Source of the DNA: Bacteroidota bacterium | GTDB taxonomy: Bacteria; Bacteroidota; Bacteroidia; 2-12-FULL-35-15 | DNA: 64,000 nucleotides | Direction: 5' to 3' | Assembly: GCA_025963725.1 (NCBI GenBank) | Contig: JAOQAE010000002.1 | Span: forward strand, 1,115,765 to 1,179,764 | Made by a program: the position numbers and the translations under genes | Notes under the pieces: generated by a model | Database searches by the model: none | Told to the model about the DNA's origin: nothing | Seen by the model: the letters and a program-made list of their open reading frames with translations, nothing else | Shown: in pieces, positions 1 to 64,000 of the stretch | How positions within the stretch are numbered: position 1 is the stretch's first letter | Layout of the letters: each line of letters starts with the position of its first letter

Positions 1-1352
1 GCTTCCTCCAGCAGCGGCTCATAATCGTGAACGCCGTTAAAGTACTGATCAAAGACCGCATCAAACGATGCATTCGCGTAATGCTCAATGAGGCCTTTGT
101 AATCCCTATCGGAATAACCCTTCTGCTTCAATGCAAATTCTTCATAGAGATGACGCATTACATCGTCGAGGGAATGCCTGTTCTCCGAATTTTTGCGGAT
201 GAACATATCGGTGACAAAAGCAAGTAAATTACCTTCATCATAAATATTTGTCTTGCGGTTAGGAATGCCCGGAGCGTATCCATCCAGCCAGGTATCGAAT
301 GACGAATCGGCCACGGACATGTTGAACCTGCCTGCATTATCGAAATGCTTCTGGAGGCGCTCGTTGAAGGTGCCGAAATACTGCTCTTCAGTGAACACGC
401 CGGAGCGGTAAAGCAAATAATCGCCGTAATAGGTTGTAACGCCTTCGCATACATAACCGAGCTTTGAATAATTCTCTTTTGTATAATCGTAGGGCTGCAT
501 TTCTATTGGGCGGATGGTCTTGATGTTCCAGGCATGGAAAAGCTCGTGGCAGCTTACGCCAAGCAGATCTTCATACAGGTCGTCTTTCATTAAATTGTAG
601 CCGGGCCCCAAAGCGATCACGGTGGAGGTAGTATGCTCCACGCCATGATAAATGCGCTGCGGCAGGACCTGGAATAAAAAGTGATAAGTTTCGAACGGCG
701 CCTTTTTCATCATCACCAGCTGGTGATCGCAGAATTTTATAAAGTCGGTATTGAGCTTTTCCCAGTCGGGACGGCATTCGCCCTGGAACCACAAGTGGAC
801 CTCGATGCCACCGGAAATAAACTTATTGTGCTGCAATGAGGCGGAGGCAATAAAAGGAGAATCGGCAAGCTCGTGAAAATCATTCGCTTTTAATAGCCTC
901 ACTCCTGCCTTCTCCAGGGGAGAAGGAGTCAACCCGCAGGCCAATTGATATTCCGCTGGCAGCTGCAATTCCATTTCGCATTTTTCATTGATGCGCTCCG
1001 GGATGTACAGGCAGCAGTTCACGGGATTCATATACAGCTGCGTTTCATCCAGGAAGGTCGATCCGGCATTGATCTCCGCTGCATAATAATTGTATTTGAT
1101 GTGAAGCTCGGTAATTCCTTTGGTCTGCACTTTCCAGCTGTCCTTTGTCTGCTTCTGAAACTTCAGCGGATTTCCTTTTTCATCGAAGGCAGCCCATTTC
1201 TGCACATTCTTCGCGAAGTTGCCAAGCTCGTACCGTCCGGGGCGCCATGCGGGCAGTTGCACGAGCGTTTCATCTGCGCTGATCTTACCGGCAATGAATT
1301 CAATGTCTATAAAGTGATTATGCGGTTGTTTGTAGGAAACAATGTATTTCAT
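1..1352 (-). CDS. M61 family zinc metallopeptidase (glycyl aminopeptidase-like), C-terminus cut by the window edge
   Basis: The minus-strand frame is open from the ATG at 1352-1350 to position 1. It is missing from the ORF track because it has no stop inside the window. The N-terminus MKYIVSYKQPHNHFIDIEF...LPAWRPGRYELGNFAKNV and the in-frame HELFHAWN zinc motif (548-525) are typical of peptidase M61. Confidence 0.85.
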   Translation of the reverse strand, partial: MKYIVSYKQPHNHFIDIEFIAGKISADETLVQLPAWRPGRYELGNFAKNVQKWAAFDEKGNPLKFQKQTKDSWKVQTKGITELHIKYNYYAAEINAGSTFLDETQLYMNPVNCCLYIPERINEKCEMELQLPAEYQLACGLTPSPLEKAGVRLLKANDFHELADSPFIASASLQHNKFISGGIEVHLWFQGECRPDWEKLNTDFIKFCDHQLVMMKKAPFETYHFLFQVLPQRIYHGVEHTTSTVIALGPGYNLMKDDLYEDLLGVSCHELFHAWNIKTIRPIEMQPYDYTKENYSKLGYVCEGVTTYYGDYLLYRSGVFTEEQYFGTFNERLQKHFDNAGRFNMSVADSSFDTWLDGYAPGIPNRKTNIYDEGNLLAFVTDMFIRKNSENRHSLDDVMRHLYEEFALKQKGYSDRDYKGLIEHYANASFDAVFDQYFNGVHDYEPLLEE

Positions 1353-1452
1353 GTTGTTGGTTATGAGAGATGCGAATTTAAGAAAAACTTTGAAGGGAAA
1401 AGGATTTTACCACTAAGGCATGAAGAACACATAGAAGCACTAAGCTTTTTTA

Positions 1453-1497
1453 CCACGGAGAAGCGGAGGACACGGAGAAGCACGGAGAATTTTGTGG
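1453..1497. repeat. Short-word repeat: three CACGGAGAA words flanked by complementary TACCAC / GTGGTA
   Basis: Read directly: ccacggagaagcggaggacacggagaagcacggagaattttgtgg. Intergenic. Confidence 0.6.
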
Positions 1498-1575
1498 TAT
1501 AGAGAGGATATGGAGGAAGCTTCGCTTCTTTTGATTGATTTCACATTGTACAACTCGAGGATATTGAATACGTAC

Positions 1576-1689
1576 TTTTTATTTACACTGTAATTTAACT
1601 TATGTTCCGTCATCCCGTGCTTCGACCCCGGATCGGTGTCCGGGGCAGGCACGGGATCTCATAAATGTTTGCAGGATATTTTAGTTGCA
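1576..1689 (+). repeat. Intergenic repeat family A unit (CGTCATCCCGTG ... CACGGGATC hairpin with a nested CCCCGGA..TCCGGGG hairpin)
   Basis: Alignable over about 90-110 bp with 1827-1915. The hairpin core is at 1608-1658, followed by the shared tail ctcataaatg(t/c)ttgcaggatattttag. Confidence 0.8.
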
Positions 1690-1718
1690 GGATGTTCAAG
1701 ATTGCAGCATTCGCTCGC

Positions 1719-1768
1719 CGTCATTTCGAGTATTGCGCTTTCGCGCAATGTATCAAGAAAGTGCGATG
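1719..1768 (+). repeat. Intergenic repeat family B unit (CGTCATTTCGAG box, variable hairpin, TATCAAGAA box)
   Basis: cgtcatttcgagtattgcgctttcgcgcaatgtatcaagaaagtg. The inner palindrome is attgcgc/gcgcaat. Same box architecture as 9341, 22592 and 57786. Confidence 0.7.
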
Positions 1769-1826
1769 GATGTTTTGGCCAAAGATTTTAAAAAGGATTG
1801 AAGCTGCAGTGTATTCGAATGTTGTA

Positions 1827-1915
1827 TTTCTATTTATACTATAATCTAACTCGGTTCCGTCATCCCGTGCCACGACACGGGATCTCATAAATGCTTGCAG
1901 GATATTTTAGCTGCA
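1827..1915 (+). repeat. Intergenic repeat family A unit (short-loop version)
   Basis: cgtcatcccgtgccacgacacgggatc at 1858-1884, with the same flanks as 1576-1689. Confidence 0.8.
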
Positions 1916-2155
1916 CATTCATATAAAGTGCGCGGCCGATTGTACGCAGATTTGCACCGATGTTATGATAAATTATATGATCGTCTTCGAATCGGATGGA
2001 TTATGATTGACGTACTACATGATGCCAAAGCTTAGCCGAGCGCACTGTGTAAAACCACGTATTAAAAATGGGTGTTTTCGCGGATTGACTTTGAAATGTT
2101 AATAATCCAAATTTGCGGAACAGAACTATATAAACCTTCACTTAAACCAGATAAC

Positions 2156-3520
2156 ATGAAAAACTTTACATTCATCCTTATTATTTCTATGGCATTTGCG
2201 TCCTGTAACAAGCATGTTGTAAGCAAGATCGAATACCGTCCTTCTACTAACACTACTATTTATATGGATAAGGATGGTCGATCAATAGATTCAGATCCTT
2301 TCGCAAAAGAAGGCTCAAAAATAATGGTAAAAGTAATAAACGACAATCCGCTTGCTAATGATATTACCATAACACAAGGTGATCCAGTACTTTTTTACAT
2401 GAGTGAGAAACCAGAGCTGCTAATGACATTTTTGAATCCAGGCAAAAGTGACGATGCAAAGAACTCTGCCGTGTCAGGTACCCCGAATTCTCATGATAAA
2501 AAAAACCTAACAGACACTATTCAGCAGTTCAAACTATTTTACAACTCACTCATCAGCTTAAATTATTTAATAGAGGATTTTAAATACTCAAAAAAAATAA
2601 ACGACAACTGTATCTGCTTGTCATTACAGGACATTATAAAGGATCTAAAAGCGCATTTTTTTGACGAGGAGAGAATTAAAAACATTTTCAACCATTGCCC
2701 AGAAAAAGACACAATTTGCGATGATGCACTGTTAGCAGAAATGGTCATTGACCAAGCAAAAAAGTATAAAGATTATTTTGCCAAACAACCGGAGGCGCTG
2801 GCTTTGAAAATAATCGATACTGCCAATAAGGACCATGAGGCTATATTAGCTCTAATCAAAGAAGTAAGTGGTATCAACAACGCTTTTAATGATAAATATA
2901 TGAACGAGATCATGGGAGTCGTAGAAAAATACAAATTATTGTATGATTTGAAATACGAAGAGAACATCGGGCCTTTTATACCTGAGGAAACAGATATACT
3001 AAAACTGAATGTCACTATCAATAACAAAGTAAAAAGCAAAACCATAACTCAGGTCATTAATCTGCCTGTGTGTAAGGCCATGAAGATCGACTTTTCAACT
3101 GGAGTATTTGCGACCGGACTATTGGATGAAGATTACAAAATAAATAAAAACCAAGCTGATACATCCTACTCATTTGCGATATACAATCCCAATAATCTTG
3201 GATATGGAACTATAGGCTTTGTAAACTTCCATCCTTCTTTAGCGGGGCTTCCAGGATTTTCAGTGGGAGGATCTATAGGAGCCGGACTTATGTTTAATAA
3301 CTCTGCGAAATTTGTACTATCCCCTACCGTTTCATTCTTTTTCGGGAAATATCAGCGGCTGGTCATTCACGGGGGTATTGCTATAGGACAAGTCGATAGA
3401 ATATCCGCTATTTACAGTGAAGGGGAAAGTTATGATGACGCAGATTACAAACCGGAGATTAAGCAGGAAGTTAACTTGAGCTGGCTTGTGGGAGCGACCT
3501 GGAATATCTCGCGAAAATAA
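2156..3520 (+). CDS. Hypothetical lipoprotein with a C-terminal Gly/aromatic-rich beta-strand-like region
   Basis: ORF 2072-3520 trimmed to the ATG at 2156, which gives the lipobox signal MKNFTFILIISMAFASC. The gene is visibly A+T-rich compared with its neighbours. I recognise no family. Confidence 0.7.
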   Translation: MKNFTFILIISMAFASCNKHVVSKIEYRPSTNTTIYMDKDGRSIDSDPFAKEGSKIMVKVINDNPLANDITITQGDPVLFYMSEKPELLMTFLNPGKSDDAKNSAVSGTPNSHDKKNLTDTIQQFKLFYNSLISLNYLIEDFKYSKKINDNCICLSLQDIIKDLKAHFFDEERIKNIFNHCPEKDTICDDALLAEMVIDQAKKYKDYFAKQPEALALKIIDTANKDHEAILALIKEVSGINNAFNDKYMNEIMGVVEKYKLLYDLKYEENIGPFIPEETDILKLNVTINNKVKSKTITQVINLPVCKAMKIDFSTGVFATGLLDEDYKINKNQADTSYSFAIYNPNNLGYGTIGFVNFHPSLAGLPGFSVGGSIGAGLMFNNSAKFVLSPTVSFFFGKYQRLVIHGGIAIGQVDRISAIYSEGESYDDADYKPEIKQEVNLSWLVGATWNISRK

Positions 3521-3551
3521 GATAATGCCAATATTACTTCTTCATAATTAT

Positions 3552-3580
3552 AAAAAGCCATCTCCCCGATGGCTTTTTTA
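3552..3580 (+). terminator. Rho-independent terminator
   Basis: aaaagccatc-tcccc-gatggctttt stem-loop followed by a T-run, 30 nt after the stop at 3520. Confidence 0.8.
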
Positions 3581-3612
3581 TTCTTCCTTTCATAAAAACA
3601 CCATAGTACTTA

Positions 3613-3969
3613 TAGGAATCGCAACGACAACTAACGGAATCAACACGTCACCAACAGAGAATAAAGCACAATGCTCCGGAACTGAAACACCACCTCCGTG
3701 AACTGACACAGCAGTCAAAAGAATCAAAAGCTCAGGCAACAGAAAATAACCCGAAAGGTTCAGGAAATGCCATTTCACCTTCGGAGAACATCACAGCAAG
3801 TTCGAGAAACAACATTTCAACTGCGGGAAACAACTCGAAAGGTGCGGAAATTGATATTTCACTCACGGGAAATTACACAAGAATCGCGGGAATTGAAAAT
3901 TCACTTGCGGGGAGCAACACGAAAGCTGCGGGGAAAGAATATTCTCTCGCGGGGAACGACATGGTAGTT
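3613..3969. repeat. Degenerate tandem array with strict 21-bp periodicity (about 17 units, core (G/T/A)C(G/A)G(G/A)(G/A)A)
   Basis: The core motif starts at 3634, 3655, 3676, 3697, 3718, 3739, 3760, 3781, 3802, 3823, 3844, 3865, 3886, 3907, 3928 and 3949, exactly 21 nt apart. The last seven units read GCGGGAA, GCGGAAA, ACGGGAA, GCGGGAA, GCGGGGA, GCGGGGA, GCGGGGA. No single ORF spans the array. Confidence 0.8.
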
Positions 3970-4178
3970 ATAGAAAATTATTTTTAAGCTTAAAAAAGTT
4001 CCCACTCCTTAGCCGGCAGCTACTTAATTTCCTAAAAATCTGCACATAAGAAAACAGGCAAGCTATTCCGAAAACTTAGTTCCGGAGTTTTTTTCGCTGG
4101 CGCTGTATTAAAATTTGGTTTTGATTTGCCCCCGAAATTGTGCCGCTAAAAATTTAACAGGCATGGTTGTAATCTAAT

Positions 4179-5138
4179 ATGAAAAGAGCATTTGAAAACA
4201 AACTGTCGATGTACCTCGCTGTACAACAGGTATGCGCCGACAACAATGCAGTATGGTCGGGAGTAGGCGCCGTGAGCGCAGCCATTACCGAATTCAACAA
4301 CACTATCACAGCGATCACTGCTGCAAGGCAGATCCAGGAAAACAGCCATACCGGCCTCACCGAGGATAAAAAGCTGAAACAGGAAGCAATGGCCAACGTG
4401 GCTATGGTTGTAAAGGGCGCCGTGCAGGCTTACGCTACCGACAGCCGCAACAACGAGCTGTATGAAAGCGTGAACTACAGCAACTCGGCTATTAAAAAAC
4501 AGCCGGACACCATTGCAAGGGACAGGGCGCTGCTGATCTACAACAAAGCAATGTCGGTAAACACAGTGCTGGGCAATTACGGGGTGAACAGTACTGTTCT
4601 AACAAGTCTCCAGTCGGCCATCACGGACTTTGAAGCGATCATGTCGAGGCCGCGAACAGCGATCAACTCTGTAAAAGCTTCTACCCTGCAGATCAGCGAG
4701 CTCTTCGCAAATGCCGACATCGTGCTGAAGCGCAGGATCGACAAGCTGATGCTTCAGTTCAGCATCAGCAGTCCGGCTTTTTACAACACCTTTACCAATG
4801 CACGGCAAATTGTAGACTCCGGTAAGGGAAGCAAAACGCTGGAAGCGTTCCTCAATGCCGGAGAAGTAAAAACGGTGCACCGCGTGATCAACGGATCAAC
4901 ACTTACCAATACGGGCTCCACGGCGCTTCGCTATTGCGCCGACCGCCTTCCTCCCTGCGATGCCGGCGATGAAAGCGCAATCATCATCCAGCCGGGTGAT
5001 TCTATTGAGGTGGACATAAAAAAGAGCTATGTTACCTTAACCAACACCGACACTGCCAGCAAAGGCAGCTTTAAGGTGAAAGTGACGAGCACAGTGCCTG
5101 TGGCTGCGGAAGCGGTTGCTGCCGGAGCCGGACACTAA
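4179..5138 (+). CDS. Hypothetical protein (helical N-terminal two thirds, beta-rich C-terminus, Ala-rich tail)
   Basis: 319-aa ORF with a clean ATG, followed by a strong terminator. No motif recognised. Confidence 0.7.
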   Translation: MKRAFENKLSMYLAVQQVCADNNAVWSGVGAVSAAITEFNNTITAITAARQIQENSHTGLTEDKKLKQEAMANVAMVVKGAVQAYATDSRNNELYESVNYSNSAIKKQPDTIARDRALLIYNKAMSVNTVLGNYGVNSTVLTSLQSAITDFEAIMSRPRTAINSVKASTLQISELFANADIVLKRRIDKLMLQFSISSPAFYNTFTNARQIVDSGKGSKTLEAFLNAGEVKTVHRVINGSTLTNTGSTALRYCADRLPPCDAGDESAIIIQPGDSIEVDIKKSYVTLTNTDTASKGSFKVKVTSTVPVAAEAVAAGAGH

Positions 5139-5160
5139 AAGATACTAAACATGAAAGGAG

Positions 5161-5190
5161 AAGTCCCGCAGGTATGCGGGACTTTTTTTT
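5161..5190 (+). terminator. Rho-independent terminator
   Basis: aagtcccgca-ggta-tgcgggactt stem followed by TTTTTTTT. Confidence 0.85.
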
Positions 5191-5237
5191 GACCTCTAGA
5201 ATTCACAAAGGGAATTATCTACTAAGCAAGAATATTG

Positions 5238-5256
5238 TTTAAATGGTTTACATTTG
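5238..5256 (+). promoter_or_regulatory. Putative sigma-A promoter (TACATTTG -7 box) inside a 19-nt block identical to 6203-6221
   Basis: tttaaatggtttacatttg. The TAnnTTTG box at 5249-5256 lies 20 nt upstream of the ATG at 5277. Confidence 0.5.
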
Positions 5257-5276
5257 TACAGAATAGACTAATCAAA

Positions 5277-5885
5277 ATGAAAGCACTCATAAGAAACGAT
5301 AAAACATATCCACCTTCTCAACTTCCTGAATTAGAATCACACTATTTTCTTCACAATGGAATAAAGGCATATTCCGGTTCTATTTTCAAAAGGCCACTGA
5401 AAAGAAACGGTCTGTTTACACATTATGCTTTTTTTCTTGGATTCGATCATGATGGAACTGTTTGGATGCTTGAAAACAATGAAGACGGTGTAGAATGTGT
5501 AACCTGGAACGACTTTATGTCAAAAAGCGACCGATCTGAACTTGTCCACCTTGAGCCAGATGACAGTCAATTTAGTGAAATTATTAAACGTGTAATAGAG
5601 CGCTCAACTCTGGAATATAATGCTCATCTCAATAATTGTGAGCATTTCGTAAATTATTGTGTACTCTATAATTTCAAAAGCCATCAAGCGGATGGAATGA
5701 GAAATATTACAGATAAGCTTCTTTCATTAGTTGAGTTAAGCATTCTTAAACAAACCGATTCAGCCTTTCATGAATCTTTAGAAGATTATAATGAGGTTCG
5801 TGAACTCCTCCAACTTAAAAGAGGTAATGAAAAATTAGACAATAAGATAACCGAAAAAATAAAACATTTAAACAAAAACGGATGA
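5277..5885 (+). CDS. LRAT / NlpC-P60 superfamily papain-like protein (H-box ... NCEHF motif)
   Basis: ORF 5235-5885 trimmed to the ATG at 5277. HYAFFLGFDHDG ... EYNAHLNNCEHFVNYC matches the His plus NCEHF catalytic-Cys signature of the LRAT/H-rev107 family. The gene is A+T-rich. Confidence 0.6.
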   Translation: MKALIRNDKTYPPSQLPELESHYFLHNGIKAYSGSIFKRPLKRNGLFTHYAFFLGFDHDGTVWMLENNEDGVECVTWNDFMSKSDRSELVHLEPDDSQFSEIIKRVIERSTLEYNAHLNNCEHFVNYCVLYNFKSHQADGMRNITDKLLSLVELSILKQTDSAFHESLEDYNEVRELLQLKRGNEKLDNKITEKIKHLNKNG

Positions 5886-5943
5886 AACAATTCATATTGT
5901 TTCTTATACTCACCTCCATTATCAACTCCAACAATCACATAAC

Positions 5944-5975
5944 AAAAGCCGTCTTTAGAGATGGCTTTTGTTTTT
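5944..5975 (+). terminator. Rho-independent terminator
   Basis: aaaagccgtct-tt-agatggctttt stem (one G-U pair) followed by gttttt. Confidence 0.65.
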
Positions 5976-5987
5976 CTATTCTCTCCA

Positions 5988-6132
5988 TTCTTTTTTTCTG
6001 CCGCAAAAAAGAAGCAAAAAAGCCCACCACGAAAGCCAACCACCCTCCTTTTCTTCACACAAGCCTGCGCCTTTACGCTGAAAAGAGGGCGGTTCGCACC
6101 TTTCGTGGACGTCCACGCGCGAGGCGAGAATG
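5988..6132 (+). repeat. 145-bp multi-hairpin direct repeat, copy 1
   Basis: Differs from 6925-7070 at about 5 positions over about 146 nt. It contains an A/U hairpin (cttcttttttt..aaaaaagaag), a long-range CCACGAAAG/CTTTCGTGG pairing, an inner CCCTCCTTTT/AAAAGAGGG pairing, and the perfect 14-bp palindrome CGTGGACGTCCACG. Confidence 0.85.
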
Positions 6133-6202
6133 TTTGGCGGGGATTGCCTGTAGGTGATCTAAAAAGCTTTACTGCTCCGTATTTTTACGGAAGTGTGAGT
6201 TA

Positions 6203-6221
6203 TTTAAATGGTTTACATTTG
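6203..6221 (+). promoter_or_regulatory. Putative sigma-A promoter (TACATTTG -7 box), 19-nt block identical to 5238-5256
   Basis: tttaaatggtttacatttg. The box at 6214-6221 lies 31 nt upstream of the ATG at 6253. Confidence 0.5.
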
Positions 6222-6252
6222 ATTCAATTTTTAAAAACCAACTTTCCAACCC

Positions 6253-6777
6253 ATGAAACACTCTTTCTTGTTTCTTGTCCTCAGCTTCATCATCGCCTGC
6301 AAATCCTCCGAAGGAATAGACAATGATTCCAGCAACCTCCGGATGGATGGGTTTTACATGGCAAAAAGCCTGTTCAGCACAGCCAAACCGGATACTGTAA
6401 ACGGAATGCCTGTGGAAAGGAACAGCATGAAGCTTCTGCGGTTCTATAATCTGGATAGCGGTGTGATCATACCCGAAAACATGCCAAAGGACTTTCAAAT
6501 GACAGCGGTAGAAATTGAACGGTATTACAAGTGGTGTGAAGAGTATGAGGTAAAGAACCCGGCTGACAAGGATTTCGTGAATTTCCAGTTCAAGCTATAT
6601 GGAAAGGACTCAATACGTTTCTCGCAGGTTTCTCCCAATACTCAAATAGAGTATACAGGTAAGGTGTTTAAAGATTCCATTGCTTTGAACTATGTGATGC
6701 ATCCGATGGGGATGGGTGCATCCGTTTCGCTGCCTGCTAAGCCGATTTATTTTAAGTTTTATCCGAAAACAAAGTAA
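6253..6777 (+). CDS. Hypothetical lipoprotein
   Basis: MKHSFLFLVLSFIIAC lipobox, 174 aa, followed by a terminator. Confidence 0.7.
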   Translation: MKHSFLFLVLSFIIACKSSEGIDNDSSNLRMDGFYMAKSLFSTAKPDTVNGMPVERNSMKLLRFYNLDSGVIIPENMPKDFQMTAVEIERYYKWCEEYEVKNPADKDFVNFQFKLYGKDSIRFSQVSPNTQIEYTGKVFKDSIALNYVMHPMGMGASVSLPAKPIYFKFYPKTK

Positions 6778-6790
6778 AATTCGAAGTAAG

Positions 6791-6820
6791 AAAAGCCACC
6801 TATCGGTGGCTTTTTACTTT
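6791..6820 (+). terminator. Rho-independent terminator
   Basis: aaaagccacc-tatc-ggtggctttt stem followed by a T-run. Confidence 0.8.
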
Positions 6821-6924
6821 TACCTTTTATCTCTTCTTTTTTTCTTTCTTTTTCGAAGAGTCTAAAGGCGAGTACTGCATTCTCATCTGCGAGAACCGGA
6901 ATCATTTTCTTTTTTTTATATCAC

Positions 6925-7070
6925 TTCTTTTTTTCTGCCGCAAAAAAAGAAGCAAAAAAGCCCACCACGAAAGCCAACCACCCTCCTTTTCTCCACACAA
7001 GCCTACGCCTTTACGCCGAAAAGAGGGCGGTTCGCTCCTTTCGTGGACGTCCACGCGCGAGGCGAGAATG
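6925..7070 (+). repeat. 145-bp multi-hairpin direct repeat, copy 2
   Basis: See 5988-6132. Same orientation. Both copies sit just downstream of a terminator. Confidence 0.85.
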
Positions 7071-7080
7071 ATTGCGATGT

Positions 7081-7128
7081 TATCCCGTGCTACGCCTGTC
7101 CCGGACCTGATCCGGGGACAGGAATCTC
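7081..7128 (+). repeat. Degenerate family A-like hairpin element
   Basis: tatcccgtgctacgcctgtcccggacctgatccggggacaggaatctc. It keeps the nested CCCGGA..TCCGGGG hairpin but has lost the outer right arm. Confidence 0.5.
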
Positions 7129-7235
7129 TTCATTAGAACCGATTAGTCCCAGACCATGTCACGATTTTTTAATTAAAATGCGTTTCAAACAGGTACATTT
7201 TTTTAATACAAAAAAGTAAATTAAACCTAAAAACC

Positions 7236-7478
7236 ATGTGCAAGTTCTCCATCGAATACCAGGGTGCAATTGACCCGCTTATTGAAAAAGCAAGGACCCA
7301 GATCACCTCCAACGGCGGAACCTTTAACGGCAATACCGAAAAAGGCTCCTTTTCCGTAAAAGGCATTGAAGGCAGCTATACCGTTCAGCCGGAGGCTATT
7401 GCTTTTCATATCACCAAAAAGCCTTTTATTGTAGGTTGTGGATTTATAGAGAATAAGCTGCGGGATTATTTGGGGTAA
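7236..7478 (+). CDS. Small hypothetical protein (80 aa)
   Basis: The ORF has plausible composition. No family was recognised with confidence. Confidence 0.5.
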   Translation: MCKFSIEYQGAIDPLIEKARTQITSNGGTFNGNTEKGSFSVKGIEGSYTVQPEAIAFHITKKPFIVGCGFIENKLRDYLG

Positions 7479-7505
7479 ACGCTAGGATTCCATCCCCGCG
7501 CACAT

Positions 7506-7616
7506 TTCTCGATACATCCTTCCCGAAAAGGGAAGGATACTCGAAATGACGACGCACGCAACAGTAAATCAGACGTTCTCGTTCCGATAGCTATCGGAAT
7601 CGCTCGAACTGACACC
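7506..7616 (-). repeat. Two family B units in reverse orientation
   Basis: ttctcgatac-ATCCTTCCCgaaaaGGGAAGGAT-actcgaaatgacg at 7506-7553. cgttctcg-TTCCGATAGCTATCGGAA-tcgctcgaactgac at 7574-7616. The boxes are conserved and the central hairpins differ. Confidence 0.7.
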
Positions 7617-7650
7617 ACACACAGCACGTCACCCATCACATCAGTACCCG

Positions 7651-7770
7651 GCCTGCGAGGGATACCCAGCCTCTGCGTTCCCCGCGTCTCTGCGAGAAAA
7701 CACCTTTGCGATCTTGCGCCTTTGCGAGAAAATCAATCGTCGGAGACGATAAAATCTGCGAATCTGCGGC
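7651..7770. repeat. Cluster of CT(C/T)TGCG / CTGCGAGAAAA short-word repeats
   Basis: ctgcgagg, ctctgcg, tctctgcgagaaaa, ctttgcg, cttgcg, ctttgcgagaaaa, tctgcg, tctgcgg, read directly. Similar words occur at 53960-54040. Confidence 0.5.
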
Positions 7771-7880
7771 TATAGATGGCCTCCGCACCGTTCCTGCCCG
7801 AATATTTCATTACCCGAATAATTTTCCTACTTTCGCATAGCATAATTAAGAAATCACGATAATCTTATAATTTCAAAAAA

Positions 7881-9266
7881 ATGACTTACGATCTAATAGT
7901 AGTAGGAAGCGGTCCGGGCGGATACGTAGCGGCCATCAGGGCATCACAGCTGGGACTTAAAACGGCGATCATCGAGCGCGAAAACCTTGGCGGGATCTGC
8001 CTCAACTGGGGATGCATCCCTACAAAAGCACTGCTGAAAAGCGCACAGGTATTCGAATACCTTAACCATGCCTCCGATTACGGCATCACCGTGAAAGGCG
8101 GGGAAGCCGATTTCGGCGCTGTTGTGAAACGCAGCCGCGATGTGGCGGATGGAATGAGTAAAGGCGTTCAGTTCCTCATGAAAAAGAACAAGATCGACGT
8201 GATCAGCGGAACCGGCAAGATCAAGCCGGGCAAAAAAGTGGAAGTGACTGCCGACGGTAAATCAACTATCTACGAGGCTAAACATATTATCATTGCTACA
8301 GGTGCACGTTCACGCGCATTGCCAAACCTGCCGCAGGACGGCAAAAAGATCATCGGTTACCGCGAAGCGCTGACCCTGCCGAAAATGCCGAAATCGATGC
8401 TCGTTGTGGGCTCGGGCGCTATCGGAAGCGAGTTCGCTTATTTCTACGCAACGATGGGAACAAAAGTAACGCTGGTGGAATTCATGCCGAGCATTGTGCC
8501 TGTTGAAGATGCGGAAGTTTCCAAACAGCTGGAGCGCTCCTTCAAAAAGATCGGCATCGATGTAATGGTTGAATCGAGCGTGGAAAGCGTTGATACGAAA
8601 GGCAGCGAATGCAAAGTAAAGATCAAGACCAAAACGGGTGAAAAAACAGTGGACGCGGAGATCGTATTATCTGCTGTAGGCATCCAGGCCAACATCGAGA
8701 ACTTAGGATTGGAAGAAACAGGCATCGCTACCGACAAAGGCAAGATCCTGACCAACCCATACTACCAGACAAACATCCCGGGATATTATGCGATCGGCGA
8801 TTGTGTAGGCGGCCAAGCGCTTGCTCACGTTGCTTCCGCAGAAGGGATCATCTGCGTGGAAAAAATAGCGGGACACAACCCTGAACCATTGGATTATAAC
8901 AACATACCGGGATGTACTTACTGCCAGCCGGAAATTGCATCTGTCGGCATGACGGAAGCAAAAGCAAAAGAAGCAGGCAGGGAGATCAAGATCGGGAAAT
9001 TCCCATTCTCTGCAAGCGGTAAAGCAAGCGCTGCCGGTGCCAAAGACGGCTTCGTTAAGCTGATCTTCGATGCGAAATACGGCGAATTGCTGGGCGCCCA
9101 CATGATCGGTGCAAACGTTACGGAAATGATCGCCGAGATCGTTGCCATCCGTAAGCTGGAAACTACCGGCCACGAGATCATCAAAACCGTGCACCCTCAC
9201 CCAACCATGAGCGAAGCTATCATGGAAGCCGCTGCTGCTGCGTATGGGGAAGTGATCCACATGTAA
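7881..9266 (+). CDS. lpdA: Dihydrolipoyl dehydrogenase (E3 component)
   Basis: MTYDLIVVGSGPGGYVAAIRASQLG FAD fold, the GGICLNWGCIPTKALL redox-active disulfide motif, and a C-terminal HPHPT interface motif. Confidence 0.95.
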   Translation: MTYDLIVVGSGPGGYVAAIRASQLGLKTAIIERENLGGICLNWGCIPTKALLKSAQVFEYLNHASDYGITVKGGEADFGAVVKRSRDVADGMSKGVQFLMKKNKIDVISGTGKIKPGKKVEVTADGKSTIYEAKHIIIATGARSRALPNLPQDGKKIIGYREALTLPKMPKSMLVVGSGAIGSEFAYFYATMGTKVTLVEFMPSIVPVEDAEVSKQLERSFKKIGIDVMVESSVESVDTKGSECKVKIKTKTGEKTVDAEIVLSAVGIQANIENLGLEETGIATDKGKILTNPYYQTNIPGYYAIGDCVGGQALAHVASAEGIICVEKIAGHNPEPLDYNNIPGCTYCQPEIASVGMTEAKAKEAGREIKIGKFPFSASGKASAAGAKDGFVKLIFDAKYGELLGAHMIGANVTEMIAEIVAIRKLETTGHEIIKTVHPHPTMSEAIMEAAAAAYGEVIHM

Positions 9267-9304
9267 GAGTACAGATAACGAATTATACGAATATTACGAA
9301 TCTG

Positions 9305-9337
9305 AACCCGGTAGAAATGCCGGGTTTATTTTTTTTG
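9305..9337 (+). terminator. Rho-independent terminator
   Basis: aacccgg-tagaaatg-ccgggtt stem followed by attttttttt. Confidence 0.8.
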
Positions 9338-9340
9338 CGC

Positions 9341-9385
9341 CGTCATTTCGAGTTCGACCGAAGGGAGAGTATCGAGAAAGCGCGG
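9341..9385 (+). repeat. Family B repeat unit
   Basis: cgtcatttcgagttcgaccgaagggagagtatcgagaaagcg. Nearly identical to 22592-22636. Confidence 0.75.
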
Positions 9386-9461
9386 AGGCTTAGCAATGAT
9401 AAAAGAATGCTGTCTGTGTTTCGAATAAGATCCCTCGGGCAGGCTCGGGATGGCAACGGCC

Positions 9462-9794
9462 CTAATGCGCATCAAAATAAAACCGCGAATTATCCTTTGA
9501 ATGGATCTTGTTCTCCACAAGCTTTATAGCCTGCTGAAGCAATTCCTCCGGAAGTTCGGCGGCGGGAAGATCTTGCAAAAGTTGCAGCATTCCGGGAAGC
9601 ACATTCTTATCCTGCAGGTATCCCTGGCTTTCAAACGCGATGAAGCTCCTGTTCACTGCATGGTACACGATCACATAAAAGCTTCCTTCATGCTCCAGCT
9701 CGTTAACATGATCGATGCTGTAATCGCCGGGAAGCGCATTTGCCTGCTCAAGCAGAAAATAAATAGCGTGACTGTCGTTGATGACCTTGTTCAT
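9462..9794 (-). CDS. Hypothetical protein (110 aa)
   Basis: Preferred over the overlapping plus-strand ORF 9501-9809 on amino-acid composition. It is divergent from the 9857 gene. Confidence 0.5.
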   Translation of the reverse strand: MNKVINDSHAIYFLLEQANALPGDYSIDHVNELEHEGSFYVIVYHAVNRSFIAFESQGYLQDKNVLPGMLQLLQDLPAAELPEELLQQAIKLVENKIHSKDNSRFYFDAH

Positions 9795-9841
9795 TGTTCA
9801 CAAATTTAAGCAGCTGCCCGGGAAAGTGATGAATATTCTTT

Positions 9842-9849
9842 TATTTTTG
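9842..9849 (+). promoter_or_regulatory. Putative -7 box TATTTTTG
   Basis: Matches the Bacteroidota sigma-A TAnnTTTG consensus. Only 7 nt lie between the box and the ATG at 9857. Confidence 0.4.
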
Positions 9850-9856
9850 TTAGGAC

Positions 9857-11269
9857 ATGAAGCTCTTCAGAAAATTCCAATACCTGGTGATCGGCAGGCT
9901 GCTTTCGCACACCGATGATGTTTTTGAAAAAGCAAGGATCAACGTGCTTTTTAACTTTGTGCTCCTGTTCATCTTACTGAATATTCCCTACACACTTCAA
10001 ACGCTCAGCAACGGAAACCTCTTTCATTTTTTCCTCGCCAGCCTCACCACCACTGCCCTCTTAGCCAGCCTAATCATCCTGAGAAGATCGGACACTGTGA
10101 AATGGGCGGTTTACTTTTATGTGCTGAACCACACCATCCAGATCGTATCACACTTCCTGATCAACAACGGCCGCATGGAGATGCAGGGCACTTCCTTCCT
10201 GATCCTTTACGTCCTCTTTGGTTATGTAATGCTCGGCAGGGACTGGGGGCGCCTGCTTACCCTGTTTGCCGTGCTGATGATGTTCACGGGCATTTACAAC
10301 ATGAACACCGGCTTCAGCCTGTTCCGCTTTCCGGATTCCTATGCCGATACCAGCAGCCCTGAGCTCCGTTACCTCGTGGTGATCCCCGTACTGCTGAACA
10401 TTTACCTCATCAGTGAATTTGTAAAGGCGCGGTATAAGGCGGAAAAGCAGATCGATGAACAGAAGCTTAGGCTCGAGGCGAACAACAAGGAGCTGGAGTC
10501 GAAGAACGAGGATATTCTCTCGAGCATTAATTATGCGAAGCGCATTCAGCAGGCGATCCTTCCCACGGATGACACCATTCAGCGCGGCATCCCGCTCTCA
10601 TTTATCCTCTATAAGCCACGCGATATTGTAAGCGGCGATTTCTACTGGTTCAGCAACCTTGATGATGATTCTTATATTATTGTCGCTGCCGACTGCACAG
10701 GCCACGGTGTTCCGGGCGCTTTCATGACGGTGATCGGGAGCAACCTCCTGACACAGATCATTTCTGAGAACAATGTAACCGCGCCGTCAGTCATCATGTC
10801 GGAAATGGACAATCATATCACAGCCACGCTGAAGCAGGAGAAGCAGCATTACCAGATCATCCAGGACGGCATGGACCTTTCACTGCTGAAGGTGAATAAA
10901 AAACAAAATGAGTTTATCTATACAAGCGCAAAGCGTCCCGCGATCTTTATCCGCGACAAGCAGATCAAAGAGTTCAAAGGCAGCAAAAGTTCGCTGGGCG
11001 GACTGCGCATGGAGGAAAAGCAGTTTGATGAGATCAGCATGAAGTACGAGAAAGGCGATATGATCTACCTCTTTACCGATGGCTATATCGACCAGTTCGG
11101 CGGAAATGATAATAAAAAATTCATGATCAAACGGCTGCGTGAGCTGCTGCTGGAAATTCATTTGTTTCCAGTTGCAGAGCAAAAGCAAAAGCTCGATGCC
11201 GCCATCACTTCCTGGATCGGGAAGAATGAGCAGACCGATGATATTTTAATTATGGGGATCAGATTTTAG
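9857..11269 (+). CDS. Membrane-anchored PP2C/SpoIIE-family serine phosphatase
   Basis: Hydrophobic multi-TM N-terminal half, a coiled linker, then SINYAKRIQQAILP ... SGDFYWF ... AADCTGHGVPGAFM ... TDG..DQ, typical of SpoIIE/RsbU-type PPM domains. Confidence 0.85.
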   Translation: MKLFRKFQYLVIGRLLSHTDDVFEKARINVLFNFVLLFILLNIPYTLQTLSNGNLFHFFLASLTTTALLASLIILRRSDTVKWAVYFYVLNHTIQIVSHFLINNGRMEMQGTSFLILYVLFGYVMLGRDWGRLLTLFAVLMMFTGIYNMNTGFSLFRFPDSYADTSSPELRYLVVIPVLLNIYLISEFVKARYKAEKQIDEQKLRLEANNKELESKNEDILSSINYAKRIQQAILPTDDTIQRGIPLSFILYKPRDIVSGDFYWFSNLDDDSYIIVAADCTGHGVPGAFMTVIGSNLLTQIISENNVTAPSVIMSEMDNHITATLKQEKQHYQIIQDGMDLSLLKVNKKQNEFIYTSAKRPAIFIRDKQIKEFKGSKSSLGGLRMEEKQFDEISMKYEKGDMIYLFTDGYIDQFGGNDNKKFMIKRLRELLLEIHLFPVAEQKQKLDAAITSWIGKNEQTDDILIMGIRF

Positions 11270-11280
11270 GTACAGATCGC

Positions 11281-11436
11281 GAATCTATTACGGAGAGGCA
11301 TCACAAAACTTAACGTCATCCCGTGCCACGACACGGGATCTGTCAATTAACAATATGAATCTTACTACGGAGTGAACATCACAAAACTGAACGTCATCCC
11401 GTGCCACGACACGGGATCTGCTAATTAGAACAATAT
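11281..11436 (+). repeat. Two tandem units of about 78 bp from repeat family A (TACGGAG box plus CGTCATCCCGTGCCACGACACGGGATCTG hairpin)
   Basis: Units are at 11281-11356 and 11357-11436. Each ends in caatATGAATCTTA, so the start codon and first codons of the GIY-YIG gene are duplicated. Confidence 0.85.
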
Positions 11437-11740
11437 GAATCTTAACAAAGCTTACGTTTACATTCTGTCAAATAAAAACAGAACGGTACTTTACATTGGC
11501 GTGACCAACGACCTCGAACGAAGAATCAATGAGCATCGGCAGGGTACAGGTTCCGCCTTCACTAAAAGATACAATGTACATGAATTAGTCTATTATGAGA
11601 TTCACTCTAACATAGAACAGGCAATAGCGAGGGAGAAGCAACTGAAAGAATGGAAGAGAAACTGGAAATTGGAATTAATTAAAACCCTAAATGCTGAAAT
11701 GCTTGATTTAGCAACAGATTGGGTTTTACAAGATTCGTAA
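11435..11740 (+). CDS. GIY-YIG nuclease family protein (UPF0213-like, 101 aa)
   Basis: YVYILSNKNRTVLYIGVTNDLERRINEH carries the GIY..YIG..R..EH signature. KREKQLKEW is the conserved C-terminal motif. Confidence 0.85.
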   Translation: MNLNKAYVYILSNKNRTVLYIGVTNDLERRINEHRQGTGSAFTKRYNVHELVYYEIHSNIEQAIAREKQLKEWKRNWKLELIKTLNAEMLDLATDWVLQDS

Positions 11741-11746
11741 ACTATG

Positions 11747-11990
11747 AACAGATCCCGTGTCCCCGGATCAAGTCCGGGGCAGGCGTGGCACGGGATGACG
11801 AATACCTTATGAGTTTTCTCCGTACTTAAAAATCGCTTTAGTCTAATCAACAGATCCCGTGTCGGAGCACGGGATGACGAATACCTTATGAGTTTTCTCC
11901 GTATTTAAAAATCGCTCATTCTAATCAACAGATCCCGTGTCGGGGCACGGGATGACGGATGATTTATGAGTTTTCTCCGTATTTAACACA
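11747..11990 (-). repeat. Three tandem family A units, inverted relative to 11281-11436
   Basis: Units are at 11747-11848 (with the nested CCCCGGA hairpin), 11849-11926 and 11927-11990. The reverse complement reads TACGGAGAAAACTCATAAGGTATTCGTCATCCCGTGCTCCGACACGGGATCTGTT. Confidence 0.85.
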
Positions 11991-13196
11991 TCATAAATTC
12001 CTTCTCAGCTTCGCCATATAAAACCCATCATACCCTTCGCTCGGCATGATATTGCGCTCCTCCATAAATTCGAAGCCCTTATTTTTTTCGAGGAACAACT
12101 TCACCTGCTCATTGTTCTCTCCCGGAAGAATACTGCAGGTGGCATACACCATGATTCCGCCCGGCCTGAGCATCTGTGAATAATTGCTGATGATCTCCTG
12201 CTGTGTCCTTTTTACCTCCTCGATAAATTCAGCGCTGAGCTTCCATTTGGCATCCGGGTTCCTGCGGAGCACACCCAAACCCGAGCACGGAACATCCAGC
12301 AACAGCCTGTCGGCAGAGCCTTTCAGCTGAGATACAACCTGCGGATTGACTTTCTTTGTTTTAATGATCTTCGCTCCTGCCCTGTCGGCGCGCCTTTGCA
12401 GCTCAGTTAATTTCCGCTCCTCCACATCCATGGAAATGATATTGCCCTTGTTCTTCATCATCGCGGCAATGTGCAGCGACTTCCCTCCTGCCCCTGCGCA
12501 GGCATCGATCACCTGCATGCCCTGCAGCAGTTCCATGTATGGCGCGATCAGCTGCGAAGAGGCATCCTGCACTTCGAACAGGCCTTTCTCATATTCCTTC
12601 AGCGATTGAAGATGCTGCCGCTTTAACAGGATGAGCGCATCGGGATAAGCTGCATCCTTTTTCGTTTCAATGCCGCTCTTCCGTAACTGCAGCTGCAAAT
12701 CATCGGCTGTTGTTTTCAGTGTGTTCGCGCGAAGCACAACCTCTGCTTCCTTATTCAGCTCATGCAATTCCTTTCCCCAGCCCTCTCCCAGCTCCCTGCT
12801 TCCCATCTCATCCAGCCAGTCGGGAATAGATTCGCCGATCTTACGCACCGTTTTCAATTCGTTTATTCTTTCATTCACTGCAGCCGCATCAATGAATGAA
12901 AATTCTTCCCAATCGGGAAGCGCTTCACCTTTGATCAGCAGCCAGGTTCCGAAGAGATTAAAATAATCGGCACGATACGTTGCTTCCGTGGCTTCGTTGA
13001 CCAATCGCCACCAGCGTACCATTCCGTACACATTTTCAGCAATAAAGCGCCTGTCGCGGGAGCCGAAGCGGCTGTTTTGCTTCAGCGCCTGCTCCACAGC
13101 CTTATCGGCATACATGCCTCCTGAAAAAATAGCCTTCAGTGTTTCTGTTACGGCAAATACAAGTGTTCGGTGCAGCTTCATCGGTTTGCTTTCCAT
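11991..13196 (-). CDS. rsmB: 16S rRNA (cytosine-C5)-methyltransferase, RsmB/Sun (NOL1/NOP2) family
   Basis: NusB-like N-terminus, DACAGAGGKS SAM motif, and LLDVPCSGLGVLRRNPD plus YATCS catalytic Cys motifs. Confidence 0.85.
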   Translation of the reverse strand: MESKPMKLHRTLVFAVTETLKAIFSGGMYADKAVEQALKQNSRFGSRDRRFIAENVYGMVRWWRLVNEATEATYRADYFNLFGTWLLIKGEALPDWEEFSFIDAAAVNERINELKTVRKIGESIPDWLDEMGSRELGEGWGKELHELNKEAEVVLRANTLKTTADDLQLQLRKSGIETKKDAAYPDALILLKRQHLQSLKEYEKGLFEVQDASSQLIAPYMELLQGMQVIDACAGAGGKSLHIAAMMKNKGNIISMDVEERKLTELQRRADRAGAKIIKTKKVNPQVVSQLKGSADRLLLDVPCSGLGVLRRNPDAKWKLSAEFIEEVKRTQQEIISNYSQMLRPGGIMVYATCSILPGENNEQVKLFLEKNKGFEFMEERNIMPSEGYDGFYMAKLRRNL

Positions 13197-13201
13197 AGAT
13201 G

Positions 13202-13209
13202 CAAAAGTA
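13202..13209 (-). promoter_or_regulatory. Putative -7 box TACTTTTG (minus strand)
   Basis: TAnnTTTG match 5 nt upstream of the rsmB ATG at 13196. Confidence 0.35.
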
Positions 13210-13296
13210 TTGTTTTTTAAGACAGAATCACAGCCCCTTAATAGCGTAAATTCAGGGATTCATCTAAATCCTTTTTCCTGCGCCATTTTGTTTAAT

Positions 13297-13304
13297 TACC
13301 TTTG
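13297..13304 (+). promoter_or_regulatory. Putative -7 box TACCTTTG
   Basis: TAnnTTTG match 7 nt upstream of the ATG at 13312. Confidence 0.4.
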
Positions 13305-13311
13305 TATCCGC

Positions 13312-13710
13312 ATGAACAGGCTTTTTAATCATTCTTTCCTCTACCGGTCCGGCGCCACATTTATGGCCTGCATGATCCTCTTCACGCAAACAGAATTAAG
13401 CCAGTTTATGAAGCTTCCTGTTTTGCTCAAACATTATTCGGAGCATCAGCAAAAAGATCCGGCGCTCTCTGTTCTGAAATTCATCGCCATGCATTATTAT
13501 GGCAATGATATGGACGACAGCGATAATGCCACCGATGCAAATCTGCCATTCAAAACGCATACTGCACCGGCTTCCTTTCACTGTGTGCTGCAGCCGGGCA
13601 TTTCCGGCATTTTCATCAATGAGCTGAATCGCGTCCAGCCTTTCGACGCTTATTCATTTTTCAAGCCTCAGCAAACCGCTTTCGACATCTGGCAGCCGCC
13701 AAGGATCTAA
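13312..13710 (+). CDS. Hypothetical protein (132 aa)
   Basis: ORF 12988-13710 trimmed to the internal ATG at 13312, because the upstream part is antisense to rsmB. N-terminal hydrophobic segment. No motif recognised. Confidence 0.55.
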   Translation: MNRLFNHSFLYRSGATFMACMILFTQTELSQFMKLPVLLKHYSEHQQKDPALSVLKFIAMHYYGNDMDDSDNATDANLPFKTHTAPASFHCVLQPGISGIFINELNRVQPFDAYSFFKPQQTAFDIWQPPRI

Positions 13711-13797
13711 GCTCTCCGGTTATTCATTTTTTATGCCGCATGATCAGCACGTTCATGCGCTGCCTTGTATTTACAACATTCATTTAAAAATTCTATT

Positions 13798-15792
13798 ATG
13801 AAAAAGATCATTTTTCCATTTCTCATCCTGTTATTCACTGCGCTTTCGCTGAATGCGCAACACTGGACCGGCAGCATCAGCTCCGACTGGAACAACTCCG
13901 CTAACTGGTCGGCCTGGCCGCTTAACGGCGACAACATTACCATTGATCCGCTTACATACTCCGGTATAGCGGCATCTCCCGTTATTTCTTCCGCATCTGT
14001 TTTCACACCCGATAAGATCACGATACAGAATGGCGCTGTGCTCGGCATCCAGAATAATCTAAGCACCGGTGACGATATCAACATCCTCGGCACAGGCACG
14101 CAAGTGAACATCAGCGGCGGCATCATCAATGTGGCACCCGGAAACAATGGCCGCTTCATTATTTCGGATGGCGCAGCCGTTAACATGAGCAATGGAACGC
14201 TCAATGCCGATCAGCGTTTGCTGGTAGAGCTGGGCGGCATTTTTACGCTCAATGGCGGACAGGTTAACGTAGGCGAAGTGCTTGCATTGTCTGATGGAAA
14301 CATTGACGGAAGCAGCCTTTTCAACATGAGCGGGGGAACTGTTACAACCGGCGTGGAGCTTGCTTTTGAAAATGAGCTTGGCCTGTACTTTCCCACTTTT
14401 AATATGTCGGCGGGAACACTCACCGTGAATGGTGATGTTACATGGTTTGGAACCGCACCCGGCTCAGGCGCAGCCCGGCTAATCAGCACGGGCGGGAATG
14501 TTGCCATCACCGGAAATGTGCTGAACATGCCGGCAAGCACTATGAATCTTTACATCCACGCAGGCGGCACTGCCGCTATCGGTATCAGCGGCACACTGAT
14601 CGATATGAACCAGGCAGCCGACACGCTGCTTCAATCGGGGAACTCATCAATTACACTGAATGGCACGAACAGCTGGAACAACGATGGCACTGTGCTTTCC
14701 GAAGCTAATACATTCTTCAGCGGCAACAGCACGCTCACAGGAACAGGCAGCTATGTATTTCACAACCTCACTGTTTCAACGCTGAGATCATTGACCCATA
14801 CAGCGCCGGCAACAATAACAATTACCGGCGATTTTATGAACAACGGTACATTCAATGCAGGTTCAAACGGGGTTATCTTCGCAGGCGCTGTTCCACAAAC
14901 CATCGGCGGAAGCTCCTCTACCGCCTTTCACAACTTAACGGCCGATCATTCATCAACAGGTATTACGCTGAATGCCGCTCAAAGCGTAAGCGGAACACTC
15001 ACGCTTATGAATGGCATTCTTTTCACCAGCGCAACAAACCTGCTGACACTTGCCGATAATGCAACATCCACGGCGGGATCCGACAGCAGCTATGTGAACG
15101 GCCCGATGAAAAAAACAGGAAATGATGCGTTTGTTTTTCCCACAGGAAAGAATGGAAAATGGCGCAGGCTCGCAATGGCAGCGCCTTTGAACACAGCAGC
15201 AGAATTCACTGTCGAGTATTTCGACAATGGCCATCCGGCCACCGGCCCGCTAACTGCACCGCTCACCCGTATAAGCACACAGGAATACTGGAGCGTTGAA
15301 CAGTCGGTGACGAACGATCCGTATCATGTTGAACTCTACTGGGAGGATGCTTCCATGAGCGGCATTTCCTGCAGCGATCTTACCATGGCACATTGGGACG
15401 GAACTGCCTGGACAGGCATTGCTTCCACACCTTCAGGAACCTGCAGCGGCAGCGGGAACGGGATCCTTTCAGCCGATACGCTGATTGCCAGCAACGGCGC
15501 CTTTACATTCGGGTCAACAGCTGTAACAACCGGGATCAGCAGCGCTGAGGCGAAAGAAAAGCCCATGCAAATATATCCGAACCCCGCCTCTTCCGCAGGA
15601 GATCTTATTATCAGCGTTCCCTTTTCAATTGAAAGGATCGAGATCCGCGACCTTAGCGGGAGGATCGTATTGCAGCGCGATGAGCTTAGCTCAGGCAGGC
15701 TGCAGCTGAACAATGCACTCAGCCCCGGAATGTACTGCATCATTGTAAATGGCAGGACGCAGCAATCGGCACAGCAGCTGATCATCCGCTAA
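13798..15792 (+). CDS. Secreted repeat protein with a type-A T9SS C-terminal sorting domain
   Basis: Trimmed to the ATG at 13798 (signal MKKIIFPFLILLFTALSLNAQ). Gly/Asn/Thr-rich beta-helix-like repeats. C-terminus IYPNPASSAGDLII...GMYCIIVNG...QLIIR resembles a Por_Secre_tail domain. Confidence 0.8.
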   Translation: MKKIIFPFLILLFTALSLNAQHWTGSISSDWNNSANWSAWPLNGDNITIDPLTYSGIAASPVISSASVFTPDKITIQNGAVLGIQNNLSTGDDINILGTGTQVNISGGIINVAPGNNGRFIISDGAAVNMSNGTLNADQRLLVELGGIFTLNGGQVNVGEVLALSDGNIDGSSLFNMSGGTVTTGVELAFENELGLYFPTFNMSAGTLTVNGDVTWFGTAPGSGAARLISTGGNVAITGNVLNMPASTMNLYIHAGGTAAIGISGTLIDMNQAADTLLQSGNSSITLNGTNSWNNDGTVLSEANTFFSGNSTLTGTGSYVFHNLTVSTLRSLTHTAPATITITGDFMNNGTFNAGSNGVIFAGAVPQTIGGSSSTAFHNLTADHSSTGITLNAAQSVSGTLTLMNGILFTSATNLLTLADNATSTAGSDSSYVNGPMKKTGNDAFVFPTGKNGKWRRLAMAAPLNTAAEFTVEYFDNGHPATGPLTAPLTRISTQEYWSVEQSVTNDPYHVELYWEDASMSGISCSDLTMAHWDGTAWTGIASTPSGTCSGSGNGILSADTLIASNGAFTFGSTAVTTGISSAEAKEKPMQIYPNPASSAGDLIISVPFSIERIEIRDLSGRIVLQRDELSSGRLQLNNALSPGMYCIIVNGRTQQSAQQLIIR

Positions 15793-15813
15793 AAGACAAC
15801 AACACTTTTTTCT

Positions 15814-15850
15814 GCAAGCCTGCGTTTAAAAAGCGCGGGCTTGCTTTTTG
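15814..15850 (+). terminator. Rho-independent terminator
   Basis: gcaagcctgcg-tttaaaaag-cgcgggcttgc stem followed by ttttt. Confidence 0.7.
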
Positions 15851-15886
15851 CCTTTGCTACTGATTCCAAATAAGAAATAATTTTCG

Positions 15887-15894
15887 TATTTTTG
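15887..15894 (+). promoter_or_regulatory. Putative -7 box TATTTTTG
   Basis: TAnnTTTG match 5 nt upstream of the recR ATG. Confidence 0.4.
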
Positions 15895-15899
15895 AGCTT

Positions 15900-16520
15900 A
15901 TGAATTTCTCCTCCAAACTTATAGAAGACGCTGTTAACGAGTTCAGCAAGCTGCCGGGCGTTGGCAAACGCACAGCGCTCCGCTTTGTGCTGCACCTGAT
16001 GAAACAGAGCCCGGACGAGGTTAGCCAATTCAGCACCGCCTTTACACGGCTGCGCCAGGAGCTGCGCTACTGCGCAAAATGCCACAATGTATCCGACAAG
16101 CCTTTGTGCGATGTTTGCCTGAACCCGCACCGCGATCACAGCACCGTATGCGTGGTGGAGGACATCCGCGACGTAATGGCAATTGAAAACACACAGCAAT
16201 ACAGGGGCGTTTACCATGTGCTCAACGGGATCATCTCCCCGATGGATGGCATCGGCCCTTCCGACCTTACCATTGAATCGCTCGTGCAGAAGGTGGCCGC
16301 AGGTGAGATCAAGGAGATCATTATGGCACTGAGCACCACCATGGAAGGCGACACCACTAATTTCTACATCTACAAACGACTGAAAGAATACAGCCTTACC
16401 GTAAGCACCATCGCCCGCGGCATTGCGATCGGCGATGAGCTGGAATACGCCGACGAGGTTACCCTGGGACGCTCCATCATCAACCGAACCCCTTACGAAA
16501 ACTCGTTAATGATTAAATGA
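15900..16520 (+). CDS. recR: Recombination protein RecR
   Basis: [13 protein letters not shown] helix-hairpin-helix, the [16 protein letters not shown] zinc finger, and a Toprim region. Confidence 0.95.
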
Positions 16521-16999
16521 TGTGAGGATGTACCAATGTGCTGATTGTTGATAGTGGATTGATGAAGACAGTTTATTGATTAAGAACGTTTAATTCATTT
16601 TATGGAGCCCAGGAAAGAAAACCTGATTGTAGACCTGTCATTTAAATTTTCTTTGGAAGTAATAGAATACACGGAACTGCTTGAATCAAAAAAGCGGTTT
16701 AATATGGCAAATCAGCTGTTCCGGAGTGGAACAGGGATTGGCGCTAATGTCCGTGAAGCTCAAAATGCCGAAAGCAAAGCTGATTTTATACATAAATTAA
16801 AAATTGCAGCCAAAGAGGCAGAAGAAACTGAATATTGGTTACTCCTTTGTAAACTCAGTAAAAGTTATCCTGAGTGCGACTCTCTTTTGTCACAAGCTCA
16901 AAGCCTACTGAGAGTGTTAGGTAAAATAATCTCTTCATCACGCCGATAATGTTTATACCTCAATCAGAAATCAATCAATCGGTACATTTACACATCAGC
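16519..16999. other. IVS-like cassette: a four-helix-bundle gene bracketed by inverted repeats that exactly fill the recR-GT2 intergenic space
   Basis: Left arm GATGTGAGGATGTACC (16519-16534). The reverse complement of the right arm (16981-16996) is GATGTGTAAATGTACC, 13 of 16 identical. Both arms are followed by TGATTG-rich sequence. Confidence 0.5.
16602..16949 (+). CDS. Four-helix-bundle protein (23S rRNA intervening-sequence protein / Avd-like family)
   Basis: LFRSGTGIGANVREAQNAESKADFIHKLKIAAKEAEETEYWLLL is the hallmark of this family. The gene is more A+T-rich than its flanking genes. Confidence 0.85.
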   Translation: MEPRKENLIVDLSFKFSLEVIEYTELLESKKRFNMANQLFRSGTGIGANVREAQNAESKADFIHKLKIAAKEAEETEYWLLLCKLSKSYPECDSLLSQAQSLLRVLGKIISSSRR

Positions 17000-17001
17000 T
17001 A

Positions 17002-18957
17002 ATGAAGCTTTCCGTAATCATTGTCAATTACAACGTTCAGCATTTCCTGGAGCAGTGCCTGCATTCGGTACGCAAGGCTTCAAAAAATGTAAGCACGGAA
17101 ATATTTATAGTGGATAATAATTCGGTGGATGGCTCGGTGCAGATGGTGAAAGAGAAATTTCCAGAAGCCTTCCTCATTGAAAATAAAAAGAACACCGGCT
17201 TTTCCTACGCCAACAACCAGGCGATCCGCATTTCAAAAGGCGAATATGTATTGCTGCTGAACCCCGATACGGTTGTAGAAGAAGATACCTTTGAAAAGGT
17301 GGTTTCCTTCATGGATGCACATCCCGATGCCGGTGGGCTTGGCGTGAAGATGCTGGATGGAAAAGGGAATTTCCTGCCGGAATCCAAGCGCGGGCTGCCA
17401 ACTCCCTCTGTTGCATTTTACAAGATCTTCGGGTTCTCGAAGCTTTTTCCTAAATCGAAAACGTTTGGAAAATATCATCTCGGCTTTTTAGATAAGGATA
17501 AAACACATGAAGTGGAGATCCTTTCCGGTGCTTTTATGCTGATGCGCAAATCGGTGCTGGATAAAGTAGGACTGCTGGATGAAACATTTTTCATGTACGG
17601 CGAAGACATCGACCTCTCCTACCGCATCCTCCTCGGAGGCTACAAGAATTATTACTTTCCCGAAACCCGCATCATTCACTACAAAGGAGAAAGCACAAAA
17701 AAGAGCAGCGTGAATTATGTTTTCGTTTTTTACCGCGCCATGGTGATCTTCGCTGAAAAACATTTTTCGCAGAACAATGCCAAGCTCTTTTCCTTCCTGA
17801 TCAACATTGCCATTTACCTGCGTGCAGGGCTTGCCATTGCGGTGCGCTTCATCAAGTCGATCGCGCTGCCGGCAGTAGATTTTGGACTGGTGATGGCGGG
17901 CTTGTATTTCATCAAGGAATATTACGAAAGGCATTTCCGCTTTCTTGAGGGAGGCTCGTATTCGCAGGCGATCATCGCCATTGCATTTCCTGCTTACATC
18001 CTTATCTGGATGTTCACCGTTTACCTGAGCGGCGGCTACGACAAGCCCATCCGCCTCTTCCGCATCATCCGCGGGGTGATCGTGGGAACAGGCATTATCC
18101 TGATCGGCTATGCGCTGCTCCCGGAAACATACCGCTTTTCGAGGGCGATCATCCTGCTCGGCGCGGGCTGGGCAATGGCCGCTTATCTTGCATCGCGCCT
18201 GCTGCTTCATTTTGCAGGCATCAAGCCGTTCAGCCTGAACCCCGACAAAAGCAAGCGCATCGCCATCATCGGCACGCCCAATGAATTTGAGCGCGTTGCA
18301 GGGCTGCTCAAGCAAACCAGCATCAACACCAGCCTGCTGGGTTTTGTGAGCACCGATAATTCCACATCGGCGCACAAGGATCACCTCGGGAACATTTCGC
18401 AGATCGCGGAAGTGATAGGGATCTACAAGATCAATGAAGTGATCTTCTGCTCCCGCGATATTTCCTCGCAGGAGATCATCGGCTACATGCACACACTCAT
18501 CTCCGCCGATGTGGATTTCAAGATCGCACCGCCGGAAAGCCTTTCCATCATTGGCAGCAACTCGATCGACACGGCGGGCGACCTGTACATCATCGATGTG
18601 AATTCCATCAGCAAGCCGAAGAACCGGCGCAACAAGCGGCTGGTGGACATTCTTTTATGCTTCGCCCTGCTGGTTCTGTCGCCATACATGCTTTTTATAC
18701 TCGAAAACAGGGCGAGTTTTTTCCGCAACATTTTCCAGGTGCTGTTTGGAAAAAAATCCTGGGTGGGTTATGGCAGCGAGCGCCATGAACATCTTCCGAA
18801 GATCCGCTCCTCTGTTGTATGCCCTGCGGATGCCATCAAGAACATCAGCATCAACGGAGATACGCGCAACAGGCTCAACCTGGCGTATTCCAAGGATTAC
18901 AAAGTGGAGAACGACCTGAGCATTGTGTGGAGGAGCTTGGGGAAGCTGGGGAATTAG
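17002..18957 (+). CDS. Family 2 glycosyltransferase fused to a polytopic membrane region and a vestigial sugar-transferase-like C-terminus
   Basis: N-terminus KLSVIIVNYNVQHFLEQCL...DNNSVDGS...NPD is a GT2 signature. The central part is multi-TM. The C-terminus has NKRLVDILLCFALLVLSP and GKKSWVGY motifs, as in bacterial sugar transferases, but with almost nothing between them. Confidence 0.8.
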   Translation: MKLSVIIVNYNVQHFLEQCLHSVRKASKNVSTEIFIVDNNSVDGSVQMVKEKFPEAFLIENKKNTGFSYANNQAIRISKGEYVLLLNPDTVVEEDTFEKVVSFMDAHPDAGGLGVKMLDGKGNFLPESKRGLPTPSVAFYKIFGFSKLFPKSKTFGKYHLGFLDKDKTHEVEILSGAFMLMRKSVLDKVGLLDETFFMYGEDIDLSYRILLGGYKNYYFPETRIIHYKGESTKKSSVNYVFVFYRAMVIFAEKHFSQNNAKLFSFLINIAIYLRAGLAIAVRFIKSIALPAVDFGLVMAGLYFIKEYYERHFRFLEGGSYSQAIIAIAFPAYILIWMFTVYLSGGYDKPIRLFRIIRGVIVGTGIILIGYALLPETYRFSRAIILLGAGWAMAAYLASRLLLHFAGIKPFSLNPDKSKRIAIIGTPNEFERVAGLLKQTSINTSLLGFVSTDNSTSAHKDHLGNISQIAEVIGIYKINEVIFCSRDISSQEIIGYMHTLISADVDFKIAPPESLSIIGSNSIDTAGDLYIIDVNSISKPKNRRNKRLVDILLCFALLVLSPYMLFILENRASFFRNIFQVLFGKKSWVGYGSERHEHLPKIRSSVVCPADAIKNISINGDTRNRLNLAYSKDYKVENDLSIVWRSLGKLGN

Positions 18958-18978
18958 AAACCAGTTACCGCCTTGTTT

Positions 18979-19086
18979 CCGTCATTCCGTGCCACGACAC
19001 GGAATCTCTACGCGATGTTAAGGCTGGCAGGATTCCCTTCACCTCATGATTATAGCGAGATCCCGTGTCGGAGCACGGGATGACAT
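18979..19086. repeat. Convergent pair of family A hairpins between converging genes
   Basis: ccgtcattccgtgccacgacacggaatct at 18979-19007 (+) and gagatcccgtgtcggagcacgggatgacat at 19057-19086 (-). They probably act as terminators for the GT2 gene and mqo. Confidence 0.75.
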
Positions 19087-19136
19087 TGTAATTGGAGTAA
19101 TATTAAACAAAGCCTTCGCACAGAATAAGACAAACA

Positions 19137-20633
19137 TCAATCATACTTCAGCTTCAATAGTGTTCCGCTTCTCTTCCGGATCTCGTGGCAAAGCGCAGGG
19201 TCGGCATCGAGCGACAAGCCGTACGAAGGGATCATCTCTTTTAGCTTCCGCTGCCATTCCGCGCTCATCGCTTTTTCCTTAAAGCATCGTTTGATCACCT
19301 CCAGCATTACCGCAACAGAAACAGAGGCGCCGGGGGATGCGCCCAGTAATGCCGCAATAGAACCATCGGCGGCGCTTACGATCTCCGTCCCGAATTCCAG
19401 CACGCCGCCTCCCTCTACATCTCTCTTAATTACCTGCACACGCTGCCCGGCAACAGCAAGGTCCCAATCCTCCAGCTTTGCATCGGGCACGTAATGCTTC
19501 AGCGCTTCCAGCCTGTCTTCGGGAGATTGCTTTACCTGGTCGATCAGGTATTTTGTGAGCGGGATATTATGAATGCCCGCGGAAAGCATCGGGCGGATGT
19601 TGTTCAGCTTTATCGATCTCGGGAGATCCATCAGCGAGCCATGCTTCAGGAAGCGCGTGGAAAAGCCTGCATAAGGGCCGAACAGCAGCGCCTTCTTTCC
19701 GCCGATCATACGTGCATCGAGGTGCGGCACCGACATAGGCGGGGCGCCCACTTCAGCAAGGCCATATACCTTTGCGGAATGCTGTGCCACCACTTCGGGA
19801 TTATTGCAGATCAGCCATTGTCCGCTCACCGGGAAGCCGCCGTAGCCCTTGCTCTCTTCAATGCCTGATTTTTCAAGCAGTGTAAGGGCCGCACCACCGG
19901 CTCCGATGAACACGAAAGGCGACTCGTACATTTTTTCAATGCCGCTTTCCGGGTTTTTAAAAGTAACCTTCCAGCTATTATTCTTTGCCTTATCGAGGTA
20001 CGTGACCTCGTAACCCATGTACATGCTCACGCCGGGAAGCGCAAGCAGATGATCGAACATCAGGCGGGTGATGGCACCGAAATTCACATCGGTGCCGAGG
20101 TCCATTTTTGTAGCAGCCACCTTTTCATTCGGGTTCCTGTTCCGCATGATCAGCGGGATCCATTCCTCCAGCTGTTTCCGGTCATCTGAAAAAAGCATGC
20201 TCCTGAACAACGGGTGGCTCTTCATGGCTTTATGTCGCCTGCGGAGATATTCCACATTGATCTCTCCCCACACAAAGCTCATGTGCGGAATATTGGTGAT
20301 GAATTTTTCGGGAGAGGCCACAGCGCCTTTTTCAACAAGGTAAGCCCAGAATTCTTTCGACACTTCAAACGATTCGGCGATCTTCACTGCCTTTGAGATT
20401 TCGATAGAGCCATCCGGCAGCAGCGGAGTGTAATTGAGCTCGCAGAAAGCGGAATGGCCTGTGCCCGCATTGTTCCAGGCATCGGTGCTTTCACCGGCGA
20501 CTTCATTTAAGCGTTCAATTATCTTTATAGTGAGGTTGGGCTGCAGCTCTTTCAGAATGATCCCGAGGGTTGCGCTCATGATGCCGGCGCCGATAAGGAT
20601 CACATCGGTGCCTGTATGTTCAGAATTCTCCAT
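19137..20633 (-). CDS. mqo: Malate:quinone oxidoreductase
   Basis: DVILIGAGIMSATLG FAD motif and ESTDAWNNAGTGHSAFCELNYTP, which is highly characteristic of Mqo. 498 aa. Confidence 0.9.
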   Translation of the reverse strand: MENSEHTGTDVILIGAGIMSATLGIILKELQPNLTIKIIERLNEVAGESTDAWNNAGTGHSAFCELNYTPLLPDGSIEISKAVKIAESFEVSKEFWAYLVEKGAVASPEKFITNIPHMSFVWGEINVEYLRRRHKAMKSHPLFRSMLFSDDRKQLEEWIPLIMRNRNPNEKVAATKMDLGTDVNFGAITRLMFDHLLALPGVSMYMGYEVTYLDKAKNNSWKVTFKNPESGIEKMYESPFVFIGAGGAALTLLEKSGIEESKGYGGFPVSGQWLICNNPEVVAQHSAKVYGLAEVGAPPMSVPHLDARMIGGKKALLFGPYAGFSTRFLKHGSLMDLPRSIKLNNIRPMLSAGIHNIPLTKYLIDQVKQSPEDRLEALKHYVPDAKLEDWDLAVAGQRVQVIKRDVEGGGVLEFGTEIVSAADGSIAALLGASPGASVSVAVMLEVIKRCFKEKAMSAEWQRKLKEMIPSYGLSLDADPALCHEIRKRSGTLLKLKYD

Positions 20634-20675
20634 ACATAAAAATACATTTTTTTATTCCCGGAAAAAACGGCAGGA

Positions 20676-21512
20676 TCACATTTTTAAGATGGTGATCTCC
20701 ACGCGCCTGTTGGCACGCTTCCCTTCTTCAGTACGCTCGGAAGCGATGGGCTTGTCAAAGCTATATCCCTTGTAGGTCATCCGCTTTTCGCTGATGCCGT
20801 AATTTTTCAGGTAGTTGTACACCTTCTGCGCACGCATCACGGAAAGTTCCATCTCGGGCCCGCAGCATACATGCCCGCCAATCTCGATCTCAATGGTTGG
20901 ATGGTCCTGCATAAACTTTAGCAGCTCCTTCAGGGCGGGCTCCGATTCAACAAGCAGAACCGCAGTGCCCCCTTCAAAGTTCAGGTTCTTCAGGATCATT
21001 TTCTTTCCCACTTCAAGGCCTTCGGACGACAAGCCTACAGAAGGCGCAGCATCGTTCTTTTTTTCAGCAGGCACATCTGCTATCACTTCTTTAGCAGGAG
21101 CAGCTTGTGCAGGCGCAGGAAGCTTATAGGTGATTGCGACCATCGCGCGGCGGTTCCTTGCTTTCCCTTGTTCTGTTGCATTATCCGCAACAGGATCGTT
21201 CTCGCCGAATGAATTGGAAGCAATGAATTTTTCATTCAGCTTATTTGCAGTGAAAACATCTTTTACCGCTTTTGCACGCGCCTGTGCCAGCAGGTCGTTG
21301 CTTTCCGGAGAACCGTCGCCATCGCAATAAGCGGAAAGCTTCACCGAATAGCTTTCAGCAGCGCTGAGAAAAATGCAAACCGAATCGATCCATTTTTTAT
21401 CGGCCGGCTTTAATTCGCTTTTACCCGATTCGAAATAAACGGTGCGGCCTGCAACCTGCGATTGCGCGGCGATGATAAGGGTGAGGAAAAGGAACGTGAG
21501 GAGGACTCTCAT
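20676..21512 (-). CDS. OmpA-family protein with two OmpA-like domains
   Basis: Signal peptide, then two copies of the ...NRRV/AxVxIT motif (NRRAMVAITY and NRRVEITILK), each preceded by an SxxGxxDP-type segment. Confidence 0.8.
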   Translation of the reverse strand: MRVLLTFLFLTLIIAAQSQVAGRTVYFESGKSELKPADKKWIDSVCIFLSAAESYSVKLSAYCDGDGSPESNDLLAQARAKAVKDVFTANKLNEKFIASNSFGENDPVADNATEQGKARNRRAMVAITYKLPAPAQAAPAKEVIADVPAEKKNDAAPSVGLSSEGLEVGKKMILKNLNFEGGTAVLLVESEPALKELLKFMQDHPTIEIEIGGHVCCGPEMELSVMRAQKVYNYLKNYGISEKRMTYKGYSFDKPIASERTEEGKRANRRVEITILKM

Positions 21513-21580
21513 AAGATGGGTTTATGAAATAACGCAGAATGACTTAAAAGATACAGCAGGGATGACAGTCGGCGAGAAGA

Positions 21581-22543
21581 TTATTTGATCAGCTCCGCGA
21601 TGATCGTATCCATGCTTACGCTTTCGGCTTCGGCCTTGAAGTTGCGGACGATGCGGTGACGAAGGATCGCAGCGGCAACGGCTTTTACGTCTTCAATGTC
21701 GGGCGAGTATTTTCCTTTGATCATTGCATTGCATTTTGCGCCGATCACGAGGTACTGCGATGCCCGCGGGCCAGCGCCCCATGAAAGGTATTTGTTGGCC
21801 ACTTCGGCGGCATGCTCGGTGTTGGGGCGTGTTTTAGAGGCCAGCTTCACCGCGTATTCCAATACATTATCGGCAACGGGAATGCGGCGCACCAGCTCCT
21901 GGAAATACAGGATTTCTTCTGCGCTTACCACTTTTTGCAGCTGTACCTTATAATTGGAAGTTGTGTTCTTCACAACAATAAGCTCATCCTCGAACTTCGG
22001 GTAGTCCAGCCATACGTTGAACATAAAACGGTCGAGCTGCGCTTCCGGCAAAGGATAGGTACCTTCCTGCTCGATAGGATTTTGCGTGGCAAGCACAAAG
22101 AACGGGCTGCCAAGCTCGTATCGTTTTCCCGCTGCGGTCACCGTTCTTTCCTGCATCGCTTCCAGCAATGCAGCCTGTGTTTTCGGCGGTGTACGGTTGA
22201 TCTCATCGGCTAAAATAATGTTCGCGAACAGGGGGCCTTTGATGAATTTAAAATTGCGGTCGTCGCCCAGGATCTCGGAGCCGATAATATCGGAAGGCAT
22301 AAGGTCGGGAGTGAACTGGATGCGGTTATAGCTTAAGCCGAGAACATCGGCGATGGTATTTACCAATAATGTTTTTGCGAGCCCGGGAACACCCACCAGC
22401 AGGCAATGCCCTTTGCTGAAAATAGAGATCAGCACATCCTTTACCACCTCATCCTGCCCTATGATCACCTTGCCTATTTCGGCGCTTAATGTTTTGTACT
22501 TTACAACAAAAGCATCTACAGCTTCTACATCTGATTTATACAT
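21581..22543 (-). CDS. moxR: MoxR-like AAA+ ATPase
   Basis: GHCLLVGVPGLAKT Walker A, ILADEINR Walker B, and LEAMQERTVT. About 320 aa, typical of MoxR. Confidence 0.9.
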   Translation of the reverse strand: MYKSDVEAVDAFVVKYKTLSAEIGKVIIGQDEVVKDVLISIFSKGHCLLVGVPGLAKTLLVNTIADVLGLSYNRIQFTPDLMPSDIIGSEILGDDRNFKFIKGPLFANIILADEINRTPPKTQAALLEAMQERTVTAAGKRYELGSPFFVLATQNPIEQEGTYPLPEAQLDRFMFNVWLDYPKFEDELIVVKNTTSNYKVQLQKVVSAEEILYFQELVRRIPVADNVLEYAVKLASKTRPNTEHAAEVANKYLSWGAGPRASQYLVIGAKCNAMIKGKYSPDIEDVKAVAAAILRHRIVRNFKAEAESVSMDTIIAELIK

Positions 22544-22591
22544 ATTCTACGAATTTTTTCTGCTAATACGAATATACGAATTGGTGTGTTT

Positions 22592-22681
22592 GTCATTTCG
22601 AGTTCGACCGAAGGGAGAGTATCGAGAAAGCGGGTAAGCTTGTTCTCGATATGCTCGTACCTCGCTACTCGAACTGACGCT
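22592..22681. repeat. Inverted pair of family B units
   Basis: tgtcatttcgagttcgaccgaagggagagtatcgagaaagcg (+) followed by cttgttctcgatatgctcgtacctcgctactcgaactgacgc (-). Confidence 0.75.
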
Positions 22682-22713
22682 GGTAACCGTCTACGAACTC
22701 CTAACTCCCACCT

Positions 22714-24060
22714 TTAATTGATCCACTTATTACTAAAGGTACAGCTTTTATAATCATCGGCAATGCGCACAAAATTATCCGCCAGCTTCTTTTTGATCCA
22801 TGCCTGGATGGCCTCTTCCTGTTTCTTGTTGAGCGCTGCTCCCTGGATCTTCTGGTAATCTTCGGTAAGGTTGGCCATGTGCGGCTCCGTGCGCTTTTTC
22901 AGGTACAGGATGCGGTATGCCTGCTTTCCTTCCGGCGTCATGTAGGGCGTTGGCTTTGTGAACTCGCCTACCTTGATCTTATCGATCGCGAAGGCCACAT
23001 TCTGGTCGTACTGCCCGATCTCATCCATCGCAAAAAGCGTTGATCCGTTAAAGGGATTTACGATGAGCCCGCCGTTGTGCTTTGTTTCATCATCGTCGGA
23101 ATACCGCGCTGCCGCTTCGGCAAACGTAACGGTATCGGTGTTCAGCTTTGTATACACTGTATCGAGCGCTAATTTGGCGGCAAGCAGGTCGGTTGGATCG
23201 ATGTCGGCAAAATACAGAAGGCTGCGTGCTTCCACCTCTTCACCCCTGCGCTCCACGAGCTGGATGATGAAATAGCCGTACACCGTTTCAAACACTTCGC
23301 TTACTTCACCCGGCTTCAGACGGAATGCCCATGCATCCCACTCCGGCACAAACTCGCCCCTGCGCACACGCGGATACAAGCCTCCCTTGCTGGCAGAACC
23401 CGGATCCTTTGAGTAGAGTGCTGCAAGCGTTGCAAAGCTTTCTCCTTTCAGCACACGCTGGCGGAGGCGCTCGATGAACTCTTTTGATTCTTTTTTCGCC
23501 TCAGGCTTGATGCCGGGCTTCTTTACGATCTGTCCCACTTCCACCTCTGCGCTGATGAGGGGAATAGAATCCTTCGGAATGCTGTTGTAATACGCCCTGA
23601 TCTCGCTTGGCGTTACGGTAATATCATTCGTGATCTTTCCCTGCATCTGCTGTGCAAGCAAGAGGTCGCGCACATTGTCCTTCAGCTCCGCTTTATAATC
23701 TTCGCTTGACTTGCCATAGAAATCATGGAATTTTTCTTCGGATCCGAACTGCCCGAGGTAATAGCGCATCCGCCTGTCGAGCTCCTGCTCCACCTGCGCT
23801 TCGGTCACTTCCAGGCTATCCTTCTGCGCCTGTGCAAGCAAAAGCTTCTGGAACAAAAGGTCTTCCAGCAATTTGCAACGGGTATGCTCATCTACCGGCT
23901 CCTGCTGTGCAAGCATCTGCTGGTACTGTGCTTCCAGCTCCGATTTCAGGATCGGGTTGGTGCCCACCACCGCAACGATCTTGTCGATCACTCGTTCCTG
24001 TGCAGTGATGATCCCGGAGAGCAGCAGAAAGGCTGCAAAAATTAGTTTGATACGCTTCAT
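22714..24060 (-). CDS. SurA-like periplasmic chaperone / peptidyl-prolyl isomerase
   Basis: Signal peptide, a SurA N-terminal-type helical region, and a parvulin-like segment (GGLYPRVRRGEFVPEWDAWAF...YGYFIIQL). Confidence 0.8.
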   Translation of the reverse strand: MKRIKLIFAAFLLLSGIITAQERVIDKIVAVVGTNPILKSELEAQYQQMLAQQEPVDEHTRCKLLEDLLFQKLLLAQAQKDSLEVTEAQVEQELDRRMRYYLGQFGSEEKFHDFYGKSSEDYKAELKDNVRDLLLAQQMQGKITNDITVTPSEIRAYYNSIPKDSIPLISAEVEVGQIVKKPGIKPEAKKESKEFIERLRQRVLKGESFATLAALYSKDPGSASKGGLYPRVRRGEFVPEWDAWAFRLKPGEVSEVFETVYGYFIIQLVERRGEEVEARSLLYFADIDPTDLLAAKLALDTVYTKLNTDTVTFAEAAARYSDDDETKHNGGLIVNPFNGSTLFAMDEIGQYDQNVAFAIDKIKVGEFTKPTPYMTPEGKQAYRILYLKKRTEPHMANLTEDYQKIQGAALNKKQEEAIQAWIKKKLADNFVRIADDYKSCTFSNKWIN

Positions 24061-24908
24061 TTAATATAGATTTCTATTTTTTTATTGTTGGCTGCATCAT
24101 TGTACACATCCTGCTTCATTTTTGTGATGAGCTCGAGCTTGCGCTTGTTCAAAATGATGTTCTTTATATTCTCTTTTTCAAAACTCAGCGGGGAAATGCT
24201 GTTCTTTATTTTAAAGCCTTTAATGTTCAAAAAATAATTGTTGGTGGAATCGGCCACTTCCACGAAACGGTTATTCTGCAAAAATAACTCTTTATTATAG
24301 GTTTGGATCGGTATTTCTTTTAACAAATCATCAAACAACAGCCATGAATTATCATCAAGGTAAAAATTGGCGGCGAACTGGTGACAATACCCTGCAAGCT
24401 GCTCGCGGTCCTTCATGTTGTCGGACTTGTACCATTTCCTCAGCTTGTCGATCCCCGGCGCCTTTTTGTCCACCTTCACATAGATCACCTTGATGATGTT
24501 ATCCTTTAACTCGAAATCCGACTGGTTATTATTGTAATACTCCTCTATTTCCGAAGGCGAGATCACGGTATCCAGCTTTTGCCTCACGAGCTCTTTCTCG
24601 TAGCTGTAGGTGATGAGCGACCTGCGGTAATCCTGCAGCTGCTTCTCTACGTTCTTCTGCTCGTCGGATAAGTTGCTTTCCGCTTTCTGGATCACGAGCG
24701 ATTCCCTCACCCAGTTGTCGATGTACTTTTTCAGCTGCTCGAGGCTGTCCTTTGCGGGAGTTCCGTTCGGGACAAGATTGGTGAGCTCATCGGCATACAG
24801 GTATTCATTGTTTGCCTTTGCAACGGGCACCCGGCCTTCTTCCTCCCCCGGACTGCCCGAACAGGAGGCGATCAGCGCCAGTAATATGTATGACAGGATT
24901 CTTTTCAA
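24057..24908 (-). CDS. Hypothetical lipoprotein (SurA-N-like helical protein), translationally coupled to the SurA gene
   Basis: LLALIASC lipobox. 4-nt overlap with the downstream gene. Confidence 0.65.
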   Translation of the reverse strand: MKRILSYILLALIASCSGSPGEEEGRVPVAKANNEYLYADELTNLVPNGTPAKDSLEQLKKYIDNWVRESLVIQKAESNLSDEQKNVEKQLQDYRRSLITYSYEKELVRQKLDTVISPSEIEEYYNNNQSDFELKDNIIKVIYVKVDKKAPGIDKLRKWYKSDNMKDREQLAGYCHQFAANFYLDDNSWLLFDDLLKEIPIQTYNKELFLQNNRFVEVADSTNNYFLNIKGFKIKNSISPLSFEKENIKNIILNKRKLELITKMKQDVYNDAANNKKIEIYIK

Positions 24909-24924
24909 AAGGTTGTTTTAAAAA

Positions 24925-24960
24925 CTAAAAAAGTTTATGGCGCTGATGCACCATAAACTT
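24925..24960 (-). terminator. Rho-independent terminator (minus strand) after the PPIase gene
   Basis: The minus strand reads aagtttatggtgcatcagcgccataaactt followed by ttttt. Confidence 0.7.
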
Positions 24961-24980
24961 CATTATCATGAATAGGGTCC

Positions 24981-26948
24981 TTATTTAACGGTCGACAGCA
25001 CTGCCTTATCGATGGTTACAGGATATTTTTTCTTCAGTGACTCCAGCCATTCCTTCTCGAGGAAGTTCTGGTAATCGGCTGTTACCATTCCTTTTGAATC
25101 CTGGTAGGATTTAGGCTCCGGCTTCATCAGCTTGTTCACTACCACGATCACCGTTTTACCGTCTTTATCCTTGATGTCGGCAGAAGTTCCCGGGTTCCAG
25201 TTCTTATCCACATACTCGTTCTCGCCTTTGCTGAACACCCTTGATTCTACCTGCAGGTTCAGCTGCGAATTTTTATTCACCTCCGCCAGGATCTCCTTCT
25301 CGGATTTTTTCTTTTTCATCAGCGCACGCACCTGCTTCGCGATCTTCTCATCGGCGCAGGTATACACAGATGCTTCTGCACGCTCATCCCACATGTAATT
25401 CATTTTGTTCTTTTCGTAGAATGCTTTGGAGCCTGCGGTATCCTTCACCGCTTTTGACCACACTTTCTCATCGGTGAGCTCAAACAGCAGGATGCCATCG
25501 CGGTATTCCTGCATCAGCGCCTTGAATTCAGGGTATTTCTGGTCGAGGCGCGCTTCCTCGTACGCGACAGCCATCTCATCCACAAACTGCTTGTAGAACT
25601 GGTTCACCACCATCGGGATGTCTGTTTTCGGGCGTTTGCTCTGGTGCGATTTGATATAGTTTGCGAAATCGGTTTGTGTATACACTTTGTCGTTGAAGTT
25701 GAACATCGGCTTGTTCATCTTTGCCGCTTTCACACCGTCCCAGCGGCCTTCGAATAATGTTGTATCCAGCACTTTGTAAAACTCATCGCGCATTTTCAGG
25801 TTTTCTTTGAATTTGTATTCGCTTTTCACTTTCGCGATCAGTGAAGACCTTCCTACCTGTGAGCGGGAATCCTTGCTTACTTTGCCTTTCAGCTCGTTCT
25901 TCATGTCCTCGAAAGAAGCCAGTCCGCGCTTATCCACGAGCCGGATCACATGCCAGCCATATTTTGTTTTCAATGGCGCGGAGTAATCACCTTTGTTGGC
26001 AAGGGCGAAAGATGCCTTTTCAAACTCCGCAGGCATTTTTCCGGTACCGAACCATGGCAGCTCGCCGCCTTTTTTTGCGGAAGCCTTATCGTCGGAGAAC
26101 TGCTGTGCAAGCTCGTCGAATTTAGCGCCTGCTTTTAATTTGTTATAGATCTCGGTGATCTTTGTATAAGCGTTCAATGAATCCTCATTGGTCATGTTCG
26201 GCGTGGTTTTCACCATGATGTGCCCTACCAGCACTTCGCCCTGCGCTTTTCTCCTGTCGATCACCTTAATGATGTGGTAGCCGTAACGGGTGCGCACGGG
26301 CATTGAGATGTCCCCTACCTTTGTATTGAATGCGGTGGATTCGAAAGGATATACCATTTGCAATGCAGTGAAGTAGCCAAGGTCGCCGCCATTCTCTTTT
26401 GCGGAAGGGTCGCCGTTTGCAGCGCTTTCACGTGCAACAGCAGCGAAATCCTCGCCTTTTAAAATGCGCTTGCGGTATTCCATGATCTTGTTATAAGCCA
26501 CCAGCGTATCTTTCGGCAGGGCGCTTTCACCCACTTTTACAAGGATGTGCGCGGCATGCACATCTTCCTTCATGCGGTTGTATGTTTCCAGCAATAATTT
26601 CTCATTTACATCCTTATCGGTAAGGTAAGGCTGTGCAAGCTGCTTGCGGTATCCCATCAATTCGTCCTTAAACGATTTTGCAGTATCGAGGCCCATTTCC
26701 TCGGCCTCTTTCACCTTCAGCTTAAAATTCACGAACAGGTCCACATAATCGTTCAGCGACTTGGCATCGCCGGTGGTTTCCTTGCTGTTGTTCTTATGAT
26801 AAACATTTTCAAATTCCCCGACAGTGACTTTGGTGTTGCCAACGGTCATTAGCACCGCATCCTTATTGGCTGTTTGTGCAAAGCCGGAGCTGATCGCAAG
26901 ACATACAAATGACAAGGCAACTGATCGTGTTAAAATGCTTCTGGACAT
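24981..26948 (-). CDS. PpiC-type peptidyl-prolyl isomerase with two parvulin domains (PpiD/SurA-like)
   Basis: Two rotamase domains, ending ...GGDLGYF...YGYHIIKV and ...GGELPWFG...YGWHVIRL. Signal peptide present. Confidence 0.85.
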   Translation of the reverse strand: MSRSILTRSVALSFVCLAISSGFAQTANKDAVLMTVGNTKVTVGEFENVYHKNNSKETTGDAKSLNDYVDLFVNFKLKVKEAEEMGLDTAKSFKDELMGYRKQLAQPYLTDKDVNEKLLLETYNRMKEDVHAAHILVKVGESALPKDTLVAYNKIMEYRKRILKGEDFAAVARESAANGDPSAKENGGDLGYFTALQMVYPFESTAFNTKVGDISMPVRTRYGYHIIKVIDRRKAQGEVLVGHIMVKTTPNMTNEDSLNAYTKITEIYNKLKAGAKFDELAQQFSDDKASAKKGGELPWFGTGKMPAEFEKASFALANKGDYSAPLKTKYGWHVIRLVDKRGLASFEDMKNELKGKVSKDSRSQVGRSSLIAKVKSEYKFKENLKMRDEFYKVLDTTLFEGRWDGVKAAKMNKPMFNFNDKVYTQTDFANYIKSHQSKRPKTDIPMVVNQFYKQFVDEMAVAYEEARLDQKYPEFKALMQEYRDGILLFELTDEKVWSKAVKDTAGSKAFYEKNKMNYMWDERAEASVYTCADEKIAKQVRALMKKKKSEKEILAEVNKNSQLNLQVESRVFSKGENEYVDKNWNPGTSADIKDKDGKTVIVVVNKLMKPEPKSYQDSKGMVTADYQNFLEKEWLESLKKKYPVTIDKAVLSTVK

Positions 26949-26974
26949 AGTGATTGTATTTTTATTTTGGGTAA

Positions 26975-26982
26975 CAAATGTA
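26975..26982 (-). promoter_or_regulatory. Putative -7 box TACATTTG (minus strand)
   Basis: TAnnTTTG match 26 nt upstream of the ATG at 26948. Confidence 0.4.
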
Positions 26983-27116
26983 GGTATTTAAACGATGTAT
27001 CAAAATAAAAGCGCCGCTAATCTTTCCGGGGGCTTTTGTTAATTTTTGTTAAGCATACAGGTTCCCGGCAACCAGATATGGAGAACAATAATTCTCTTCT
27101 GTTATCATCAATTTAC

Positions 27117-27124
27117 TATATTTG
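27117..27124 (+). promoter_or_regulatory. Putative -7 box TATATTTG
   Basis: TAnnTTTG match 27 nt upstream of the ATG at 27152. Confidence 0.4.
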
Positions 27125-27151
27125 AATGCTTTTAATCAAACAAATAAAAAC

Positions 27152-28399
27152 ATGAAAAAAAACTACTTTCTTTCTTCAGTGCTATGCCTGGGCCTGGCCC
27201 TTCATTGCATCGCTCAAACAGCATCATGGTCGCCCGTAACAAGCGGCACAACCAATAGCCTGCTCGGAATTTCTGCGCCAAGCGCCACAGTTTGCTATAC
27301 ATCCGGAGGGGCGGGAACTATCCTCAAATCTATAAACGGAGGCACCACATGGACTTCGCAGGTTAGCGGAGTGTCTGTTTCCTTATATGGCATTCACTTT
27401 ACCGATATAAATACGGGTTATGCTATCGGCGATAATGCAACTGCATTAAAAACAATCAACGGCGGGCTTACCTGGACGCAAATGACCGTTCCGGTTACTT
27501 CTTCCATCAGCTTCAGGTATGTATACTTTTACGATGCAAACACAGGTTATATTACCGGAGGCCCTGCAACAGGCACTGCTCCGGGCACTATTCTGAAAAC
27601 GACAAATGCGGGGAGCACCTGGACATCGCTGACCACTACAGGATCGTCTACCAACTCCATTTATTCTATTTACTTTACCTCTCCAACCGATGGGTATGCC
27701 ACCGATTACAGCGGAAAGATCATAAAAACCACAAATGGCGGCAGCTCATGGTCGTTGGTACCAAGCGGGACTACAACAAACCTGCAGACAGTTTATTTTA
27801 CAAGCGTAAACAATGGTGTGGTTACAGGCGATAACGGAACGATCCGTGCAACTTCCAATGCCGGTGCAAGCTGGTCGGGTGTAAGCAGCGGAACTACTAC
27901 GGACTACCTGACAGGATCCGATTTTTATGATGCCAGCAATGGTGTTGTAGTAGGCGGAAACATTTCGGCCAATACGGGGGTTATCCTTACCACCACTAAC
28001 GGAGGAAGCTCGTGGTCGTCATACAATCCGGGAACTTCCCGCCTTTTCAGGGTGGATTTTGTAAATGCGAACCTGGGATTTGCAGTAGGCCTGAACGGAA
28101 CTATCCTGCGGTATGCTTCAAACGTAGGAATTGCTGAACAAGCCGGAACATTACATACTTTCAATGCTTATCCGAACCCGTTCAGCACGTCATCCACAAT
28201 TGATTTCGGAACATTCCAGTTTTCGAAGGCTGCAACCGTTCAATTGTATGATGTTTCGGGGAAGCTCGTGAGAAGCATTGTGAGTGAACAGGAAAGCCGT
28301 GTTACTATTGAAAGAAGCGGCCTTGCAGCAGGTACATATATATACAAGGTGCTTGATGGCAATGATTACATCGGCTCAGGGAAACTGACAATTGAATAA
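27152..28399 (+). CDS. BNR/Ycf48-like beta-propeller protein with a type-A T9SS C-terminal domain (paralog of 44020-45234)
   Basis: Trimmed to the ATG at 27152 (MKKNYFLSSVLCLGLALHCIAQ). It has about seven (S/T)xNGGxxW blades. The C-terminus is YPNPFSTSSTI...GTYIYKV...GKLTIE. Confidence 0.8.
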   Translation: MKKNYFLSSVLCLGLALHCIAQTASWSPVTSGTTNSLLGISAPSATVCYTSGGAGTILKSINGGTTWTSQVSGVSVSLYGIHFTDINTGYAIGDNATALKTINGGLTWTQMTVPVTSSISFRYVYFYDANTGYITGGPATGTAPGTILKTTNAGSTWTSLTTTGSSTNSIYSIYFTSPTDGYATDYSGKIIKTTNGGSSWSLVPSGTTTNLQTVYFTSVNNGVVTGDNGTIRATSNAGASWSGVSSGTTTDYLTGSDFYDASNGVVVGGNISANTGVILTTTNGGSSWSSYNPGTSRLFRVDFVNANLGFAVGLNGTILRYASNVGIAEQAGTLHTFNAYPNPFSTSSTIDFGTFQFSKAATVQLYDVSGKLVRSIVSEQESRVTIERSGLAAGTYIYKVLDGNDYIGSGKLTIE

Positions 28400-28422
28400 T
28401 AATTCAACAAATACATAAAACG

Positions 28423-28457
28423 AAAAGCGGGCTGAATTTCAGCCCGCTTTTTTTTAC
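28423..28457. terminator. Bidirectional rho-independent terminator
   Basis: aaaagcgggctgaa-ttt-cagcccgctttt with T-runs on both strands, between the converging 27152 gene and guaB. Confidence 0.85.
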
Positions 28458-28474
28458 ATCCTTACCTGTAATTC

Positions 28475-29941
28475 TTATCTGCTATAGTTAGGCGCTTCAC
28501 GCGTGATGGAAACGCCATGCGGATGGCTTTCGCGGATACCTGCATTGGTGATGCGGATGAACTTCGCTTTCTGAAGCGCTTCCATATTCTTAGCACCGCA
28601 GTAACCCATCCCGGCGCGCAAACCTCCTGCAAACTGGTACAATACCTCGGCCAGGCTTCCTTTGAAAGGAACACGCCCGGAGATGCCTTCGGGCACCAGC
28701 TTTTTAATATCGTCTTCCGCGTCCTGGAAATAACGGTCTTTCGAGCCTTTCTGCATAGCTTCGATAGAGCCCATTCCGCGGTATGACTTAAACTTACGTC
28801 CTTCGAAAATGATCGTTTCGCCCGGTGACTCTTCCACACCTGCAAACATGGAGCCCATCATTACCGAGCTTGCCCCTGCTGCCAGCGCTTTTACAATATC
28901 GCCTGTGAAACGGATCCCGCCATCAGCGATCACCGGAACACCTTTGCCTTTGAGCGCCTGCGCCACTTCCATTACGGCAGTGAGCTGAGGTACCCCGACA
29001 CCTGCAATTACACGGGTGGTACAGATAGAGCCGGGGCCGATGCCCACCTTCACCGCGTCCGCACCTGCTTTTGCAAGCGCCAATGCAGCTTCCGCCGTAG
29101 CTATATTTCCAACCACCACCTGCAGCTCGGGGTAGCCTTTCTTTACCTTTTTCAGCGCCTCGATCACTCCTTTGGAATGCCCGTGCGCCGTATCAATGAT
29201 CACCGCATCCACTCCAGCCCTTGCAAGCGCATCCACGCGCTCCATAACGTCGGCTGTTACGCCTACCGCAGCTGCCACACGCAATCTTCCCAATGAATCC
29301 TTGTTGGCATTCGGGTGCACTTTCACTTTAATAATATCGCGGTAGGTAATGAGCCCGACCAGCTTGTTGTTGCGGTCCACCACCGGTAATTTTTCGATTT
29401 TATGGTTCTGAAGGATCTGCTCTGCTTTCTTAAGGTCGGTGCCCACTTTAGCCACCACCACGTTCTTGCTCGTCATTACTTCCTTTACGGGGCGCTTCAC
29501 GTTCTTCTCGAAACGAAGATCGCGGTTGGTAACGATCCCGATCAGCTCACGGTTTGCGTTCACCACGGGGATCCCGCCGATCTTGTTCTCCTTCATGAGG
29601 CTGAGCGCATCTGAAACCAGCGCGCTTTCCAGCAATGTTACAGGGTCCATGATCATCCCGCTTTCGGAGCGCTTTACACGCCGCACATGCTCGGCCTGAT
29701 CGGCAATGCTCATGTTCTTGTGAAGCACACCGATGCCGCCTTCCTGCGCAATGGCAATGGCCAGCTGGTATTCGGTAACCGTATCCATGGCTGCGGAAAC
29801 CACAGGCATGTTCAGCTTTATTTTTTTCGTAAAATAGGAAGAGGTATCTACTTCGCGCGGAAGCACTTCGGAATAAGCAGGTACTAAAAGTACATCATCG
29901 TAGGTTAATCCTTCACCTACAAATTTGCTTGAATCTAACAT
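28475..29941 (-). CDS. guaB: IMP dehydrogenase
   Basis: [15 protein letters not shown]-terminus, a tandem CBS insert, the [11 protein letters not shown] catalytic loop, and GGIRFTGD. Confidence 0.95.
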
Positions 29942-29983
29942 AGAGAACAGGGTTTGAACTTTAATTATTGGCTAAAATTCCCG

Positions 29984-29991
29984 CAAAGATA
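29984..29991 (-). promoter_or_regulatory. Putative -7 box TATCTTTG (minus strand) for guaB
   Basis: TAnnTTTG match about 42 nt upstream of the ATG at 29941. Confidence 0.35.
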
Positions 29992-30062
29992 CATTATTTT
30001 TTGATTGAAAGGCAATTCGGGCACATGCCCTGTTAAGCATAGGCAAAAACTATTATTTTATT

Positions 30063-30070
30063 TACATTTG
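30063..30070 (+). promoter_or_regulatory. Putative -7 box TACATTTG at the head of the nonulosonate cluster
   Basis: TAnnTTTG match 8 nt upstream of the ATG at 30079. Confidence 0.4.
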
Positions 30071-30078
30071 CTTCAATT

Positions 30079-30951
30079 ATGGATCTGAAGAATACATTCG
30101 AGGCACTTGTTCATTTTGTAAAACAATGTTTCAACACGTCTGTTTCACTTGGAAAAATTGTTGTGCGCCTTGGCCATGTCGCTTCATTGCCAAAGGCCGG
30201 TGAATCATCCTGTATTGTTTTAGGCAACGGCCCCTCTTTAAGCCAATCTTTTTCCGACCACCCCGACTTCTTCAAAAAGCATCCGCTGGTGTGTGTGAAC
30301 AGCTTTTCGTTCTCGGAAAAGTATACTGAGCTGAAGCCTTCTTATTATGTAATGCTCGATCCCGGCTTTTGGCTGAATGACGGAGAACTCGTAAGAAGCA
30401 CGATGGAGAGCATTAAGAACAAGACCTCCTGGCCGCTGGAGCTGTTTGCCCCTGTCCAGGCAAAAGGATCCACATTCCTTAAAATGCTGAAGGACGAAAA
30501 CCCGAACATACGTGTGACCTTCTTTAATTATACGGTATTCAGGGGCTTTAAGGGGCTGTCGCATTTGTTTTACAAAAAGAACATGGCCATGCCCCAATGC
30601 CAGAATGTAGTGGCGGCTTCCCTGTTTCTGACAATAAACATGGGATTCAGGAACGTTTACCTGTTTGGCGCAGATCACACCTGGCATCAAAACCTGCATG
30701 TGGACGAAGAGAATACGGTTTGCGTGAAGCAGATCCATTTTTATGAGAACACCGAGAAAATAAACTATGTTCCTTTTTACAAAGGCCTGCATTTAAAAGA
30801 AGTGTTCAGGATGGATGAGCTCTTTATGATCTTCGGAAAGACATTCTACAGCTATATGGCGATAAATGAGTATGCCTTATCGAGAAGCTGCACCATTTAC
30901 AATGCCAGCGCTATTTCCTATATTGATGCATTTAAAAGAATCAGGCTATAA
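30079..30951 (+). CDS. GNGPSL-motif Rossmann-like protein (DUF115/Maf-like or CstII/GT42-like), candidate nonulosonate transferase
   Basis: CIVLGNGPSLSQ ... VCVNSFSFSEKYTELKPSYYVMLDP ... FLTINMGFRNVYLFGADH parallels the AGNGPSL ... CNQFYFEDKYYLGKK ... GYKEIYLSGIDF layout that I recall for Campylobacter CstII and for DUF115 proteins. Confidence 0.45.
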   Translation: MDLKNTFEALVHFVKQCFNTSVSLGKIVVRLGHVASLPKAGESSCIVLGNGPSLSQSFSDHPDFFKKHPLVCVNSFSFSEKYTELKPSYYVMLDPGFWLNDGELVRSTMESIKNKTSWPLELFAPVQAKGSTFLKMLKDENPNIRVTFFNYTVFRGFKGLSHLFYKKNMAMPQCQNVVAASLFLTINMGFRNVYLFGADHTWHQNLHVDEENTVCVKQIHFYENTEKINYVPFYKGLHLKEVFRMDELFMIFGKTFYSYMAINEYALSRSCTIYNASAISYIDAFKRIRL

Positions 30952-30954
30952 GAT

Positions 30955-31635
30955 ATGGGCGCACTACTATCATCTCCCTTTACATACTGGCTGCGGTGGC
31001 TGTTCACAAAGTGGCGGCTCGAGCTGAAATACCGAAAGCAGCATTTACAGCTTGAGTACATGGTTGAAGTTCAAAACTGCAGGTTCGGCAATTATAATAA
31101 GATCTACAAGTACAGCAGGCTGCGCAATTCCGAATTCGGCGATTTCAGTTATGCTGCAAGGAACTGCCAGGTCTACAATACAAAGATCGGCAAGTTCACC
31201 TGTATTGGGCCCAATGTGAATACAGGAATGGGGGCACATCCCTCGGCAGAATTTGTATCGAGCCATCCGCTGTTCTATTCTACGCTGGGACAATCATCGG
31301 GGCTTGTGATTATTGACAGCAACCTGTTTGATGAATTCCCTGAAACACAGATCGGCAATGATGTGTGGATCGGCAATAATGTAACGGTGCGGTACGGCGT
31401 AAAGATCGGGGATGGAGCTATCATAGGCTCGGGAGCAGTTGTAACAAAGGACGTGGAGCCTTACAGCATTGTGGGCGGAGTGCCTGCCAAAACGATCAAA
31501 TACAGGTTCACGCCCGAACAGATCGATTTCCTTCAGCAATTCAAATGGTGGGATAAGGATCTTGACTGGATAAAAGCCAACAAGGACCTTTTCCGGAACA
31601 TCGAAAAATTCATGGCGGAGAACACAAAGGAATAG
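30955..31635 (+). CDS. Left-handed beta-helix (hexapeptide repeat) acetyltransferase, xenobiotic/CatB-like
   Basis: IGNDVWIGNNVTVRYGVKIGDGAIIGSGAVVTKDVEPYSIVGGVPAKTIKYRF. Confidence 0.8.
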   Translation: MGALLSSPFTYWLRWLFTKWRLELKYRKQHLQLEYMVEVQNCRFGNYNKIYKYSRLRNSEFGDFSYAARNCQVYNTKIGKFTCIGPNVNTGMGAHPSAEFVSSHPLFYSTLGQSSGLVIIDSNLFDEFPETQIGNDVWIGNNVTVRYGVKIGDGAIIGSGAVVTKDVEPYSIVGGVPAKTIKYRFTPEQIDFLQQFKWWDKDLDWIKANKDLFRNIEKFMAENTKE

Positions 31636-31691
31636 TAATTCCCGGCCTTACTATCATGCCCTAAAACTTTGGTATTTCGATAAACTCTGCT

Positions 31692-31699
31692 TATTTTTG
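31692..31699 (+). promoter_or_regulatory. Putative internal -7 box TATTTTTG
   Basis: TAnnTTTG match in the 87-bp gap upstream of pseB. Confidence 0.35.
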
Positions 31700-31722
31700 C
31701 CCATATTATAACCCAGAAAAAA

Positions 31723-32739
31723 ATGTTGGATCTAAACGGCAAATCAATCTTAATTACAGGTGGAACAGGCTCACTCGGAAAACATCTTACAAAGAATATC
31801 CTCGCCCAGTTTCCCAGCGTAAAACGTTTGGTTATTTTTTCGCGGGATGAGCAAAAGCAATTTGAGATGGCCCAGGAATACCCGGTATCCAAATATCCGG
31901 CGATCAGGTATTTTATAGGGGATGTTCGCGATTTCGACCGTTTAAAAAAAGCATTCAAGGACATTGAGATCATTATACATGCGGCAGCAATGAAGCATGT
32001 GCCCATTGCAGAGTATAACCCGATGGAATGTGTGAAGACCAATGTGCTCGGGGCTGAAAATGTGATCAATGCAGCATTCGATTGCGGGGTAAAAAAGGTG
32101 GTGGCGCTTTCCACAGATAAGGCTGCCGCGCCGATAAACCTTTATGGAGCCACCAAGCTATGCTCCGACAAGCTGTTTGTTGCCGCCAATAATATCAAAG
32201 GCCACCAGAACATTATTTTTTCAGTGGTGCGCTACGGAAATGTGATGGGCTCGAATGGATCGGTTATTCCTTTTTTCATGAAAAAGAAAAAAGAAGGCGT
32301 TCTCCCGATCACAGACCCGAACATGACCCGCTTTAATATTTCCCTGCAGGGCGGCGTGGATATGGTGCTGCATGCAATCGATACGGCATGGGGCGGAGAA
32401 ATATTCGTTCCGAAGATCCCTTCCTACAAGATCACCGATGTTGCGGAAGCGATAGCTCCCGGATGCAGGCAGGAAATTATCGGGATCCGCCCGGGAGAAA
32501 AGCTTCATGAAGAAATGATCACCTCCTCCGATTCTTTTTCCACTTACGATCTTGGAAAATATTATGCTATTCTGCCGCAGGTGCCTGCTTTTAAAACAGA
32601 GGACTACATCCGTCATTTTAATGCAAAGCCTGTTGCCCAGGGATTCCAGTATAATTCAGGGGAAAATAAAGAATGGGTAAGCGTTGAAGAAATGCGCTCA
32701 CTTATAAAAGAACATGTGAATCCTGATTTTTCCATTTAA
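31723..32739 (+). CDS. pseB: UDP-N-acetylglucosamine 4,6-dehydratase (inverting), PseB/FlaA1
   Basis: ILITGGTGSLGK, SRDEQKQFEM, FIGDVRD, HAAAMKHVPIAEYNPMECVKTN, STDKAAAPINLYGATKLCSDKLF, RYGNVMGSNGSVIPFF and IGIRPGEKLHEEMI closely follow H. pylori FlaA1 as I recall it. Confidence 0.9.
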   Translation: MLDLNGKSILITGGTGSLGKHLTKNILAQFPSVKRLVIFSRDEQKQFEMAQEYPVSKYPAIRYFIGDVRDFDRLKKAFKDIEIIIHAAAMKHVPIAEYNPMECVKTNVLGAENVINAAFDCGVKKVVALSTDKAAAPINLYGATKLCSDKLFVAANNIKGHQNIIFSVVRYGNVMGSNGSVIPFFMKKKKEGVLPITDPNMTRFNISLQGGVDMVLHAIDTAWGGEIFVPKIPSYKITDVAEAIAPGCRQEIIGIRPGEKLHEEMITSSDSFSTYDLGKYYAILPQVPAFKTEDYIRHFNAKPVAQGFQYNSGENKEWVSVEEMRSLIKEHVNPDFSI

Positions 32740-32744
32740 ATCCG

Positions 32745-33935
32745 ATGATGGTGAAAGCAGAAACAACCGAAAAAAAAATAATTCCTTATGGCCGCCAGGC
32801 TATAACAGACGCAGATATTGAGGCTGTGGTTTCCACGCTGCGTTCCGATTATCTTACCCAGGGCCCGGCCATACCGGAATTTGAAAAGAAGTTTGCTGGA
32901 TACGTGGGGGCGGAATATGCGGTTGCCTTATCCAATGGAACCGCGGCGCTGCACTTATGTGCGATGGCGCTGAATGTAAAACCCGGCTCGAGAGTGATCA
33001 CCACTCCCATTACCTTTGCCGCTTCTGCAAATTGCGTAAGGTATTGCGGCGGCGAAGTGCATTTTGCCGATATCGATCCGGATACATTCCTGCTCGATAT
33101 TTCTAAAGTAAAAGCCCTGCTCGAAAAGCATCCTGCAGGATACTTCCAGGGGATCATCCCCGTTGATTTTGCCGGCAATGCCGTTAATCTTGAAGCATTC
33201 CGCAAGCTTGCCGATGAGCACGGGCTCTGGATCATTGAAGATGCCTGCCATGCACCGGGAGGATATTTTACCGACAGCAAACAGGCAAAACAAAAATGCG
33301 GGAACGGCCGCTTTGCAGACCTTGCCATTTTTTCATTTCATCCTGTAAAGCATATTGCAACCGGCGAAGGCGGAATGATCACCACCAATAATAAAGCATT
33401 GTACGAAAAGCTTTTGCTGCTGCGCACCCACGGGATTACCAAAGATCCGTCAATGTATGAGAATTCGGAGGCTGATGTTGCGCAGGGCCCCTGGTATTAT
33501 GAAATGCAGGAGCTGGGATACAATTACCGCTTAACGGATTTCCAGGCGGCCCTGGGAACTTCACAGATGGAACGTGCAGATGAAAACCTGGAGCGAAGAA
33601 AACTGATCGCAAAAAAGTACGACAACACATTTTCAAATACCTCTTTTATAAAGCCATTGCCTGCGGAAGGACATGCCTACCATTTGTATGTGATCCAGGC
33701 TGCCGACAGATTGGGCCTGTATAACCACCTGAGGGCAAATAATATTTTTGCGCAGGTGCATTATGTGCCTGTTCACTTAATGCCTTACTATAAGCAATCC
33801 GGATTTAAAAAAGGTGATTTCCCCCATGCAGAATCGTATTACGACAAATGCCTCAGCATCCCAATGTACCACTCATTGCAGGAAGCCGACCAGCAACGTG
33901 TAATAGATACGATCCTGGATTTCGAAAAACATTGA
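32745..33935 (+). CDS. pseC: UDP-4-amino-4,6-dideoxy-N-acetyl-beta-L-altrosamine transaminase, PseC (DegT/DnrJ family)
   Basis: IPYGRQAITDADIEAV...YLTQGP N-terminus and the SFHPVKHIATGEGG PLP-lysine motif. It is adjacent to pseB. Confidence 0.85.
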   Translation: MMVKAETTEKKIIPYGRQAITDADIEAVVSTLRSDYLTQGPAIPEFEKKFAGYVGAEYAVALSNGTAALHLCAMALNVKPGSRVITTPITFAASANCVRYCGGEVHFADIDPDTFLLDISKVKALLEKHPAGYFQGIIPVDFAGNAVNLEAFRKLADEHGLWIIEDACHAPGGYFTDSKQAKQKCGNGRFADLAIFSFHPVKHIATGEGGMITTNNKALYEKLLLLRTHGITKDPSMYENSEADVAQGPWYYEMQELGYNYRLTDFQAALGTSQMERADENLERRKLIAKKYDNTFSNTSFIKPLPAEGHAYHLYVIQAADRLGLYNHLRANNIFAQVHYVPVHLMPYYKQSGFKKGDFPHAESYYDKCLSIPMYHSLQEADQQRVIDTILDFEKH

Positions 33936-33966
33936 AACGCAGTAATAAACTTTTTAATTTACCCAC

Positions 33967-34809
33967 ATGAACTTTAATTTCAAACCTGATAAGGAAGCCT
34001 TTGAAAAGGATGGTTACCTCCTGATCAAAAATGTGTTCTCAAAAGAGGAGATCGAACAGATCAGAAAGGATGCCTATACATCATTTGAGGAAGATAAAAA
34101 GAAGAACCTTACGTTCAGGCATGCGTCTAAAATGTCGAATGCCGTGTATGCAAAGGGCGATATCCTGAGCAAAGATCACCTGAGACATGTTCTTTTAGAT
34201 GAGCGGATCCTTTATCTTGTAAAAACCCTCTTGGGAAATAACCCTGTATACTGGGGCGATAGTAATTATCACTTTGGCACCGGCTTCCGCGGCTTTCACC
34301 GCGATAATATTGACCGTACCGATATGACCGCGCCCGATTGGGACGGCGATTACCCGATCGTACGGCTGGCGATCTATTTACAGGACCATAAAAACTATAG
34401 CGGCGGCTTAAAGGTTCGCGTTGGCTCTCATAAGAACCCCAGCGGAAAACCGGTGTTTATCGATAGCGAGGAAGGCGATGTTGCCATCTGGAATTTAAGG
34501 ACCATGCACAGCGGCAATGCCGTAAGACTTAAATTCTTTAAAAACCTTTCGATCAATAAAGCACGCAGGGAAGGCTGGATCCCGGCCTTTATGAAGAAAG
34601 ACCAGCAAAGGGAACGTGCAACCTTATTTATGACCTTCGGGCTTAAATCAAAACATCTCGACAGATACATTGAAAAGCACATGCTCGGAAGGGAAGATGT
34701 CCTGGGCTATCTGAAAGCTTCACGCTTTGACCCTAAGGTATTGGACCTTGCAAAGGAAAAAAATCTTGAGGTGCTTAAGCTTATTCCCGAATACGGATCA
34801 TTAGAATAA
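33967..34809 (+). CDS. Phytanoyl-CoA dioxygenase (PhyH) family Fe(II)/2-oxoglutarate dioxygenase
   Basis: FEKDGYLLIKNVFSKEEIEQIRKD N-terminus, a GFHRDN HxD motif, and a distal TMHSG His. Confidence 0.7.
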   Translation: MNFNFKPDKEAFEKDGYLLIKNVFSKEEIEQIRKDAYTSFEEDKKKNLTFRHASKMSNAVYAKGDILSKDHLRHVLLDERILYLVKTLLGNNPVYWGDSNYHFGTGFRGFHRDNIDRTDMTAPDWDGDYPIVRLAIYLQDHKNYSGGLKVRVGSHKNPSGKPVFIDSEEGDVAIWNLRTMHSGNAVRLKFFKNLSINKARREGWIPAFMKKDQQRERATLFMTFGLKSKHLDRYIEKHMLGREDVLGYLKASRFDPKVLDLAKEKNLEVLKLIPEYGSLE

Positions 34810-34813
34810 AGAG

Positions 34814-35515
34814 ATGGAATTAAACATTGGCAACCGCCAGCTATTTGCTGATATTGAAACGGAACGGACAAAAAAAATGGCCAGCCTCTGCTCGGACTCA
34901 TCCTTCGCAGAGAAGGATCTCCTGGCCGTTCTTGATACGTACAAAAGGCGGGAACCCGAAATAGAAAAAGCGCTGGCGTATGCTAAAACACTTGACTTTT
35001 CAAAAAACCATCTCCGCTCAAGCTATTTAAGCCACCCGATCCGGCTGGCAACTTTCCTTGTAATGATCGATCCGCAGATCGGCACCGACTATATTGTTAT
35101 TGCGCTGCTACACAATGTTCCCGAAACAACAAGCATAACCGCCGAAACGTTAACGGAACTGTTCGGGCCAACCGTTGGGTCGGGAATTAAGGCGCTTGTG
35201 GTGGACAGGAAAGCTGTATTCGCGGAGATCAGGAACGAATATTACAGGAATATTTTTGCAAAAGGCACTTCACTTGTGCTTGTTAAGCTGATCGACAAGA
35301 TCGACAACCTTTTTGTACTTGGCCTGAATGCTGATGATGCCGTGCGGAAGGAATACATTATGGAAATACGGGAAGAGCTTCTTCCCTTTGCCCGTGAATA
35401 CGATCAGCAGCTGGGCAGCTACCTTGAGCGCCTTTTAGAAGATACGGCAGCGCGCGGCTACTCAAAGGAGCTTAAAGACCAGCTGAACCAATACCAGGAA
35501 TCTATAAAACCATGA
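34814..35515 (+). CDS. SpoT/RelA-type HD-domain homolog with substituted catalytic residues (HN and ET in place of HD and ED)
   Basis: SHPIRLATFL...IALLHNVPETT...LFGPTVGSGIKAL...LVLVKLIDKIDNL parallels HPL.VA..L...AALLHDVVEDT...FG..V..LV...IKLADRLHN. Confidence 0.6.
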   Translation: MELNIGNRQLFADIETERTKKMASLCSDSSFAEKDLLAVLDTYKRREPEIEKALAYAKTLDFSKNHLRSSYLSHPIRLATFLVMIDPQIGTDYIVIALLHNVPETTSITAETLTELFGPTVGSGIKALVVDRKAVFAEIRNEYYRNIFAKGTSLVLVKLIDKIDNLFVLGLNADDAVRKEYIMEIREELLPFAREYDQQLGSYLERLLEDTAARGYSKELKDQLNQYQESIKP

Positions 35516-36294
35516 TGAACAAAAGAATTGCATTGATCGGGGGATCGAGCGCCGGAATAGGCAGAGCTATCGCGAACGGACTTCTTGAAAAAGGATTGAA
35601 TGTGATCATCACGGGGCGAAGCGCGAGGCTTGAAAGCACAAAGCTTGAATTACAGGCCAAATTCCCTTCCTCATCGGTGTATGCATTTGCCACTGATTAT
35701 TCTTCATCAGAAGACATCAGCCGGCTGATCGCATCCATTGAAGCAGCCGGGCTTTTCCCCGACGTGCTTGTATTGAATTCGGGAGGCCCGAGGCCAGGCA
35801 CCTTTGACGACATTTCCATTGAAGACTGGGATGCGGCATTCCAGCAGCAATTTAAAAGCTCCATCATGCTGATGAAAGCATTTTTACCCGGCATGAAAAA
35901 AAAGCAATGGGGAAGGATCATTAACATCAGCTCATCCATTGCCATCGAGCCTACACCGGGAATGATCCTTTCGGCAAGCTACAGGGCCATGCTGGTGAAT
36001 GCGCTGAAATCCACTTCATTGCTGGTGGCTAAAGACGGCATCACTATTAACACCTTATGCCCGGGCGCTGTTATGACCGACCGCTTAACCAGCTTGTTTC
36101 AGCAGCAGGCCGACACTGCAGGCAAGTCGCTCGAGGAAATTATAAAAAATGTTGCCGCCACTATTCCTGCACAGCGCATCGCTTCGCCCGAGGATTTTGC
36201 ACACATGGCTGTTTTTCTCGCCGCTGAGGAAGCCAATTATATAACAGGAACGGTGATCCCGGTGGATGGCGGGCTTGTTAAAAAGAGCTTCTAA
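35512..36294 (+). CDS. Short-chain dehydrogenase/reductase family protein (atypical active-site spacing)
   Basis: IALIGGSSAGIGRAI Rossmann motif and ...INTLCPGAVMTD. The expected YxxxK reads YRAML, so Lys is not at +4. ATGA overlap with the upstream gene. Confidence 0.7.
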   Translation: MMNKRIALIGGSSAGIGRAIANGLLEKGLNVIITGRSARLESTKLELQAKFPSSSVYAFATDYSSSEDISRLIASIEAAGLFPDVLVLNSGGPRPGTFDDISIEDWDAAFQQQFKSSIMLMKAFLPGMKKKQWGRIINISSSIAIEPTPGMILSASYRAMLVNALKSTSLLVAKDGITINTLCPGAVMTDRLTSLFQQQADTAGKSLEEIIKNVAATIPAQRIASPEDFAHMAVFLAAEEANYITGTVIPVDGGLVKKSF

Positions 36295-36303
36295 AAGGAC
36301 CAG

Positions 36304-37320
36304 ATGCATCTTTTCCAAAAAAATATTTTTTCAGAAAACACTCCGCAGTTCACAAGGCTGGAGAGCAGCTCTCAAAATGAGCTGGCTGCAGTTATCAATC
36401 GTCATTACCCCAGGCTTACTATCAGGGAAATAGCTGTAGCCGGCGCCTTTGAGATCAACAGCAATAACTGGAAAGTTGTGACGGATAACGGCACGTATCT
36501 TTTTAAGCGCTCCGATCTCAGCAAACTGGACGCATTAACTGCACAATCGGCGATCACTGCTGATCTAAAGGCGATGGGAATTCCTACACTGGAGTTTGTG
36601 CCGGACAGCGGGGGAAAGATCATTTGCAGCGACGGAAAGCATGCATACTGCCTGAGCGTGTTCCAGGAAGGGAATTACTTCGGCTCCTCGGAAGAACAAT
36701 GGAAAGAGCTGCTAACACATCTCGCGGCTTTATTTCAATCGTGCAGAACCATCGACGCAGGTAATTTTACCGGCATCCCTGTCCGCAGCTTTTTTACTTC
36801 AGAAGAAGATCAGCTTATCGACTTCCTGAAAACACTCCCTGAAATCAAACAAATCAATAAAGAACAGCTTGCCTTTGTAATAGCCGAGCATGAATTGCTT
36901 GCTCAAAAAAAAGATCCGCTGCCCGCGCCGGGGATCTTTCATGTCGATATCCATCCGCATAACCTTATCTTTAAGGAAAATCGCCTGGTGCTTTTAACAG
37001 ACTTCGAAGCTTTCCAGCTCACGGTGCCGGAAATAAGCCTTGGATTTGGCCTGTACAAATGCATGCGGCAGTTATTGGCGGTATGTGAAGAATCGGAAAG
37101 AGACAGTGCGATAAGGCGGGTGCAAAAAGAATGTGAAACGATCTTCAGCAGCCATACACTTTACGGTCTGCTCCAGCTCGGAAAAGCCGACGTCATCAAA
37201 AGAATACTTCACATCTTAAAAGAGTTAACCGAAACAGGGGCATCCCGCTGGCTTTTCGCCCTTGAGATCCAGCTTGCTTCCCTTTATGAAATCAATGCCA
37301 TCAGCAGGCTTTTAAAATAA
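36304..37320 (+). CDS. Aminoglycoside/choline-kinase-fold (APH family) small-molecule kinase
   Basis: FHVDIHPHNLIF matches the HxDxxxxN catalytic loop, and LLTDFE is the DFG-equivalent. Confidence 0.7.
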   Translation: MHLFQKNIFSENTPQFTRLESSSQNELAAVINRHYPRLTIREIAVAGAFEINSNNWKVVTDNGTYLFKRSDLSKLDALTAQSAITADLKAMGIPTLEFVPDSGGKIICSDGKHAYCLSVFQEGNYFGSSEEQWKELLTHLAALFQSCRTIDAGNFTGIPVRSFFTSEEDQLIDFLKTLPEIKQINKEQLAFVIAEHELLAQKKDPLPAPGIFHVDIHPHNLIFKENRLVLLTDFEAFQLTVPEISLGFGLYKCMRQLLAVCEESERDSAIRRVQKECETIFSSHTLYGLLQLGKADVIKRILHILKELTETGASRWLFALEIQLASLYEINAISRLLK

Positions 37321-37327
37321 TTTTATC

Positions 37328-38122
37328 ATGACTACAGATCTCAGCAACATTCACATTGCCACTATTATCGCCTGCAGGCTTAAATCAACACGGCTTCCGC
37401 GCAAAGCGCTGCTGAAGATAGGTGAGCTGCCATCCGTGGAATACTGCATAAAAAGCGCGCTGCAGTTTCAGAATGTAAGAACAACAGTGCTGGCAACTTC
37501 TACCGTTCCCGAGGATGCGGTCCTCGAAAAGCATACGTACAGCCCGGAAGTAAAATTTTTCAAAGGCGATCCGGAAGATGTAATGCAGCGCTACGTGGAT
37601 GTGGTCAACAAATACAATATCGATGTGTTTGTGAGGGTAACGGCTGACATGCCTTTCCTTTCCGATGAGATCCTGCAATTCCTGCTGCGCTCCCATTTTG
37701 AAAGCAAAGCAGATTATACTATCGGAACAAAAGCTGCCATCGGCACCAACCTCGAGATCATTAATGCTTCTGCGCTGATCAGGGCCAAAAGCTTTTTCCC
37801 GAATGCCGATTATTCGGAATATATGTCGTACTACTTCACTAATAATCCGGAGTACTTCAAGCTTAACCGGGTTGAGCTCCCGGAAGAGCTGGTAAGGGAT
37901 TACAGGCTGACGCTCGATTATGAAGAGGACCTGGTATTGTTCAACATCATTGAAGGGCATCTTTCAAAAAACAAGCTTGCGCCTTCCTTTAAAAATATTT
38001 TTGCCTTCCTGGACAACAACCCGGAGATCGCGAAGATCAACCAGTCGCTGCTCGTAAAATACACAGGGGATCCAACGCTGGTAGAAACGCTTAACAGGGT
38101 AACGAAGATCCCGAAGCCATGA
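37328..38122 (+). CDS. SpsF/NeuA-type cytidylyltransferase (CTP_transf_3), candidate CMP-nonulosonate synthetase (PseF role)
   Basis: IATIIACRLKSTRLPRKALLKIG N-terminal motif, as in SpsF-like cytidylyltransferases. It sits between the kinase and pseG. Confidence 0.6.
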   Translation: MTTDLSNIHIATIIACRLKSTRLPRKALLKIGELPSVEYCIKSALQFQNVRTTVLATSTVPEDAVLEKHTYSPEVKFFKGDPEDVMQRYVDVVNKYNIDVFVRVTADMPFLSDEILQFLLRSHFESKADYTIGTKAAIGTNLEIINASALIRAKSFFPNADYSEYMSYYFTNNPEYFKLNRVELPEELVRDYRLTLDYEEDLVLFNIIEGHLSKNKLAPSFKNIFAFLDNNPEIAKINQSLLVKYTGDPTLVETLNRVTKIPKP

Positions 38123-39594
38123 TGAAAAAAAAGAGGATGATATTCCGGGCTGACGGAGATCTTGTAGCGGGCTATGGCCATGTGATAAGGTCATTAAGTC
38201 TTGCTGCCATTCTTAAAAATAAATACCACTGCGTTTTTATCATCCGCTCGCCGGATGTTTTTCTGAAGAAACAGATCGCGGAAATATGCGATGAGCTGAT
38301 CGAGCTGCCGGGGAACGGGACCTATAAAACAGAGGCAGGAAGGCTTGCCAAGGAATTTATACAAAAAGAAGACATTGTGATCCTGGATGGATACGGCTAT
38401 GATGCCGCATACCAGTCAGCTCTAAAGCCGGCTTGCTTTAAGCTGGTTTGCATCGATGACATACATGACAGGCACTTCATTTCCGATGTGGTCATTAATC
38501 ACAGCGAGGGCATCAGGCGTTCGGATTATTCAGCAGAGTTCTATACAAAATTTTACCTGGGAACACAGTATGCTATTCTAAGGAAAGCATTCTTTGTAAA
38601 AAAAAGAAATTATTTACCTCTCAGCAACAACAAGCACCGGGTGTTTATAAATCTGGGCGGAACCGACCAGCAGAATTATACGCAGAGAGCGCTTCAGCTC
38701 TGCCTGGGAAACAAGAATATTCAATCAATAGATATTGTTACGGGAAGCTACTATAAGCACCTCGATGAGCTGAAGCAGGTGATCAGCGCGAATAAAAATT
38801 TCAAGATCAGGCTGCATTTCAATCTCACTGAAAAGCAAATGGCCGCATTAATGAAAAGGTCGGCTGCAGGCATCTGTTCGGCAAGCACGGTTTCTTACGA
38901 GTATTCATGCCTTGGAGGCATGTTATTTATTTACCAGACGGTTTCCAACCAGAAAAACATATACTCTTTCCTTATTAAAACCGGTTGTGCATTTCCGGCA
39001 GCCACATTCAACAGGCAGATCGCTGGTATGAGCGCTGCGGCTAAAAAAGAAAGTTATTTTATTAACCGCAGCCGCTACTTTTCCGGTAATTCGCCTGATC
39101 ATCTGCGATCCGTTTTTAAGCAACTGGAATCGGAGAGGGACATTACGATCAGGCAGGCTGCTCCCGGCGACCTGCTTACTTATTTCCGCTGGGCGAACGA
39201 CCCTTCCGTAAGGCAAAACGCCGTAAATACAGCTTCCATAGCCCTTGAGGATCATACAAAATGGTTTAAGGGAAAACTAAAGAACAAGGGGGCAAAGCTT
39301 TATGTAATAGAAAAAGCAAATACCCCGATAGGACAGGTACGTTTAGATAAAGCGGAGAACGGCTGGGAGGTGGATTATTCCATTGACAAAAAATTCAGGG
39401 GTAAAGGCTTTGGAGAGATCATTCTCAGGTTTGCGATCATTCAGTTCCGTAAAAAGCATTCCGACCCGGTGATCGCCAGGGTGAAGCGCATAAATGTAGC
39501 CTCCAATAAGGTATTCCTCAGGCTGAACTTTAAAGAGGATAAGGCACAAAAGATCGGCAGGGAGACCTACAAGTGCTATTCGCTTGAAGGATGA
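38119..39594 (+). CDS. pseG: PseG (UDP-sugar hydrolase) fused to a PseH-like GNAT N-acetyltransferase
   Basis: The N-terminus MIFRADGDLVAGYGHVIRSLSLAAIL matches the PseG start (FR.D....GxGH..R). The C-terminal region of about 160 aa, ITIRQAAPGDLLTYFRWANDP...IDKKFRGKGFGEIIL, is a GNAT fold. It is one uninterrupted 491-aa ORF. Confidence 0.75.
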   Translation: MMKKKRMIFRADGDLVAGYGHVIRSLSLAAILKNKYHCVFIIRSPDVFLKKQIAEICDELIELPGNGTYKTEAGRLAKEFIQKEDIVILDGYGYDAAYQSALKPACFKLVCIDDIHDRHFISDVVINHSEGIRRSDYSAEFYTKFYLGTQYAILRKAFFVKKRNYLPLSNNKHRVFINLGGTDQQNYTQRALQLCLGNKNIQSIDIVTGSYYKHLDELKQVISANKNFKIRLHFNLTEKQMAALMKRSAAGICSASTVSYEYSCLGGMLFIYQTVSNQKNIYSFLIKTGCAFPAATFNRQIAGMSAAAKKESYFINRSRYFSGNSPDHLRSVFKQLESERDITIRQAAPGDLLTYFRWANDPSVRQNAVNTASIALEDHTKWFKGKLKNKGAKLYVIEKANTPIGQVRLDKAENGWEVDYSIDKKFRGKGFGEIILRFAIIQFRKKHSDPVIARVKRINVASNKVFLRLNFKEDKAQKIGRETYKCYSLEG

Positions 39595-39624
39595 TGCGCT
39601 TATCTCTTTCTGCCAAAGTATTCT

Positions 39625-39632
39625 TACATTTG
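39625..39632 (+). promoter_or_regulatory. Putative internal -7 box TACATTTG
   Basis: TAnnTTTG match in the 64-bp gap upstream of pseI. Confidence 0.35.
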
Positions 39633-39658
39633 CATTTCACGTGCTTCAATAGCTAAAA

Positions 39659-40693
39659 ATGAGAAAAACAATTGATACCAATTTTTTCCGGATAGGTGCT
39701 GAACAGCCATGTTATGTGATCGCTGAAATTGGCAGCAATCATAACGGGAATTTTGATATGGCCTGTGAAATGATCGAAAAGGCGGCGGCGGCGGGAGTAA
39801 ATGCCGTTAAATTCCAGACCTTTAAGGCAAAGGAGCATTATTCAAAAAAAACCCCGAAGATCGGTTTATACAAGGAAGGCATTTATGAGCTGATCGAGAA
39901 GCTGGAGATCGACCGTACCTGGCATTCGAAGCTTGCCGCTGTATGCTCCCGCTCAAAGATCGATTTTTTAGACTCTCCCTGTGATCATGAAGCAATAAAC
40001 ATAGCTGTTTCGGTAGGCATGCCGCTTATTAAGATCGCATCTTATGACATGGTGGATGTAAGGCTCGTAAGTGAGATCGCGCGTACAGGAAAGAGCGTTA
40101 TGTTCTCAACGGGAATGTCGACCACCGCTGAAATAGAAGCCGCGGTAAATATCTGCAGGTCCAACAACAACGATAACATAATTATCCTGCAGTGCACATC
40201 CCTGTACCCTGCCCCTGCCCATCTCAGCAACCTGAAAGCGATGCACACCATCGCCAATATGTTCAATGTGATCACAGGATATTCCGACCATACCCTGGGC
40301 GATCATATTCCCTGCGCAGCTGTTGCCATGGGTGCCAAAGTAATTGAAAAGCATTACACGCTCGGCAGGGGGCTTCCCGGCCCCGATCATAATTTTGCCA
40401 TAGAGCCGGAGGAGCTGAAAATAATGATGGAACGGATCCGCGACATTGAAAGCGCGATCGGCGATGGGATCAAGAATGGCCCGCGTGCTGAAGAAATGGA
40501 GCTTTTTACAAAAGCCAGGAGAAGCATTATCGCAAAAAATAAAATAAGCAAAGGGCAGGTCATTGCCGAGGGCGATATAGTGATCAAACGGCCAGGCATG
40601 GGAATTCATCCTTCACAGATCGCTCTTGTAGTAGGAAAAAAAGCGTTGCAGGATATTGATGAGGACGAGCCTATAACATGGGAAATGATATGA
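39659..40693 (+). CDS. pseI: Pseudaminic acid synthase / NeuB-family nonulosonate synthase
   Basis: CYVIAEIGSNHNGNFDMACEMIEKAAAAGVNAVKFQTF, GYSDHTLG, and a C-terminal SAF domain (IAKNKISKGQVIAEGDIVIKRPG). Confidence 0.85.
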   Translation: MRKTIDTNFFRIGAEQPCYVIAEIGSNHNGNFDMACEMIEKAAAAGVNAVKFQTFKAKEHYSKKTPKIGLYKEGIYELIEKLEIDRTWHSKLAAVCSRSKIDFLDSPCDHEAINIAVSVGMPLIKIASYDMVDVRLVSEIARTGKSVMFSTGMSTTAEIEAAVNICRSNNNDNIIILQCTSLYPAPAHLSNLKAMHTIANMFNVITGYSDHTLGDHIPCAAVAMGAKVIEKHYTLGRGLPGPDHNFAIEPEELKIMMERIRDIESAIGDGIKNGPRAEEMELFTKARRSIIAKNKISKGQVIAEGDIVIKRPGMGIHPSQIALVVGKKALQDIDEDEPITWEMI

Positions 40694-41637
40694 GCAGGAA
40701 AAGAATATTGCTGTCAGGACTTGGTGGTTCCCTGTTCCCATACCTTCACAATAAGCTGAAGGAAACCTACGATGTTTATTATGTTGATGCAGACGCTTCA
40801 CTGAAGGAGCTTTACCCGGGCTATAATTTTTTCCCTGCCCCGCTCGTTACCGATCCGTCCTATCCATCTTTTATAAAAGAGCTCGTGGCAACTTATTCTA
40901 TTGAGCTATATGCCCCGCTGATAGATGAAGAGATCGAAATTGCCCATGACATTAAAGATCAGATCCCCTCGCTGAACCTCTTATCTCCCAAAAGAGATTT
41001 CTGCCGCCTGGCGATGCGAAAAGACCTGCTGATGAAAGCGCTCGAAGAGCACCGGATCTCCAGCATTGCCACCTGGACCGGCGATGAGTTCACATGGAAG
41101 GATGGTATTTACTTTGTGAAGCCGATCTCCGGCAGGGGAAGCCGGGGCATCAGAAGAATAACTTCGGAAGATGAGCTGAAGGCCTATTACCTGCTGGAAA
41201 ATTATGATCCGGCCGAGATCCTTGTACAGGAATGCATAGAAGGCCAGGAATACACCGTGGGCGTGCTTATCAACCAAACAGATGATATTATTCTTTTAAG
41301 CTCAAGAAAGATCCTGAAAAAGAAAGGCATTACCATAAAGGCGGTCACAGAACAAAATCCGGCCATAAGTGAAGCGATCCGGAAGATCAATCAGTGCTTA
41401 ACACCCAAAGGCCCGATCAATGTGCAGCTCTACATTACAAATGCCGGCGAGGTAAAGATCTTTGAAATAAATCCCCGGTTTTCCACCACTACCATTATGA
41501 GCTATGAAGCCGGGATCGATGAGATCGGGTTATGGCTTCAGCATCATGATACCCCGTATCAGGATAGCGCCATTTCCCCGGAAGATGGCCTTATACTTCA
41601 CAGAAGATGGGAAAATTTATTTTATGAGCAACGGTAA
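40690..41637 (+). CDS. ATP-grasp domain ligase
   Basis: YFVKPISGRGSRGI, LVQECIEGQEYTV and FEINPRFS motifs. Start placed at the ATGA overlap with the pseI stop. The alternative upstream ATG at 40678 is the one used in the ORF track. Confidence 0.75.
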   Translation: MSRKRILLSGLGGSLFPYLHNKLKETYDVYYVDADASLKELYPGYNFFPAPLVTDPSYPSFIKELVATYSIELYAPLIDEEIEIAHDIKDQIPSLNLLSPKRDFCRLAMRKDLLMKALEEHRISSIATWTGDEFTWKDGIYFVKPISGRGSRGIRRITSEDELKAYYLLENYDPAEILVQECIEGQEYTVGVLINQTDDIILLSSRKILKKKGITIKAVTEQNPAISEAIRKINQCLTPKGPINVQLYITNAGEVKIFEINPRFSTTTIMSYEAGIDEIGLWLQHHDTPYQDSAISPEDGLILHRRWENLFYEQR

Positions 41638-42508
41638 AAAAAACATATTGCTGGTTGGCGGCGCAGGTTACCTGGGCTCACATCTAAAAGAGCTCCTTTC
41701 TTTATACAATGTATTTTATACTTCGCGAACAAAAAAGCCAGGCGCGATCGAGCTCGACCTTTTGAAAAAGGAAACTTTTGATAACATTGCATCTGTTCCT
41801 TATGACCTGATCATCCTTCTTGCCTCATCCCTGAAAGGCCTTGGCACTTCTGAGCTGGATGCAGCATATCTCGATACCGATACTACAGGCCTCTCCGGCT
41901 TTCTGCAATTTATTTCCGTGAATAAGCTAAGCAGTAAGCTTATTTATGTTTCATCTATGACGGTGTATGGAAAGAAGGATCGCCTGCCTGTTAAGGAAGA
42001 CGCTGTTCCTGAACCGATCAGCACTTATGGATTAAGTAAAGTATTAGGTGAAACCATCTTTGGGTTTTACTGCAATTCAGGTGCTGCAAGGGGCGTAATT
42101 TTAAGGATCCCGGGAATCTATGGAGGACAAAGGAAGTCGGGCTTTATTTACAACACAGCAATGAAATGCGCCGGAAATGAGCCCCTGGAGATGGATACAT
42201 CCGGCCTCGGCTATTGGGAAACAATTCACATCCATGATCTTTCCACCTGGATCAGCGAATTCATACGCAATTATACCTGGGAAGAAAATATAAACACTTT
42301 TAATATCGGCTACGGGATCAAAACCGATTTTATTGAATGTGCAGGACTGATCAGGACAATGCTCGAGTCCTCCTCCGAAATACAGGTAAGGGGAGCAAAA
42401 GGGTATACCGACTTTTATCTCGATAATTCAAAAATAAAAAAATACGCTTCAGTTACAGACAACTATCAGGCATCGCTGAAAAATTATTTAAAGGGGTTTA
42501 GATCATGA
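41624..42508 (+). CDS. NAD-dependent epimerase/dehydratase family protein
   Basis: ORF 41504-42508 trimmed to the ATG at 41624, giving MSNGKKNILLVGGAGYLGSHL. YGLSKVLGE matches YxxxK. Confidence 0.75.
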   Translation: MSNGKKNILLVGGAGYLGSHLKELLSLYNVFYTSRTKKPGAIELDLLKKETFDNIASVPYDLIILLASSLKGLGTSELDAAYLDTDTTGLSGFLQFISVNKLSSKLIYVSSMTVYGKKDRLPVKEDAVPEPISTYGLSKVLGETIFGFYCNSGAARGVILRIPGIYGGQRKSGFIYNTAMKCAGNEPLEMDTSGLGYWETIHIHDLSTWISEFIRNYTWEENINTFNIGYGIKTDFIECAGLIRTMLESSSEIQVRGAKGYTDFYLDNSKIKKYASVTDNYQASLKNYLKGFRS

Positions 42509-43239
42509 ACTTTGTGATCGGTGATATACACGGGGAATTCACTAAGCTCAAAAAGCTTATAGAAAATATCCTTGCGCTCGAGAAAGACCCTACGCTTATC
42601 TTCATCGGAGATTACACCAATAAAGGAGAAGACCCTTACCAGACATTAAAGCTGCTGGCCGCGCTTCAGCAAGAAAAAGAATGTATTTTTTTAAGAGGGA
42701 ACCATGAGTATTTCTGGGAAGCGCTCACAAGCGATTCGGGAAAAGATGCGGAAGCATTAATGAAGTACGGGGCACAGAATACCATCTCGTCGATAGGCGG
42801 CAATCCGGGCCTTTGCGAAGCGAAAGAGCTGCTCTATTCGGAGTTTCCCGCTCTCTTAACGAACCTTCGCAGCTATTACCTTTCCGACAATTATGTAATC
42901 ACCCACAGCGGGATCCCACCTTCCGAATATGAAAATGAGCTTGATAAAATACCTGCTGATAAGTTCCTGTTCAACCGCTATGATTTCATAAGCCTTCAGA
43001 AGCTGTACCTGAACAGGAAAATTATTTTCGGGCACACCGGCTTTTACTCCCCTTTTTATGATGGATACAAGATCGGGATAGATACCGCAGCCTGTTACCT
43101 CGAAGACCAGCCGCTGACCTCATTTTGTACAAGTGACGACTTTTTCCTAAATTCCGCTAACCGTATTACGCGGTTATCCGAGATCGATCAATCCTTTTGT
43201 CCGGCAATACCCAGGGTTAAAGCCTGGAGGCAAAAATAA
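42505..43239 (+). CDS. Calcineurin-like metallophosphoesterase (PPP / ApaH-PrpE-like)
   Basis: FVIGDIHGEF, FIGDYTNKGED, LRGNHE and GHTG motifs. ATGA overlap with the upstream gene. Confidence 0.8.
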   Translation: MNFVIGDIHGEFTKLKKLIENILALEKDPTLIFIGDYTNKGEDPYQTLKLLAALQQEKECIFLRGNHEYFWEALTSDSGKDAEALMKYGAQNTISSIGGNPGLCEAKELLYSEFPALLTNLRSYYLSDNYVITHSGIPPSEYENELDKIPADKFLFNRYDFISLQKLYLNRKIIFGHTGFYSPFYDGYKIGIDTAACYLEDQPLTSFCTSDDFFLNSANRITRLSEIDQSFCPAIPRVKAWRQK

Positions 43240-43251
43240 AAACACAAAAAA

Positions 43252-43962
43252 ATGATAGAATTCCTGAAGAACAAAAGAATTATGGTAGTAGTTGCACATC
43301 CCGATGATGAGCTGCTTGGGCTGGGTGCCACTATTCATAAGCTGGTGCATGAGCACGGTGTAAAAACCCACCTTGTGATCCTTGGAGAGGGAATAACATC
43401 CCGCTCCGACCAGCGTGATGTTGAAGCCTGGAAAAAAGAGCTGGAGACCCACAAAAAAAACATTCATGCGGCAAAAGACAGCATCGGCTATCACACCGTA
43501 AGCATCCACGACTTTCCTGATAACAGGTTTGACAGCGTGGCCCTCCTCGATATCGTAAAGGTGATCGAAAAAGAAAAAGCTGCCTTTATGCCTGACGTGA
43601 TCTTTACACATCACGGAGGCGACCTCAATATCGATCATCAGCGTACCTTCGAAGCTGTTGTAACAGCAATAAGGCCGATGGAGCACGAGAAGGTATCGAC
43701 GCTGATCACCTTTGAAACACCATCGGGCACCGAATGGCGGGCCTCCACCGATCCACGGCACTTCATCCCCAACCTTTTCTTTGAAGTATCGGAAGACGAT
43801 CTCAATGCAAAGATCAGGGGAATGGAATTCTATGAATTCGAAAAAAGAAAATATCCGCATCCGCGTTCCCCTGAAGCGTTAAGGATCCAATGCCAGCGAT
43901 GGGGCGTGGCTGTCGGCAGGCAATATGCCGAAGCGTTCCACCTGGTAAGGCAGATCTGCTAA
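43252..43962 (+). CDS. PIG-L / LmbE family de-N-acetylase
   Basis: IMVVVAHPDDELLGLGATI zinc-binding motif, followed by HHGGDLNIDH. Confidence 0.8.
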   Translation: MIEFLKNKRIMVVVAHPDDELLGLGATIHKLVHEHGVKTHLVILGEGITSRSDQRDVEAWKKELETHKKNIHAAKDSIGYHTVSIHDFPDNRFDSVALLDIVKVIEKEKAAFMPDVIFTHHGGDLNIDHQRTFEAVVTAIRPMEHEKVSTLITFETPSGTEWRASTDPRHFIPNLFFEVSEDDLNAKIRGMEFYEFEKRKYPHPRSPEALRIQCQRWGVAVGRQYAEAFHLVRQIC

Positions 43963-43982
43963 GCCGGAATAAATAAAAATAG

Positions 43983-43990
43983 TATATTTG
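43983..43990 (+). promoter_or_regulatory. Putative -7 box TATATTTG
   Basis: TAnnTTTG match 29 nt upstream of the ATG at 44020. Confidence 0.4.
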
Positions 43991-44019
43991 AATTAACTAA
44001 TCCACTAAAACAATCACGT

Positions 44020-45234
44020 ATGAACATCACCCGCTCCATTTTGCTGCCTTTTTGCTTTTTATTATTATTCATCCCTGGCTTCCGGGCTCAAACATGGACC
44101 TCGCTCACAAGCGGCACGAGCGCAAGCCTTATCGGTGTTTGTGCGATAAGCAAGGATACTGTTTACGTTGGAGGAGCCAACGGCAAGATCATGAAAACAA
44201 CCAATGGCGGAGTAACCTGGGTCACGCAGACTACGCCAACGGCACAAACCCTGTACGGAATGGATTTTATAAACGGGAATGTGGGATTTGCAGCCGGGGA
44301 TAATGGAGCGATAATTAAAACCAGCAACGGAGGAGCTACGTGGACCAGCGTTTCCGTTACATCCAGCTCCCTTCGTTCAGTGAGGTTCATCAGCAGCACA
44401 ACGGGATTCATTACCGGTGATGGCGGCCTCATCCTGAAAACCACCAATGGCGGTACCACCTGGAGTGTTTGCTCTACTGGAATTTCCGATCCTATTTATG
44501 CTGTTTGGTTTATAGACCCAACCAACGGCTATGCCTCCTCCTTCAGCGGGGATCTTTTAAAAACAACTAATGGTGGCAGTACCTGGACAGCAAGCGCTAC
44601 GGGGGTATCGTCACAGATGAACACTATTTATTTTACCGATCCCAGCACCGGTACTTTTGTTGGCGCCGGCGGTGTGATCAGAAGAACAACAGATGGAGGC
44701 GTGTCGTGGGCGACCGTTACAATGACTCCCTCAGGCGATTTTCTTCATTCGCACACCTTTGTTAATTCCACTACCGGCTTTATTACCGGGGGAAACATCG
44801 GATCGAATATTGGTGTTATTTTAAATACTGTTGATGGCGGCTTAACATGGTCCACTTACCATCCGGGAACTGCACGGTTATGCAATGTCGATTTTGTAAA
44901 TGCAAATACCGGTTATGCAGTAGGATTGAACGGAACTATTCTGAAGTATACTTCCCCTATTGGGATTTCAGAACAGTCAGCTACGGCAAAAACACTTGAT
45001 GTTTTCCCTAACCCTGCGAAGAGCAGCTTTACGATCAGCACCACCGGGCTTGAGCTGGAGGGAACTGTTTACTTCGAACTTTTTGATGTTGCGGGCAACC
45101 TTGTAAAGAAAGAAGAGCTTGTAAACATTTCAAACCTTACTATTGAAAGAGGCAGCCTGGATGCCGGGATCTATTTTTTCACGTTAAGCACTAACGGGAA
45201 AGTGGCAGGAACAGGCAAAATAATATTTGAATAA
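44020..45234 (+). CDS. BNR/Ycf48-like beta-propeller with a type-A T9SS C-terminal domain (paralog of 27152-28399), embedded in the nonulosonate cluster
   Basis: Repeated TTNGG(V/A/T/S)TW blades. The C-terminal part ...VILNTVDGGLTWSTYHPGTARLCNVDFVNANTGYAVGLNGTILKY is nearly colinear with the 27152 protein. CTD: FPNPAKSSFTI...GIYFFTL...GKIIFE. Confidence 0.8.
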   Translation: MNITRSILLPFCFLLLFIPGFRAQTWTSLTSGTSASLIGVCAISKDTVYVGGANGKIMKTTNGGVTWVTQTTPTAQTLYGMDFINGNVGFAAGDNGAIIKTSNGGATWTSVSVTSSSLRSVRFISSTTGFITGDGGLILKTTNGGTTWSVCSTGISDPIYAVWFIDPTNGYASSFSGDLLKTTNGGSTWTASATGVSSQMNTIYFTDPSTGTFVGAGGVIRRTTDGGVSWATVTMTPSGDFLHSHTFVNSTTGFITGGNIGSNIGVILNTVDGGLTWSTYHPGTARLCNVDFVNANTGYAVGLNGTILKYTSPIGISEQSATAKTLDVFPNPAKSSFTISTTGLELEGTVYFELFDVAGNLVKKEELVNISNLTIERGSLDAGIYFFTLSTNGKVAGTGKIIFE

Positions 45235-45253
45235 AAAGCCGTAAAGCTTTTGA

Positions 45254-45298
45254 ATGCTAAAAGGCCGGAGTTCTCACTTTGGCCTTTTAGCATTTTTT
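45254..45298 (+). terminator. Rho-independent terminator
   Basis: tgctaaaaggcc-ggagttctcacttt-ggccttttagca stem followed by tttttt. Confidence 0.75.
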
Positions 45299-45357
45299 AT
45301 GAGCTGTTTAAACTTATAATTTGAATATCTTTAGCCCAGCAAATATCTTTTGCCACA

Positions 45358-46839
45358 ATGGGGATCATAGAAAAACAAGCTACTAAAAATGCCATTTACT
45401 CTTACCTGGGGGCTGCACTGGGATTTATTACCGTGATGTGGCTCTCGCATCTGCTAAGCACGGCAGAGAATGGTGTTGTCCGCATTCTTATCTCCTATAC
45501 CGCACTGATGGCCCAATTTGCCAACCTCGGCTTTGTAGCGGTTACCATCCGCTTTTTCCCGTATTTCAGGAACAAGGACAAAGGGCATCACGGATTTTTA
45601 TTTTATGCGGTCATCATTTCGCTTATCGGCTTTCTTTTATGCTGGATAATATTCTTCTTTCTTAAGCCGTACCTGATCAGCTCCAATGAAGCCAAGTCCC
45701 CTCTTTTTGTAACGTACCTGTTTTACCTGATGCCCTTAACTTTTTTTACGGTCTTCTTCAATATATTCGACAGCTACCTGCGGGCCTGCTACAGCTCCGT
45801 AGCAGGATCTCTTACAAAAGAATTTCTCCAGCGCATATTGATCCTGCTGGTGCTCTGCCTTTATTTTTTCGGGCTGATCAACTTCCCGGCTTTTATGTTC
45901 TTATACATACTTTTCACATGCCTTCCCACGCTTATGCTTCTTTTTTATATCGTAAAACAGGGGGAATGGCATATAAGGCCTGTACGTGGGTTTATGAGCA
46001 AAAGCCTGAGGAAGGAAATGATAAAGCTGAGCCTCTACTCTATTTTAACAGGCGGCGCCGGAGCTATTGTATTGAATATAGACGCTGTGATGGTTACCCA
46101 GATGCTTGGTGAAAAAAAGACAGGGATCTATGGTATTGCTTTTTACTTTGGCGCTATCCTTTTAATACCGGCCCGCTCCATTTACCGCATCACCTCCAGT
46201 ATTGTTGCCGAGCATTTCAAGGTTTCCCGCTTCGGCGAGATCCACAAGCTTTACAAGCAAAGCTGTAACAGCCAGCTTGCGATCGGCATGCTGCTTTATA
46301 TTGGCATCTGGTCGAATATTGATAACATCATGCAGCTGCTGCCGCCTGAGTACGGGCCGGGAAAAAATGTGATCCTCATCCTGGGCGCGGGTTATCTTGT
46401 GGAGATGGCAACAGGGATTAACCAGGTGATCATCTCCAATTCCACTTATTATAAATACGATACCTATTTCGTTTTTATTCTCGTAGGCATTATCGTTCTT
46501 ATGAACTATATATTTATTCCGATATATGGGATCATTGGCTCTGCCATAGCCACCGCTATTACAGTAACAATTGGAAATTTCATGAGGTATCTGCTGCTCT
46601 ATATAAAATATCAGATGCAGCCCTACAACATGAATACATTGAAAATACTATTCGTTGGTATTGTCTCACTTCTGCCCGGCCTTTTCATTCCCTATCTTCA
46701 CAACCTTTACCTCGACATAGCTGTACGAAGCAGCATTGTGGGCGGAATATTCATCCTGCTGACCTTAAAGCTGGAGGCCGCACCTGAGCTGAACCAAAAG
46801 ATCAGGAAAAACTTAAGGCGCTTTTCTATTGAAATTTAA
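45358..46839 (+). CDS. Wzx-like oligosaccharide flippase (polysaccharide biosynthesis protein, MOP superfamily)
   Basis: 493 aa, hydrophobic throughout (about 12-14 TM segments), with an N-terminus typical of Wzx. It sits in a glycan cluster. Confidence 0.7.
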   Translation: MGIIEKQATKNAIYSYLGAALGFITVMWLSHLLSTAENGVVRILISYTALMAQFANLGFVAVTIRFFPYFRNKDKGHHGFLFYAVIISLIGFLLCWIIFFFLKPYLISSNEAKSPLFVTYLFYLMPLTFFTVFFNIFDSYLRACYSSVAGSLTKEFLQRILILLVLCLYFFGLINFPAFMFLYILFTCLPTLMLLFYIVKQGEWHIRPVRGFMSKSLRKEMIKLSLYSILTGGAGAIVLNIDAVMVTQMLGEKKTGIYGIAFYFGAILLIPARSIYRITSSIVAEHFKVSRFGEIHKLYKQSCNSQLAIGMLLYIGIWSNIDNIMQLLPPEYGPGKNVILILGAGYLVEMATGINQVIISNSTYYKYDTYFVFILVGIIVLMNYIFIPIYGIIGSAIATAITVTIGNFMRYLLLYIKYQMQPYNMNTLKILFVGIVSLLPGLFIPYLHNLYLDIAVRSSIVGGIFILLTLKLEAAPELNQKIRKNLRRFSIEI

Positions 46840-46853
46840 AGAAACGGGAGAAA

Positions 46854-49800
46854 TTATTTTACGACGGTCACTCTGCCAATGCGTTGCTGTTTGCCCTGCC
46901 TGCGGGTTGTAAAATCCGCTTTCCATACATACACATCCTGCTCCACAAGCCGCCCTTTATAAGTGCCATCCCAGCCTTTCAGTATGTCGTTTGATTCGAA
47001 GATCTTTTCGCCCCAGCGGTCGTAAACGCTCAATCTAAACTCGTTCAGTCCCACACCTTTGATCATGAACACATCATTATTACCGCTGCCGTTCGGTGTA
47101 AACGCATTGGGCGCAAAAAAAGTGGTTTCAAAAATTACACTGATCGTTGTTTCCGCAGTATCGCTGCATCCATTTGCAGATGTAACGATCTGCGTGATCG
47201 TATACACACCTTCGTTCTCATATACATGTGTGATGTCGGTCCAGCTGCAACCCGCATCCACAGCGCCATCTCCATAGTACAAAAAGCAGCTGCTACCGTC
47301 CTGCGAGCCGTTGAACACAGTAAGCACCGGATGCTCGCTATCTACGTTACCTGTTGTTGTAATAGCAGCCACAGGAGAAGGAAATACAGTTACATACGAG
47401 CCGGCAAGCAAGGTATCGGAGCAACCTGCAGCATTGGTTGTGATCAGCGTTACATTGTATGAGCCCGAATCGGCATACACATGCACAGGGTCCTGGAGCG
47501 TTGAGGTACTTCCGTCACCGAAATCCCAAAGGTAGCTTGCCGCATTTGTTGATTCATTCAGGAAGCTGACGCTGAGAGGGCCACAGCCGGAAGCATTTCC
47601 CGAAAGGATGGCCGAAGGCAGGGGAACTGAAACAAGCGTGAGTGATGCTGTATCCGTACAGCCGTTCACATCGGTGAGCAACACGCCCACCAGTGTATTT
47701 ACCGCGGAAGGGTTGATGCTGATAGAGGGAGTGCTATCACCATTCAACCACAAATAATTATATGGTGAAGTTCCGCCGGATGCATTAGCCGAATATCCCG
47801 CTGTGCTTCCCGCACAAATGAGCGTTGGCCCTGTAATGTTAACAGCAGGAACAGGGTTCACCTGCACCGTATACGTAACAGCTGCGCTACAGGCGCCATT
47901 GCTGCCTGTTACACTGTATGTTGTAGTTGAGGAAGGCGACACCGTTACCGATGATGCGGAGGATGTGATAGCGCCGCTCCAAATGTATGACGCTGCGCCG
48001 GAGGCCGTTAATGTGCTGCTTTGCCCGGCACATAGAATACTTGTACCCGATATGGAAAGCACAGGAAGCGTGTCCACCCTCACAGTTACAGAATCAACTG
48101 CGGAGCAGGAACCATTGTAGCCTGTTACAATATATTCTGTAGTTACCGCTGGTGAAACAGTTATGGCACTGGTGGTGGCACTGCTTCCGCCCGACCACTG
48201 GTAAGCGGCAGCACTGCCGGCGGTGAGCGTAACCGACTGGCCTTCGCATAGTGAATCGGTTCCTGCAATGCTTACTACCGGTATTGCCTGAACAAAGATC
48301 GCAAGTGTATCCGTATCCGAGCCGCATGCATTTACTGAGCCTGTTACATAATAAGTGGTGCTGGCAGCCGGCGAAACCGTGAGCGCTGCAGCTGTGGAGG
48401 AACTCCCGCCCGACCATTGATACGTGCTGCTTCCCGATGCTGATAAATTTACAGACTGACCGGAGCAGATACTGTCGTTGGAAGCTGTTACGCTGATGCT
48501 GACAAGCGTATCCACAATAACTGTAATCGTATCCGTATCGCTACCACAGCCGACGCTGGAGCTGCCTGCATAATAGGTGGTTGTTACCGCGGGACTTACC
48601 GTAATGCCTGCTGTTGAAGCTGTGGCGCCACCGGACCAGGTATAAGAAAGGCCGCCACTGGCGGTTAATGTTGTACTCTGCCCTGCACAAAGCAAGCTTG
48701 ACCCTGAAATAGTGATGCTGGGCGTGGTTTCCACAAATACCGTAATTGTATCCGTATCCACCGGACAGGCGTTCAGTGTGCCGGAAACATAATAAGCAGT
48801 AGTTGTTACCGGGTTAACGGTGATGGAAGCTGCGGTTGAAGAACTTCCCCCGCTCCATTGGTACACGGCGCTTCCTGAGGCGCTCAGAACGGTTGACTGC
48901 CCCGAGCAAATGCTGTCGTCACCCGCGCTTACGCTTACATTCACCGGCGAGTCCACCTGGATGGTGATCGTATCCGAATCCGTTCCACAGGCACCCAGGC
49001 CTGTTACATAATAAGTGGTAGTGGCTAATGGCGATACAGTTATAACGGAGGCTGTATCCGTATTGCTCCAGGTGTAGCCCGAGCCGCCAGTGGCAGTGAG
49101 CGTTACCGGCTGCCCGGCACAGATCGTGTCTGCAGTGGCCGCAACAGATACGCTTCCAGAAGCTGGAGCGCTTATATTTTCGCCATCGATCTGTTCGGGT
49201 AATGTGAACGTTACCGCGTTACCCGGACCGAATGAAGAAGCTGCGGTAGCGCCAACAATGTTGGTTGCAGCATTGGCATTGGGGTTGGAAATATAACGCA
49301 GCTGCGTATTATAGGTGGATGGTGCGAAATAAAGATATCCGTTGTAAGCCATCTCCAGCGTATGGCCTATTGCAATAGGCACGCTCAGCTTATCGGCAGC
49401 TGTCATCGTATAATTAACGCCGGCTGCAGGAACCTGGACATTATAAAGCTCCGCGGTGATTGCTGAAGTCCCGCCCCGGAATGCATATAAACGCTGGCCA
49501 TCGGGGGAGAACTCCACTTCTATTATATAATTCAGTGAGTTATTGATCCATCGCTCGTTCGAAAGAGCACCTGTCGACAGATCAAAATCGAAGATCACAA
49601 TATCCTTATTCACACTTCCTGAAGTATAATTTACAAAGGCAATGCGGTCCGACACCGGCGAGATCTCTATATCACCCTGTCCAAGTGAAGAATTGCCGGG
49701 AATAGAGATCGTATAGATCATTGTGGGCGCGGAAATACCTGCAGAAGTAATGGAAGACCTGTAAACATTAAGGTTTCCGGAAACGTATTTTACAAAAAAG

Positions 49801-50435
49801 AACCACCGGTTATTTAAGGAGCAATTCTTTACCGACACTGCCATTCCTTCATTCAGACTTCCGCTTAACAGAGTTGTGGGTGCGCTTATGGTACGCGTAT
49901 TCATATTTACTGTAACATAACGGATCTCGTCAACCGCATAGGTATTGATGCAGGACGTTTTATAAATCACATAATATTCGTTGAAAGCGCCGTCCTTTTT
50001 TATGATGTTCAGGTCTTTTGCGCTTGAGGCTCCGGTACCTGCGGGCAGGAGGACGGCAAACACCTCATCATTGCCGGTCACCGGGTCGGGAGCTACAAAG
50101 TACGTATTATCACTTGTGGAGCCGGAGTATGCAGAGGTACAGTTTGCGAAAACATAGAACAAAATATTCCCGGCAGAGTCGGTGGCGCTGTTCAGCGTTT
50201 CATTTACCCCGGCAGAAGAAATGCTGTTTACGCTTGCGCCTAATGTCCTTGGCACAAAAACAGGGCTTGTCCCGGTAAAGCCGGCCTCATAAAATCTCAG
50301 GGAACCCGCCGTTGAGGGATGCAGAGCCCCGGAAGAGCTAACCATCGGACTCCCCAGGATCCATTTTTTATTTTGTGCCTGCAATGCAACTGCCGGTATA
50401 AAGCAACAGAGCGCCAGGCATAGCCATTTACGCAT
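46854..50435 (-). CDS. Large surface protein: N-terminal propeller-like region, seven Ig-like Cys-containing repeats, a PKD domain, and a type-B T9SS (gliding-motility-associated) C-terminal domain
   Basis: Signal peptide MRKWLCLALCCFIPAVALQAQ. Repeats have the form (I/L)C(A/S/E)GQSxTLTASG..Y.WSGG...TTTYYVTG..C..DTDTITV. PKD: YLWDFGDGSTS...HVYADSGSYNVTL. C-terminus: FFAPNAFTPNGSGNNDVFMIKG...VYDRWGEKIFES...WDGTYKG. Confidence 0.85.
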   Translation of the reverse strand: MRKWLCLALCCFIPAVALQAQNKKWILGSPMVSSSGALHPSTAGSLRFYEAGFTGTSPVFVPRTLGASVNSISSAGVNETLNSATDSAGNILFYVFANCTSAYSGSTSDNTYFVAPDPVTGNDEVFAVLLPAGTGASSAKDLNIIKKDGAFNEYYVIYKTSCINTYAVDEIRYVTVNMNTRTISAPTTLLSGSLNEGMAVSVKNCSLNNRWFFFVKYVSGNLNVYRSSITSAGISAPTMIYTISIPGNSSLGQGDIEISPVSDRIAFVNYTSGSVNKDIVIFDFDLSTGALSNERWINNSLNYIIEVEFSPDGQRLYAFRGGTSAITAELYNVQVPAAGVNYTMTAADKLSVPIAIGHTLEMAYNGYLYFAPSTYNTQLRYISNPNANAATNIVGATAASSFGPGNAVTFTLPEQIDGENISAPASGSVSVAATADTICAGQPVTLTATGGSGYTWSNTDTASVITVSPLATTTYYVTGLGACGTDSDTITIQVDSPVNVSVSAGDDSICSGQSTVLSASGSAVYQWSGGSSSTAASITVNPVTTTAYYVSGTLNACPVDTDTITVFVETTPSITISGSSLLCAGQSTTLTASGGLSYTWSGGATASTAGITVSPAVTTTYYAGSSSVGCGSDTDTITVIVDTLVSISVTASNDSICSGQSVNLSASGSSTYQWSGGSSSTAAALTVSPAASTTYYVTGSVNACGSDTDTLAIFVQAIPVVSIAGTDSLCEGQSVTLTAGSAAAYQWSGGSSATTSAITVSPAVTTEYIVTGYNGSCSAVDSVTVRVDTLPVLSISGTSILCAGQSSTLTASGAASYIWSGAITSSASSVTVSPSSTTTYSVTGSNGACSAAVTYTVQVNPVPAVNITGPTLICAGSTAGYSANASGGTSPYNYLWLNGDSTPSISINPSAVNTLVGVLLTDVNGCTDTASLTLVSVPLPSAILSGNASGCGPLSVSFLNESTNAASYLWDFGDGSTSTLQDPVHVYADSGSYNVTLITTNAAGCSDTLLAGSYVTVFPSPVAAITTTGNVDSEHPVLTVFNGSQDGSSCFLYYGDGAVDAGCSWTDITHVYENEGVYTITQIVTSANGCSDTAETTISVIFETTFFAPNAFTPNGSGNNDVFMIKGVGLNEFRLSVYDRWGEKIFESNDILKGWDGTYKGRLVEQDVYVWKADFTTRRQGKQQRIGRVTVVK
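47600..49130 (-). repeat. Seven tandem intragenic repeats of about 215-225 bp (about 71-75 aa Ig-like modules) inside the adhesin gene
   Basis: The repeat starts ICAGQPVTL, ICSGQSTVL, LCAGQSTTL, ICSGQSVNL, LCEGQSVTL, LCAGQSSTL and ICAGSTAGY can be read in the translation. Boundaries are approximate. Confidence 0.7.
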
Positions 50436-52977
50436 TCGGCACGGTTTTATCCCTTTTCTGAGCCTCTCTCCATGCCATGAACAGGGAGATCCCTACAAAG
50501 GCAAACAGCAGCAGGCTGGATACAAGCGAGATCTTTTCCCCGGTGTAGTATTTTTTCGGCTCGAACTTAAACTCGATGGTATGCTTGCCCGCAGGAACAC
50601 GCATCGCACGCAATACCCAGTTGGCAGGGAAATAAGGCTTCTGCTCTCCATCCACATACACATTCCAGTCCTTGTAATAAATTTCCGAGAATACAGCGAG
50701 CTGCTCTGAAGCTGCATTCGATTCATATTTGAGGTCGTTCACTTTATAATCCACCAGCTTGATGGACGCCGAAGGATCAGGCTTCGGAGCAAAGCCTTCC
50801 AGCTCTTTTTTATAGCGCTCGTCCACCACAACCGTTCTTGCAGGATCGATCTCTCCTACCATTTCCAGTTCTTCATCCGCATTCTTTGCCATCTGCACAT
50901 CCTTTACGAACCATGCATTGCCCAAAGCATATCGGTTCTGAATAGGCGGCGCTTCCGGGCTGTAGATCAGGTAACGCATGTTCAGCATGTTCAGGACGCC
51001 CTGCTGTGCAAACGTTGCGCGTATAGACGAATCGGAAGGATTGTTGCGCAGCGTAGTAATGATGTCCTGCATGTTGTTATACAGCTGGTGCTCGATGAGC
51101 TCCTGGTAGCGGCGCAGCTTGGCAGCATGATACCCGCCTATTGATTTATGATAATATGACGTGCGTGCGCTGTTGAACGTTTCCTGCGGATTGCTGATAT
51201 CAAACACGCGGTAATTCGGGTCGGTGTCTTTCAATATCTCCTTGTCCGCAACTGTTTCCGGGAACGGATTCTTCGCTTCCTGCTTGCTGGTGAAATTTTT
51301 ATCGTTCAGGTAATTCTTATCCACGAGGGCAAGGTCGAGCAGGATGAACAGCCCCAGGCCCATTATCATCACTGTTCTGTTCAGCACCGTTTTGTTGTAA
51401 AGCCACACAACAACGGCCGCCAGCGTAATAAAGAAGAAGCTGCGGATCGCCTCCGATTTAAAGATGGCAGCGCGGGCCGCCTCAATATTTCTCATAAAAT
51501 TATCGGCAACATCACGTCCGTATTTCGTTGCGATCTGCTCATAGCCGTCATTCACCGATTCGAAGCTGGTGAGTCCCGGCATTAAATAATACAGCAGGGC
51601 AAGTCCGCCGGTGAGCGCAAAGGAGATAAAAAATGCGTTCTGCACCGTGATCTCCTTATTTGAAAATGCCAGCTTTATCTTTTGCTTGAAGAGTCCGGGT
51701 GTTTTTATCATTTTGTCCACAGCAAGCACAGCCAGGATCGGGATGGCCAGCTCGGCCAGCACAAGGATCATGGAAACCGCGCGGAACTTATTATAGCCCG
51801 GGAAGTAATCGAGGAAAAGGCTGGTAAGCCACATCATGTTCTTTCCCCATGCCAGCGCTATGGACAAGATCGTGATCACCACGAGCGCCCATTTCATGCG
51901 CCCTTCAACAATGAACAAGCCGAATACGAACAGGAATACAATGATGGCACCTGAATAGGGCGCCGCCGTGTTTGGCTGGTCACCCCAGTACTGCGCCATT
52001 CCACCCACGTTCTCGCGCATCTGTGCATCCACATCCTTCAATGCATTTTTATTTTCCCTCATAGGGATGCCGGAAGAAAGCCCTTTAAAACCGGGGATCA
52101 TCAGGGTCATTGTTTCCTCTTTCCCAAGGCTCCAGTGTGTTGCATAATCCTTGTCGACACCGGAGGTCTGGTTCTTCTCATCATCTTTCGCGGAAGTAAG
52201 CTCCGAAGGCCCGCGGATCGTATATTTAGCATAATCGTAAGTGCTCCAGAGGTTGGCAGTGTTACAGCCAACGGCAAGCACGATCGCCACGACGAACACG
52301 CCAAGGCTGATCATAATGTCCTTATATTGTTTCTGCTTAATGCGCGCCCACCACTCGAAAGCAACGTAGACCGCACAAAAGATCCCAAGATAATAAGCTA
52401 TCTGCGGGTGGTTGCATACCAGCTCCAGCGCAAAGAACAAAGCCGTGAGCGCACCGCCAACAAGGTATCTTCCCCTGCACACCAGGATCACACCCGCGAA
52501 TACAGGCGCCATATAGCCGATGGCAAGCGCCTGCGTATTGTGCCCCGCATCAATGATCAGGAAAAAGAAGGCCGAAAACCCGAAGCCGATCGCGCCGACG
52601 ATGCTCAGCCATTTATCCACCCTGAGCACCAGCAATAAGATAAAGAAGCCCAGCATATAGGAGAATACCATGTTGGCAGGCGTAGGAAAGCCCAGCATGA
52701 ACGCATTCCTAACATGCGTTACCAGGTTGGAAGGATAAGTGATCGCGATCTGGTAAGCCGGCATTCCGCCGAACATACCTGCCGTCCAAAGCGCCTCTTC
52801 ATGGTACGTGTTCCTGTAGTCCACCACATCTTTCGACATCCCCTTGTTCTGCACCATATCGCTCTGGCTGATCACTTTCCCTTTCAACAGGGGAGTAAAG
52901 TAGCCGAAGGTGAGCACAATGAAAATGACGATCGCCGAAACTACCGGCAAGAGGGATTTTAAATTAATATTTTTCAT
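50428..52977 (-). CDS. YfhO-like polytopic membrane protein (putative lipid-linked-sugar-dependent glycosyltransferase)
   Basis: 849 aa. The N-terminal two thirds is multi-TM, with ...ISQSDMVQNKG...EEALWTAGMFGGMPAYQ near the start, a soluble region, and a final TM. This architecture and motif resemble the YfhO family. 8-nt overlap with the downstream adhesin gene. Confidence 0.55.
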   Translation of the reverse strand: MKNINLKSLLPVVSAIVIFIVLTFGYFTPLLKGKVISQSDMVQNKGMSKDVVDYRNTYHEEALWTAGMFGGMPAYQIAITYPSNLVTHVRNAFMLGFPTPANMVFSYMLGFFILLLVLRVDKWLSIVGAIGFGFSAFFFLIIDAGHNTQALAIGYMAPVFAGVILVCRGRYLVGGALTALFFALELVCNHPQIAYYLGIFCAVYVAFEWWARIKQKQYKDIMISLGVFVVAIVLAVGCNTANLWSTYDYAKYTIRGPSELTSAKDDEKNQTSGVDKDYATHWSLGKEETMTLMIPGFKGLSSGIPMRENKNALKDVDAQMRENVGGMAQYWGDQPNTAAPYSGAIIVFLFVFGLFIVEGRMKWALVVITILSIALAWGKNMMWLTSLFLDYFPGYNKFRAVSMILVLAELAIPILAVLAVDKMIKTPGLFKQKIKLAFSNKEITVQNAFFISFALTGGLALLYYLMPGLTSFESVNDGYEQIATKYGRDVADNFMRNIEAARAAIFKSEAIRSFFFITLAAVVVWLYNKTVLNRTVMIMGLGLFILLDLALVDKNYLNDKNFTSKQEAKNPFPETVADKEILKDTDPNYRVFDISNPQETFNSARTSYYHKSIGGYHAAKLRRYQELIEHQLYNNMQDIITTLRNNPSDSSIRATFAQQGVLNMLNMRYLIYSPEAPPIQNRYALGNAWFVKDVQMAKNADEELEMVGEIDPARTVVVDERYKKELEGFAPKPDPSASIKLVDYKVNDLKYESNAASEQLAVFSEIYYKDWNVYVDGEQKPYFPANWVLRAMRVPAGKHTIEFKFEPKKYYTGEKISLVSSLLLFAFVGISLFMAWREAQKRDKTVPNA

Positions 52978-53013
52978 ACCGGATAATTTGTGTCCTTTGA
53001 TTTGTATAGCTTA

Positions 53014-53021
53014 CAAATATA
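53014..53021 (-). promoter_or_regulatory. Putative -7 box TATATTTG (minus strand) for the YfhO-adhesin operon
   Basis: TAnnTTTG match 36 nt upstream of the ATG at 52977. Confidence 0.4.
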
Positions 53022-53108
53022 ATCGAAAAAGGTTTTGCCGCATGATTTCTTTGCCGGCCGGGCCCGATTTTTAACCAGGGGCAATACCGCGCATCTGCAA
53101 TATTTCCT

Positions 53109-53116
53109 TATTTTTG
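53109..53116 (+). promoter_or_regulatory. Putative -7 box TATTTTTG
   Basis: TAnnTTTG match 19 nt upstream of the ATG at 53136. Confidence 0.4.
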
Positions 53117-53135
53117 CGGGCAACCTGATTCTACA

Positions 53136-53951
53136 ATGAAAAACCTGATCAATCCCGCTTACCTCTCCGAAGAAAAAATAAAGGACATCCGTTCAAAATT
53201 TGAAAGCGCGCAGCCCTGCAAGCACATTGCACTGCCCGATTTCCTGCTGAACGATGTGGCCACCACGCTGTACGATAATTTCCCGAAGCTGGATGCCCTC
53301 AAGGTAAAGCGTAAAAGCATCAATGAGAACAAATCGGAAGAATACCATCTCGACCGCTATCACCCGCAGTTCAATGAGCTGCGCGATTTTCTCAACTCAC
53401 CTGAAATGTATGAATGGATCAGCAGGGTGACAGGCATCGAAGGGCTTACCTCCACGTATGATGCGCTGGGATCGGGCGTGCACCAGGGCGGCCCGGGCAG
53501 CTTCGTAGACATACACGTGGATGTGAACATGAACCCTGCTGCAAAGCTGCACCGCAGGATCAACCTGCTCATTTACCTCAACAAGAACTGGAAGGATGAA
53601 TATGGCGGAGCGCTGGAGTTCTGGGACAAGGATGTGAAGAACTGCATCTCGAAGGTAATGCCGTATTTCAACCAGGCCGCGATCATGGTCACCGACGAAA
53701 CATCGTACCATGGCTACGCGAAGATCAACATCCCGGAAGATGAAAGCCGTAAATCGTTTTACGTGTACTATTACACGCCTGCCGGGAAGGATTTTGTATA
53801 CCGCGATTCGCGCTTCAAAACCCGCCCGGATGAAAGCGCTGCAAAAACCGCGATGACCGAGATCAAGGAAACATTAAAGATCAATGCGAAAAAGCTCCTG
53901 AAATTCTTAGGCGTGAAATCGCTGGATTTCCAGGACAGAAATAAAAAATAA
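53136..53951 (+). CDS. 2OG-Fe(II) oxygenase family protein (prolyl-hydroxylase-like)
   Basis: GSFVDIHVDVN HxD motif, RRINLLIYLNKNWKDEYGGALEFWD, and a distal SYHGY His. Confidence 0.7.
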   Translation: MKNLINPAYLSEEKIKDIRSKFESAQPCKHIALPDFLLNDVATTLYDNFPKLDALKVKRKSINENKSEEYHLDRYHPQFNELRDFLNSPEMYEWISRVTGIEGLTSTYDALGSGVHQGGPGSFVDIHVDVNMNPAAKLHRRINLLIYLNKNWKDEYGGALEFWDKDVKNCISKVMPYFNQAAIMVTDETSYHGYAKINIPEDESRKSFYVYYYTPAGKDFVYRDSRFKTRPDESAAKTAMTEIKETLKINAKKLLKFLGVKSLDFQDRNKK

Positions 53952-54046
53952 ATCTCACCGCAACGACGCTAAGACGCAGAACGTGTTTTAGAGCTTTGTG
54001 AAATAGTTATAAACTTTGCGCCTCTGCGCCTTGGCGGTAAATAAAA

Positions 54047-54841
54047 TTGGAACTAAAAAACAAAATCATCTGGATCACCGGCGCATCATCAGGAATTGGT
54101 GAGGCGCTCGCCTACGCAGCTGCAAACGAAGAAGCAAAGGTTGTGATCTCCGCGCGGCGCGAGAACGAGCTGAAGCGCGTTGCCTCCGCCTGCAAAACCG
54201 ATCCGGCCAACGTGTTTGTGTTGCCGCTCGACCTTGAAGATACTTCCAACGTTTCGGAAAAAGTGGAGCAGGTGATCGCTAAATTCGGAAGGATCGATGT
54301 GCTCGTCAATAACAGTGGTATGGGACACCGTACCAAAGCGGTGAACACATCCACCGAGATCGACAGGAAAGTGATGGAGGTGAACTTTTTCGGAACCATC
54401 AATCTCACAAAAGCCGTTGCAAAAAAAATGCAGGCGCAGCAAAGCGGGAAGATCGTTGTGATCTCCAGCATCATGGGCAAATACGGGCTGCCGCTCTACT
54501 CCACTTATTCCGCTTCCAAGTTCGCGCTGTACGGCTATTTCGAATCGCTGCGGCAGGAATTGTTCAAAGACAATGTAAAGGTGCTGATCGTAAGCCCCGG
54601 CTTCATCAATACCGATGTAAGCACCAAGCTGCTGATGGAGAACGGGAAGGAATACGGCATCAAAAGCGAATCACAGAACAAGGGCATGAGCCCGGCCGAC
54701 TGTGCCCGCGGTATCATCAAAGCCATCAAAGGCAACCGCGACCATAAATACGTGGGCGGCTACGAGATCTTCTCGGTGTATGTAAAGCAATATTTTCCGA
54801 AGATCTTCTATACGCTGATGCGGAAAATGACGAAGGAGTAA
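54047..54841 (+). CDS. Classical short-chain dehydrogenase/reductase
   Basis: WITGASSGIGEAL, NNSG and YSASKFAL (YxxxK) motifs. It appears to use a TTG start, because there is no in-frame upstream ATG. Confidence 0.8.
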   Translation: MELKNKIIWITGASSGIGEALAYAAANEEAKVVISARRENELKRVASACKTDPANVFVLPLDLEDTSNVSEKVEQVIAKFGRIDVLVNNSGMGHRTKAVNTSTEIDRKVMEVNFFGTINLTKAVAKKMQAQQSGKIVVISSIMGKYGLPLYSTYSASKFALYGYFESLRQELFKDNVKVLIVSPGFINTDVSTKLLMENGKEYGIKSESQNKGMSPADCARGIIKAIKGNRDHKYVGGYEIFSVYVKQYFPKIFYTLMRKMTKE

Positions 54842-54900
54842 CTTGCTAAACTACCCCTGTCCCCTCCTTTTTTTCCATTTGCGGCATTCAATCTAAACCT

Positions 54901-54908
54901 TATATTTG
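54901..54908 (+). promoter_or_regulatory. Putative -7 box TATATTTG upstream of icd
   Basis: TAnnTTTG match 77 nt upstream of the ATG at 54986. Confidence 0.35.
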
Positions 54909-54985
54909 TACCTCTTTTAGCAGCCGGTACCAACCGGCAATTGTAAAGAAAACTCTAAACCCTATAACTCTAAACTGCAACAACA

Positions 54986-56218
54986 ATGAGCAAAATTAAA
55001 GTAGCCAACCCGGTGGTTGAATTAGATGGCGATGAAATGACACGCATCATCTGGAAATTCATTAAAGACAAGCTGATCCTTCCTTACCTTGACCTGGATA
55101 TTAAATATTATGACCTTGGTGTTGAGCACCGCGATGCAACCAACGACCAGGTAACCATCGACTCTGCAGAAGCTATAAAAAAATACAATGTAGGCATCAA
55201 ATGCGCTACCATCACTCCCGATGAAGAGCGTGTAAAAGAATTCAAGCTGAAGCAAATGTGGAAGTCGCCGAACGGCACTATCCGTAACATCCTTGACGGT
55301 ACCGTATTCCGCGAGCCGATCGTTTGCAAGAACGTTCCCCGCCTGGTTCCAAACTGGACCGCTCCTATCTGCATCGGCCGCCACGCTTTCGGCGACCAGT
55401 ACCGCGCTACCGATTTCGTAACAAAAGGAAAAGGCAAGCTTACAGTTACATTCCAGCCTGAAGACGGCGGCGCTGCTCAATCATTTGAAGTGTTCAACTT
55501 CAAAGGCGATGGCGTTGCGTTAGCCATGTACAACACCGATGAGTCGATCAAAGGATTTGCGCATTCCTGCTTCAACACGGCATTGCAAAAAGGATGGCCA
55601 TTGTACCTTTCTACCAAGAACACCATCCTGAAAAAATACGATGGCCGCTTCAAGGATATTTTTGAAGAGATCTACCAGAAAGAATTCAAAGCGAAGTTCG
55701 AAGCAAAAGGAATTGTATACGAGCACCGCCTGATCGACGACATGGTTGCATCGGCATTGAAATGGAACGGCAACTTTGTATGGGCATGTAAAAACTACGA
55801 TGGCGATGTTCAGTCTGACACCGTTGCACAAGGCTTCGGCTCACTCGGATTAATGACTTCCGTGCTTGTTACTCCTGATGGAAAAACAATGGAAGCGGAA
55901 GCTGCACACGGAACCGTTACACGCCACTACCGCGATCACCAGGCGGGCAAGCCTACATCCACCAACCCTATCGCTTCTATCTTTGCATGGACAAGAGGTT
56001 TGGAATTCCGCGGCAAGCTCGACAACAACCAGGAGCTGATCAATTTCTGCCATGCGCTGGAAGCAGTGTGTGTTGAAACTGTTGAGTCGGGCAAAATGAC
56101 CAAAGACCTTGCAGTATGCATCCACGGAAACAAAGTGAACCACGGCGAACATTACCTGTACACCGAAGAGTTCCTGACAGCGCTGGATACCAACCTGAAA
56201 GCCAAGCTGGGGAAATAA
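54986..56218 (+). CDS. icd: NADP-dependent isocitrate dehydrogenase (eukaryote-like IDH1/2 type)
   Basis: [14 protein letters not shown]...[10 protein letters not shown]...NGTIRNIL...[12 protein letters not shown]...[12 protein letters not shown]. About 410 aa. Confidence 0.95.
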
Positions 56219-56242
56219 TCCCTCATCAAAGCAACTATTTAA

Positions 56243-56282
56243 GAAAGCAGGAACCTTGGTACTACTAAGGTTTCTGCTTTCG
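56243..56282 (+). terminator. Probable terminator hairpin after icd
   Basis: gaaagcaggaacctt-ggtactact-aaggtttctgctttc, a 15-bp stem. The T-run is weak. Confidence 0.6.
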
Positions 56283-56322
56283 CATTTCTGGCACAAAATT
56301 TACTAATTTCAAAATCGAAAAA

Positions 56323-56742
56323 ATGGGCTTTATAAAAGAATTCAAAGAATTTGCCGTTAAGGGAAATGTAGTTGACCTTGCTGTGGGTGTGATCATCGGC
56401 GCCGCATTCGGCAAAATAGTTTCCTCGCTTGTGAACGATGTGATCATGCCTCCCATCGGCTTGCTGATGAAAGGAAAGAACTTCTCCGACATGTTCTATT
56501 CCCTCGATGGCAAAACCTACGAAAGCCTTGTAAAAGCAAAGGAAGCTGGAGCCCCTATCCTTACCTACGGAAACTTCATCCAGGCCCTGCTCGATTTTAT
56601 CATCATCGCATTCGTGATCTTTATCATGATTAAGATGATCAACCGTTTCCGCAAGAATGAAAAGAACAACCCTGAAGCTCCCGCTGCGCCTACCGCAGAA
56701 GAAAAGCTGCTGACGGAGATAAGAGACCTCCTTAAAAAATAA
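56323..56742 (+). CDS. mscL: Large-conductance mechanosensitive channel
   Basis: [46 protein letters not shown]. Confidence 0.95.
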
Positions 56743-56745
56743 CCC

Positions 56746-57750
56746 ATGAAAAAATCACTATTGATCGGCTTACTATTGATCGCGGCAAACAGCTTTGCAC
56801 AAACGGATACCATTCAGAAAAAAATGGATTCGGTACAGGTAAAGATCGACAAGCTGGAAGACACGAAAGACTCCCTTAAGGCCGCAGACACCGTTCGCTA
56901 CTGGAAAAAAGGAGGGCTTGTGGGATTGAACTTTTCACAGGCAAGCTTCACCAACTGGGCTGCCGGCGGGGTTAATTCCGTTTCGCTCACCGCGCTCACC
57001 GACCTTTTTGCAAATTACAAGAAAGGAAAGAACAGCTGGGAGAATACGCTCGTAATGGCGTACGGATTGATCCAGTCGGACCATTCGGCGCCGCGCAAAA
57101 ATGAGGACAAGATCGAGCTTACCAGCACATACGGCAGGTTTGCAGACAAACACTGGTCGTACACGGTGATGCTGAATGCAAAAACACAGTTCGACAACAG
57201 CTATAATTATCCGGATGATTCCACAGTGGTCTCGCATTTTTTGGCCCCTGCCTATGCGCTGTTCTCGCTGGGTATGGAATACAAAACAACTGATAAATCA
57301 TTTTCATTCCTTGTATCGCCCTTAACCGGAAAGTTCACGATCGTGAACGACAGGAGGCTTGCGGATGCAGGCGCATTCGGCGTGGATCCCGCTACTTACG
57401 ATGCTTCCGGGGGCTTAATAACGCATGGTTCCATTGTACGCTATGAATTCGGGGGCTTCATTAAGCTGATGTACAAAAAAGAGATCATGAAAAATGTGCT
57501 GCTGGCCACCAAAGTGGAACTGTTCAGCAATTACCTCGACCGCCCGCAGAACATCGATGTGAACTGGGAGTTCCAGCTGGACATGAAGATCAACAGGTTC
57601 CTCGTAGCGAGCATCAGCACACAGATGATCTACGACCACGATATTCCTGTTCCCGTGGAGCGCACGATCAACAACATCGTGGTTCCCGGCGTAGGCCCGC
57701 GCCTGCAGTTCAAGGAAGTCCTCGGCATCGGGATCGCGTATAAATTTTAA
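56746..57750 (+). CDS. Outer-membrane beta-barrel protein, DUF3078-like
   Basis: Signal peptide. WKKGGLVGLNFSQASFTNWAAGGVNS matches what I recall of the DUF3078 N-terminal motif. The rest is alternating beta-strand sequence ending in ...GIAYKF. Confidence 0.55.
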   Translation: MKKSLLIGLLLIAANSFAQTDTIQKKMDSVQVKIDKLEDTKDSLKAADTVRYWKKGGLVGLNFSQASFTNWAAGGVNSVSLTALTDLFANYKKGKNSWENTLVMAYGLIQSDHSAPRKNEDKIELTSTYGRFADKHWSYTVMLNAKTQFDNSYNYPDDSTVVSHFLAPAYALFSLGMEYKTTDKSFSFLVSPLTGKFTIVNDRRLADAGAFGVDPATYDASGGLITHGSIVRYEFGGFIKLMYKKEIMKNVLLATKVELFSNYLDRPQNIDVNWEFQLDMKINRFLVASISTQMIYDHDIPVPVERTINNIVVPGVGPRLQFKEVLGIGIAYKF

Positions 57751-57785
57751 TCCTGTTTGATCAATTCGGTTTGCCAATGCTTATA

Positions 57786-57882
57786 GCGTCAGTTCGAGTG
57801 CGAGGTACGAGCGTATCGAGAACAAGCGATATGCTCCCAGCACTTCTCGATACTCTCCCTACGGTCGAACTCGAAGTGACAC
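57786..57882. repeat. Inverted pair of family B units
   Basis: gcgtcagttcgagtgcgaggtacgagcgtatcgagaacaagcg (+) and cttctcgatactctccctacggtcgaactcgaagtgacac (-). Confidence 0.75.
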
Positions 57883-57928
57883 TGAATTGAATCGATCAGC
57901 ATTATAGAATTCATTAAACTTTAACCCG

Positions 57929-58213
57929 ATGTCGGTTATCCCCGAACCACGAAAAGGCCAGATCAAAGAATTAAAGCAGATCCCCGGCGTAGGCGTTTCC
58001 ATCGCCAACGACCTGATCTATATCGGCATCACAAAGATCAGCGACCTTGAGAACAAGGATCCCGAATGGCTTTATCACCAGTCGAACAACTATGCCGGCG
58101 TGGTGCAGGACCGTTGCCTGCTCTACGTTTTCAGGTGCGCTGTATATTATGCAACCGAAAAAGTCCACGATAAGGAAAAGCTTAAATGGTGGAATTGGAA
58201 GGATGTAAAATAA
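57929..58213 (+). CDS. Small helix-hairpin-helix protein (Cdd1 'pathogenicity locus'-like family)
   Basis: ELKQIPGVGVSIANDLIYIGITKISDL helix-hairpin-helix motif. 94 aa. Confidence 0.5.
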   Translation: MSVIPEPRKGQIKELKQIPGVGVSIANDLIYIGITKISDLENKDPEWLYHQSNNYAGVVQDRCLLYVFRCAVYYATEKVHDKEKLKWWNWKDVK

Positions 58214-58219
58214 TGGTCT

Positions 58220-58227
58220 TATATTTG
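58220..58227 (+). promoter_or_regulatory. Putative -7 box TATATTTG
   Basis: TAnnTTTG match 13 nt upstream of the ATG at 58241. Confidence 0.4.
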
Positions 58228-58240
58228 TCATAGCGAACCT

Positions 58241-58651
58241 ATGAAAAAAGCCCTCTTCTTCCTGTTTATCTTCATCAGCATTGTTGCTTCCGCGCAGGAC
58301 AGCACCGGCAGCCATCACGGCTCTGTGAAGGTCCAGAAAAAGGGCACGCTCCATTCCGTACTTTATGATGATGTTAATTTCCGTTTGGTATGCCGCGATA
58401 CCTACGGCAATATCAACGATACCGCCGTTGTTTCCTTTAACCTCAATGTTACCGTAAGAGGCCTTGCTTATTCGGAAGAGTCAGCCGGCTGCTTTATTTC
58501 AAAGCAGATGCAGCAGCGCCTGAGCAGGCAGGATGGCGTTGTGGTGCTGATGTTCTCCAACATCAAGGCGAAAGACCGCAACGGAAAAATCGTTTCCTTC
58601 CCTGATTTCAAGGCACAGTCGGGAAAAGCGCGGGAAGGCGATAATTACTGA
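58241..58651 (+). CDS. Hypothetical secreted protein
   Basis: Signal peptide MKKALFFLFIFISIVASAQ. 136 aa. Confidence 0.6.
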   Translation: MKKALFFLFIFISIVASAQDSTGSHHGSVKVQKKGTLHSVLYDDVNFRLVCRDTYGNINDTAVVSFNLNVTVRGLAYSEESAGCFISKQMQQRLSRQDGVVVLMFSNIKAKDRNGKIVSFPDFKAQSGKAREGDNY

Positions 58652-60075
58652 CCGTAAAACTCCTTATTGAAGTTCACAAGGTAGAGCTTCTTTGATGCCC
58701 TCGTAATGCCGGTGTAAAGCCAGCGCAAATACTCAACATTCATCATTTCATCCGTAAGGTAGCCCTGCTCCACGAACACGCATGGCCATTGTCCGCCCTG
58801 CGCCTTATGACAGGTAACTGCATAGGCAAATTTCACCTGCAGCGCATTGAAAAATTCGTCCTCCTTCACTTTCTTCAGCCTTAGCCTTCTGTCGGCAATG
58901 TCGCCGTAATCGAGCATCACCGAATCGAATAATTTTTTATTATCGGCCTGCGATAATGCCGGGGCTTCGCTCATGATCGTATCCAGCAGCAGCCGCACTT
59001 CCAGGTCGGGCTCATCCGGGTAATCGATCATGCGCATGCGCACATCGGCAAAGCGGAAGCCGTGCATCTCCTGGATCTTTCCCACTCTTAAGATCTCTAT
59101 GATATCGCCGTTTGCGATGAAACCGGCCTTGGATTCATCCGGCAGCCAGGTGTAATTATTTCTCACTACCATCATGAAATCGCCGGCGGAAAGCTCGCTC
59201 TCCTGCCAGCGAATCCTTGCCCTGATCTGCTGGTTGTAAATATTGGCGCGCTTGTTCGAGCGGCAAACGATCATCGTATCCTCCGCGCCGAATTTATTGT
59301 AAGCCTCGTTCAGCGCATCTTCCAGCTCCGCCCCATCGATCCGGATCACATCCTTAAAGCCATCGAGCATAAAGTGCGGCTGCATTTCTTTTTTCAGCCT
59401 CACCTGGTTACGGATCTTCGTTGCATTTGTAAGGATGCCCGAGTCCTCCGCCTGGCGCACCACTTCGGTGAGCTCGAACGAATCCACCTGGAAGGAATAC
59501 GATGCTTTTAAGAATTCGGTATCGAGCGCCGGGGACACATCCATTCCCACAGGCGGCAGCTGTGCGGTATCGCCGATAAAGATCAGCTTGCAGTTGGTGC
59601 CGCTGAACACGTAGTCGATCAGGTCGTCAAGCAGGCTTCCCCCGCCAAACCCGCTGCCTTTGATAAGTCCGCCGCTGTTGGAGATCATCGAAGCCTCATC
59701 GATGATGAACACCGTGTTTGTATGCAGGTTTTGCTGGAGGTGAAAGGCAAAGCCTCCTTCATCCGTAGGCCTCCTGATGTAAATTTTTTTGTGGATGGTA
59801 AAAGCGGGCTTCTGCGTGTAATTGGAAAGCACCTTGGCCGCCCTTCCTGTTGGTGCGAGCAGCATGGTTTTCCCGTTCAGCGCCGGCATTGCTTTCACCA
59901 GCGAGCCCACAAGCGTGGTCTTCCCGGTTCCCGCATACCCTTTGATCACAAAAATATGGTCGAGGTTCTTACCGAGAATGAATCCTGACAGCTTCGCAAG
60001 CAGGGTGCGCTGTCCGGGTGTGGCCTCGAACGGAAACAGCTTCAGTAAAATATGGGAAAACTCCTGCTGGTCCAT
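58645..60075 (-). CDS. RecD/Pif1-like SF1 DNA helicase
   Basis: ORF trimmed to the ATG at 60075 (MDQQEF...). GYAGTGKTT Walker A, FIIDEASMI Walker B, and C-terminal AVTCHKAQGGQW. Confidence 0.85.
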   Translation of the reverse strand: MDQQEFSHILLKLFPFEATPGQRTLLAKLSGFILGKNLDHIFVIKGYAGTGKTTLVGSLVKAMPALNGKTMLLAPTGRAAKVLSNYTQKPAFTIHKKIYIRRPTDEGGFAFHLQQNLHTNTVFIIDEASMISNSGGLIKGSGFGGGSLLDDLIDYVFSGTNCKLIFIGDTAQLPPVGMDVSPALDTEFLKASYSFQVDSFELTEVVRQAEDSGILTNATKIRNQVRLKKEMQPHFMLDGFKDVIRIDGAELEDALNEAYNKFGAEDTMIVCRSNKRANIYNQQIRARIRWQESELSAGDFMMVVRNNYTWLPDESKAGFIANGDIIEILRVGKIQEMHGFRFADVRMRMIDYPDEPDLEVRLLLDTIMSEAPALSQADNKKLFDSVMLDYGDIADRRLRLKKVKEDEFFNALQVKFAYAVTCHKAQGGQWPCVFVEQGYLTDEMMNVEYLRWLYTGITRASKKLYLVNFNKEFYGQ

Positions 60076-60139
60076 GGATCCAATTAAATGCAGGACGAAT
60101 TTACGAATAAAGGAAAAGCCTCCATTGCCTAAAAAAATA

Positions 60140-60147
60140 TATCTTTG
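60140..60147 (+). promoter_or_regulatory. Putative -7 box TATCTTTG
   Basis: TAnnTTTG match 8 nt upstream of the ATG at 60156. Confidence 0.4.
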
Positions 60148-60155
60148 CACAGCCC

Positions 60156-60494
60156 ATGACACGAATGATTTCCATATCCCTTTTGCTCCTGTTTGCAGCC
60201 TGTAAAAAGGAAAGCGCGGCTACGCAGCACAGGGTGGAATGCTCTTCCAATATAAACGATCCGCAGTATTATTCATTAAGCATTAACGGCACCGGCGGCA
60301 ACAGCATCGGGCAGGCCTATCCCGTGGAGGGCAATTCCGACATCGAGCTGAAATTATTTTCTGCGGGCGGCGATACCGCTTCCGTGGATGCCGGCGATTC
60401 CCTGTGGACTCGCGGCGGGATAATTGTGGATGGACAACTGGTAAGCTCCTTTGCAGGCTATCACGATGCCGTACTTACCTATCACATACAATGA
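60156..60494 (+). CDS. Hypothetical lipoprotein
   Basis: LLLLFAAC lipobox. 112 aa. Confidence 0.55.
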   Translation: MTRMISISLLLLFAACKKESAATQHRVECSSNINDPQYYSLSINGTGGNSIGQAYPVEGNSDIELKLFSAGGDTASVDAGDSLWTRGGIIVDGQLVSSFAGYHDAVLTYHIQ

Positions 60495-61369
60495 TGACAA
60501 CCGAACTCCATACAAAGATCCGGCAGGTGAGCTCATTGGTGGATGAATCCTTCGACCTGAAGCAGCTGGCTGATTTTCACCTTGTGCTGCAGCTGGGCAG
60601 CGACGGATTGCTCGCAAGCGTTTTCGATAAAGAAAAAAACAAATACATCGCGTTTGAATATTACAGCTTTCAGCAGGTGTACAACACCGAGCTGCTTGGC
60701 GATCTGTTCGACGTTGCAGTAACGCAAAGCAAATTCCTTTCCAACAGGTACAAATCCGTTTCATGCTCCCTTGTGAGCAGCCTCGCTACCATTGTGCCTG
60801 CTGCATTGTACGAGGACGACCGCAAAAAAACATATTTAAAGTTCAACACTTCCCTGCAGGGCGATGAGCTGGTAATGGTGGATGACATCCGCAACCTCGA
60901 TGCAAAGAATGTATTCGCGCTCCCGTTCAGCATCAAGGCAAAGCTTGATTCGCTGTATGCGAAAGTCACTTACCATCATTTTTCCAGCGGGCTGATAGAA
61001 ACGCTGCTGTCGCAGAATAAGAACGAAACAAAGAAAAAGCTGTTCGTGCATGTACAGGCTTCGCATTTTGAAGCGGTGGTGATCGAAGGAAAAAAGCTTG
61101 TCTTTTACAACACCTTCAATTATCATTCGGCGGAAGATTTCATGTACTACCTGCTGTTTGTATCGGAGCAGCTGCAGCTGAACCCCGAAAGCATTGAAAC
61201 TGTTTTGATCGGTGAGATCGAGCGCTCATCAGGTATCTTTACGCTTGCGCAGAAATACATCCGCAACCTGAAGTTCGGGGAGCGCACCGATAATTCAGGC
61301 TACAGCTACCAGCTGCAATCGTTCCCCAAGCATTATTATTTTTCACTGTTCAATAATTACCTCGTATGA
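60491..61369 (+). CDS. Conserved Bacteroidota hypothetical protein (DUF3822-like)
   Basis: ORF 60404-61369 trimmed to the ATG at 60491, which forms an ATGA overlap with the upstream stop. It lies between the RecD-like helicase and rsmD. The family assignment is from memory only. Confidence 0.5.
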   Translation: MMTTELHTKIRQVSSLVDESFDLKQLADFHLVLQLGSDGLLASVFDKEKNKYIAFEYYSFQQVYNTELLGDLFDVAVTQSKFLSNRYKSVSCSLVSSLATIVPAALYEDDRKKTYLKFNTSLQGDELVMVDDIRNLDAKNVFALPFSIKAKLDSLYAKVTYHHFSSGLIETLLSQNKNETKKKLFVHVQASHFEAVVIEGKKLVFYNTFNYHSAEDFMYYLLFVSEQLQLNPESIETVLIGEIERSSGIFTLAQKYIRNLKFGERTDNSGYSYQLQSFPKHYYFSLFNNYLV

Positions 61370-61908
61370 TCCGGATCATCAGCGGCACACACAGGAGCAG
61401 GGTGATCCATGCGCCTAAGAACCTCCCGGTGAGGCCTACAACGGATTTCGCCAAGGAAAGCCTTTTCAATATCCTGAACAATCATTTTGAATTTGATGAG
61501 ATCAAGGTACTCGATCTTTTTTCAGGCACCGGGAACATCACGTATGAATTCCTTTCGAGGGAATGTAAGGATATCATCAGCGTGGACGACAGCTACACCT
61601 GCTGCGCCTTCATCAAAAAAACGCTCGAGGCGCTGAAGCTGCCGAAAGCGCGCGTGATCAAATCGGATGCATTTTCCTTTCTGAAGAACAACCTTGAAAC
61701 GTATGATGTGATCTTTGCCGATCCTCCTTACGACCTCGATAAGATCAGCCAGATCGCGCCCCTCGTGTTTGAGAAAAAGCTGCTGCGTGAGAACGGATGG
61801 CTGGTGGTGGAGCATGGCCCGTCCACCGACCTCAGCATGCAGGAGCATTTCAAAGAGAAGCGGAAATACGGCAACGTCAATTTCTCCATTTTCTTTATCG
61901 GATCGTAG
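61366..61908 (+). CDS. rsmD: 16S rRNA (guanine966-N2)-methyltransferase
   Basis: MIRIISGTHRSRVIHAP...RPTTDFAKESLFNIL...DLFSGTGN...ADPPY. Confidence 0.9.
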   Translation: MIRIISGTHRSRVIHAPKNLPVRPTTDFAKESLFNILNNHFEFDEIKVLDLFSGTGNITYEFLSRECKDIISVDDSYTCCAFIKKTLEALKLPKARVIKSDAFSFLKNNLETYDVIFADPPYDLDKISQIAPLVFEKKLLRENGWLVVEHGPSTDLSMQEHFKEKRKYGNVNFSIFFIGS

Positions 61909-61940
61909 GATATTGCTATCTTCGTTTAAAACCACAGGAC

Positions 61941-62408
61941 ATGAAACGTATTGCTATTTTCCCGGGATCGTTCGACCCTATCACAAAAGGGCATGAAAAT
62001 ATTTTACAGCGGGCATTGCCGCTTTTTGACGAGATCATTATCGCCATCGGGAAGAACAGCAGCAAGCAAAGCTATTTTACGCTGGAGCAGCGCGAAAAGT
62101 GGATCAGGCAGGTGTTTGCAAACGAGCCGAAAGTGAGGGTGGAAACATATACAGGCCTTACGGTGGAATTCTGCAAAAAAATGAATGCGAAATTCATCCT
62201 GCGCGGACTGCGCACTTCCGCCGATTTCGAGTTTGAAAAATCCATTGCCCAGAACAACAACATCATGGCGCCGGAGATCGAAACGGTCTTCATCCTGCCT
62301 ATCCCGGAGCTTTCCGCGATCAATTCAACGATCGTTCGCGACATCATCCGCAATAATGGCGATGCAAGTCCGTTTGTACCAAAGAGCATCGACCTGAAGG
62401 CGCTATAA
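61941..62408 (+). CDS. coaD: Pantetheine-phosphate adenylyltransferase
   Basis: ORF trimmed to the ATG at 61941: MKRIAIFPGSFDPITKGHENIL, ...RGLR...DFEFE..., SSTIVRDI-like (NSTIVRDI). Confidence 0.9.
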   Translation: MKRIAIFPGSFDPITKGHENILQRALPLFDEIIIAIGKNSSKQSYFTLEQREKWIRQVFANEPKVRVETYTGLTVEFCKKMNAKFILRGLRTSADFEFEKSIAQNNNIMAPEIETVFILPIPELSAINSTIVRDIIRNNGDASPFVPKSIDLKAL

Positions 62409-62456
62409 AAAGGCATAGTTTTGGCTGGCAGATGCCGCATTCAATAAATCTTACGC

Positions 62457-63881
62457 ATGAAAAAATTCCTGTTCACCAGCTTTCTCCTGCTTTCACTCTT
62501 CTCCTTTGCCCAGGATGTAACCATCAAAGGCAGCGCGAAGCCGTATGCGCAAAAGGAGATCGGCCTTTGGGTGTACAGCGACAGGATCTCGGGCATTCAA
62601 AAACAGCTGAGCTATACCGACATCGACTCCCTTGGAAATTTCAGCTTCCAGTTCAACAGCAAAAGCATCCAGTATATTGTTTTAAAGATCGACAAGCACA
62701 TTGCATCCATGTATGTGCAGCCCGATGCGGCTTACGATGTGATCATCGCCCCGCCCGATTCGCAAACCTACCAGAACCCGAACCTCGAGCACGATGTAAA
62801 GATCTCGATCAGGCTCAGCAGCAAAACGGAGATCAATGCGCTTACCATGGATTACGACAAGCGCTTCGATGATTTCCTTACCGTCAACTACAATGATTTC
62901 CTGAAGCGCGCCCCGCAGAAAAAGATCGATTCGTTCCGCCTGGCAATGAACAGCTTCTATTCAACTGTAACCAATCCGTACTTCAATAATTACATCGCCT
63001 ATTCCATCGCCTCGCTGGAGAAGAACACGAAGATGAGCGATAAAAAGCTGTACGAAGCTTACCTGATGAACAAGCCGGTACTGTACGAGCATCCCGAATA
63101 CATGAATTTTTTCAATTCGTTCTACAAGCAGAAGCTGCAGAATTTTGCGCTGAGCAAACAGGGAAATGACCTGCCTTTTATCATCAACGACCGTGCAAGC
63201 TATCCCGCAGCGGTGAACGCGCTCCGCCGCGCTTCCTTTATACAGAACGATACCGTTGCAGAGCTTGTGTTGCTGAAAGGATTGTATGAAACGTATTACG
63301 ACGGCAGCTTTAAGAAGACAGCAGTGAAAGCAATTCTTCAGCAGATCGCGGCCGACAGCAAGATCCCGGAGCACCAGAAGATCGCGCAGAACATCCTTAG
63401 CTCTTTCTCCAATCTCCAGAAAGGCACCCCGGCGCCTAACTTCGAGCTGCCTGATAAAACGGGCCAAACCCACAGCCTCGATGAGCTGCGCAATAAAAAG
63501 TTCGTGTACCTCATGTTCTTCGACGACGATTGCTCCGCCTGCATGGAGCAGATGAAAGTGATCCCGGCATTAAAAAAAACGTATGGCGAGCAGATCGTAT
63601 TTGTGGGCATTTCCACGGACAAGACAAATGAAGAGCTGAAGGATTTTCAATCGAAAAACCCTAAATACGACTGGCTGTTTGTGTACGACAATACGAACGG
63701 ACAGCTGAAAAAAGATTACGAGATCGTTTCCTTACCGGCGTATTTTGTGGTAGGGCCGGATGGGAAATTCATACAGGTTCCGGCAGACAGCCCGGCAGAA
63801 GACATCGAGCAGGTTTTCTTTGACCTTACCAAGGTGAAAAGCAAATTGCACGGGATCGGGAATAAGCAAAACCAGAGGTAG
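62457..63881 (+). CDS. Secreted TlpA/AhpC-like thioredoxin-fold protein with a long N-terminal domain
   Basis: Signal peptide. C-terminal APNFELPDKTGQTHSLDELRNKKFVYLMFFDDDCSACMEQ with a CxxC (CSAC) motif, and LPAYFVVGPDGK. Confidence 0.7.
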   Translation: MKKFLFTSFLLLSLFSFAQDVTIKGSAKPYAQKEIGLWVYSDRISGIQKQLSYTDIDSLGNFSFQFNSKSIQYIVLKIDKHIASMYVQPDAAYDVIIAPPDSQTYQNPNLEHDVKISIRLSSKTEINALTMDYDKRFDDFLTVNYNDFLKRAPQKKIDSFRLAMNSFYSTVTNPYFNNYIAYSIASLEKNTKMSDKKLYEAYLMNKPVLYEHPEYMNFFNSFYKQKLQNFALSKQGNDLPFIINDRASYPAAVNALRRASFIQNDTVAELVLLKGLYETYYDGSFKKTAVKAILQQIAADSKIPEHQKIAQNILSSFSNLQKGTPAPNFELPDKTGQTHSLDELRNKKFVYLMFFDDDCSACMEQMKVIPALKKTYGEQIVFVGISTDKTNEELKDFQSKNPKYDWLFVYDNTNGQLKKDYEIVSLPAYFVVGPDGKFIQVPADSPAEDIEQVFFDLTKVKSKLHGIGNKQNQR

Positions 63882-64000
63882 GTTGGAGTTGGGAGGTTGG
63901 AAGGCCGGAGGTGTTAGGAGGTAGTTCATAAACGGTTAACCGGATGTTTTCGGGAAACATCGTTGCGGGGAGAGGACGAAATGCCTGCTAATATACTAAT

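Follow-up and report, generated by a model that had tools for sequence, protein, structure and literature searches.

A GIY-YIG nuclease gene bracketed by inverted hairpin repeats in a Bacteroidota genome: a probable Ssn/SRM module

A small nuclease gene between two hairpin arrays

The locus described here lies in a 64,000-nt stretch of a Bacteroidota genome, referred to below as the window. The source assembly, designated G000 in our comparison set, comprises 4.79 Mb in 7 contigs and is 97.9% complete. Two convergent genes delimit the locus: a SpoIIE-type phosphatase gene on the positive strand (9857-11269, stop codon at 11267-11269) and rsmB on the negative strand (11991-13196, stop codon at 11991-11993). 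The gap between them is filled by one small GIY-YIG gene and by repeats. This ssn-like gene (11435-11740, positive strand) encodes a single-domain nuclease of 101 aa, with a Pfam GIY-YIG match over residues 5 to 78 (PF01541, E=4e-20) and putative catalytic residues Y9, Y20, and E67. The only other Pfam match was T5orf172 (28 bits) over the same stretch of the protein, and the nearest solved structures were those of the UPF0213 proteins 1zg2 and 1ywl, which are about 100 aa long. NCBIfam held no model specific to the protein and returned a weak match to a group I intron endonuclease. The Rfam search of the locus yielded sub-threshold microRNA noise only and no structured RNA.

Each repeat unit at the locus contains the hairpin CGTCATCCCGTGCnnCGACACGGGATCTG, a TACGGAG box 19 to 20 nt outside the hairpin core, and, on the inner side, a flank in which the neighboring gene edge is copied. 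The gene is preceded by two direct units, spaced at a period of 78 nt. The first (11288-11365, positive strand) carries its box at 11289-11295, the hairpin CGTCATCCCGTGCCACGACACGGGATCTG at 11314-11342, and the segment caatATGAATCTTA, which duplicates the beginning of the gene and has its ATG at 11355. The second (11366-11434, positive strand) has its box at 11366-11372 and its hairpin at 11392-11420, and it leads directly to the authentic start codon at 11435. The 16-mer AACAATATGAATCTTA is found at both 11349-11364 and 11429-11444, so the ATG is duplicated.

Three units follow the gene on the opposite strand. The gene-proximal hairpin (11749-11800, negative strand) begins 9 nt past the stop codon and is a variant in which a second hairpin, CCCCGGA...TCCGGGG, is nested in the loop; its predicted DNA fold has an energy of -15.6 kcal/mol. 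The adjacent segment (11801-11907, negative strand) combines the outer flank of this unit, with CTCCGTA at 11818-11824, and the second unit, with its hairpin at 11851-11879 and CTCCGTA at 11897-11903. The third unit (11908-11986, negative strand; hairpin at 11929-11957, CTCCGTA at 11975-11981) brings the array to within 5 nt of the rsmB stop. An earlier note on this DNA had described two direct upstream units of about 78 bp, three inverted downstream units running up to the rsmB stop, a TACGGAG box in each unit, and a duplicated start codon at 11355. All of these features were recovered in our analysis.

The same note had listed further members of the family scattered through the window, and these were also found. 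A 29-nt hairpin pattern matched the window 8 times, compared to 0 matches in 100 shuffles. Two solo copies are located within 1608-1886 on the positive strand, one at 1608-1636 (a nested-hairpin variant) and one at 1858-1886, each followed by a TCATAAATG-type inner flank. These two copies share a strand, yet they are 250 nt apart. A gene-less pair with the tags facing outward, termed a doublet below, spans 18980-19085, with members at 18980 and 19057. It is of the long spacer type, and the nearest relative, G033, has it at the corresponding position. The copy reported at 7081 turned out to be a degenerate form of the nested-hairpin variant.

The hairpin family and its possible partners in the source genome

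The hairpin core, GTCATnCCGTGCnnCGACACGGnATC, is present in approximately 96 to 101 copies in the 4.79-Mb genome, and the repeats are mostly intergenic throughout. The general architecture is CGTC-ATCCCGTG-CNNCGA-CACGGGAT-CTG, where the base preceding GTCAT is mostly C or T. As DNA, the hairpin is predicted to fold into an 8-bp stem (-7.9 kcal/mol) with a loop of 6 nt. One stem position varies between copies but is Watson-Crick paired in 98 of 101 of them, by means of four different pairs: C-G in 65 copies, G-C in 22, T-A in 9, and A-T in 2. Thus, formation of the hairpin is under selection.

The copies are arranged in a highly ordered manner. Sixty-two of them form 31 adjacent pairs, and the remaining 39 are solo. 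Across the whole genome we found 29 convergent doublets with outward tags and none with inward tags. The hairpin starts in a doublet are either about 55 or about 78 nt apart, and the outer edge of the doublet is sharp at (C/T)GTCAT. Same-strand neighbors less than 200 nt apart occur as only two pairs genome-wide, both of them beside the nuclease gene. The 5-mer CGGAG was found within 45 nt outside the tag in 21 of 101 copies, which is five-fold above the background of 3.9%, with a peak at 20 to 29 nt. It is also present 5' of the left hairpin in cassettes of other genomes, that is, in hairpin-gene-hairpin units. Solo copies were biased toward the lagging-strand template, or G-rich strand (25 versus 14), a trend that was not significant.

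The flanked gene was compared with the REP/RAYT arrangement and encodes a GIY-YIG protein rather than an HUH/Y1 transposase. A RAYT was also considered as a partner of the hairpins and rejected. The sole Y1_Tnp (RAYT) gene of the genome, at C6:384022-384366, has its own, different REP family, ACAGGCCGCTCCTACGGAGCTTGA, and no copy of GTCATCCCGTG is found nearby. Thus, the hairpins of the family described here, referred to as CCCGTG hairpins below, are not RAYT partners.

The genome encodes four other GIY-YIG paralogs. If the gene and the repeat were linked, the earlier note had reasoned, such paralogs should carry the repeat as well. Taken literally, the observation goes the other way, as none of the four has a CCCGTG hairpin. 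The link nevertheless survives, because these paralogs are only 33 to 44% identical to the 101-aa protein and represent other lineages with flanking repeats of their own; some of them reside in tRNA gene arrays.

Gene and hairpin across the genus

We next considered orthologs of the nuclease in 60 relatives and hairpin counts in 68 genomes of the genus. Orthologs with 68 to 89% identity were found at eight loci (L007 to L014) in eight genomes. In seven of these, a CCCGTG hairpin is located upstream on the strand of the gene and another one downstream on the opposite strand, 15 to 50 nt from the ends of the open reading frame (ORF). The eighth ortholog (L012, in G014) is found within a cluster of CCCGTG hairpins. 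Orthologs with 56 to 65% identity display the same geometry with another hairpin, GTCAT(G/C)CTGAAyTTrTTTCAG(C/G)ATC, and more distant homologs are flanked by GTCAT hairpins of the GTCATTGCGAGG or GTCATTTCGAA type. The proposal in the earlier note that the nuclease is tied to the repeat family was therefore borne out, both by the eight orthologs of at least 68% identity with the same hairpin and by the distant orthologs with other GTCAT hairpins.

The distribution of the repeats follows that of the gene, with exceptions. CCCGTG hairpins were detected in 19 of the 68 genomes, which include all eight genomes with an ortholog of at least 68% identity. In G017, CTGAA-type hairpins number 98 and CCCGTG hairpins 0, and G014 harbors both types of the gene, each with its own flanking hairpin, together with both repeat families. 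The pairing is not one-to-one: G000 holds five orphan hairpins of the CTGAA type, and G027 (80% complete) has 10 CCCGTG hairpins and no close gene. At one syntenic locus, the pair of gene and hairpin is of the CCCGTG type in G019 and G028, whereas that of G017 is of the CTGAA type. The presence of different hairpin families at a single syntenic locus suggests that gene and hairpin diverged together in place.

The cassette occurs in at least five genomic contexts across the genus. It is located between the SpoIIE-type gene and rsmB in G000 and G033 and next to rsmB without the SpoIIE-type gene in G065. One further context is common to G009 and G011, another is common to G019 and G028, and others are found in G022, G004, and G014. 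The junction itself is empty in G005 and G070, where fewer than 10 nt separate the stop codons of the SpoIIE-type gene and rsmB. This distance is 720 nt in G000, and all of the gap is accounted for by the cassette and the extra units. Several copies of the gene are present in some genomes, for example, in G033, G014, and G022, as opposed to the single copy in the source genome, and the copies of G004 and G022 include genes with in-frame stop codons.

In G033, the closest relative, the segment corresponding to positions 11393-11761 of the window aligns in reverse inside otherwise collinear blocks. The outer portions of these units, TACGGAGAGG...AAC, are nonetheless found on the SpoIIE side in both G000 and G033. 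Since these portions did not move, the breakpoints of the inversion must fall within the inverted hairpins or right beside them. The earlier note had likened the locus to a mobile or formerly mobile cassette and had suggested a search for empty sites near rsmB. The multiple contexts, the absence of the cassette from the same junction in two relatives, and its inversion in the closest one all agree with that likeness.

Doublets and cassettes resemble each other in sequence. Short doublets have the form GGGATC-TGTTAATTAAA...CATTTATGA-GATCCC, and the cassettes of G009, G011, G019, and G028 have the form GGGATC-TGYCAATTA...ORF...ACAATGA-GATCCC. Both inner flanks, GGGATCTGTYAATTAAA... and ...ATGAGATCCC, are common to the doublets and these four cassettes. 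Most simply, doublets are cassettes without the ORF.

Eight doublet loci of G000 were searched in G033, and seven of them had syntenic flanks. A doublet occupied the same place at six of the seven, with about 84% nucleotide identity. The remaining assessable locus contained unrelated sequence in G033, and one insertion of another kind, specific to G033, was found nearby. No clean pair of insertion and empty site and no target-site duplication was observed at the seven assessable loci, and the syntenic 20 kb of G000 and G033 contained no clean polymorphism of the hairpin family. The ssn gene itself differs from its G033 ortholog with a pN of 0.067, and synonymous sites are saturated. In both genomes, the hairpin cores next to the gene are perfect to the letter, the free loop dinucleotide excepted. 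The conservation of six of the seven doublets indicates that turnover is very slow.

Identity, proposed mechanism, and relation to known systems

The Ssn family (CDD cd10448) comprises single-domain GIY-YIG proteins of about 94 aa (Chenal et al. 2025, Nat Commun 16:2388, PMC11893778). Ssn proteins bind just one strand of a hairpin repeat, exclusively as single-stranded DNA (ssDNA), with cleavage a few nucleotides upstream of the repeat, and they leave double-stranded DNA (dsDNA) and RNA untouched; the position of the cut on the 5' side and the specificity for ssDNA were demonstrated in the Neisseria and Wolbachia homologs only (PMC11893778). The type pair consists of SsnA of Neisseria meningitidis and NTS (the NTS/dRS3 repeat), CGTCATTCCCGCGMAVGCGGGAATCYRG. 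An Ssn-related motif (SRM), with the degenerate pattern HGTCWYN(0-2)YYVSBRHN(0-5)WNVSBRGN(0-2)RNCYNB, is found near 71% of the homolog genes and on both sides of 42% of them (PMC11893778). The authors noted that NTS-ssnA-NTS resembles an insertion sequence (IS) and hypothesized a present or past mobile element, an idea that they did not try (PMC11893778).

The locus in the window resembles this system in sequence and layout, and its hairpin is similar to NTS. The published SRM pattern matched all four canonical flanking hairpins, namely, those of the two upstream units on the positive strand and two of the downstream ones on the negative strand. Genome-wide, the pattern was found 47 times, as opposed to 7 to 14 times in Markov-simulated genomes; this strict pattern was passed by only 40 of the approximately 100 copies of the hairpin family. 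The spacing of Y9, Y20, and E67 (11 and 47 residues; YVYIL...LYIGVT...AREKQ) equals that of Y6, Y17, and E64 in SsnA when compared by residue numbering. A cross-phylum scan with one genome per species revealed homologs with 50 to 63% identity in Alphaproteobacteria (Parvibaculum, Sphingomonadales, Devosiaceae, and Rickettsiales), Patescibacteria, Chloroflexota, Clostridia, Omnitrophota, and other groups, with tblastn E values of about 1e-29 to 1e-31 for those in the range of 50 to 60%. Several of the latter, among them homologs from Sphingomonadales, Chloroflexota, and Omnitrophota, carry repeats of the NTS consensus, such as TGTCATTCCCGCGAAAGCGGGAATCCAG, which flank the gene on both sides in a few cases (for example, L123, L145, and L166).

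Judged from these sequence comparisons, the locus is probably an Ssn/SRM module and the 101-aa protein a member of the Ssn family. The system as such is already known, and the locus is a new member, from an uncultured Bacteroidota genus, whose hairpin specificity is also new. The signs of relocation, inversion, and ORF loss exceed what was shown in 2025, and they do not establish the mechanism. Our literature searches returned no paper that links GIY-YIG proteins to REP sequences or to the miniature elements (MITEs) of bacteria and no follow-up paper on SsnA.

By homology, the protein would bind its cognate SRM only as ssDNA and in one orientation, with cleavage expected a few nucleotides to the 5' side of the CGTC/TGTC tag. 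Because the tags face outward, a cleavable site is expected at the outer 5' edge on each strand of a cassette or a doublet. Whenever the borders of its element are exposed as ssDNA, as during replication, transcription, or DNA uptake, the enzyme may nick them. Nicks beside inverted repeats of 26 to 29 bp could drive inversion. They could also drive local 78-bp duplications, seen beside the gene only, and the occasional copying of a unit or of the ORF-less form to new sites. The tandem 78-bp units would then represent local duplications of the hairpin, the gene edge, and the outer flank, presumably left behind when DNA near the gene was repeatedly broken and repaired or was exchanged unequally. 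We propose that SRM-ssn-SRM is a slow, largely vertically inherited element, selfish or domesticated, and a counterpart of RAYT with REP/REPIN. Such an element would have occupied different sites, been flipped by recombination between inverted SRMs, and decayed in some genomes, and its hairpin specificity would have diverged together with the protein. It is a separate proposition that the doublets owe their spread or maintenance to this nuclease, and we assign it somewhat less than an even chance.

The same features could also describe a transposon that is active and autonomous and represents a new class, namely, an IS-like SRM-ssn-SRM of about 390 bp with the GIY-YIG ssDNA nuclease as its only protein. 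Such an element would excise and insert via a single-strand, peel-and-paste-like route with ssDNA intermediates; the doublets would be its MITEs, and CGGAG would be a cleavage or target signal. The terminal inverted hairpins with their sharp outer edge at (C/T)GTCAT, the inner flanks common to doublets and cassettes, the five or more contexts together with the empty site in G005 and G070, and the several cassette copies in G033, G014, and G022 are all compatible with this explanation. So are the IS-like architecture noted by Chenal et al. (PMC11893778) and the five-fold enrichment of CGGAG about 20 to 29 nt 5' of the tag, which recalls the offset cleavage sites of IS200/IS605. However, the source genome has one copy of the gene, the doublets are in place at six of seven loci between species with saturated synonymous sites, and the syntenic locus with differing hairpin families in G017 versus G019 and G028 speaks for vertical co-divergence and not for hopping. 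In addition, no strand-joining activity is known for a hydrolytic GIY-YIG nuclease. Since turnover is also slow and neither a target-site duplication nor a clean recent insertion was seen between G000 and G033, we regard an autonomous transposon as unlikely.

A free-standing homing endonuclease would cut hairpin-bearing empty sites and be copied into them by recombinational repair, in which case the repeats would be targets rather than passengers. GIY-YIG is a classic homing-endonuclease fold, the protein weakly matches an NCBIfam group I intron endonuclease, and the gene sits in slots bounded by hairpins. The location of some GIY-YIG paralogs in tRNA gene arrays is also reminiscent of the T4 seg genes, which are found in such arrays. 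Yet the 101-aa protein has no DNA-binding domain outside its core of 100 aa, and if doublets were targets, numerous gene copies would be predicted, as opposed to the one gene and 29 doublets observed. Moreover, characterized members of the family leave dsDNA uncut (PMC11893778). We therefore consider homing very improbable. Even less credible is a coincidence, in which an ordinary repeat family piled up in a permissive intergenic hotspot that happened to hold a GIY-YIG gene. This was the fallback offered by the earlier note, and it can draw on the mostly intergenic location of the repeats and on the four paralogs without the hairpin. It is contradicted by the recurrence of the hairpin-gene-hairpin unit in eight further genomes at different loci, by the shift of the hairpin type with the protein clade, by the restriction of same-strand neighbors within 200 nt to the vicinity of the gene, and by the published association across phyla (PMC11893778).

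The slow, largely vertical SRM-ssn-SRM element that we propose bears on a family described only in 2025, for which its discoverers raised the idea of a mobile element. The genus offers a clean comparative series, with a relocated cassette, an empty site, an inversion, pseudogenes, two co-resident pairs of gene and repeat, and ORF-less doublets. Thus, the origin of the CGTC-tagged REP repeats becomes more directly testable. The locus also provides a new pair of nuclease and hairpin specificity (stem ATCCCGTG), the kind of pair from which the proposed ssDNA-cutting tools would be built.

A RAYT gene is usually a single-copy gene located between inverted copies of its own hairpin repeat, and the doublets of that repeat can fold into long hairpins. 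RAYT and REP are inherited slowly and largely vertically, and gene and repeat co-diverge. These systems were reportedly worked out by Nunvar in 2010, Bertels and Rainey in 2011, and Ton-Hoang in 2012. The locus shares with them the flanked single gene, the doublets, the slow and mostly vertical inheritance, and the co-divergence of gene and repeat. It differs in its enzyme, a GIY-YIG hydrolytic nuclease in place of an HUH/Y1 protein, and in its tag, which is CGTC and not GTAG.

The hairpins are closer in form to the CGTC-tagged REP superfamily, the repeats of which "apparently lack a dedicated transposase" (Di Nocera, De Gregorio, Rocco 2013, PMC3733652). In both, an unpaired tag, CGTC or TGTC, is found at one end; the stem, 8 to 9 bp in the superfamily and 8 bp here, opens with complementary A and T; and the 3' tail is short. 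Both are mostly intergenic and mostly form dimers in opposite orientation, represented here by the 29 tag-outward pairs. The loop is 6 nt long here, compared to 4 to 5 nt in the four families described there, and Bacteroidota are absent from the hosts named in the section of that paper on which we draw. A further difference is that a dedicated nuclease partner is evident here; the link to Ssn fills the gap left by the missing enzyme (PMC3733652).

The closest counterpart is the Ssn/SRM system itself (PMC11893778). The two have in common a single-domain GIY-YIG protein of about 95 to 100 aa with equal catalytic spacing, a CGTCAT-tagged hairpin on both sides of the gene, about a hundred dispersed copies, an IS-like architecture, and the covariation of protein and repeat between lineages. 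The host is different, as Bacteroidota are absent from the main text of the published study, and the locus has no known or implied connection to natural transformation. Its hairpin has the stem ATCCCGTG and a loop of 6 nt, as opposed to the stem ATTCCCGCG and a loop of 3 nt in NTS. The tandem 78-bp arrays include the start and stop edges of the gene, which is another difference from the described system. Finally, mobility was only hypothesized for Ssn/SRM (PMC11893778), whereas relocation, an empty site, and inversion are evidenced here by comparison of genomes.

The CGGAG box outside the hairpin tag

In the window, a TACGGAG box lies at 11289-11295 and 11366-11372, upstream of the ssn gene for the 101-aa GIY-YIG nuclease, and its reverse complement, CTCCGTA, is found downstream at 11818, 11897, and 11975. 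Genome-wide, CGGAG was present outside the CGTC tag in 21 of the 101 copies of the Ssn-related motif (SRM), compared with a background of 3.9%, and its distance from the tag peaked at 20-29 nt. Among non-AT-rich 5-mers outside the CGTC tag across the genome, only CGGAG was enriched. The element may serve as a cleavage or target signal, or as part of a promoter. CGGAG also precedes the left hairpin of the SRM-ssn-SRM cassettes in five members of the same genus (G009, G011, G019, G028, and G022).

The only RAYT (Y1_Tnp) gene in the genome (L006; G000:C6:384022-384366) has its own REP family, ACAGGCCGCTCCTACGGAGCTTGA, arrayed immediately downstream of the gene. The TACGGAG inside this REP palindrome is a 7-mer identical to the box in the ssn-flanking units.

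Homologs in distant phyla

Homologs of the 101-aa protein on genome contigs from Alphaproteobacteria, Patescibacteria, Chloroflexota, Clostridia, Omnitrophota, and Cloacimonadota (loci L098-L177) retain 50-63% identity. Since this identity is unusually high for such distant phyla, the sequences suggest that the gene-repeat unit has spread horizontally.

Insertions relative to the nearest relative

A segment of about 480 nt (window 16520-17001) is missing at the syntenic site in G033, the nearest relative. It encodes one small ORF (MEPRKENLIVDLSF...), whose product looks like a putative four-helix-bundle protein of the "23S rRNA intervening-sequence protein" type. The insertion point coincides precisely with a stop/start overlap, TAAATGA; at the right edge of the segment, TAATGA recurs.

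Opposite window positions 19130-19139, about 115 nt of additional sequence are inserted in the relative (L067; G033:C3:50213-50330). This insertion opens with another tagged hairpin, which in reverse reads GTCATCCCGAGCTTGCCCGAGGGATC and is a third SRM-like family; the hairpin occurs at this site in G033 and not at the matching site in the genome of the window.

Paralogs within the genome

The closest GIY-YIG paralog in the genome (L002; C7:560094-560333; 44% identity) is embedded in a different repeat array, whose units of 132 nt and 56 nt carry a hairpin, TTTTTCTGAAAAAGAAAAA, as well as a palindrome, TCCCGATAGCTATCGGGA. The same palindrome adjoins the paralog L003, one of three distant paralogs with 33-37% identity to the Ssn-like protein. 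These lie directly 3' of tRNA-Leu(caa) (L003; C6:925357-925596), tRNA-Arg(tct) (L004; C7:690037-690258), and tRNA-Met(cat) (L005; C7:6765-6974). No tRNA was found at any of the 29 SRM-type homolog loci checked in relatives (L007-L035). Each of the three tRNA-linked paralogs is flanked by direct repeats of 43-56 nt, composed of the 3' part of the tRNA and the terminator. At L005, the ATGGA of the paralog gene falls within the tRNA-derived repeat. At L004, the downstream repeat copy starts with AGGTC and the T-arm hairpin, and in shape this copy resembles a GTC-tagged SRM.

Follow-up and report, generated by a model that had tools for sequence, protein, structure and literature searches.

A conserved 17-gene island for a predicted, heavily decorated nonulosonic acid in an environmental Bacteroidota genome

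An environmental Bacteroidota genome carries a real, conserved island of 17 genes, which we analyzed within a window of 64,000 nucleotides (the whole stretch of DNA examined; Table 1). We consider it probable that the island, as one variant of a hypervariable locus, makes a CMP-activated 5,7-diamino-tetradeoxy-nonulosonic acid of the pseudaminic (Pse) type or a close stereoisomer, decorates it heavily, and hands it to a display apparatus. The product may be hydroxylated, phosphorylated, or N-acyl-exchanged; we infer its final structure, as well as the substrates and the order of steps after PseG, from the genes. In full-text literature searches, no published pathway with the same set of genes came up, in agreement with a sequence-only reading of the same DNA. 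Overall, the observation made in that reading was partly confirmed and its interpretation partly supported.

Organization of the island

As the sequence-only reading had it, the ORF listing of the window places 17 tightly packed, operon-like ORFs on the plus strand between positions 30079 and 46839. ATGA overlaps are found at three junctions (HD to SDR, cytidylyltransferase to PseG fusion, and epimerase to metallophosphoesterase), and further junctions have overlaps of 14 and 16 nt or gaps of 3–12 nt. Only two internal gaps had been described, each with a TAnnTTTG box, but there are five of at least 31 nt (87, 31, 64, 57, and 123 nt); the boxes exist, and lie in three of these five and upstream of the first gene. 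The four matches in 499 non-coding nt compare with 0.22–0.32 expected (P ~1e-4), whereas TAnnTTTG is not enriched across the whole window.

Nearly all of the earlier domain calls hold in Pfam and NCBIfam profile searches, which agree on MptE-like, LbH (left-handed beta-helix), PseB, PseC, PhyH, HD_4, SDR, APH, CTP_transf_3, PseG with GNAT, NeuB with SAF, ATP-grasp, Epimerase, Metallophos, PIG-L, BNR with a T9SS C-terminal domain, and Wzx.

Table 1. Features of the island and its immediate surroundings (window coordinates).
Position	Strand	Feature	Basis or remark
30063..30070	+	TAnnTTTG box (Bacteroidota -7-like), putative promoter element	Upstream of first gene
30079..30951	+	MptE/DUF115-like protein, putative CMP-nonulosonate transferase (Maf/sialyltransferase-like fold)	
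30955..31635	+	Left-handed beta-helix acyltransferase, Vat/CatB (xenobiotic acetyltransferase) type	Pfam/NCBIfam
31692-31699, 39625-39632, 43983-43990		Further TAnnTTTG boxes	Sequence match
31723..32739	+	PseB, UDP-GlcNAc 4,6-dehydratase (inverting)	TIGR03589
32745..33935	+	PseC aminotransferase	TIGR03588
33967..34809	+	PhyH-family Fe(II)/2-oxoglutarate hydroxylase	Pfam PhyH
34814..35515	+	SpoT/Mesh1-fold protein, HN for HD, E-T for E-D	Pfam HD_4
35512..36294	+	Classical-fold SDR, NAD(P) motif intact, catalytic Tyr→Ser and Lys→Arg	Pfam
36304..37320	+	APH-fold small-molecule kinase	Pfam APH
37328..38122	+	CTP_transf_3 cytidylyltransferase, presumed CMP-nonulosonate synthetase	Profile search
38119..39594	+	PseG (UDP-sugar hydrolase) fused to GNAT acyltransferase	TIGR03590
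39659..40693	+	NeuB-family nonulosonate synthase (NeuB*; NeuB + SAF)	Profiles, tree
40678..41637	+	ATP-grasp ligase	Pfam/NCBIfam
41624..42508	+	GalE-like extended SDR (epimerase/reductase)	Earlier start: 41504
42505..43239	+	PPP-family (lambda-phosphatase/ApaH-like) metallophosphoesterase	All PPP motifs present
43252..43962	+	PIG-L/LmbE-family de-N-acetylase	AHPDDE, HxDH motifs present
44020..45234	+	BNR/Ycf48-like beta-propeller, T9SS C-terminal sorting domain	Pfam/NCBIfam
45358..46839	+	Wzx-type flippase	Pfam Polysacc_synt, 31.6 bits (gathering cut-off 28.2)
46854..50435	-	PKD-repeat protein, CHU_C T9SS signal	Overlaps YfhO gene, same orientation
50428..52977	-	YfhO-like large membrane protein (GT-C-type extracytoplasmic glycosyltransferase family)	Pfam YfhO

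Conservation and modularity

The same genes occur in the same order in five other loci (L002/L004, L003, L007, L014, and JGI 3300050046), all of them metagenomic or from MAGs. Two further loci, L009 and L010, have the flanks of the window (78–81 per cent nucleotide identity; MoxR, SurA, PpiC, BNR, and IMPDH), and at the position of PhyH and the HD–SDR–kinase trio they carry either a methyltransferase and an unknown gene or an MBOAT, an unknown gene, and a methyltransferase; in L009, a formyltransferase adjoins PIG-L. Locus L001 retains PseB, the trio, the cytidylyltransferase, PIG-L, Wzx, and the MptE-like gene but has, as replacements, a canonical PseI (475; cut-off 340), a PseG, and an ACP/AMP-ligase/SDR/acyltransferase set. 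Related genomes thus differ in the tailoring cassettes that they hold at this one chromosomal site, which makes it a hypervariable glycan island.

The large accessory set noticed earlier is therefore truly linked, its order being repeated in five loci and its core cassette persisting over deep divergence, but it is not one monolithic tailoring set, as its genes are separable cassettes exchanged between related genomes. That the accessory genes merely came to lie by chance beside a standard Pse operon is barely credible: nothing favors it except that the island is modular and prone to swaps, and it is already contradicted by the neighborhood data, in which the accessory genes are linked in relatives, with content and order kept in five other loci. 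Moreover, NulO (nonulosonate) genes are present in 18 of approximately 22 non-redundant kinase-bearing loci, at kinase identities down to 22 per cent, and the other four loci are contigs of at most 6 kb.

Core nonulosonate pathway

A NulO cluster with Pse-type early steps is supported by PseB (510 bits on TIGR03589; cut-off 408), PseC (477 bits on TIGR03588; cut-off 423), and the PseG half of the 38119 fusion (residues 6–282; 193 bits on TIGR03590; cut-off 154), all of which score above NCBIfam equivalog cut-offs; PseB also has the T-x9-Y-x3-K motif. All canonical CMP-Pse functions had been thought recognizable, which is true of these three but not of PseI and PseF. PseH is weak, as the GNAT domain of the supposed PseG–PseH fusion (residues 342–472) reaches 30 bits on the PseH model against a cut-off of 93. 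The cytidylyltransferase, the only one in the island, does not match the TIGR03584 (PseF equivalog) model, and belongs to another subfamily than PseF. Compared with the CMP-Pse pathway of Campylobacter jejuni and Helicobacter pylori (PseB, C, H, G, I, and F), the window shares PseB, PseC, and PseG at equivalog score, whereas a GNAT, a NeuB-family synthase outside the PseI clade, and a cytidylyltransferase of another type take the other three steps, PseG and GNAT are fused, and nine more enzymes are interleaved.

At equivalog level, PseB, PseC, and PseG would make a free 2,4-diamino-2,4,6-trideoxy-L-altrose derivative from UDP-GlcNAc. Family membership and context suggest that the GNAT half would then N-acylate the 4-amine, that the separate-clade synthase would condense the hexose with PEP, and that the single CTP_transf_3 enzyme would yield the CMP-sugar.

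The synthase at 39659, previously taken for PseI, belongs to the NeuB family, but we reject its assignment to PseI. It scores 359 on NeuB_NnaB (cut-off 400) and 281 on PseI (cut-off 340), under both cut-offs, and grouped with PseI in 6 of 200 bootstrap replicates of a tree that is without a characterized LegI and does not fix the position of NeuB*. It appears to represent a NeuB-family clade of its own; its placement outside PseI and the higher score on the NeuB/LegI model run in part against the earlier interpretation. The best PDB match is SpsE (1vli), which is 38 per cent identical and whose grouping with NeuB* is unsupported (48 of 200 replicates). Identity to the synthase of a canonical legionaminic acid (Leg) cluster is 41–42 per cent, compared with 33–37 per cent to PseI enzymes.

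These scores and identities also fit a product that is not pseudaminic but legionaminic-type or another stereoisomer, for instance an epimer made via the extra GalE-like enzyme, an outcome that we regard as possible though rather unlikely. An epimerase-family gene accompanies NeuB* in all compared loci, and the Bacillus subtilis sps spore-crust pathway (SpsM, C, D, G, E, and F), to which SpsE belongs, is reported to yield legionaminic acid (PMC7439481). Like the window, it has a PseG-like hydrolase and a CTP_transf_3 (SpsF-like) cytidylyltransferase. However, its dehydratase is reported to be of the retaining kind, with a triad of the Met type (PMC7439481), whereas the dehydratase of the window is an inverting PseB equivalog with a Tyr-type triad. 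PseB, PseC, and PseG pass their equivalog cut-offs in both the window and L007, as does PseB of L003; NeuB* lies beside PseB/PseC-type homologs in the distant L020 (by tblastn identification only), and L001 pairs the same accessory genes with a canonical PseI. The unfixed position of NeuB* in the tree likewise weakens the case for a Leg-type sugar. We retain the Pse-type label for the final sugar, but it may be wrong, given a non-PseI synthase and an extra epimerase that might alter stereochemistry.

Tailoring enzymes

The LbH protein is probably an O-acetyltransferase that would O-acetylate the product, and its gene adjoins the MptE-like gene in the window, L002, L003, L009, L010, and L011. 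The PhyH protein has the HxD...H motif, with EctD as its nearest solved relative, and would hydroxylate the sugar or an acyl group; its gene adjoins the trio in close and distant loci alike. For the second epimerase, the family call stands, but the start is most likely at 41624 (294 amino acids) and not at 41504: the orthologs, which always follow NeuB* in the compared loci, are 293–295 amino acids long.

PIG-L is retained in loci that exchange the acyl-donor cassette. The enzyme would take off an N-acetyl group, freeing the site for another acyl group, and in the window the ATP-grasp ligase, whose gene is kept in type-1 loci and in the distant L020, would install the replacement. In sister loci, this role would fall to a formyltransferase or to an ACP/AMP-ligase/acyltransferase set. 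A precedent for N-acyl exchange is the Leg cluster of Ca. Kuenenia, which contains a deacetylase and a formyltransferase and in which deacetylation was detected at the level of the CMP-sugar (bioRxiv 10.64898/2026.04.20.719630). Both clusters combine an internal de-N-acetylase with an alternative acyl-installing enzyme, and L009 has exactly the Kuenenia pairing; in the window, however, an ATP-grasp ligase takes the place of the formyltransferase, and this implies that a carboxylic or amino acid is joined in amide linkage instead of a formyl group.

After NeuB* and the epimerase, one lineage has the PPP enzyme and another, seen in L019, L020, and L021, has a phosphatase of the Inositol_P family. 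Such use of non-homologous phosphatases points to a phosphorylated intermediate, from which the PPP phosphoesterase might tentatively be proposed to strip the phosphate.

Transfer and display

The first gene of the island had been called a GNGPSL-motif transferase. The motif is present, with G49, G51, P52, and S53 invariant in 36 homologs, and the Pfam MptE-like match is sub-threshold (29 bits; gathering cut-off 34.6). In a PDB fold comparison, its AF2 model (pLDDT 93) matched the Maf glycosyltransferase 5mu5 best (E 1e-5), with MptE and human sialyltransferases next. The protein, which also has a weak DUF115/MptE signature, differs from Maf flagellin nonulosonate glycosyltransferases in its length of 290 amino acids (against >600 for Maf) and in being without their flanking domains. 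There is no flagellin context in the organism, and the pairing of the gene with Wzx and YfhO suggests a lipid-linked or extracytoplasmic route. The protein would move the nonulosonate from the CMP-sugar to an acceptor, Wzx would flip the product, and the YfhO-type membrane enzyme would act outside the cytoplasm.

Orthologs of Wzx terminate L001, L002, and L003. The YfhO match is marginal (30.4 bits; gathering cut-off 28.5), and the gene is probably associated with the island, as homologs adjoin it in L002, L003, JGI 3300050046, and the Leg-type L008. In L008, the MptE-like gene, Wzx, and YfhO surround a canonical Leg cluster (LegB 507, LegC 533, and NeuB 496), and the three appear to be a recurrent display set. 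Membership of the PKD-repeat protein in the system is uncertain. The BNR propeller gene has the same position in L003 and is a paralog of 27122-28399 (43 per cent identity).

A surface glycan, suggested earlier as the destination, is made plausible by the Maf-like transferase, by Wzx, and by the YfhO close to the island. Tannerella forsythia, whose protein O-glycan terminates in Pse5Am7Gra (PMC5420450, PMC6388019), likewise has a Bacteroidota locus with Wzx and displays decorated Pse or Leg on its cell surface. Its transferase, however, has been described as a DXD-motif enzyme of TagB-like type (PMC5420450, PMC6388019), whereas that of the window is MptE/Maf-like, and the Tannerella locus has many glycosyltransferases for a decasaccharide and no reported HD–SDR–kinase trio.

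The HD–SDR–kinase trio

The HD-to-HN change pointed out earlier is real and invariant in 13 aligned family members of the SpoT/Mesh1-like protein (best PDB match Mesh1, 3nqw), and 15 orthologs, down to 29 per cent identity, all keep the HN..E[TVSK] and DK.DN signatures. The SDR proved as atypical as described: comparison with E. coli FabG reveals Tyr→Ser and Lys→Arg, and the LS..xR signature recurs in 18 of 18 orthologs, including those only 35–49 per cent identical. At 72–76 per cent identity, this SDR is among the best-conserved genes of the island. In the kinase, the catalytic motifs HxDxHPxN and DFE are intact and invariant in the ortholog alignment, in keeping with a phosphate step, and the fold matches of the AF2 model (pLDDT 92) include homoserine kinase II, YtaA/CotS, AmiN, NahK, and APH(9).

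The three genes are adjacent in all loci, and the cytidylyltransferase beside them comes from one or the other of two subfamilies. Kinase homologs of 22–25 per cent identity, in Pse-type (L020) and Leg-type (L024) clusters, keep adjacent SDR (35–49 per cent) and HD-like (29–32 per cent) types. From this conservation, the trio appears to be an ancient unit. Three trio-bearing loci have no pseC within the visible ±10 kb, a point against the preferred Pse-type reading. Without canonical catalytic residues, its HD-like and SDR-like proteins may catalyze neither hydrolysis nor redox, but the invariance of the replacement residues at deep divergence suggests altered catalysis, not decay.

With low confidence, we propose that the three proteins work as a unit, their target being the nonulosonate or the precursor directly before it, and, equally tentatively, that the trio carries out a phosphorylation-dependent step in which a hydroxyl would be phosphorylated and the phosphate then removed or eliminated. 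Phosphorylation-activated hydroxyl removal is known from GenP in gentamicin dideoxygenation and from the LvaA/ACAD10-11 4-hydroxyacyl-CoA kinases. By analogy alone, the trio resembles these in its APH-fold kinase, its reductase-type partner, and a hydrolase-fold partner without the water-activating Asp; unlike them, the window has no PLP or ACAD partner, and elimination or reduction is purely analogical.

Kinase, synthase, and phosphatase might also follow a logic like that of animal sialic-acid synthesis, again with low confidence. Such a route (kinase, phospho-sugar synthase, and phosphatase), of the animal or Bacteroides KDN type, was proposed for Leptospira (PMC3438082), and the window similarly has kinase and phosphatase genes around a divergent NeuB-family synthase. 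However, as a 6-deoxy sugar, the hexose here has no site for the usual 6-O-phosphorylation and offers a kinase few hydroxyls, so the animal scheme cannot be carried over directly. The kinase, moreover, has an APH fold rather than being ROK/GNE, and L001, L006, and L024 have the trio without a PPP or IMPase phosphatase, so kinase and phosphatase need not share one intermediate.

The strong conservation of HD-like and SDR proteins that have lost canonical catalytic residues could alternatively mean that both are non-catalytic nucleotide/NADP binders, regulating flux together with the kinase and the PPP phosphatase. This fits a kinase fold that also occurs in YihE, CotS, and other protein-kinase-like enzymes, and PPP enzymes are typically protein phosphatases. 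We nevertheless think it improbable: the replacement residues stay invariant even in very distant orthologs, translation of the trio is coupled to that of biosynthetic genes, sister loci have decorating enzymes (methyltransferase, MBOAT) at its position, the top fold matches of the kinase are small-molecule kinases, and many trio loci have no PPP enzyme.

In Streptococcus pneumoniae, CDP-2-glycerol is made by a reductase, a kinase, and a cytidylyltransferase. This scheme is matched by an APH-like kinase and a reductase-like protein whose genes always adjoin that of a cytidylyltransferase; by it, the trio would make a CDP-activated small alcohol phosphate for phosphodiester decoration of the glycan. 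Such a role is, however, highly improbable: the one cytidylyltransferase of each locus is required for CMP-NulO and belongs to two different NulO-type subfamilies across loci, the SDR is without catalytic Tyr and Lys, and Pfam and NCBIfam searches found no LicD- or TagF-type phosphotransferase in the island. The trio is the main result of the analysis: as a cassette of three genes, it recurs in the NulO clusters of many uncultured bacteria.

Gene content and organization of the island

We confirm the island as a conserved feature with more structure than the sequence-only reading of this DNA had seen. As that reading held, it consists of 17 tightly packed ORFs, all on the + strand; among the junctions, three overlap as ATGA, others overlap by 14 and 16 nt, and seven leave 3–12 nt between genes. 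The claim of only two internal gaps, each with a TAnnTTTG box, was an undercount: five internal gaps of at least 31 nt are present (87, 31, 64, 57 and 123 nt), and the box is found in three of them and directly upstream of the first gene. These four boxes fall within 499 non-coding nt, where 0.22–0.32 would be expected (P ~1e-4). Over the whole window the motif shows no enrichment (51 observed vs 44 expected), and scans of positions 29900–47100 for sigma-70 promoters and intrinsic terminators gave counts at shuffle level. The GC content of the island (~0.44–0.47) is slightly under that of the flanks (~0.50).

Features of the island and its flanks (a single number is the gene start)
Feature	Position	Strand	Family evidence or layout
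BNR/Ycf48-like paralogue with T9SS sorting domain	27122–28399	+	43% identical to the propeller at 44020
Whole island	30079–46839	+	17 ORFs
MptE-like protein	30079	+	PF01973 (MptE/DUF115) 29 bits, gathering cut-off 34.6
PseB, inverting UDP-GlcNAc 4,6-dehydratase	31723	+	TIGR03589 510 bits, cut-off 408
PseC	32745	+	TIGR03588 477 bits, cut-off 423
PhyH	33967	+	
HD-like protein (SpoT/Mesh1-fold)	34814	+	HD_4
SDR	35512	+	
APH-fold kinase	36304	+	
Cytidylyltransferase	37328	+	CTP_transf_3 85 bits
PseG-GNAT fusion	38119	+	PseG half (UDP-sugar hydrolase): TIGR03590 193 bits, cut-off 154; GNAT half: Acetyltransf_3 54 bits
Synthase	39659	+	NeuB and SAF domains
ATP-grasp	40678	+	
Epimerase	41624	+	GalE-like
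PPP metallophosphoesterase	42505	+	GDIHGE, GDYTNKG and GNHE conserved; full-length match to lambda phosphatase 1g5b
PIG-L/LmbE de-N-acetylase	43252	+	Pfam PIG-L 74 bits; AHPDDE and HxxH zinc-site motifs conserved
BNR/T9SS propeller	44020–45234	+	
Wzx	45358	+	
YfhO-like gene and downstream 1193-aa PKD/CHU_C T9SS gene	46854–52977	-	Overlap by 8 nt; convergent with wzx
YfhO-like gene	50428–52977	-	
2OG-Fe(II) oxygenase and canonical SDR	53136–54841	+	Just past the YfhO-like gene

Pfam and NCBIfam searches run on the ORFs uphold nearly all of the earlier motif-based calls. Three genes (PseB, PseC and the PseG half of the fusion) pass curated equivalog cut-offs, and from these memberships the early steps are predicted to be those of the pseudaminic-acid (Pse) pathway. 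The proposed PseG-PseH fusion holds for its PseG half, at equivalog score; the resemblance of the other half to PseH is weak (30.5 bits to TIGR03585, cut-off 93). The second epimerase does belong to the GalE-like family, but its listed start at 41504 creates a 134-nt overlap with the ATP-grasp gene; starting at the ATG at 41624 yields a 294-aa protein that fits the 293–295 aa of its orthologues. Catalytic motifs are intact in the PhyH protein, the PPP enzyme, PIG-L, the GalE-like SDR and the kinase. For the ATP-grasp protein, a search for solved relatives returned one uncharacterised structure and nothing else. Gene content, family membership or its absence, cassette exchange, conservation, fold similarity and signature residues are what the comparisons themselves establish. 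Substrates, the order in which the tailoring steps would occur, any phosphorylated intermediate, the acceptor and the configuration of the sugar are putative throughout.

Conservation and cassette exchange

The kinase and the HD-like protein, which together with the SDR form a trio, have 18–26 detectable relatives each in an index of 5.8 billion proteins; all of the named ones come from Bacteroidota MAGs or metagenomes, and the kinase is carried by only 3 of 185,579 species genomes. Gene content and gene order are repeated in five other loci (L002/L004, L003, L007, L014 and contig JGI 3300050046), so that the gene-neighbourhood comparison suggested earlier finds the block conserved; chance juxtaposition of the accessory genes, which would leave them unlinked in related genomes, ranks low as an explanation.

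Identity to the window in L002/L004, L003 and L007, which lie at comparable distance (the much closer L014 is above these ranges)
Protein	Identity (%)
PseB	66–86
Synthase	80–82
PhyH	78–82
Cytidylyltransferase	73–76
SDR	72–76
ATP-grasp	68–71
HD-like	58–61
Epimerase	56–59
PPP enzyme	57–59
Kinase	43–45

Divergence is uneven along the block. L014 (positions 1–6866, matching window 34814–42000) is 98% identical in the synthase and 97% in the cytidylyltransferase, 84% in PseG-GNAT, 77% in the kinase and 74% in the epimerase, and the kinase is the fastest-diverging gene in all loci. The spread is suggestive of recombination or of diversifying selection acting on individual steps.

Two further loci, L009 and L010, when compared with window 18372–33877, match it in their flanks at 78–81% nucleotide identity, with MoxR, SurA, PpiC, BNR/T9SS and IMPDH genes syntenic, and differ in their interior. 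At the position of the PhyH gene and the trio, L009 carries a methyltransferase and an unknown protein, and L010 an MBOAT protein, an unknown protein and a methyltransferase. The island therefore sits at a fixed chromosomal site beside IMPDH, is swapped in cassettes and is hypervariable in the manner of an O-antigen locus. A third arrangement, in L001, retains the MptE-like gene, PseB, the trio, the cytidylyltransferase, PIG-L and Wzx, and lacks the PseG-GNAT fusion, the window-type synthase, the ATP-grasp protein, the epimerase and the PPP enzyme. It has instead a canonical PseI, PseG and GNAT as two unfused genes, and a set made up of an acyl carrier protein, AMP-ligase, SDR and acyltransferase. 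Directly upstream of its HD-like gene, where a methyltransferase otherwise sits, L001 also has a 45-residue PhyH remnant (8321–8455; 53% identity), a degenerate copy that cassette turnover has left behind. Within 8–10 kb on either side of the kinase, pseB is present and pseC absent in L001, L002 and L003; either these genomes encode pseC at another site or they use the 4-keto intermediate differently.

PIG-L stays constant while its partner varies among the ATP-grasp ligase, a formyltransferase (adjoining PIG-L in L009) and the acyl-carrier set. This is the pattern expected if PIG-L frees an amine that the variable enzyme would then re-acylate. A deacetylase and a formyltransferase have been described within a legionaminic-acid (Leg) cluster, with the deacetylated and formylated sugar detected at the CMP-sugar stage (preprint 10.64898/2026.04.20.719630).

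The synthase and the phosphatase slot

The sequence-only reading had recognised all canonical CMP-Pse functions, with the gene at 39659 as PseI. We scored this synthase and reference synthases on the same NeuB/NnaB and PseI (TIGR03586) models. The window enzyme lies under both cut-offs, its PseI score falling short of the 340 required.

Scores of nonulosonic acid synthases on the two family models
Synthase	NeuB/NnaB	PseI
Window, 39659	359	281
C. jejuni PseI	286	508
L001	311	475
N. meningitidis NeuB	392	227
L008, canonical Leg cluster	496	278
B. subtilis SpsE	302	258

In a neighbour-joining tree, the window synthase and its orthologues form a clade of their own (hereafter NeuB*), which joins the pair of C. 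jejuni and L001 PseI in only 6 of 200 bootstraps; the two PseI enzymes group together in 199 of 200. The tree, in which the Leg side is represented by the enzyme of a canonical Leg-context locus and not by a characterised LegI, leaves the order of NeuB* relative to the SpsE, Leg-context and Leptospira enzymes unsettled, and we found no clade for the window synthase in the published phylogeny of nonulosonic acid (NulO) synthases. Judged from score and tree placement, it is not a PseI-family member. The claim of a canonical Pse pathway is thereby weakened; the Pse-like start of the pathway is unaffected. The cytidylyltransferase has no match to the PseF model TIGR03584 at E<=1e-3, and its closest solved relative is the unnamed cytidylyltransferase 6oew. 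SpsE and SpsF of B. subtilis are closer in kind to the window synthase and its cytidylyltransferase than are PseI and PseF, and because the sps pathway is reported to lead to legionaminic acid (PMC7439481), the window sugar may end up with a configuration other than that of Pse.

The NeuB* clade always occurs with a short GalE-like gene followed by a phosphatase. This slot holds the PPP metallophosphoesterase in the window, L002, L003, L007 and the JGI contig, and an Inositol_P-family enzyme in L019, L020 and L021. That one position is held by non-homologous phosphatases argues that a dephosphorylation step probably belongs to the pathway, and the filled slot together with the intact kinase points to a phosphorylated intermediate. 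By context, the kinase and the slot would fit the animal sialic-acid route, whose synthase takes a phosphorylated hexose and gives off a phospho-nonulosonate; the same concept has been put forward for a fused synthase-phosphatase of Leptospira (PMC3438082). The mapping is not simple, however, because the window hexose would be 6-deoxy and the trio is also found without that phosphatase.

A trio with non-canonical active sites

The sequence-only reading had singled out a SpoT-like protein with an HD-to-HN change, an atypical SDR and an APH-fold kinase, and all three descriptions stand. The HD-like protein matches its family in fold as well as in sequence (Mesh1, 3nqw), but it reads HN and E-T where the hydrolases have HD and E-D. 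The HD metal-binding dyad and the ED motif are thus missing, and the replacement signature (H-N, E followed by T/V/S/K, and DK.DN) is present in all 15 orthologues. The SDR keeps the NAD(P) glycine motif, and Ser and Arg replace the catalytic Tyr and Lys of E. coli FabG (Tyr-x3-Lys) in 18/18 orthologues, with the signature LS..xR. The kinase has the HxDxxxxN catalytic loop, the DxD/DFE motif and the bilobal APH fold, and H.D.HP.N is found in all kinases of the set. Invariant at such deep divergence, the odd residues of the HD-like protein and the SDR mark out distinct subfamilies and are not signs of decay. With their canonical residues replaced, the two could also be read as regulatory pseudoenzymes, an explanation that we rank low.

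A sequence search of the kinase against the PDB gave nothing useful; a fold search placed it among small-molecule APH-fold kinases and singled out no one substrate. Its profile matched 783 cluster representatives in 1.84 billion proteins at E<=1e-3, 441 at E<=1e-10 and 73 at E<=1e-30. None of 10 sampled family members scored above a curated NCBIfam cut-off or received a curated family name.

The trio is associated with NulO genes well beyond the close relatives of the window. Such genes are visible in 18 of ~22 non-redundant kinase-bearing loci, the remaining four being contigs of <=6 kb. A metagenome scan found loci whose kinase is 22–25% identical to that of the window, with an SDR neighbour 35–49% identical and, in most, an HD-like neighbour 29–32% identical, the unit again lying among NulO genes. 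Specifically, L020 has the order PseB, PseC, aldo-keto reductase, cytidylyltransferase, class-III aminotransferase, HD-like, SDR, kinase, PhyH, PIG-L, PseG/formyltransferase-like fusion, ATP-grasp, synthase (53% identical to that of the window), epimerase and phosphatase. L024 is Leg-like; its nucleotidyltransferase is of the PtmE type, and its synthase is another one. In close and distant lineages alike, PhyH is the immediate neighbour of the trio, and the SDR-kinase pairing is still present for two distant kinase relatives on short contigs. On the short contig L012 (2–3508), a kinase 26% identical to that of the window has a Ser/Arg-type SDR (40%) before it and an ABC exporter after it. In distant loci (L020 5570–8548; L017 1349–2260), the genes inserted beside the trio encode an aldo-keto reductase and a class-III aminotransferase, and in L017 the reductase occupies the position of the HD-like gene.

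One explanation that we rank low has the trio and the cytidylyltransferase together producing a CDP-alcohol; in L006, which has PseC and an acetamidino-forming amidotransferase set, the trio follows a cytidylyltransferase of another (PseF/NeuA-like) subfamily. A speculative reading, which we ourselves hold to be rather unlikely, is that the trio, usually with PhyH, is a previously unrecognised and widespread NulO-modifying cassette whose new chemistry leads to a further-deoxygenated NulO or a stable phospho-nonulosonate. For deoxygenation, the kinase would convert a hydroxyl of the sugar into an activated phosphate ester, the SpoT-fold protein, devoid of the water-activating Asp, would remove the phosphate non-hydrolytically, and the NADPH-binding SDR would reduce the product to the further-deoxygenated sugar; a stable phospho-nonulosonate would be the alternative outcome. 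To our knowledge, neither class is known from bacteria. In line with the earlier impression that the gene combination is undescribed, no description of the trio or of this gene set was found in open-access full text.

Proposed transfer and display

Most homologues of the MptE-like protein carry precomputed PF01973 annotations; a sequence search against the PDB gave nothing useful for it. We built an AlphaFold model from 36 homologues (pLDDT 93), and its top Foldseek match is the Maf flagellin NulO glycosyltransferase 5mu5 (E 1e-5, probability 1.00; TM 0.49 over 269 columns), followed by the archaeal MptE kinase and the human sialyltransferases 5bo8 and 6apl, one of them solved with CMP. The protein is thus predicted, from this model, to have a Maf/sialyltransferase-like fold. 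Its family has >230 members, and those with a named source are all from Bacteroidota. In L008, the MptE-like gene adjoins a canonical Leg cluster (LegB 507, LegC 533, synthase 496) and is accompanied by a YfhO gene and a same-type Wzx. Beside the island, YfhO homologues are also present in the window, L002, L003 and the JGI contig, and YfhO recurs next to Pse-type and Leg-type islands of other Bacteroidota.

Pfam searches of the island ORFs detected no other glycosyltransferase. We infer a dedicated display route in which the putative Maf-like enzyme would add the CMP-sugar to an acceptor, Wzx would flip the acceptor-linked sugar, and a YfhO-type enzyme would act outside. The MptE-like protein and an LbH acyltransferase look like a functional pair, because their genes are adjacent even in L011 (10001–11559), where no NulO synthesis genes are nearby and Wzx, GT2 and methyltransferase genes lie upstream. 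The BNR/T9SS propeller inside the island is shared with L003, and its paralogue belongs to the conserved flank and is present in L009 and L010 as well; the two propellers may be glycosylation targets or unrelated cargo.

The closest organismal analogue of the island is the locus of Tannerella forsythia, whose decorating enzymes are still to be identified (PMC5420450, PMC6388019). Its Pse transferase is described as TagB-like, and we therefore rejected it as a member of the family of the MptE-like protein. For Bacteroidota O-glycosylation, the ligase and the oligosaccharyltransferase are still undiscovered (PMC12871550).

Implications

The island supplies a conserved candidate set of decorating enzymes: a deacetylase with interchangeable acyl-installing cassettes, a hydroxylase and the trio. 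NulOs cap bacterial surfaces and flagella, and shape recognition by phages, immune systems and other microbes. For the most part, their decorating enzymes have yet to be identified, as reviews of the Tannerella system state explicitly. The recurrent short Maf-like transferase, Wzx and YfhO give a starting point for working out how these sugars are attached extracytoplasmically in Bacteroidota. The trio, whose chemistry may be new, combines non-canonical active sites with an association with both Pse- and Leg-type clusters over deep divergence; solving its function would annotate a neighbourhood of unnamed genes and could reveal a new class of sugar.

Follow-up and report, generated by a model that had tools for sequence, protein, structure and literature searches.

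The five-gene cassette described here, composed of a nonulosonate synthase gene and the four genes that follow it, probably exchanges an acetyl group on a surface sugar of the sialic-acid-like type for a different acid via a phosphorylated intermediate, as judged from gene content and sequence. The four genes form a co-directional block at 40690-43962 of the window (the whole stretch of 64,000 nucleotides that was analysed) and encode an ATP-grasp ligase, an extended SDR, a PPP-type metallophosphoesterase, and an LmbE deacetylase; the ORFs and alignments show intact catalytic motifs in all of them. At least 12 phyla have pseudaminic acid (Pse) clusters in which the cassette recurs with its gene order kept. 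No paper characterising it was found in the literature.

Gene layout and identity of the enzymes

The initial annotation described four coupled ORFs with overlaps at 40690, 41624 and 42505, which is borne out by the ORFs and their junctions (Table 1). The synthase/ATP-grasp junction is an ATGA, in which the synthase stop codon TGA (40691-40693) overlaps the ATG at 40690. The ATP-grasp stop codon TAA (41635-41637) lies 14 nt into the SDR gene, whose ATG at 41624 is in frame with a longer ORF from 41504 (the homologues begin at the 41624-equivalent position, alignment A2). The SDR and metallophosphoesterase genes share another ATGA overlap at 42505, and a gap of 12 nt precedes the LmbE start at 43252. 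Each of the four genes has homologues at 40-80% identity, with the order kept, in many genomes, which indicates that the four ORFs are real genes.

Table 1. Features of the cassette and its borders (window positions).
Feature	Position	Strand	Basis
TACATTTG box, candidate Bacteroidota-type -7 promoter element	39625..39632	+	27 nt upstream of synthase start
Non-canonical nonulosonate synthase ('NeuB-X'), first cassette gene	39659..40693	+	Pfam, equivalog models, synthase tree
ATP-grasp carboxylate-amine ligase (P0001, 315 aa), PRK12767 / 'carbamoyl-phosphate-synthase-like' type	40690..41637	+	profiles, fold
Extended SDR, nucleotide-sugar epimerase/reductase type (P0002, 294 aa)	41624..42508	+	profiles, motifs, fold
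PPP-type metallophosphoesterase (P0003, 244 aa), lambda-phosphatase/PrpA/PrpE-like	42505..43239	+	profiles, motifs
LmbE/PIG-L family zinc de-N-acetylase (P0004, 236 aa), last cassette gene	43252..43962	+	profiles, motifs
TATATTTG box ahead of next gene (BNR/T9SS protein)	43983..43990	+	follows the last cassette gene

The cluster has few intergenic gaps, and the TACATTTG box lies in one of them. The box motif is not enriched window-wide (51 matches vs 44 expected), and the box is thus weak evidence for the start of a sub-operon. The TATATTTG box is taken to mark the end of the cassette's transcription unit.

The block was initially placed immediately downstream of pseI. A synthase gene does adjoin it, with a Pfam NeuB match of 269 bits and a SAF domain, but its identity as PseI is rejected (281 bits for the PseI model TIGR03586, cut-off 340, and a separate clade in the tree), as is that as NeuB/NnaB (359 bits for the NeuB_NnaB model, cut-off 400). 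In the synthase tree the 'NeuB-X' clade (21 rows, SH-aLRT 99) is sister to bona fide PseI proteins, which score 454-503 bits for PseI, and 20 of its 21 members stand directly upstream of an ATP-grasp gene. From these sequence relationships, the upstream synthase is assigned to the cassette and to a sister subfamily of PseI that is found almost only directly before this ligase. Locus L011 holds both a 'NeuB-X' synthase and a bona fide PseI, and a bona fide PseI precedes the cassette in loci L041, L049 and L012. The existence of a dedicated synthase subfamily suggests that at least part of the chemistry takes place near the condensation, perhaps on the hexose that precedes it.

The ligase matches ATP-grasp profiles above the curated cut-offs (PF15632, 55 bits against 29.1; PF02655, 54 bits against 23.2), the best Pfam match being the ATPgrasp_Ter family, and at least 567 relatives are present in species genomes. 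The predicted structure (pLDDT 90.4) shows a three-domain ATP-grasp fold, in agreement with the class initially assigned. Its top Foldseek matches are 2pn1 (an uncharacterised protein, TM 0.75, also the best PDB sequence match), RizA, BL00235, PylC and PurK, with a probability of 1.00 for 2pn1, PylC, PurK and L-amino-acid ligases. The residues K144, E259, N261 and R263 do not vary among the 18 sequences of alignment A1. We take K144 to be the lysine of the central domain and E259/N261 to be the E-x-N Mg ligands, followed by the arginine R263, with ATP/Mg roles as in the family in general. Kinship with RimK or D-Ala-D-Ala ligases, named in the initial annotation as an argument against its reading, was not found: the ligase is orthologous to neither, and its nearest folds are those of 2pn1, L-amino-acid ligases, PylC and PurK. 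The Ddl model TIGR01205 gives 33 bits (cut-off 246), and no RimK model is among the best 25 of 31 NCBIfam families. ATP-grasp enzymes form amides through acyl phosphates; by profile and modelled fold the ligase is placed in this superfamily, and ATP-dependent amide formation is predicted for it.

In the case of the SDR, the match to PF01370 (Epimerase) reaches 82.6 bits, above the curated cut-off, and the glycines of the GxxGxxG motif (G12, G15, G18) and the triad S110, Y135, K139 are invariant in 20 sequences (alignment A2). The model (pLDDT 90.4) is closest to UDP-galactose 4-epimerases, GDP-4-keto-6-deoxymannose reductases and MoeE5 (TM 0.75-0.82), that is, to small NDP-sugar 4-epimerases/reductases, and the C-terminal substrate domain also resembles that of NDP-sugar enzymes. 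The SDR is not GalE (TIGR01179, 52.7 bits, cut-off 262). As a counterpoint to acyl exchange, a simple acyl swap would leave the SDR without a clear task, and the fold points to nucleotide-sugar chemistry.

The metallophosphoesterase (PF00149, 61 bits, cut-off 21.5) has the PPP-like metal motifs DxH, GD, GNH(E/D), H and GH; D7, H9, D36, H67, H134 and H177 are invariant and N66 nearly so (at least 90%) in 13 sequences (alignment A4). The second motif, GDY(I/T)(D/N)KG, lacks the canonical Arg of GDxVDRG. It scores 46.5 bits for ApaH (cut-off 176), about 31 for PrpA/B (cut-off about 330) and 26 for PrpE (cut-off 340), and these three assignments were rejected.

LmbE enzymes deacetylate 2-acetamido sugars. 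The one encoded here (PIG-L PF02585, 73.7 bits, cut-off 28.2) is the best-conserved member of the cassette, with 80% identity to its counterpart in locus L002 and 69% to that of a Limnochordia locus, and its AHPDDE (A15-H16-P17-D18-D19-E20) and D128-H129 motifs are invariant in 20 sequences (alignment A3). It is neither BshB1 (33.4 bits, cut-off 182.5) nor BshB2 (27.8 bits, cut-off 195).

Distribution of the cassette and its two phosphatases

The ligase tree contains two cassette clades, A and B. The order ligase-SDR-phosphoesterase-LmbE recurs in 19 evaluable clade-A loci, all of which have the phosphoesterase and, within the locus, LmbE; the synthase is directly upstream in 15 of the 19, and PseB, PseC or PseG occur in the neighbourhood. 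The ligase is also found fused with an SDR (P0125) and with a methyltransferase. Absence of co-occurrence with Pse genes, the other argument that the initial annotation held against itself, is contradicted by these loci: across phyla, LmbE and the ATP-grasp ligase show a strong and specific association with Pse-type genes.

In clade B, the metallophosphoesterase slot is filled by a non-homologous phosphatase of the inositol-monophosphatase family (IMPase). Which of the two phosphatases a locus carries follows its ligase clade (SH-aLRT 99 for clade B and 85 for clade A), and the synthase tree mirrors the ligase tree, although such congruence could come from transfer of the block as a unit instead of functional dependence. 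The presence of an unrelated phosphatase in the slot of a second ancient clade implies that a phosphate-removal step is integral to the cassette; the phosphoesterase, whose role had been called unexplained, is now read as one of its core parts. For the clade-B phosphatase, the nearest match is to CysQ-type 3'-nucleotidases, with a score below the cut-off, a hint that the phosphate removed may be on a nucleotide and not on a phospho-acid; for 3 of the 4 clade-B phosphatases tested, histidinol-phosphate phosphatase is the second-best model.

About 33 Nocardiopsidaceae loci have the ligase-IMPase pair by itself, and no LmbE, SDR or real nonulosonate synthase was found in the genomes that carry it. 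The four ligase residues invariant in Pse contexts are kept across clades A, B and Nocardiopsidaceae. As the Nocardiopsidaceae clade is nested within the Pse-linked clade B, the stand-alone pair represents a derived state. A pair that occurs without Pse genes weakens the claim of direct ligase action on the sugar amine, and the two enzymes may target something else.

Comparison with known systems

The canonical CMP-pseudaminic acid pathway of Helicobacter pylori and Campylobacter jejuni (PseB, PseC, PseH, PseG, PseI, PseF) has no counterpart of the four enzymes, although PseB, PseC, a PseG-GNAT fusion, a synthase and a cytidylyltransferase surround the cassette in the window. The PseG part is above its equivalog cut-off (193 bits vs 154), the GNAT part is below that of PseH (30 bits, cut-off 93), and the synthase and the cytidylyltransferase are below their equivalog models. 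The biosynthesis of mycothiol and bacillithiol follows the same logic, with a phosphatase (MshA2), an LmbE-type deacetylase (MshB/BshB) acting on an amino sugar, and an ATP-dependent ligase (MshC/BshC) that couples the amine so released to an acid. Both systems use a deacetylase of one family (PF02585), but the LmbE protein here is not an orthologue by the BshB1 model, the ligase is of the ATP-grasp type and not cysteinyl-tRNA-synthetase-like, an SDR is added, and the context is a nonulosonate instead of GlcNAc-inositol or GlcNAc-malate.

A ligase-phosphatase pair within a glycan cluster is also known from the C. jejuni HS:2 capsule, where the C-terminal ATP-grasp amidoligase of Cj1438 uses a phosphorylated partner and the phosphatase Cj1435 then removes the phosphate (PMC11800379). 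There, however, the sugar (glucuronic acid) provides the carboxylate and the partner is an amine phosphate, and the enzymes are a TupA-like ATP-grasp and a HAD phosphatase, without deacetylase or SDR (PMC11800379). In the sfmABCDE flagellin-modification operon of Shewanella oneidensis, which likewise has a PseI-like synthase as its first gene, genetic evidence shows that the ATP-grasp protein SfmE adds part of a nonulosonate-type glycan decoration, but SfmE is a 412-aa ATP-grasp_4 protein of another family, and the operon lacks LmbE and phosphatase (PMC3765264). The legionaminic-acid-like cluster of Ca. Kuenenia stuttgartiensis also contains a deacetylase gene, together with one for a formyltransferase, and the free-amine and re-acylated CMP-sugars detected there show that N-acyl exchange takes place before glycan transfer; re-acylation is by the formyltransferase, and the preprint describes no ATP-grasp, phosphatase or SDR (10.64898/2026.04.20.719630).

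Proposed chemistry and alternatives

Deacetylation followed by religation, the N-acyl exchange of the initial annotation, is still the most economical account, as no other enzyme of the cassette would add an acyl group; what has lost ground, with the Nocardiopsidaceae pair, is direct action of the ligase on the amine. The series that we propose, and to which we give about an even chance, is de-N-acetylation, ATP-dependent amide formation with a phosphorylated partner, and dephosphorylation, with the SDR acting on a nucleotide-sugar-like intermediate. In these four steps, all of which we infer, the LmbE zinc hydrolase would take an N-acetyl group off a Pse-pathway intermediate, most likely the acetyl inherited from UDP-GlcNAc, later at N5 of the final sugar. 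The ATP-grasp enzyme would make the new amide bond, with one partner bearing a phosphate, which would then be removed by the phosphatase (the metallophosphoesterase here, the IMPase-family enzyme in the sister clade), and the SDR would oxidise, reduce or epimerise a hydroxyl, either on this same intermediate or on the newly attached side chain.

Alternatively, the cassette may mainly alter the sugar skeleton, which we regard as unlikely: the SDR would epimerise or reduce a UDP-hexose, the special synthase would condense a non-standard aldose to a stereoisomer or 7-hydroxy relative of pseudaminic acid, a sugar phosphate would be the substrate of the phosphatase, and secondary roles would fall to the ligase and the deacetylase. 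The similarity of the SDR model to NDP-sugar 4-epimerases and 4-ketoreductases (TM about 0.8), the separate synthase clade that fails both equivalog models, the coexistence of both synthases in L011, and the fact that new nonulosonate isomers are still turning up (PMC5595891) favour such a pathway, but it gives no role to the amide ligase and the deacetylase, the two most conserved members, the cassette follows a bona fide PseI in some loci, and the 6-deoxy hexoses of the pathway have no obvious phosphate site. Amidation of a carboxylate, in which the ATP-grasp enzyme would activate the nonulosonate C1 or a carboxylate on an acyl side chain already in place, join an amino-alcohol phosphate (ethanolamine phosphate, serinol phosphate) and leave the phosphate to the phosphatase, with LmbE acting separately, has a direct biochemical precedent in the surface-glycan pair Cj1438/Cj1435 (PMC11800379). 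It would explain a pair working without a sugar amine in Nocardiopsidaceae, and histidinol-phosphate phosphatase, whose substrate is an amino-alcohol phosphate, is among the IMPase relatives. We nevertheless consider it improbable: no cassette enzyme would make the amino-alcohol phosphate, Cj1438C is an ATP-grasp of another, TupA-like kind, the tight linkage of LmbE is left unexplained, and we know of no report of C1-amidated pseudaminic acid. The stand-alone pairs, the ATPgrasp_Ter match of the ligase and the CysQ-like clade-B phosphatase could also be taken to mean that the pair makes a free metabolite, for example nucleoside-like or inositol-linked, as proposed for other ATP-grasp-phosphatase pairs, and that its place in Pse clusters reflects shared regulation or transfer, not shared chemistry. 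This is very improbable, given that outside Nocardiopsidaceae the pair lies between Pse genes in the same order, translationally coupled, in at least 12 phyla, and that the Nocardiopsidaceae state is derived.

In respect to the acid introduced by N-acyl exchange, a speculative candidate is 3-phosphoglycerate, which would give an N-glyceroyl group after dephosphorylation and fits known Pse structures. In the case of Pse5Am7Gra of Tannerella forsythia, the Pse-modifying enzymes are unknown (PMC5378307, PMC6120980). In general, the cassette is widespread and not a local oddity, and its patchy occurrence within the genus (3 of 24 species genomes) is as expected of a variable surface-glycan trait.

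The cassette and its surroundings

In the window, a co-directional run of genes on the plus strand (30079-46839) holds the cassette, i.e. a synthase followed by an ATP-grasp ligase (P0001), an SDR (P0002), a phosphoesterase (P0003) and an LmbE protein (P0004), and from the gene content around it the Bacteroidota organism is therefore taken to have a surface-glycan locus of the pseudaminic acid (Pse) type. The initial annotation described the last four genes as translationally coupled members of these superfamilies. Both observations hold: the Pfam scores lie above the cut-offs, and the junctions comprise ATGA overlaps at 40690 and 42505, a 14-nt overlap at 41624 and, ahead of 43252, a gap of 12 nt. 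For the SDR, the start at 41624, which is the later one, is supported because the homologues begin at the same position.

Features of the Pse-type locus in the window and methyltransferase genes inserted in cassettes of other genomes (loci L021, L023, L041, L049 and L066)
Feature	Position	Strand	Remark
Maf/MptE-like protein and hexapeptide acyltransferase			upstream of cassette
PseB and PseC			upstream of cassette
PhyH-HD-SDR-APH kinase block	33967-37320		between pseC and cytidylyltransferase
Cytidylyltransferase	37328-38122		upstream of cassette
PseG-GNAT fusion	38119-39594		PseG half 193 bits (cut-off 154)
NeuB-family synthase	39659-40693		directly upstream of ligase
ATP-grasp protein P0001, 315 aa	40690-41637	+	Pfam match above cut-off
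Extended SDR P0002, 294 aa	41624-42508	+	Pfam match above cut-off
Calcineurin-like metallophosphoesterase P0003, 244 aa	42505-43239	+	Pfam match above cut-off
LmbE/PIG-L protein P0004, 236 aa	43252-43962	+	Pfam match above cut-off
T9SS-sorted BNR protein, Wzx flippase			downstream of cassette
Methyltransferase insert, L041	12712-13458
Methyltransferase insert, L049	11927-12658
Methyltransferase insert, L021	11776-12918
Methyltransferase insert, L023	11045-12256
Methyltransferase insert, L066	864-2045

By their sequences, P0001-P0004 are genuine members of their superfamilies, and all four look catalytically competent. None of them reaches the cut-off of an NCBIfam equivalog model, and a close relative among solved structures was found for none. 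Invariant residues are K144, E259, N261 and R263 in the ligase, the glycine motif with S110, Y135 and K139 in the SDR, the AHPDDE motif with D128-H129 in the LmbE protein, and D7, H9, D36, H67, H134 and H177 in the phosphoesterase (N66 is nearly invariant). The ligase model (pLDDT 90.4) matches best the uncharacterised 2pn1, then the L-amino-acid ligases RizA, BL00235 and YwfE, with PylC, PurK and biotin carboxylase behind them, and the SDR model (also pLDDT 90.4) resembles small NDP-sugar 4-epimerases and 4-ketoreductases (TM 0.75-0.82); these predicted folds indicate the general class only. An Atlas search with the phosphoesterase returned PrpE-like clusters only. An ORF of 228 aa on the minus strand (43174-43860) covers nearly the whole LmbE gene and is most likely a shadow ORF, because the LmbE frame is strongly conserved.

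One box of the form TAnnTTTG lies at 39625, in the gap 5' of the synthase, and another at 43983, 3' of the LmbE gene. They are weakly consistent with a five-gene sub-operon (39659-43962), since the motif is not enriched across the window overall. Further upstream, the cytidylyltransferase gives no match to a PseF model in NCBIfam, its top matches being KdsB-like and below cut-off, and the GNAT half of the PseG fusion scores 30 bits with the PseH model (cut-off 93). Both may be adapted to a modified sugar; the PseF of T. forsythia is likewise without activity on plain Pse5Ac7Ac (PMC5378307). The block between pseC and the cytidylyltransferase (PhyH dioxygenase, HD-domain protein, classical SDR, APH-type kinase) recurs whole in two loci of other genomes (L002 and L003) and as its HD, SDR and APH part in L007, and it is absent from the remaining cassette loci, so that it is regarded as a separate, rarer add-on. 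The hexapeptide acyltransferase (30955-31635) has as its top NCBIfam family 'phosphonate metabolism, transferase hexapeptide repeat' (153 bits, cut-off 202), with the Vat and CatB acetyltransferase models ranking behind.

Spread of the cassette and its synthase

Homologues of the ligase number in the hundreds at 50-90% identity, most of them without a name or annotated as 'carbamoyl-phosphate synthase large subunit'. A scan with the ligase alignment, one genome per species, gave at least 567 relatives; 79 loci were returned, and all cluster proteins of the window were searched against them with tblastn. The order synthase-ligase-SDR-phosphoesterase-LmbE recurs in Bacteroidota, Limnochordia, Clostridiaceae, Desulfobacteraceae, Campylobacterota, Deferribacterota and one CPR bacterium, and homologues of PseB, PseC and PseG adjoin the recurring loci. 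This order was found in 21 loci, 19 of them long enough for evaluation. The phosphoesterase and an LmbE gene are present in all 19 (LmbE adjacent in 17), the SDR is detected by tblastn in 17, and the synthase lies directly upstream in 15. Within the genus of the window, the ligase is carried by 3 of the 24 other species genomes searched, and the 16 genomes that represent other families of the class all lack it; such patchiness is the pattern expected of a variable surface-glycan trait.

Cultured strains with the cassette include an Aquirufa isolate (L007) and Neolewinella aquimaris DSM 105137. In the latter (L009, 10936-11810) the SDR slot holds only a 108-aa ORF; the genes for ligase, phosphoesterase and LmbE are intact there, with a bona fide PseI after them. 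The SDR may have been lost or have decayed, and this loss, if real, would provide a natural test case. Some cassettes, in several phyla, contain a methyltransferase gene, either class I with a C-methyltransferase tail or of the TylF O-methyltransferase type, and this suggests methylation of the new side chain in the organisms concerned. Fusions of the ligase with an extended SDR (P0125, 617 aa) and with a class I methyltransferase (P0126, 723 aa) are each known from a single database example, and could be either real or artefacts of gene calling.

The synthase of the window scores 281 bits with the PseI model (cut-off 340) and 359 bits with NeuB/NnaB (cut-off 400), and the ligase-adjoining synthases of loci L011 and L027 also fail both cut-offs; bona fide PseI proteins (454-503 bits) occur in the cassette loci L009, L021, L023 and L041. 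A tree of 35 synthases places the protein of the window in a 21-member clade (SH-aLRT 99), sister to the PseI clade (SH-aLRT 92), and 20 of the 21 members are encoded directly upstream of the ligase. Because of this ligase-adjoining clade, and because its branching mirrors the ligase tree, the phylogeny indicates that the synthase travels with the cassette, and perhaps co-adapts with it; congruent trees could also arise from block transfer alone. Locus L011 has both a synthase of the window type and a PseI, which hints that the remodelling takes place close to condensation, perhaps at the hexose stage. The same genome has a separate NeuB-NeuC pair outside the window, ~93 kb upstream of the cassette (contig C7, 1060997-1064722). 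Its synthase is a bona fide member of the NeuB/NnaB type (482 bits, cut-off 400), and the gene directly behind it encodes a hydrolysing UDP-GlcNAc 2-epimerase of the NeuC type (394 bits, cut-off 236); two distinct sialic-acid-like sugars are probably made by the organism.

The phosphatase slot and the ligase-phosphatase pair

More distant ligases (~31-35% identical to that of the window) are found in Bacillaceae, Syntrophomonas, Nitrospirota, Desulfobacterota, Verrucomicrobiota, Bdellovibrionota, Planctomycetota, Peregrinibacteria and one methanogen. Their loci have the order ligase-SDR-X-LmbE, X being not a metallophosphoesterase but a protein of the inositol-monophosphatase (IMPase) family (PF00459, 129-147 bits). 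In the ligase tree (77 sequences, quick IQ-TREE, SH-aLRT support) the metallophosphoesterase-linked enzymes form clade A (24 rows, SH-aLRT 85) and the IMPase-linked ones clade B (48 rows, SH-aLRT 99), so one slot is occupied by two unrelated phosphatase folds in two old branches of the cassette. As the unrelated folds share one slot, the simplest reading is that phosphate-ester hydrolysis would be an obligatory step, and the two independent solutions point to a phosphorylated intermediate. This displacement would answer the question of the phosphoesterase's role, for which the initial annotation had no explanation. The nearest models for the clade B phosphatase are CysQ-type 3'-nucleotidases (120-134 bits, cut-off 229), with histidinol-phosphatase and inositol-monophosphatase models behind.

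Nested in clade B, 39 Nocardiopsidaceae ligases form one clade (SH-aLRT 99), and 33 of them adjoin an IMPase-type gene 44-51% identical to that of the cassette. Neither an SDR nor Pse genes are found in these neighbourhoods, no LmbE gene is adjacent (two loci show weak LmbE-like matches ~2.5 kb upstream), and three genomes with the pair lack a real nonulosonate synthase, giving partial matches of 27-31 bits only. Therefore, the pair can presumably work without a nonulosonate, which lowers confidence that the sugar must supply the amine partner of the ligase, and supports ligase plus phosphatase as the putative functional core. The ATP-grasp and CysQ-like IMPase genes stand alone as a pair in these loci (L024-L075, e.g. 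L037, 9935-11766). The conserved neighbours of the pair (PEBP, HAD, DUF1707 and DUF3145) offer no clue to a substrate. A comparison of conserved residues between Pse-linked and Nocardiopsidaceae ligases has low power, the Nocardiopsidaceae enzymes being nested in clade B.

Proposed chemistry and its meaning

LmbE enzymes strip the N-acetyl group from 2-acetamido sugars, and the Pse acetyl that cannot be varied by swapping an acyltransferase is the one derived from UDP-GlcNAc, which ends at N5. In the proposed route the LmbE protein would remove the N-acetyl group from a Pse-pathway sugar, and the ligase, the sole acyl-adding enzyme of the cassette, would join the new acyl group. One of the ligation partners would be phosphorylated, since the phosphatase is taken as obligatory, and the phosphate would be stripped after ligation. 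The SDR would act on a hydroxyl of a nucleotide-linked intermediate or of the new side chain, by oxidation, reduction or epimerisation. Exactly this order, ligation with a phosphorylated partner followed by dephosphorylation, is described for the capsule amidation of C. jejuni by Cj1438C and Cj1435 (PMC11800379). The N-acyl exchange proposed in the initial annotation gains partial support from a strong linkage to Pse genes, and the acyl swap itself is a putative one, deduced from the enzyme families.

Other functions of the ligase were considered. A simple substitution for PseH is argued against by a PseH-like GNAT, which is detectable in 21 of 32 cassette loci, and acetamidino formation is ruled out by the absence of an amidotransferase from the cassette. 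An attractive guess for the acid is 3-phosphoglycerate, which would yield an N-glyceroyl group; N-glyceroyl Pse occurs in T. forsythia, V. vulnificus and C. jejuni, and the genes that make it are reported to be unknown (PMC5378307, PMC6120980). The broadest form of the proposal, which we regard as rather unlikely in its entirety, would make the cassette a horizontally mobile route of general use by which the N-acyl groups of Pse-type sugars are remodelled, with a phosphorylated central metabolite as acyl donor (e.g. 3-phosphoglycerate for the N-glyceroyl of T. forsythia Pse5Am7Gra) and with a synthase subfamily of its own that is specialised for such remodelled precursors.

No characterisation of the cassette was found in full-text literature that links pseudaminic or legionaminic acid to ATP-grasp enzymes, LmbE, deacetylases or phosphatases; one match to 'LmbE' is the accession number LMBE00000000. 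The acinetaminic-acid genes aciA-E were rejected as a match: their paper gives families for AciB and AciE only (both short-chain dehydrogenases), and nothing there links the aci genes to the cassette. Related precedents are the Shewanella ATP-grasp protein SfmE, whose deletion lowers the flagellin glycan mass (PMC3765264), and a Kuenenia cluster with a deacetylase and a formyltransferase, for which free-amine CMP-nonulosonates were detected (preprint 10.64898/2026.04.20.719630).

The Pse sugar pathway is known, and the cassette is a putative tailoring add-on to it. Three points, as read from the gene comparisons, are new: the displacement of one phosphatase by a non-homologous one, a synthase subfamily dedicated to the cassette and, in Nocardiopsidaceae, a ligase-phosphatase pair that stands alone. 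Many bacteria, including pathogens, carry pseudaminic and legionaminic acids as mimics of sialic acid on their flagella, capsules and S-layers, and the N-acyl decorations of these sugars affect immune recognition as well as phage and lectin binding. For the best-studied Bacteroidota case, papers state that the enzymes which make the decorations are unknown, and term this "a major challenge" (PMC5378307, PMC6388019). The cassette, five genes with intact active sites, is a concrete and widespread candidate for such genes. Its chemistry, once worked out, would let genomes predict nonulosonate structures and would yield enzymes for the synthesis of modified sugars. If the reading as a mobile acyl-remodelling route is true, it would supply the long-missing genes for the hydroxy-acyl decorations of bacterial sialic-acid mimics, and a new ligate-then-dephosphorylate rule for making them.
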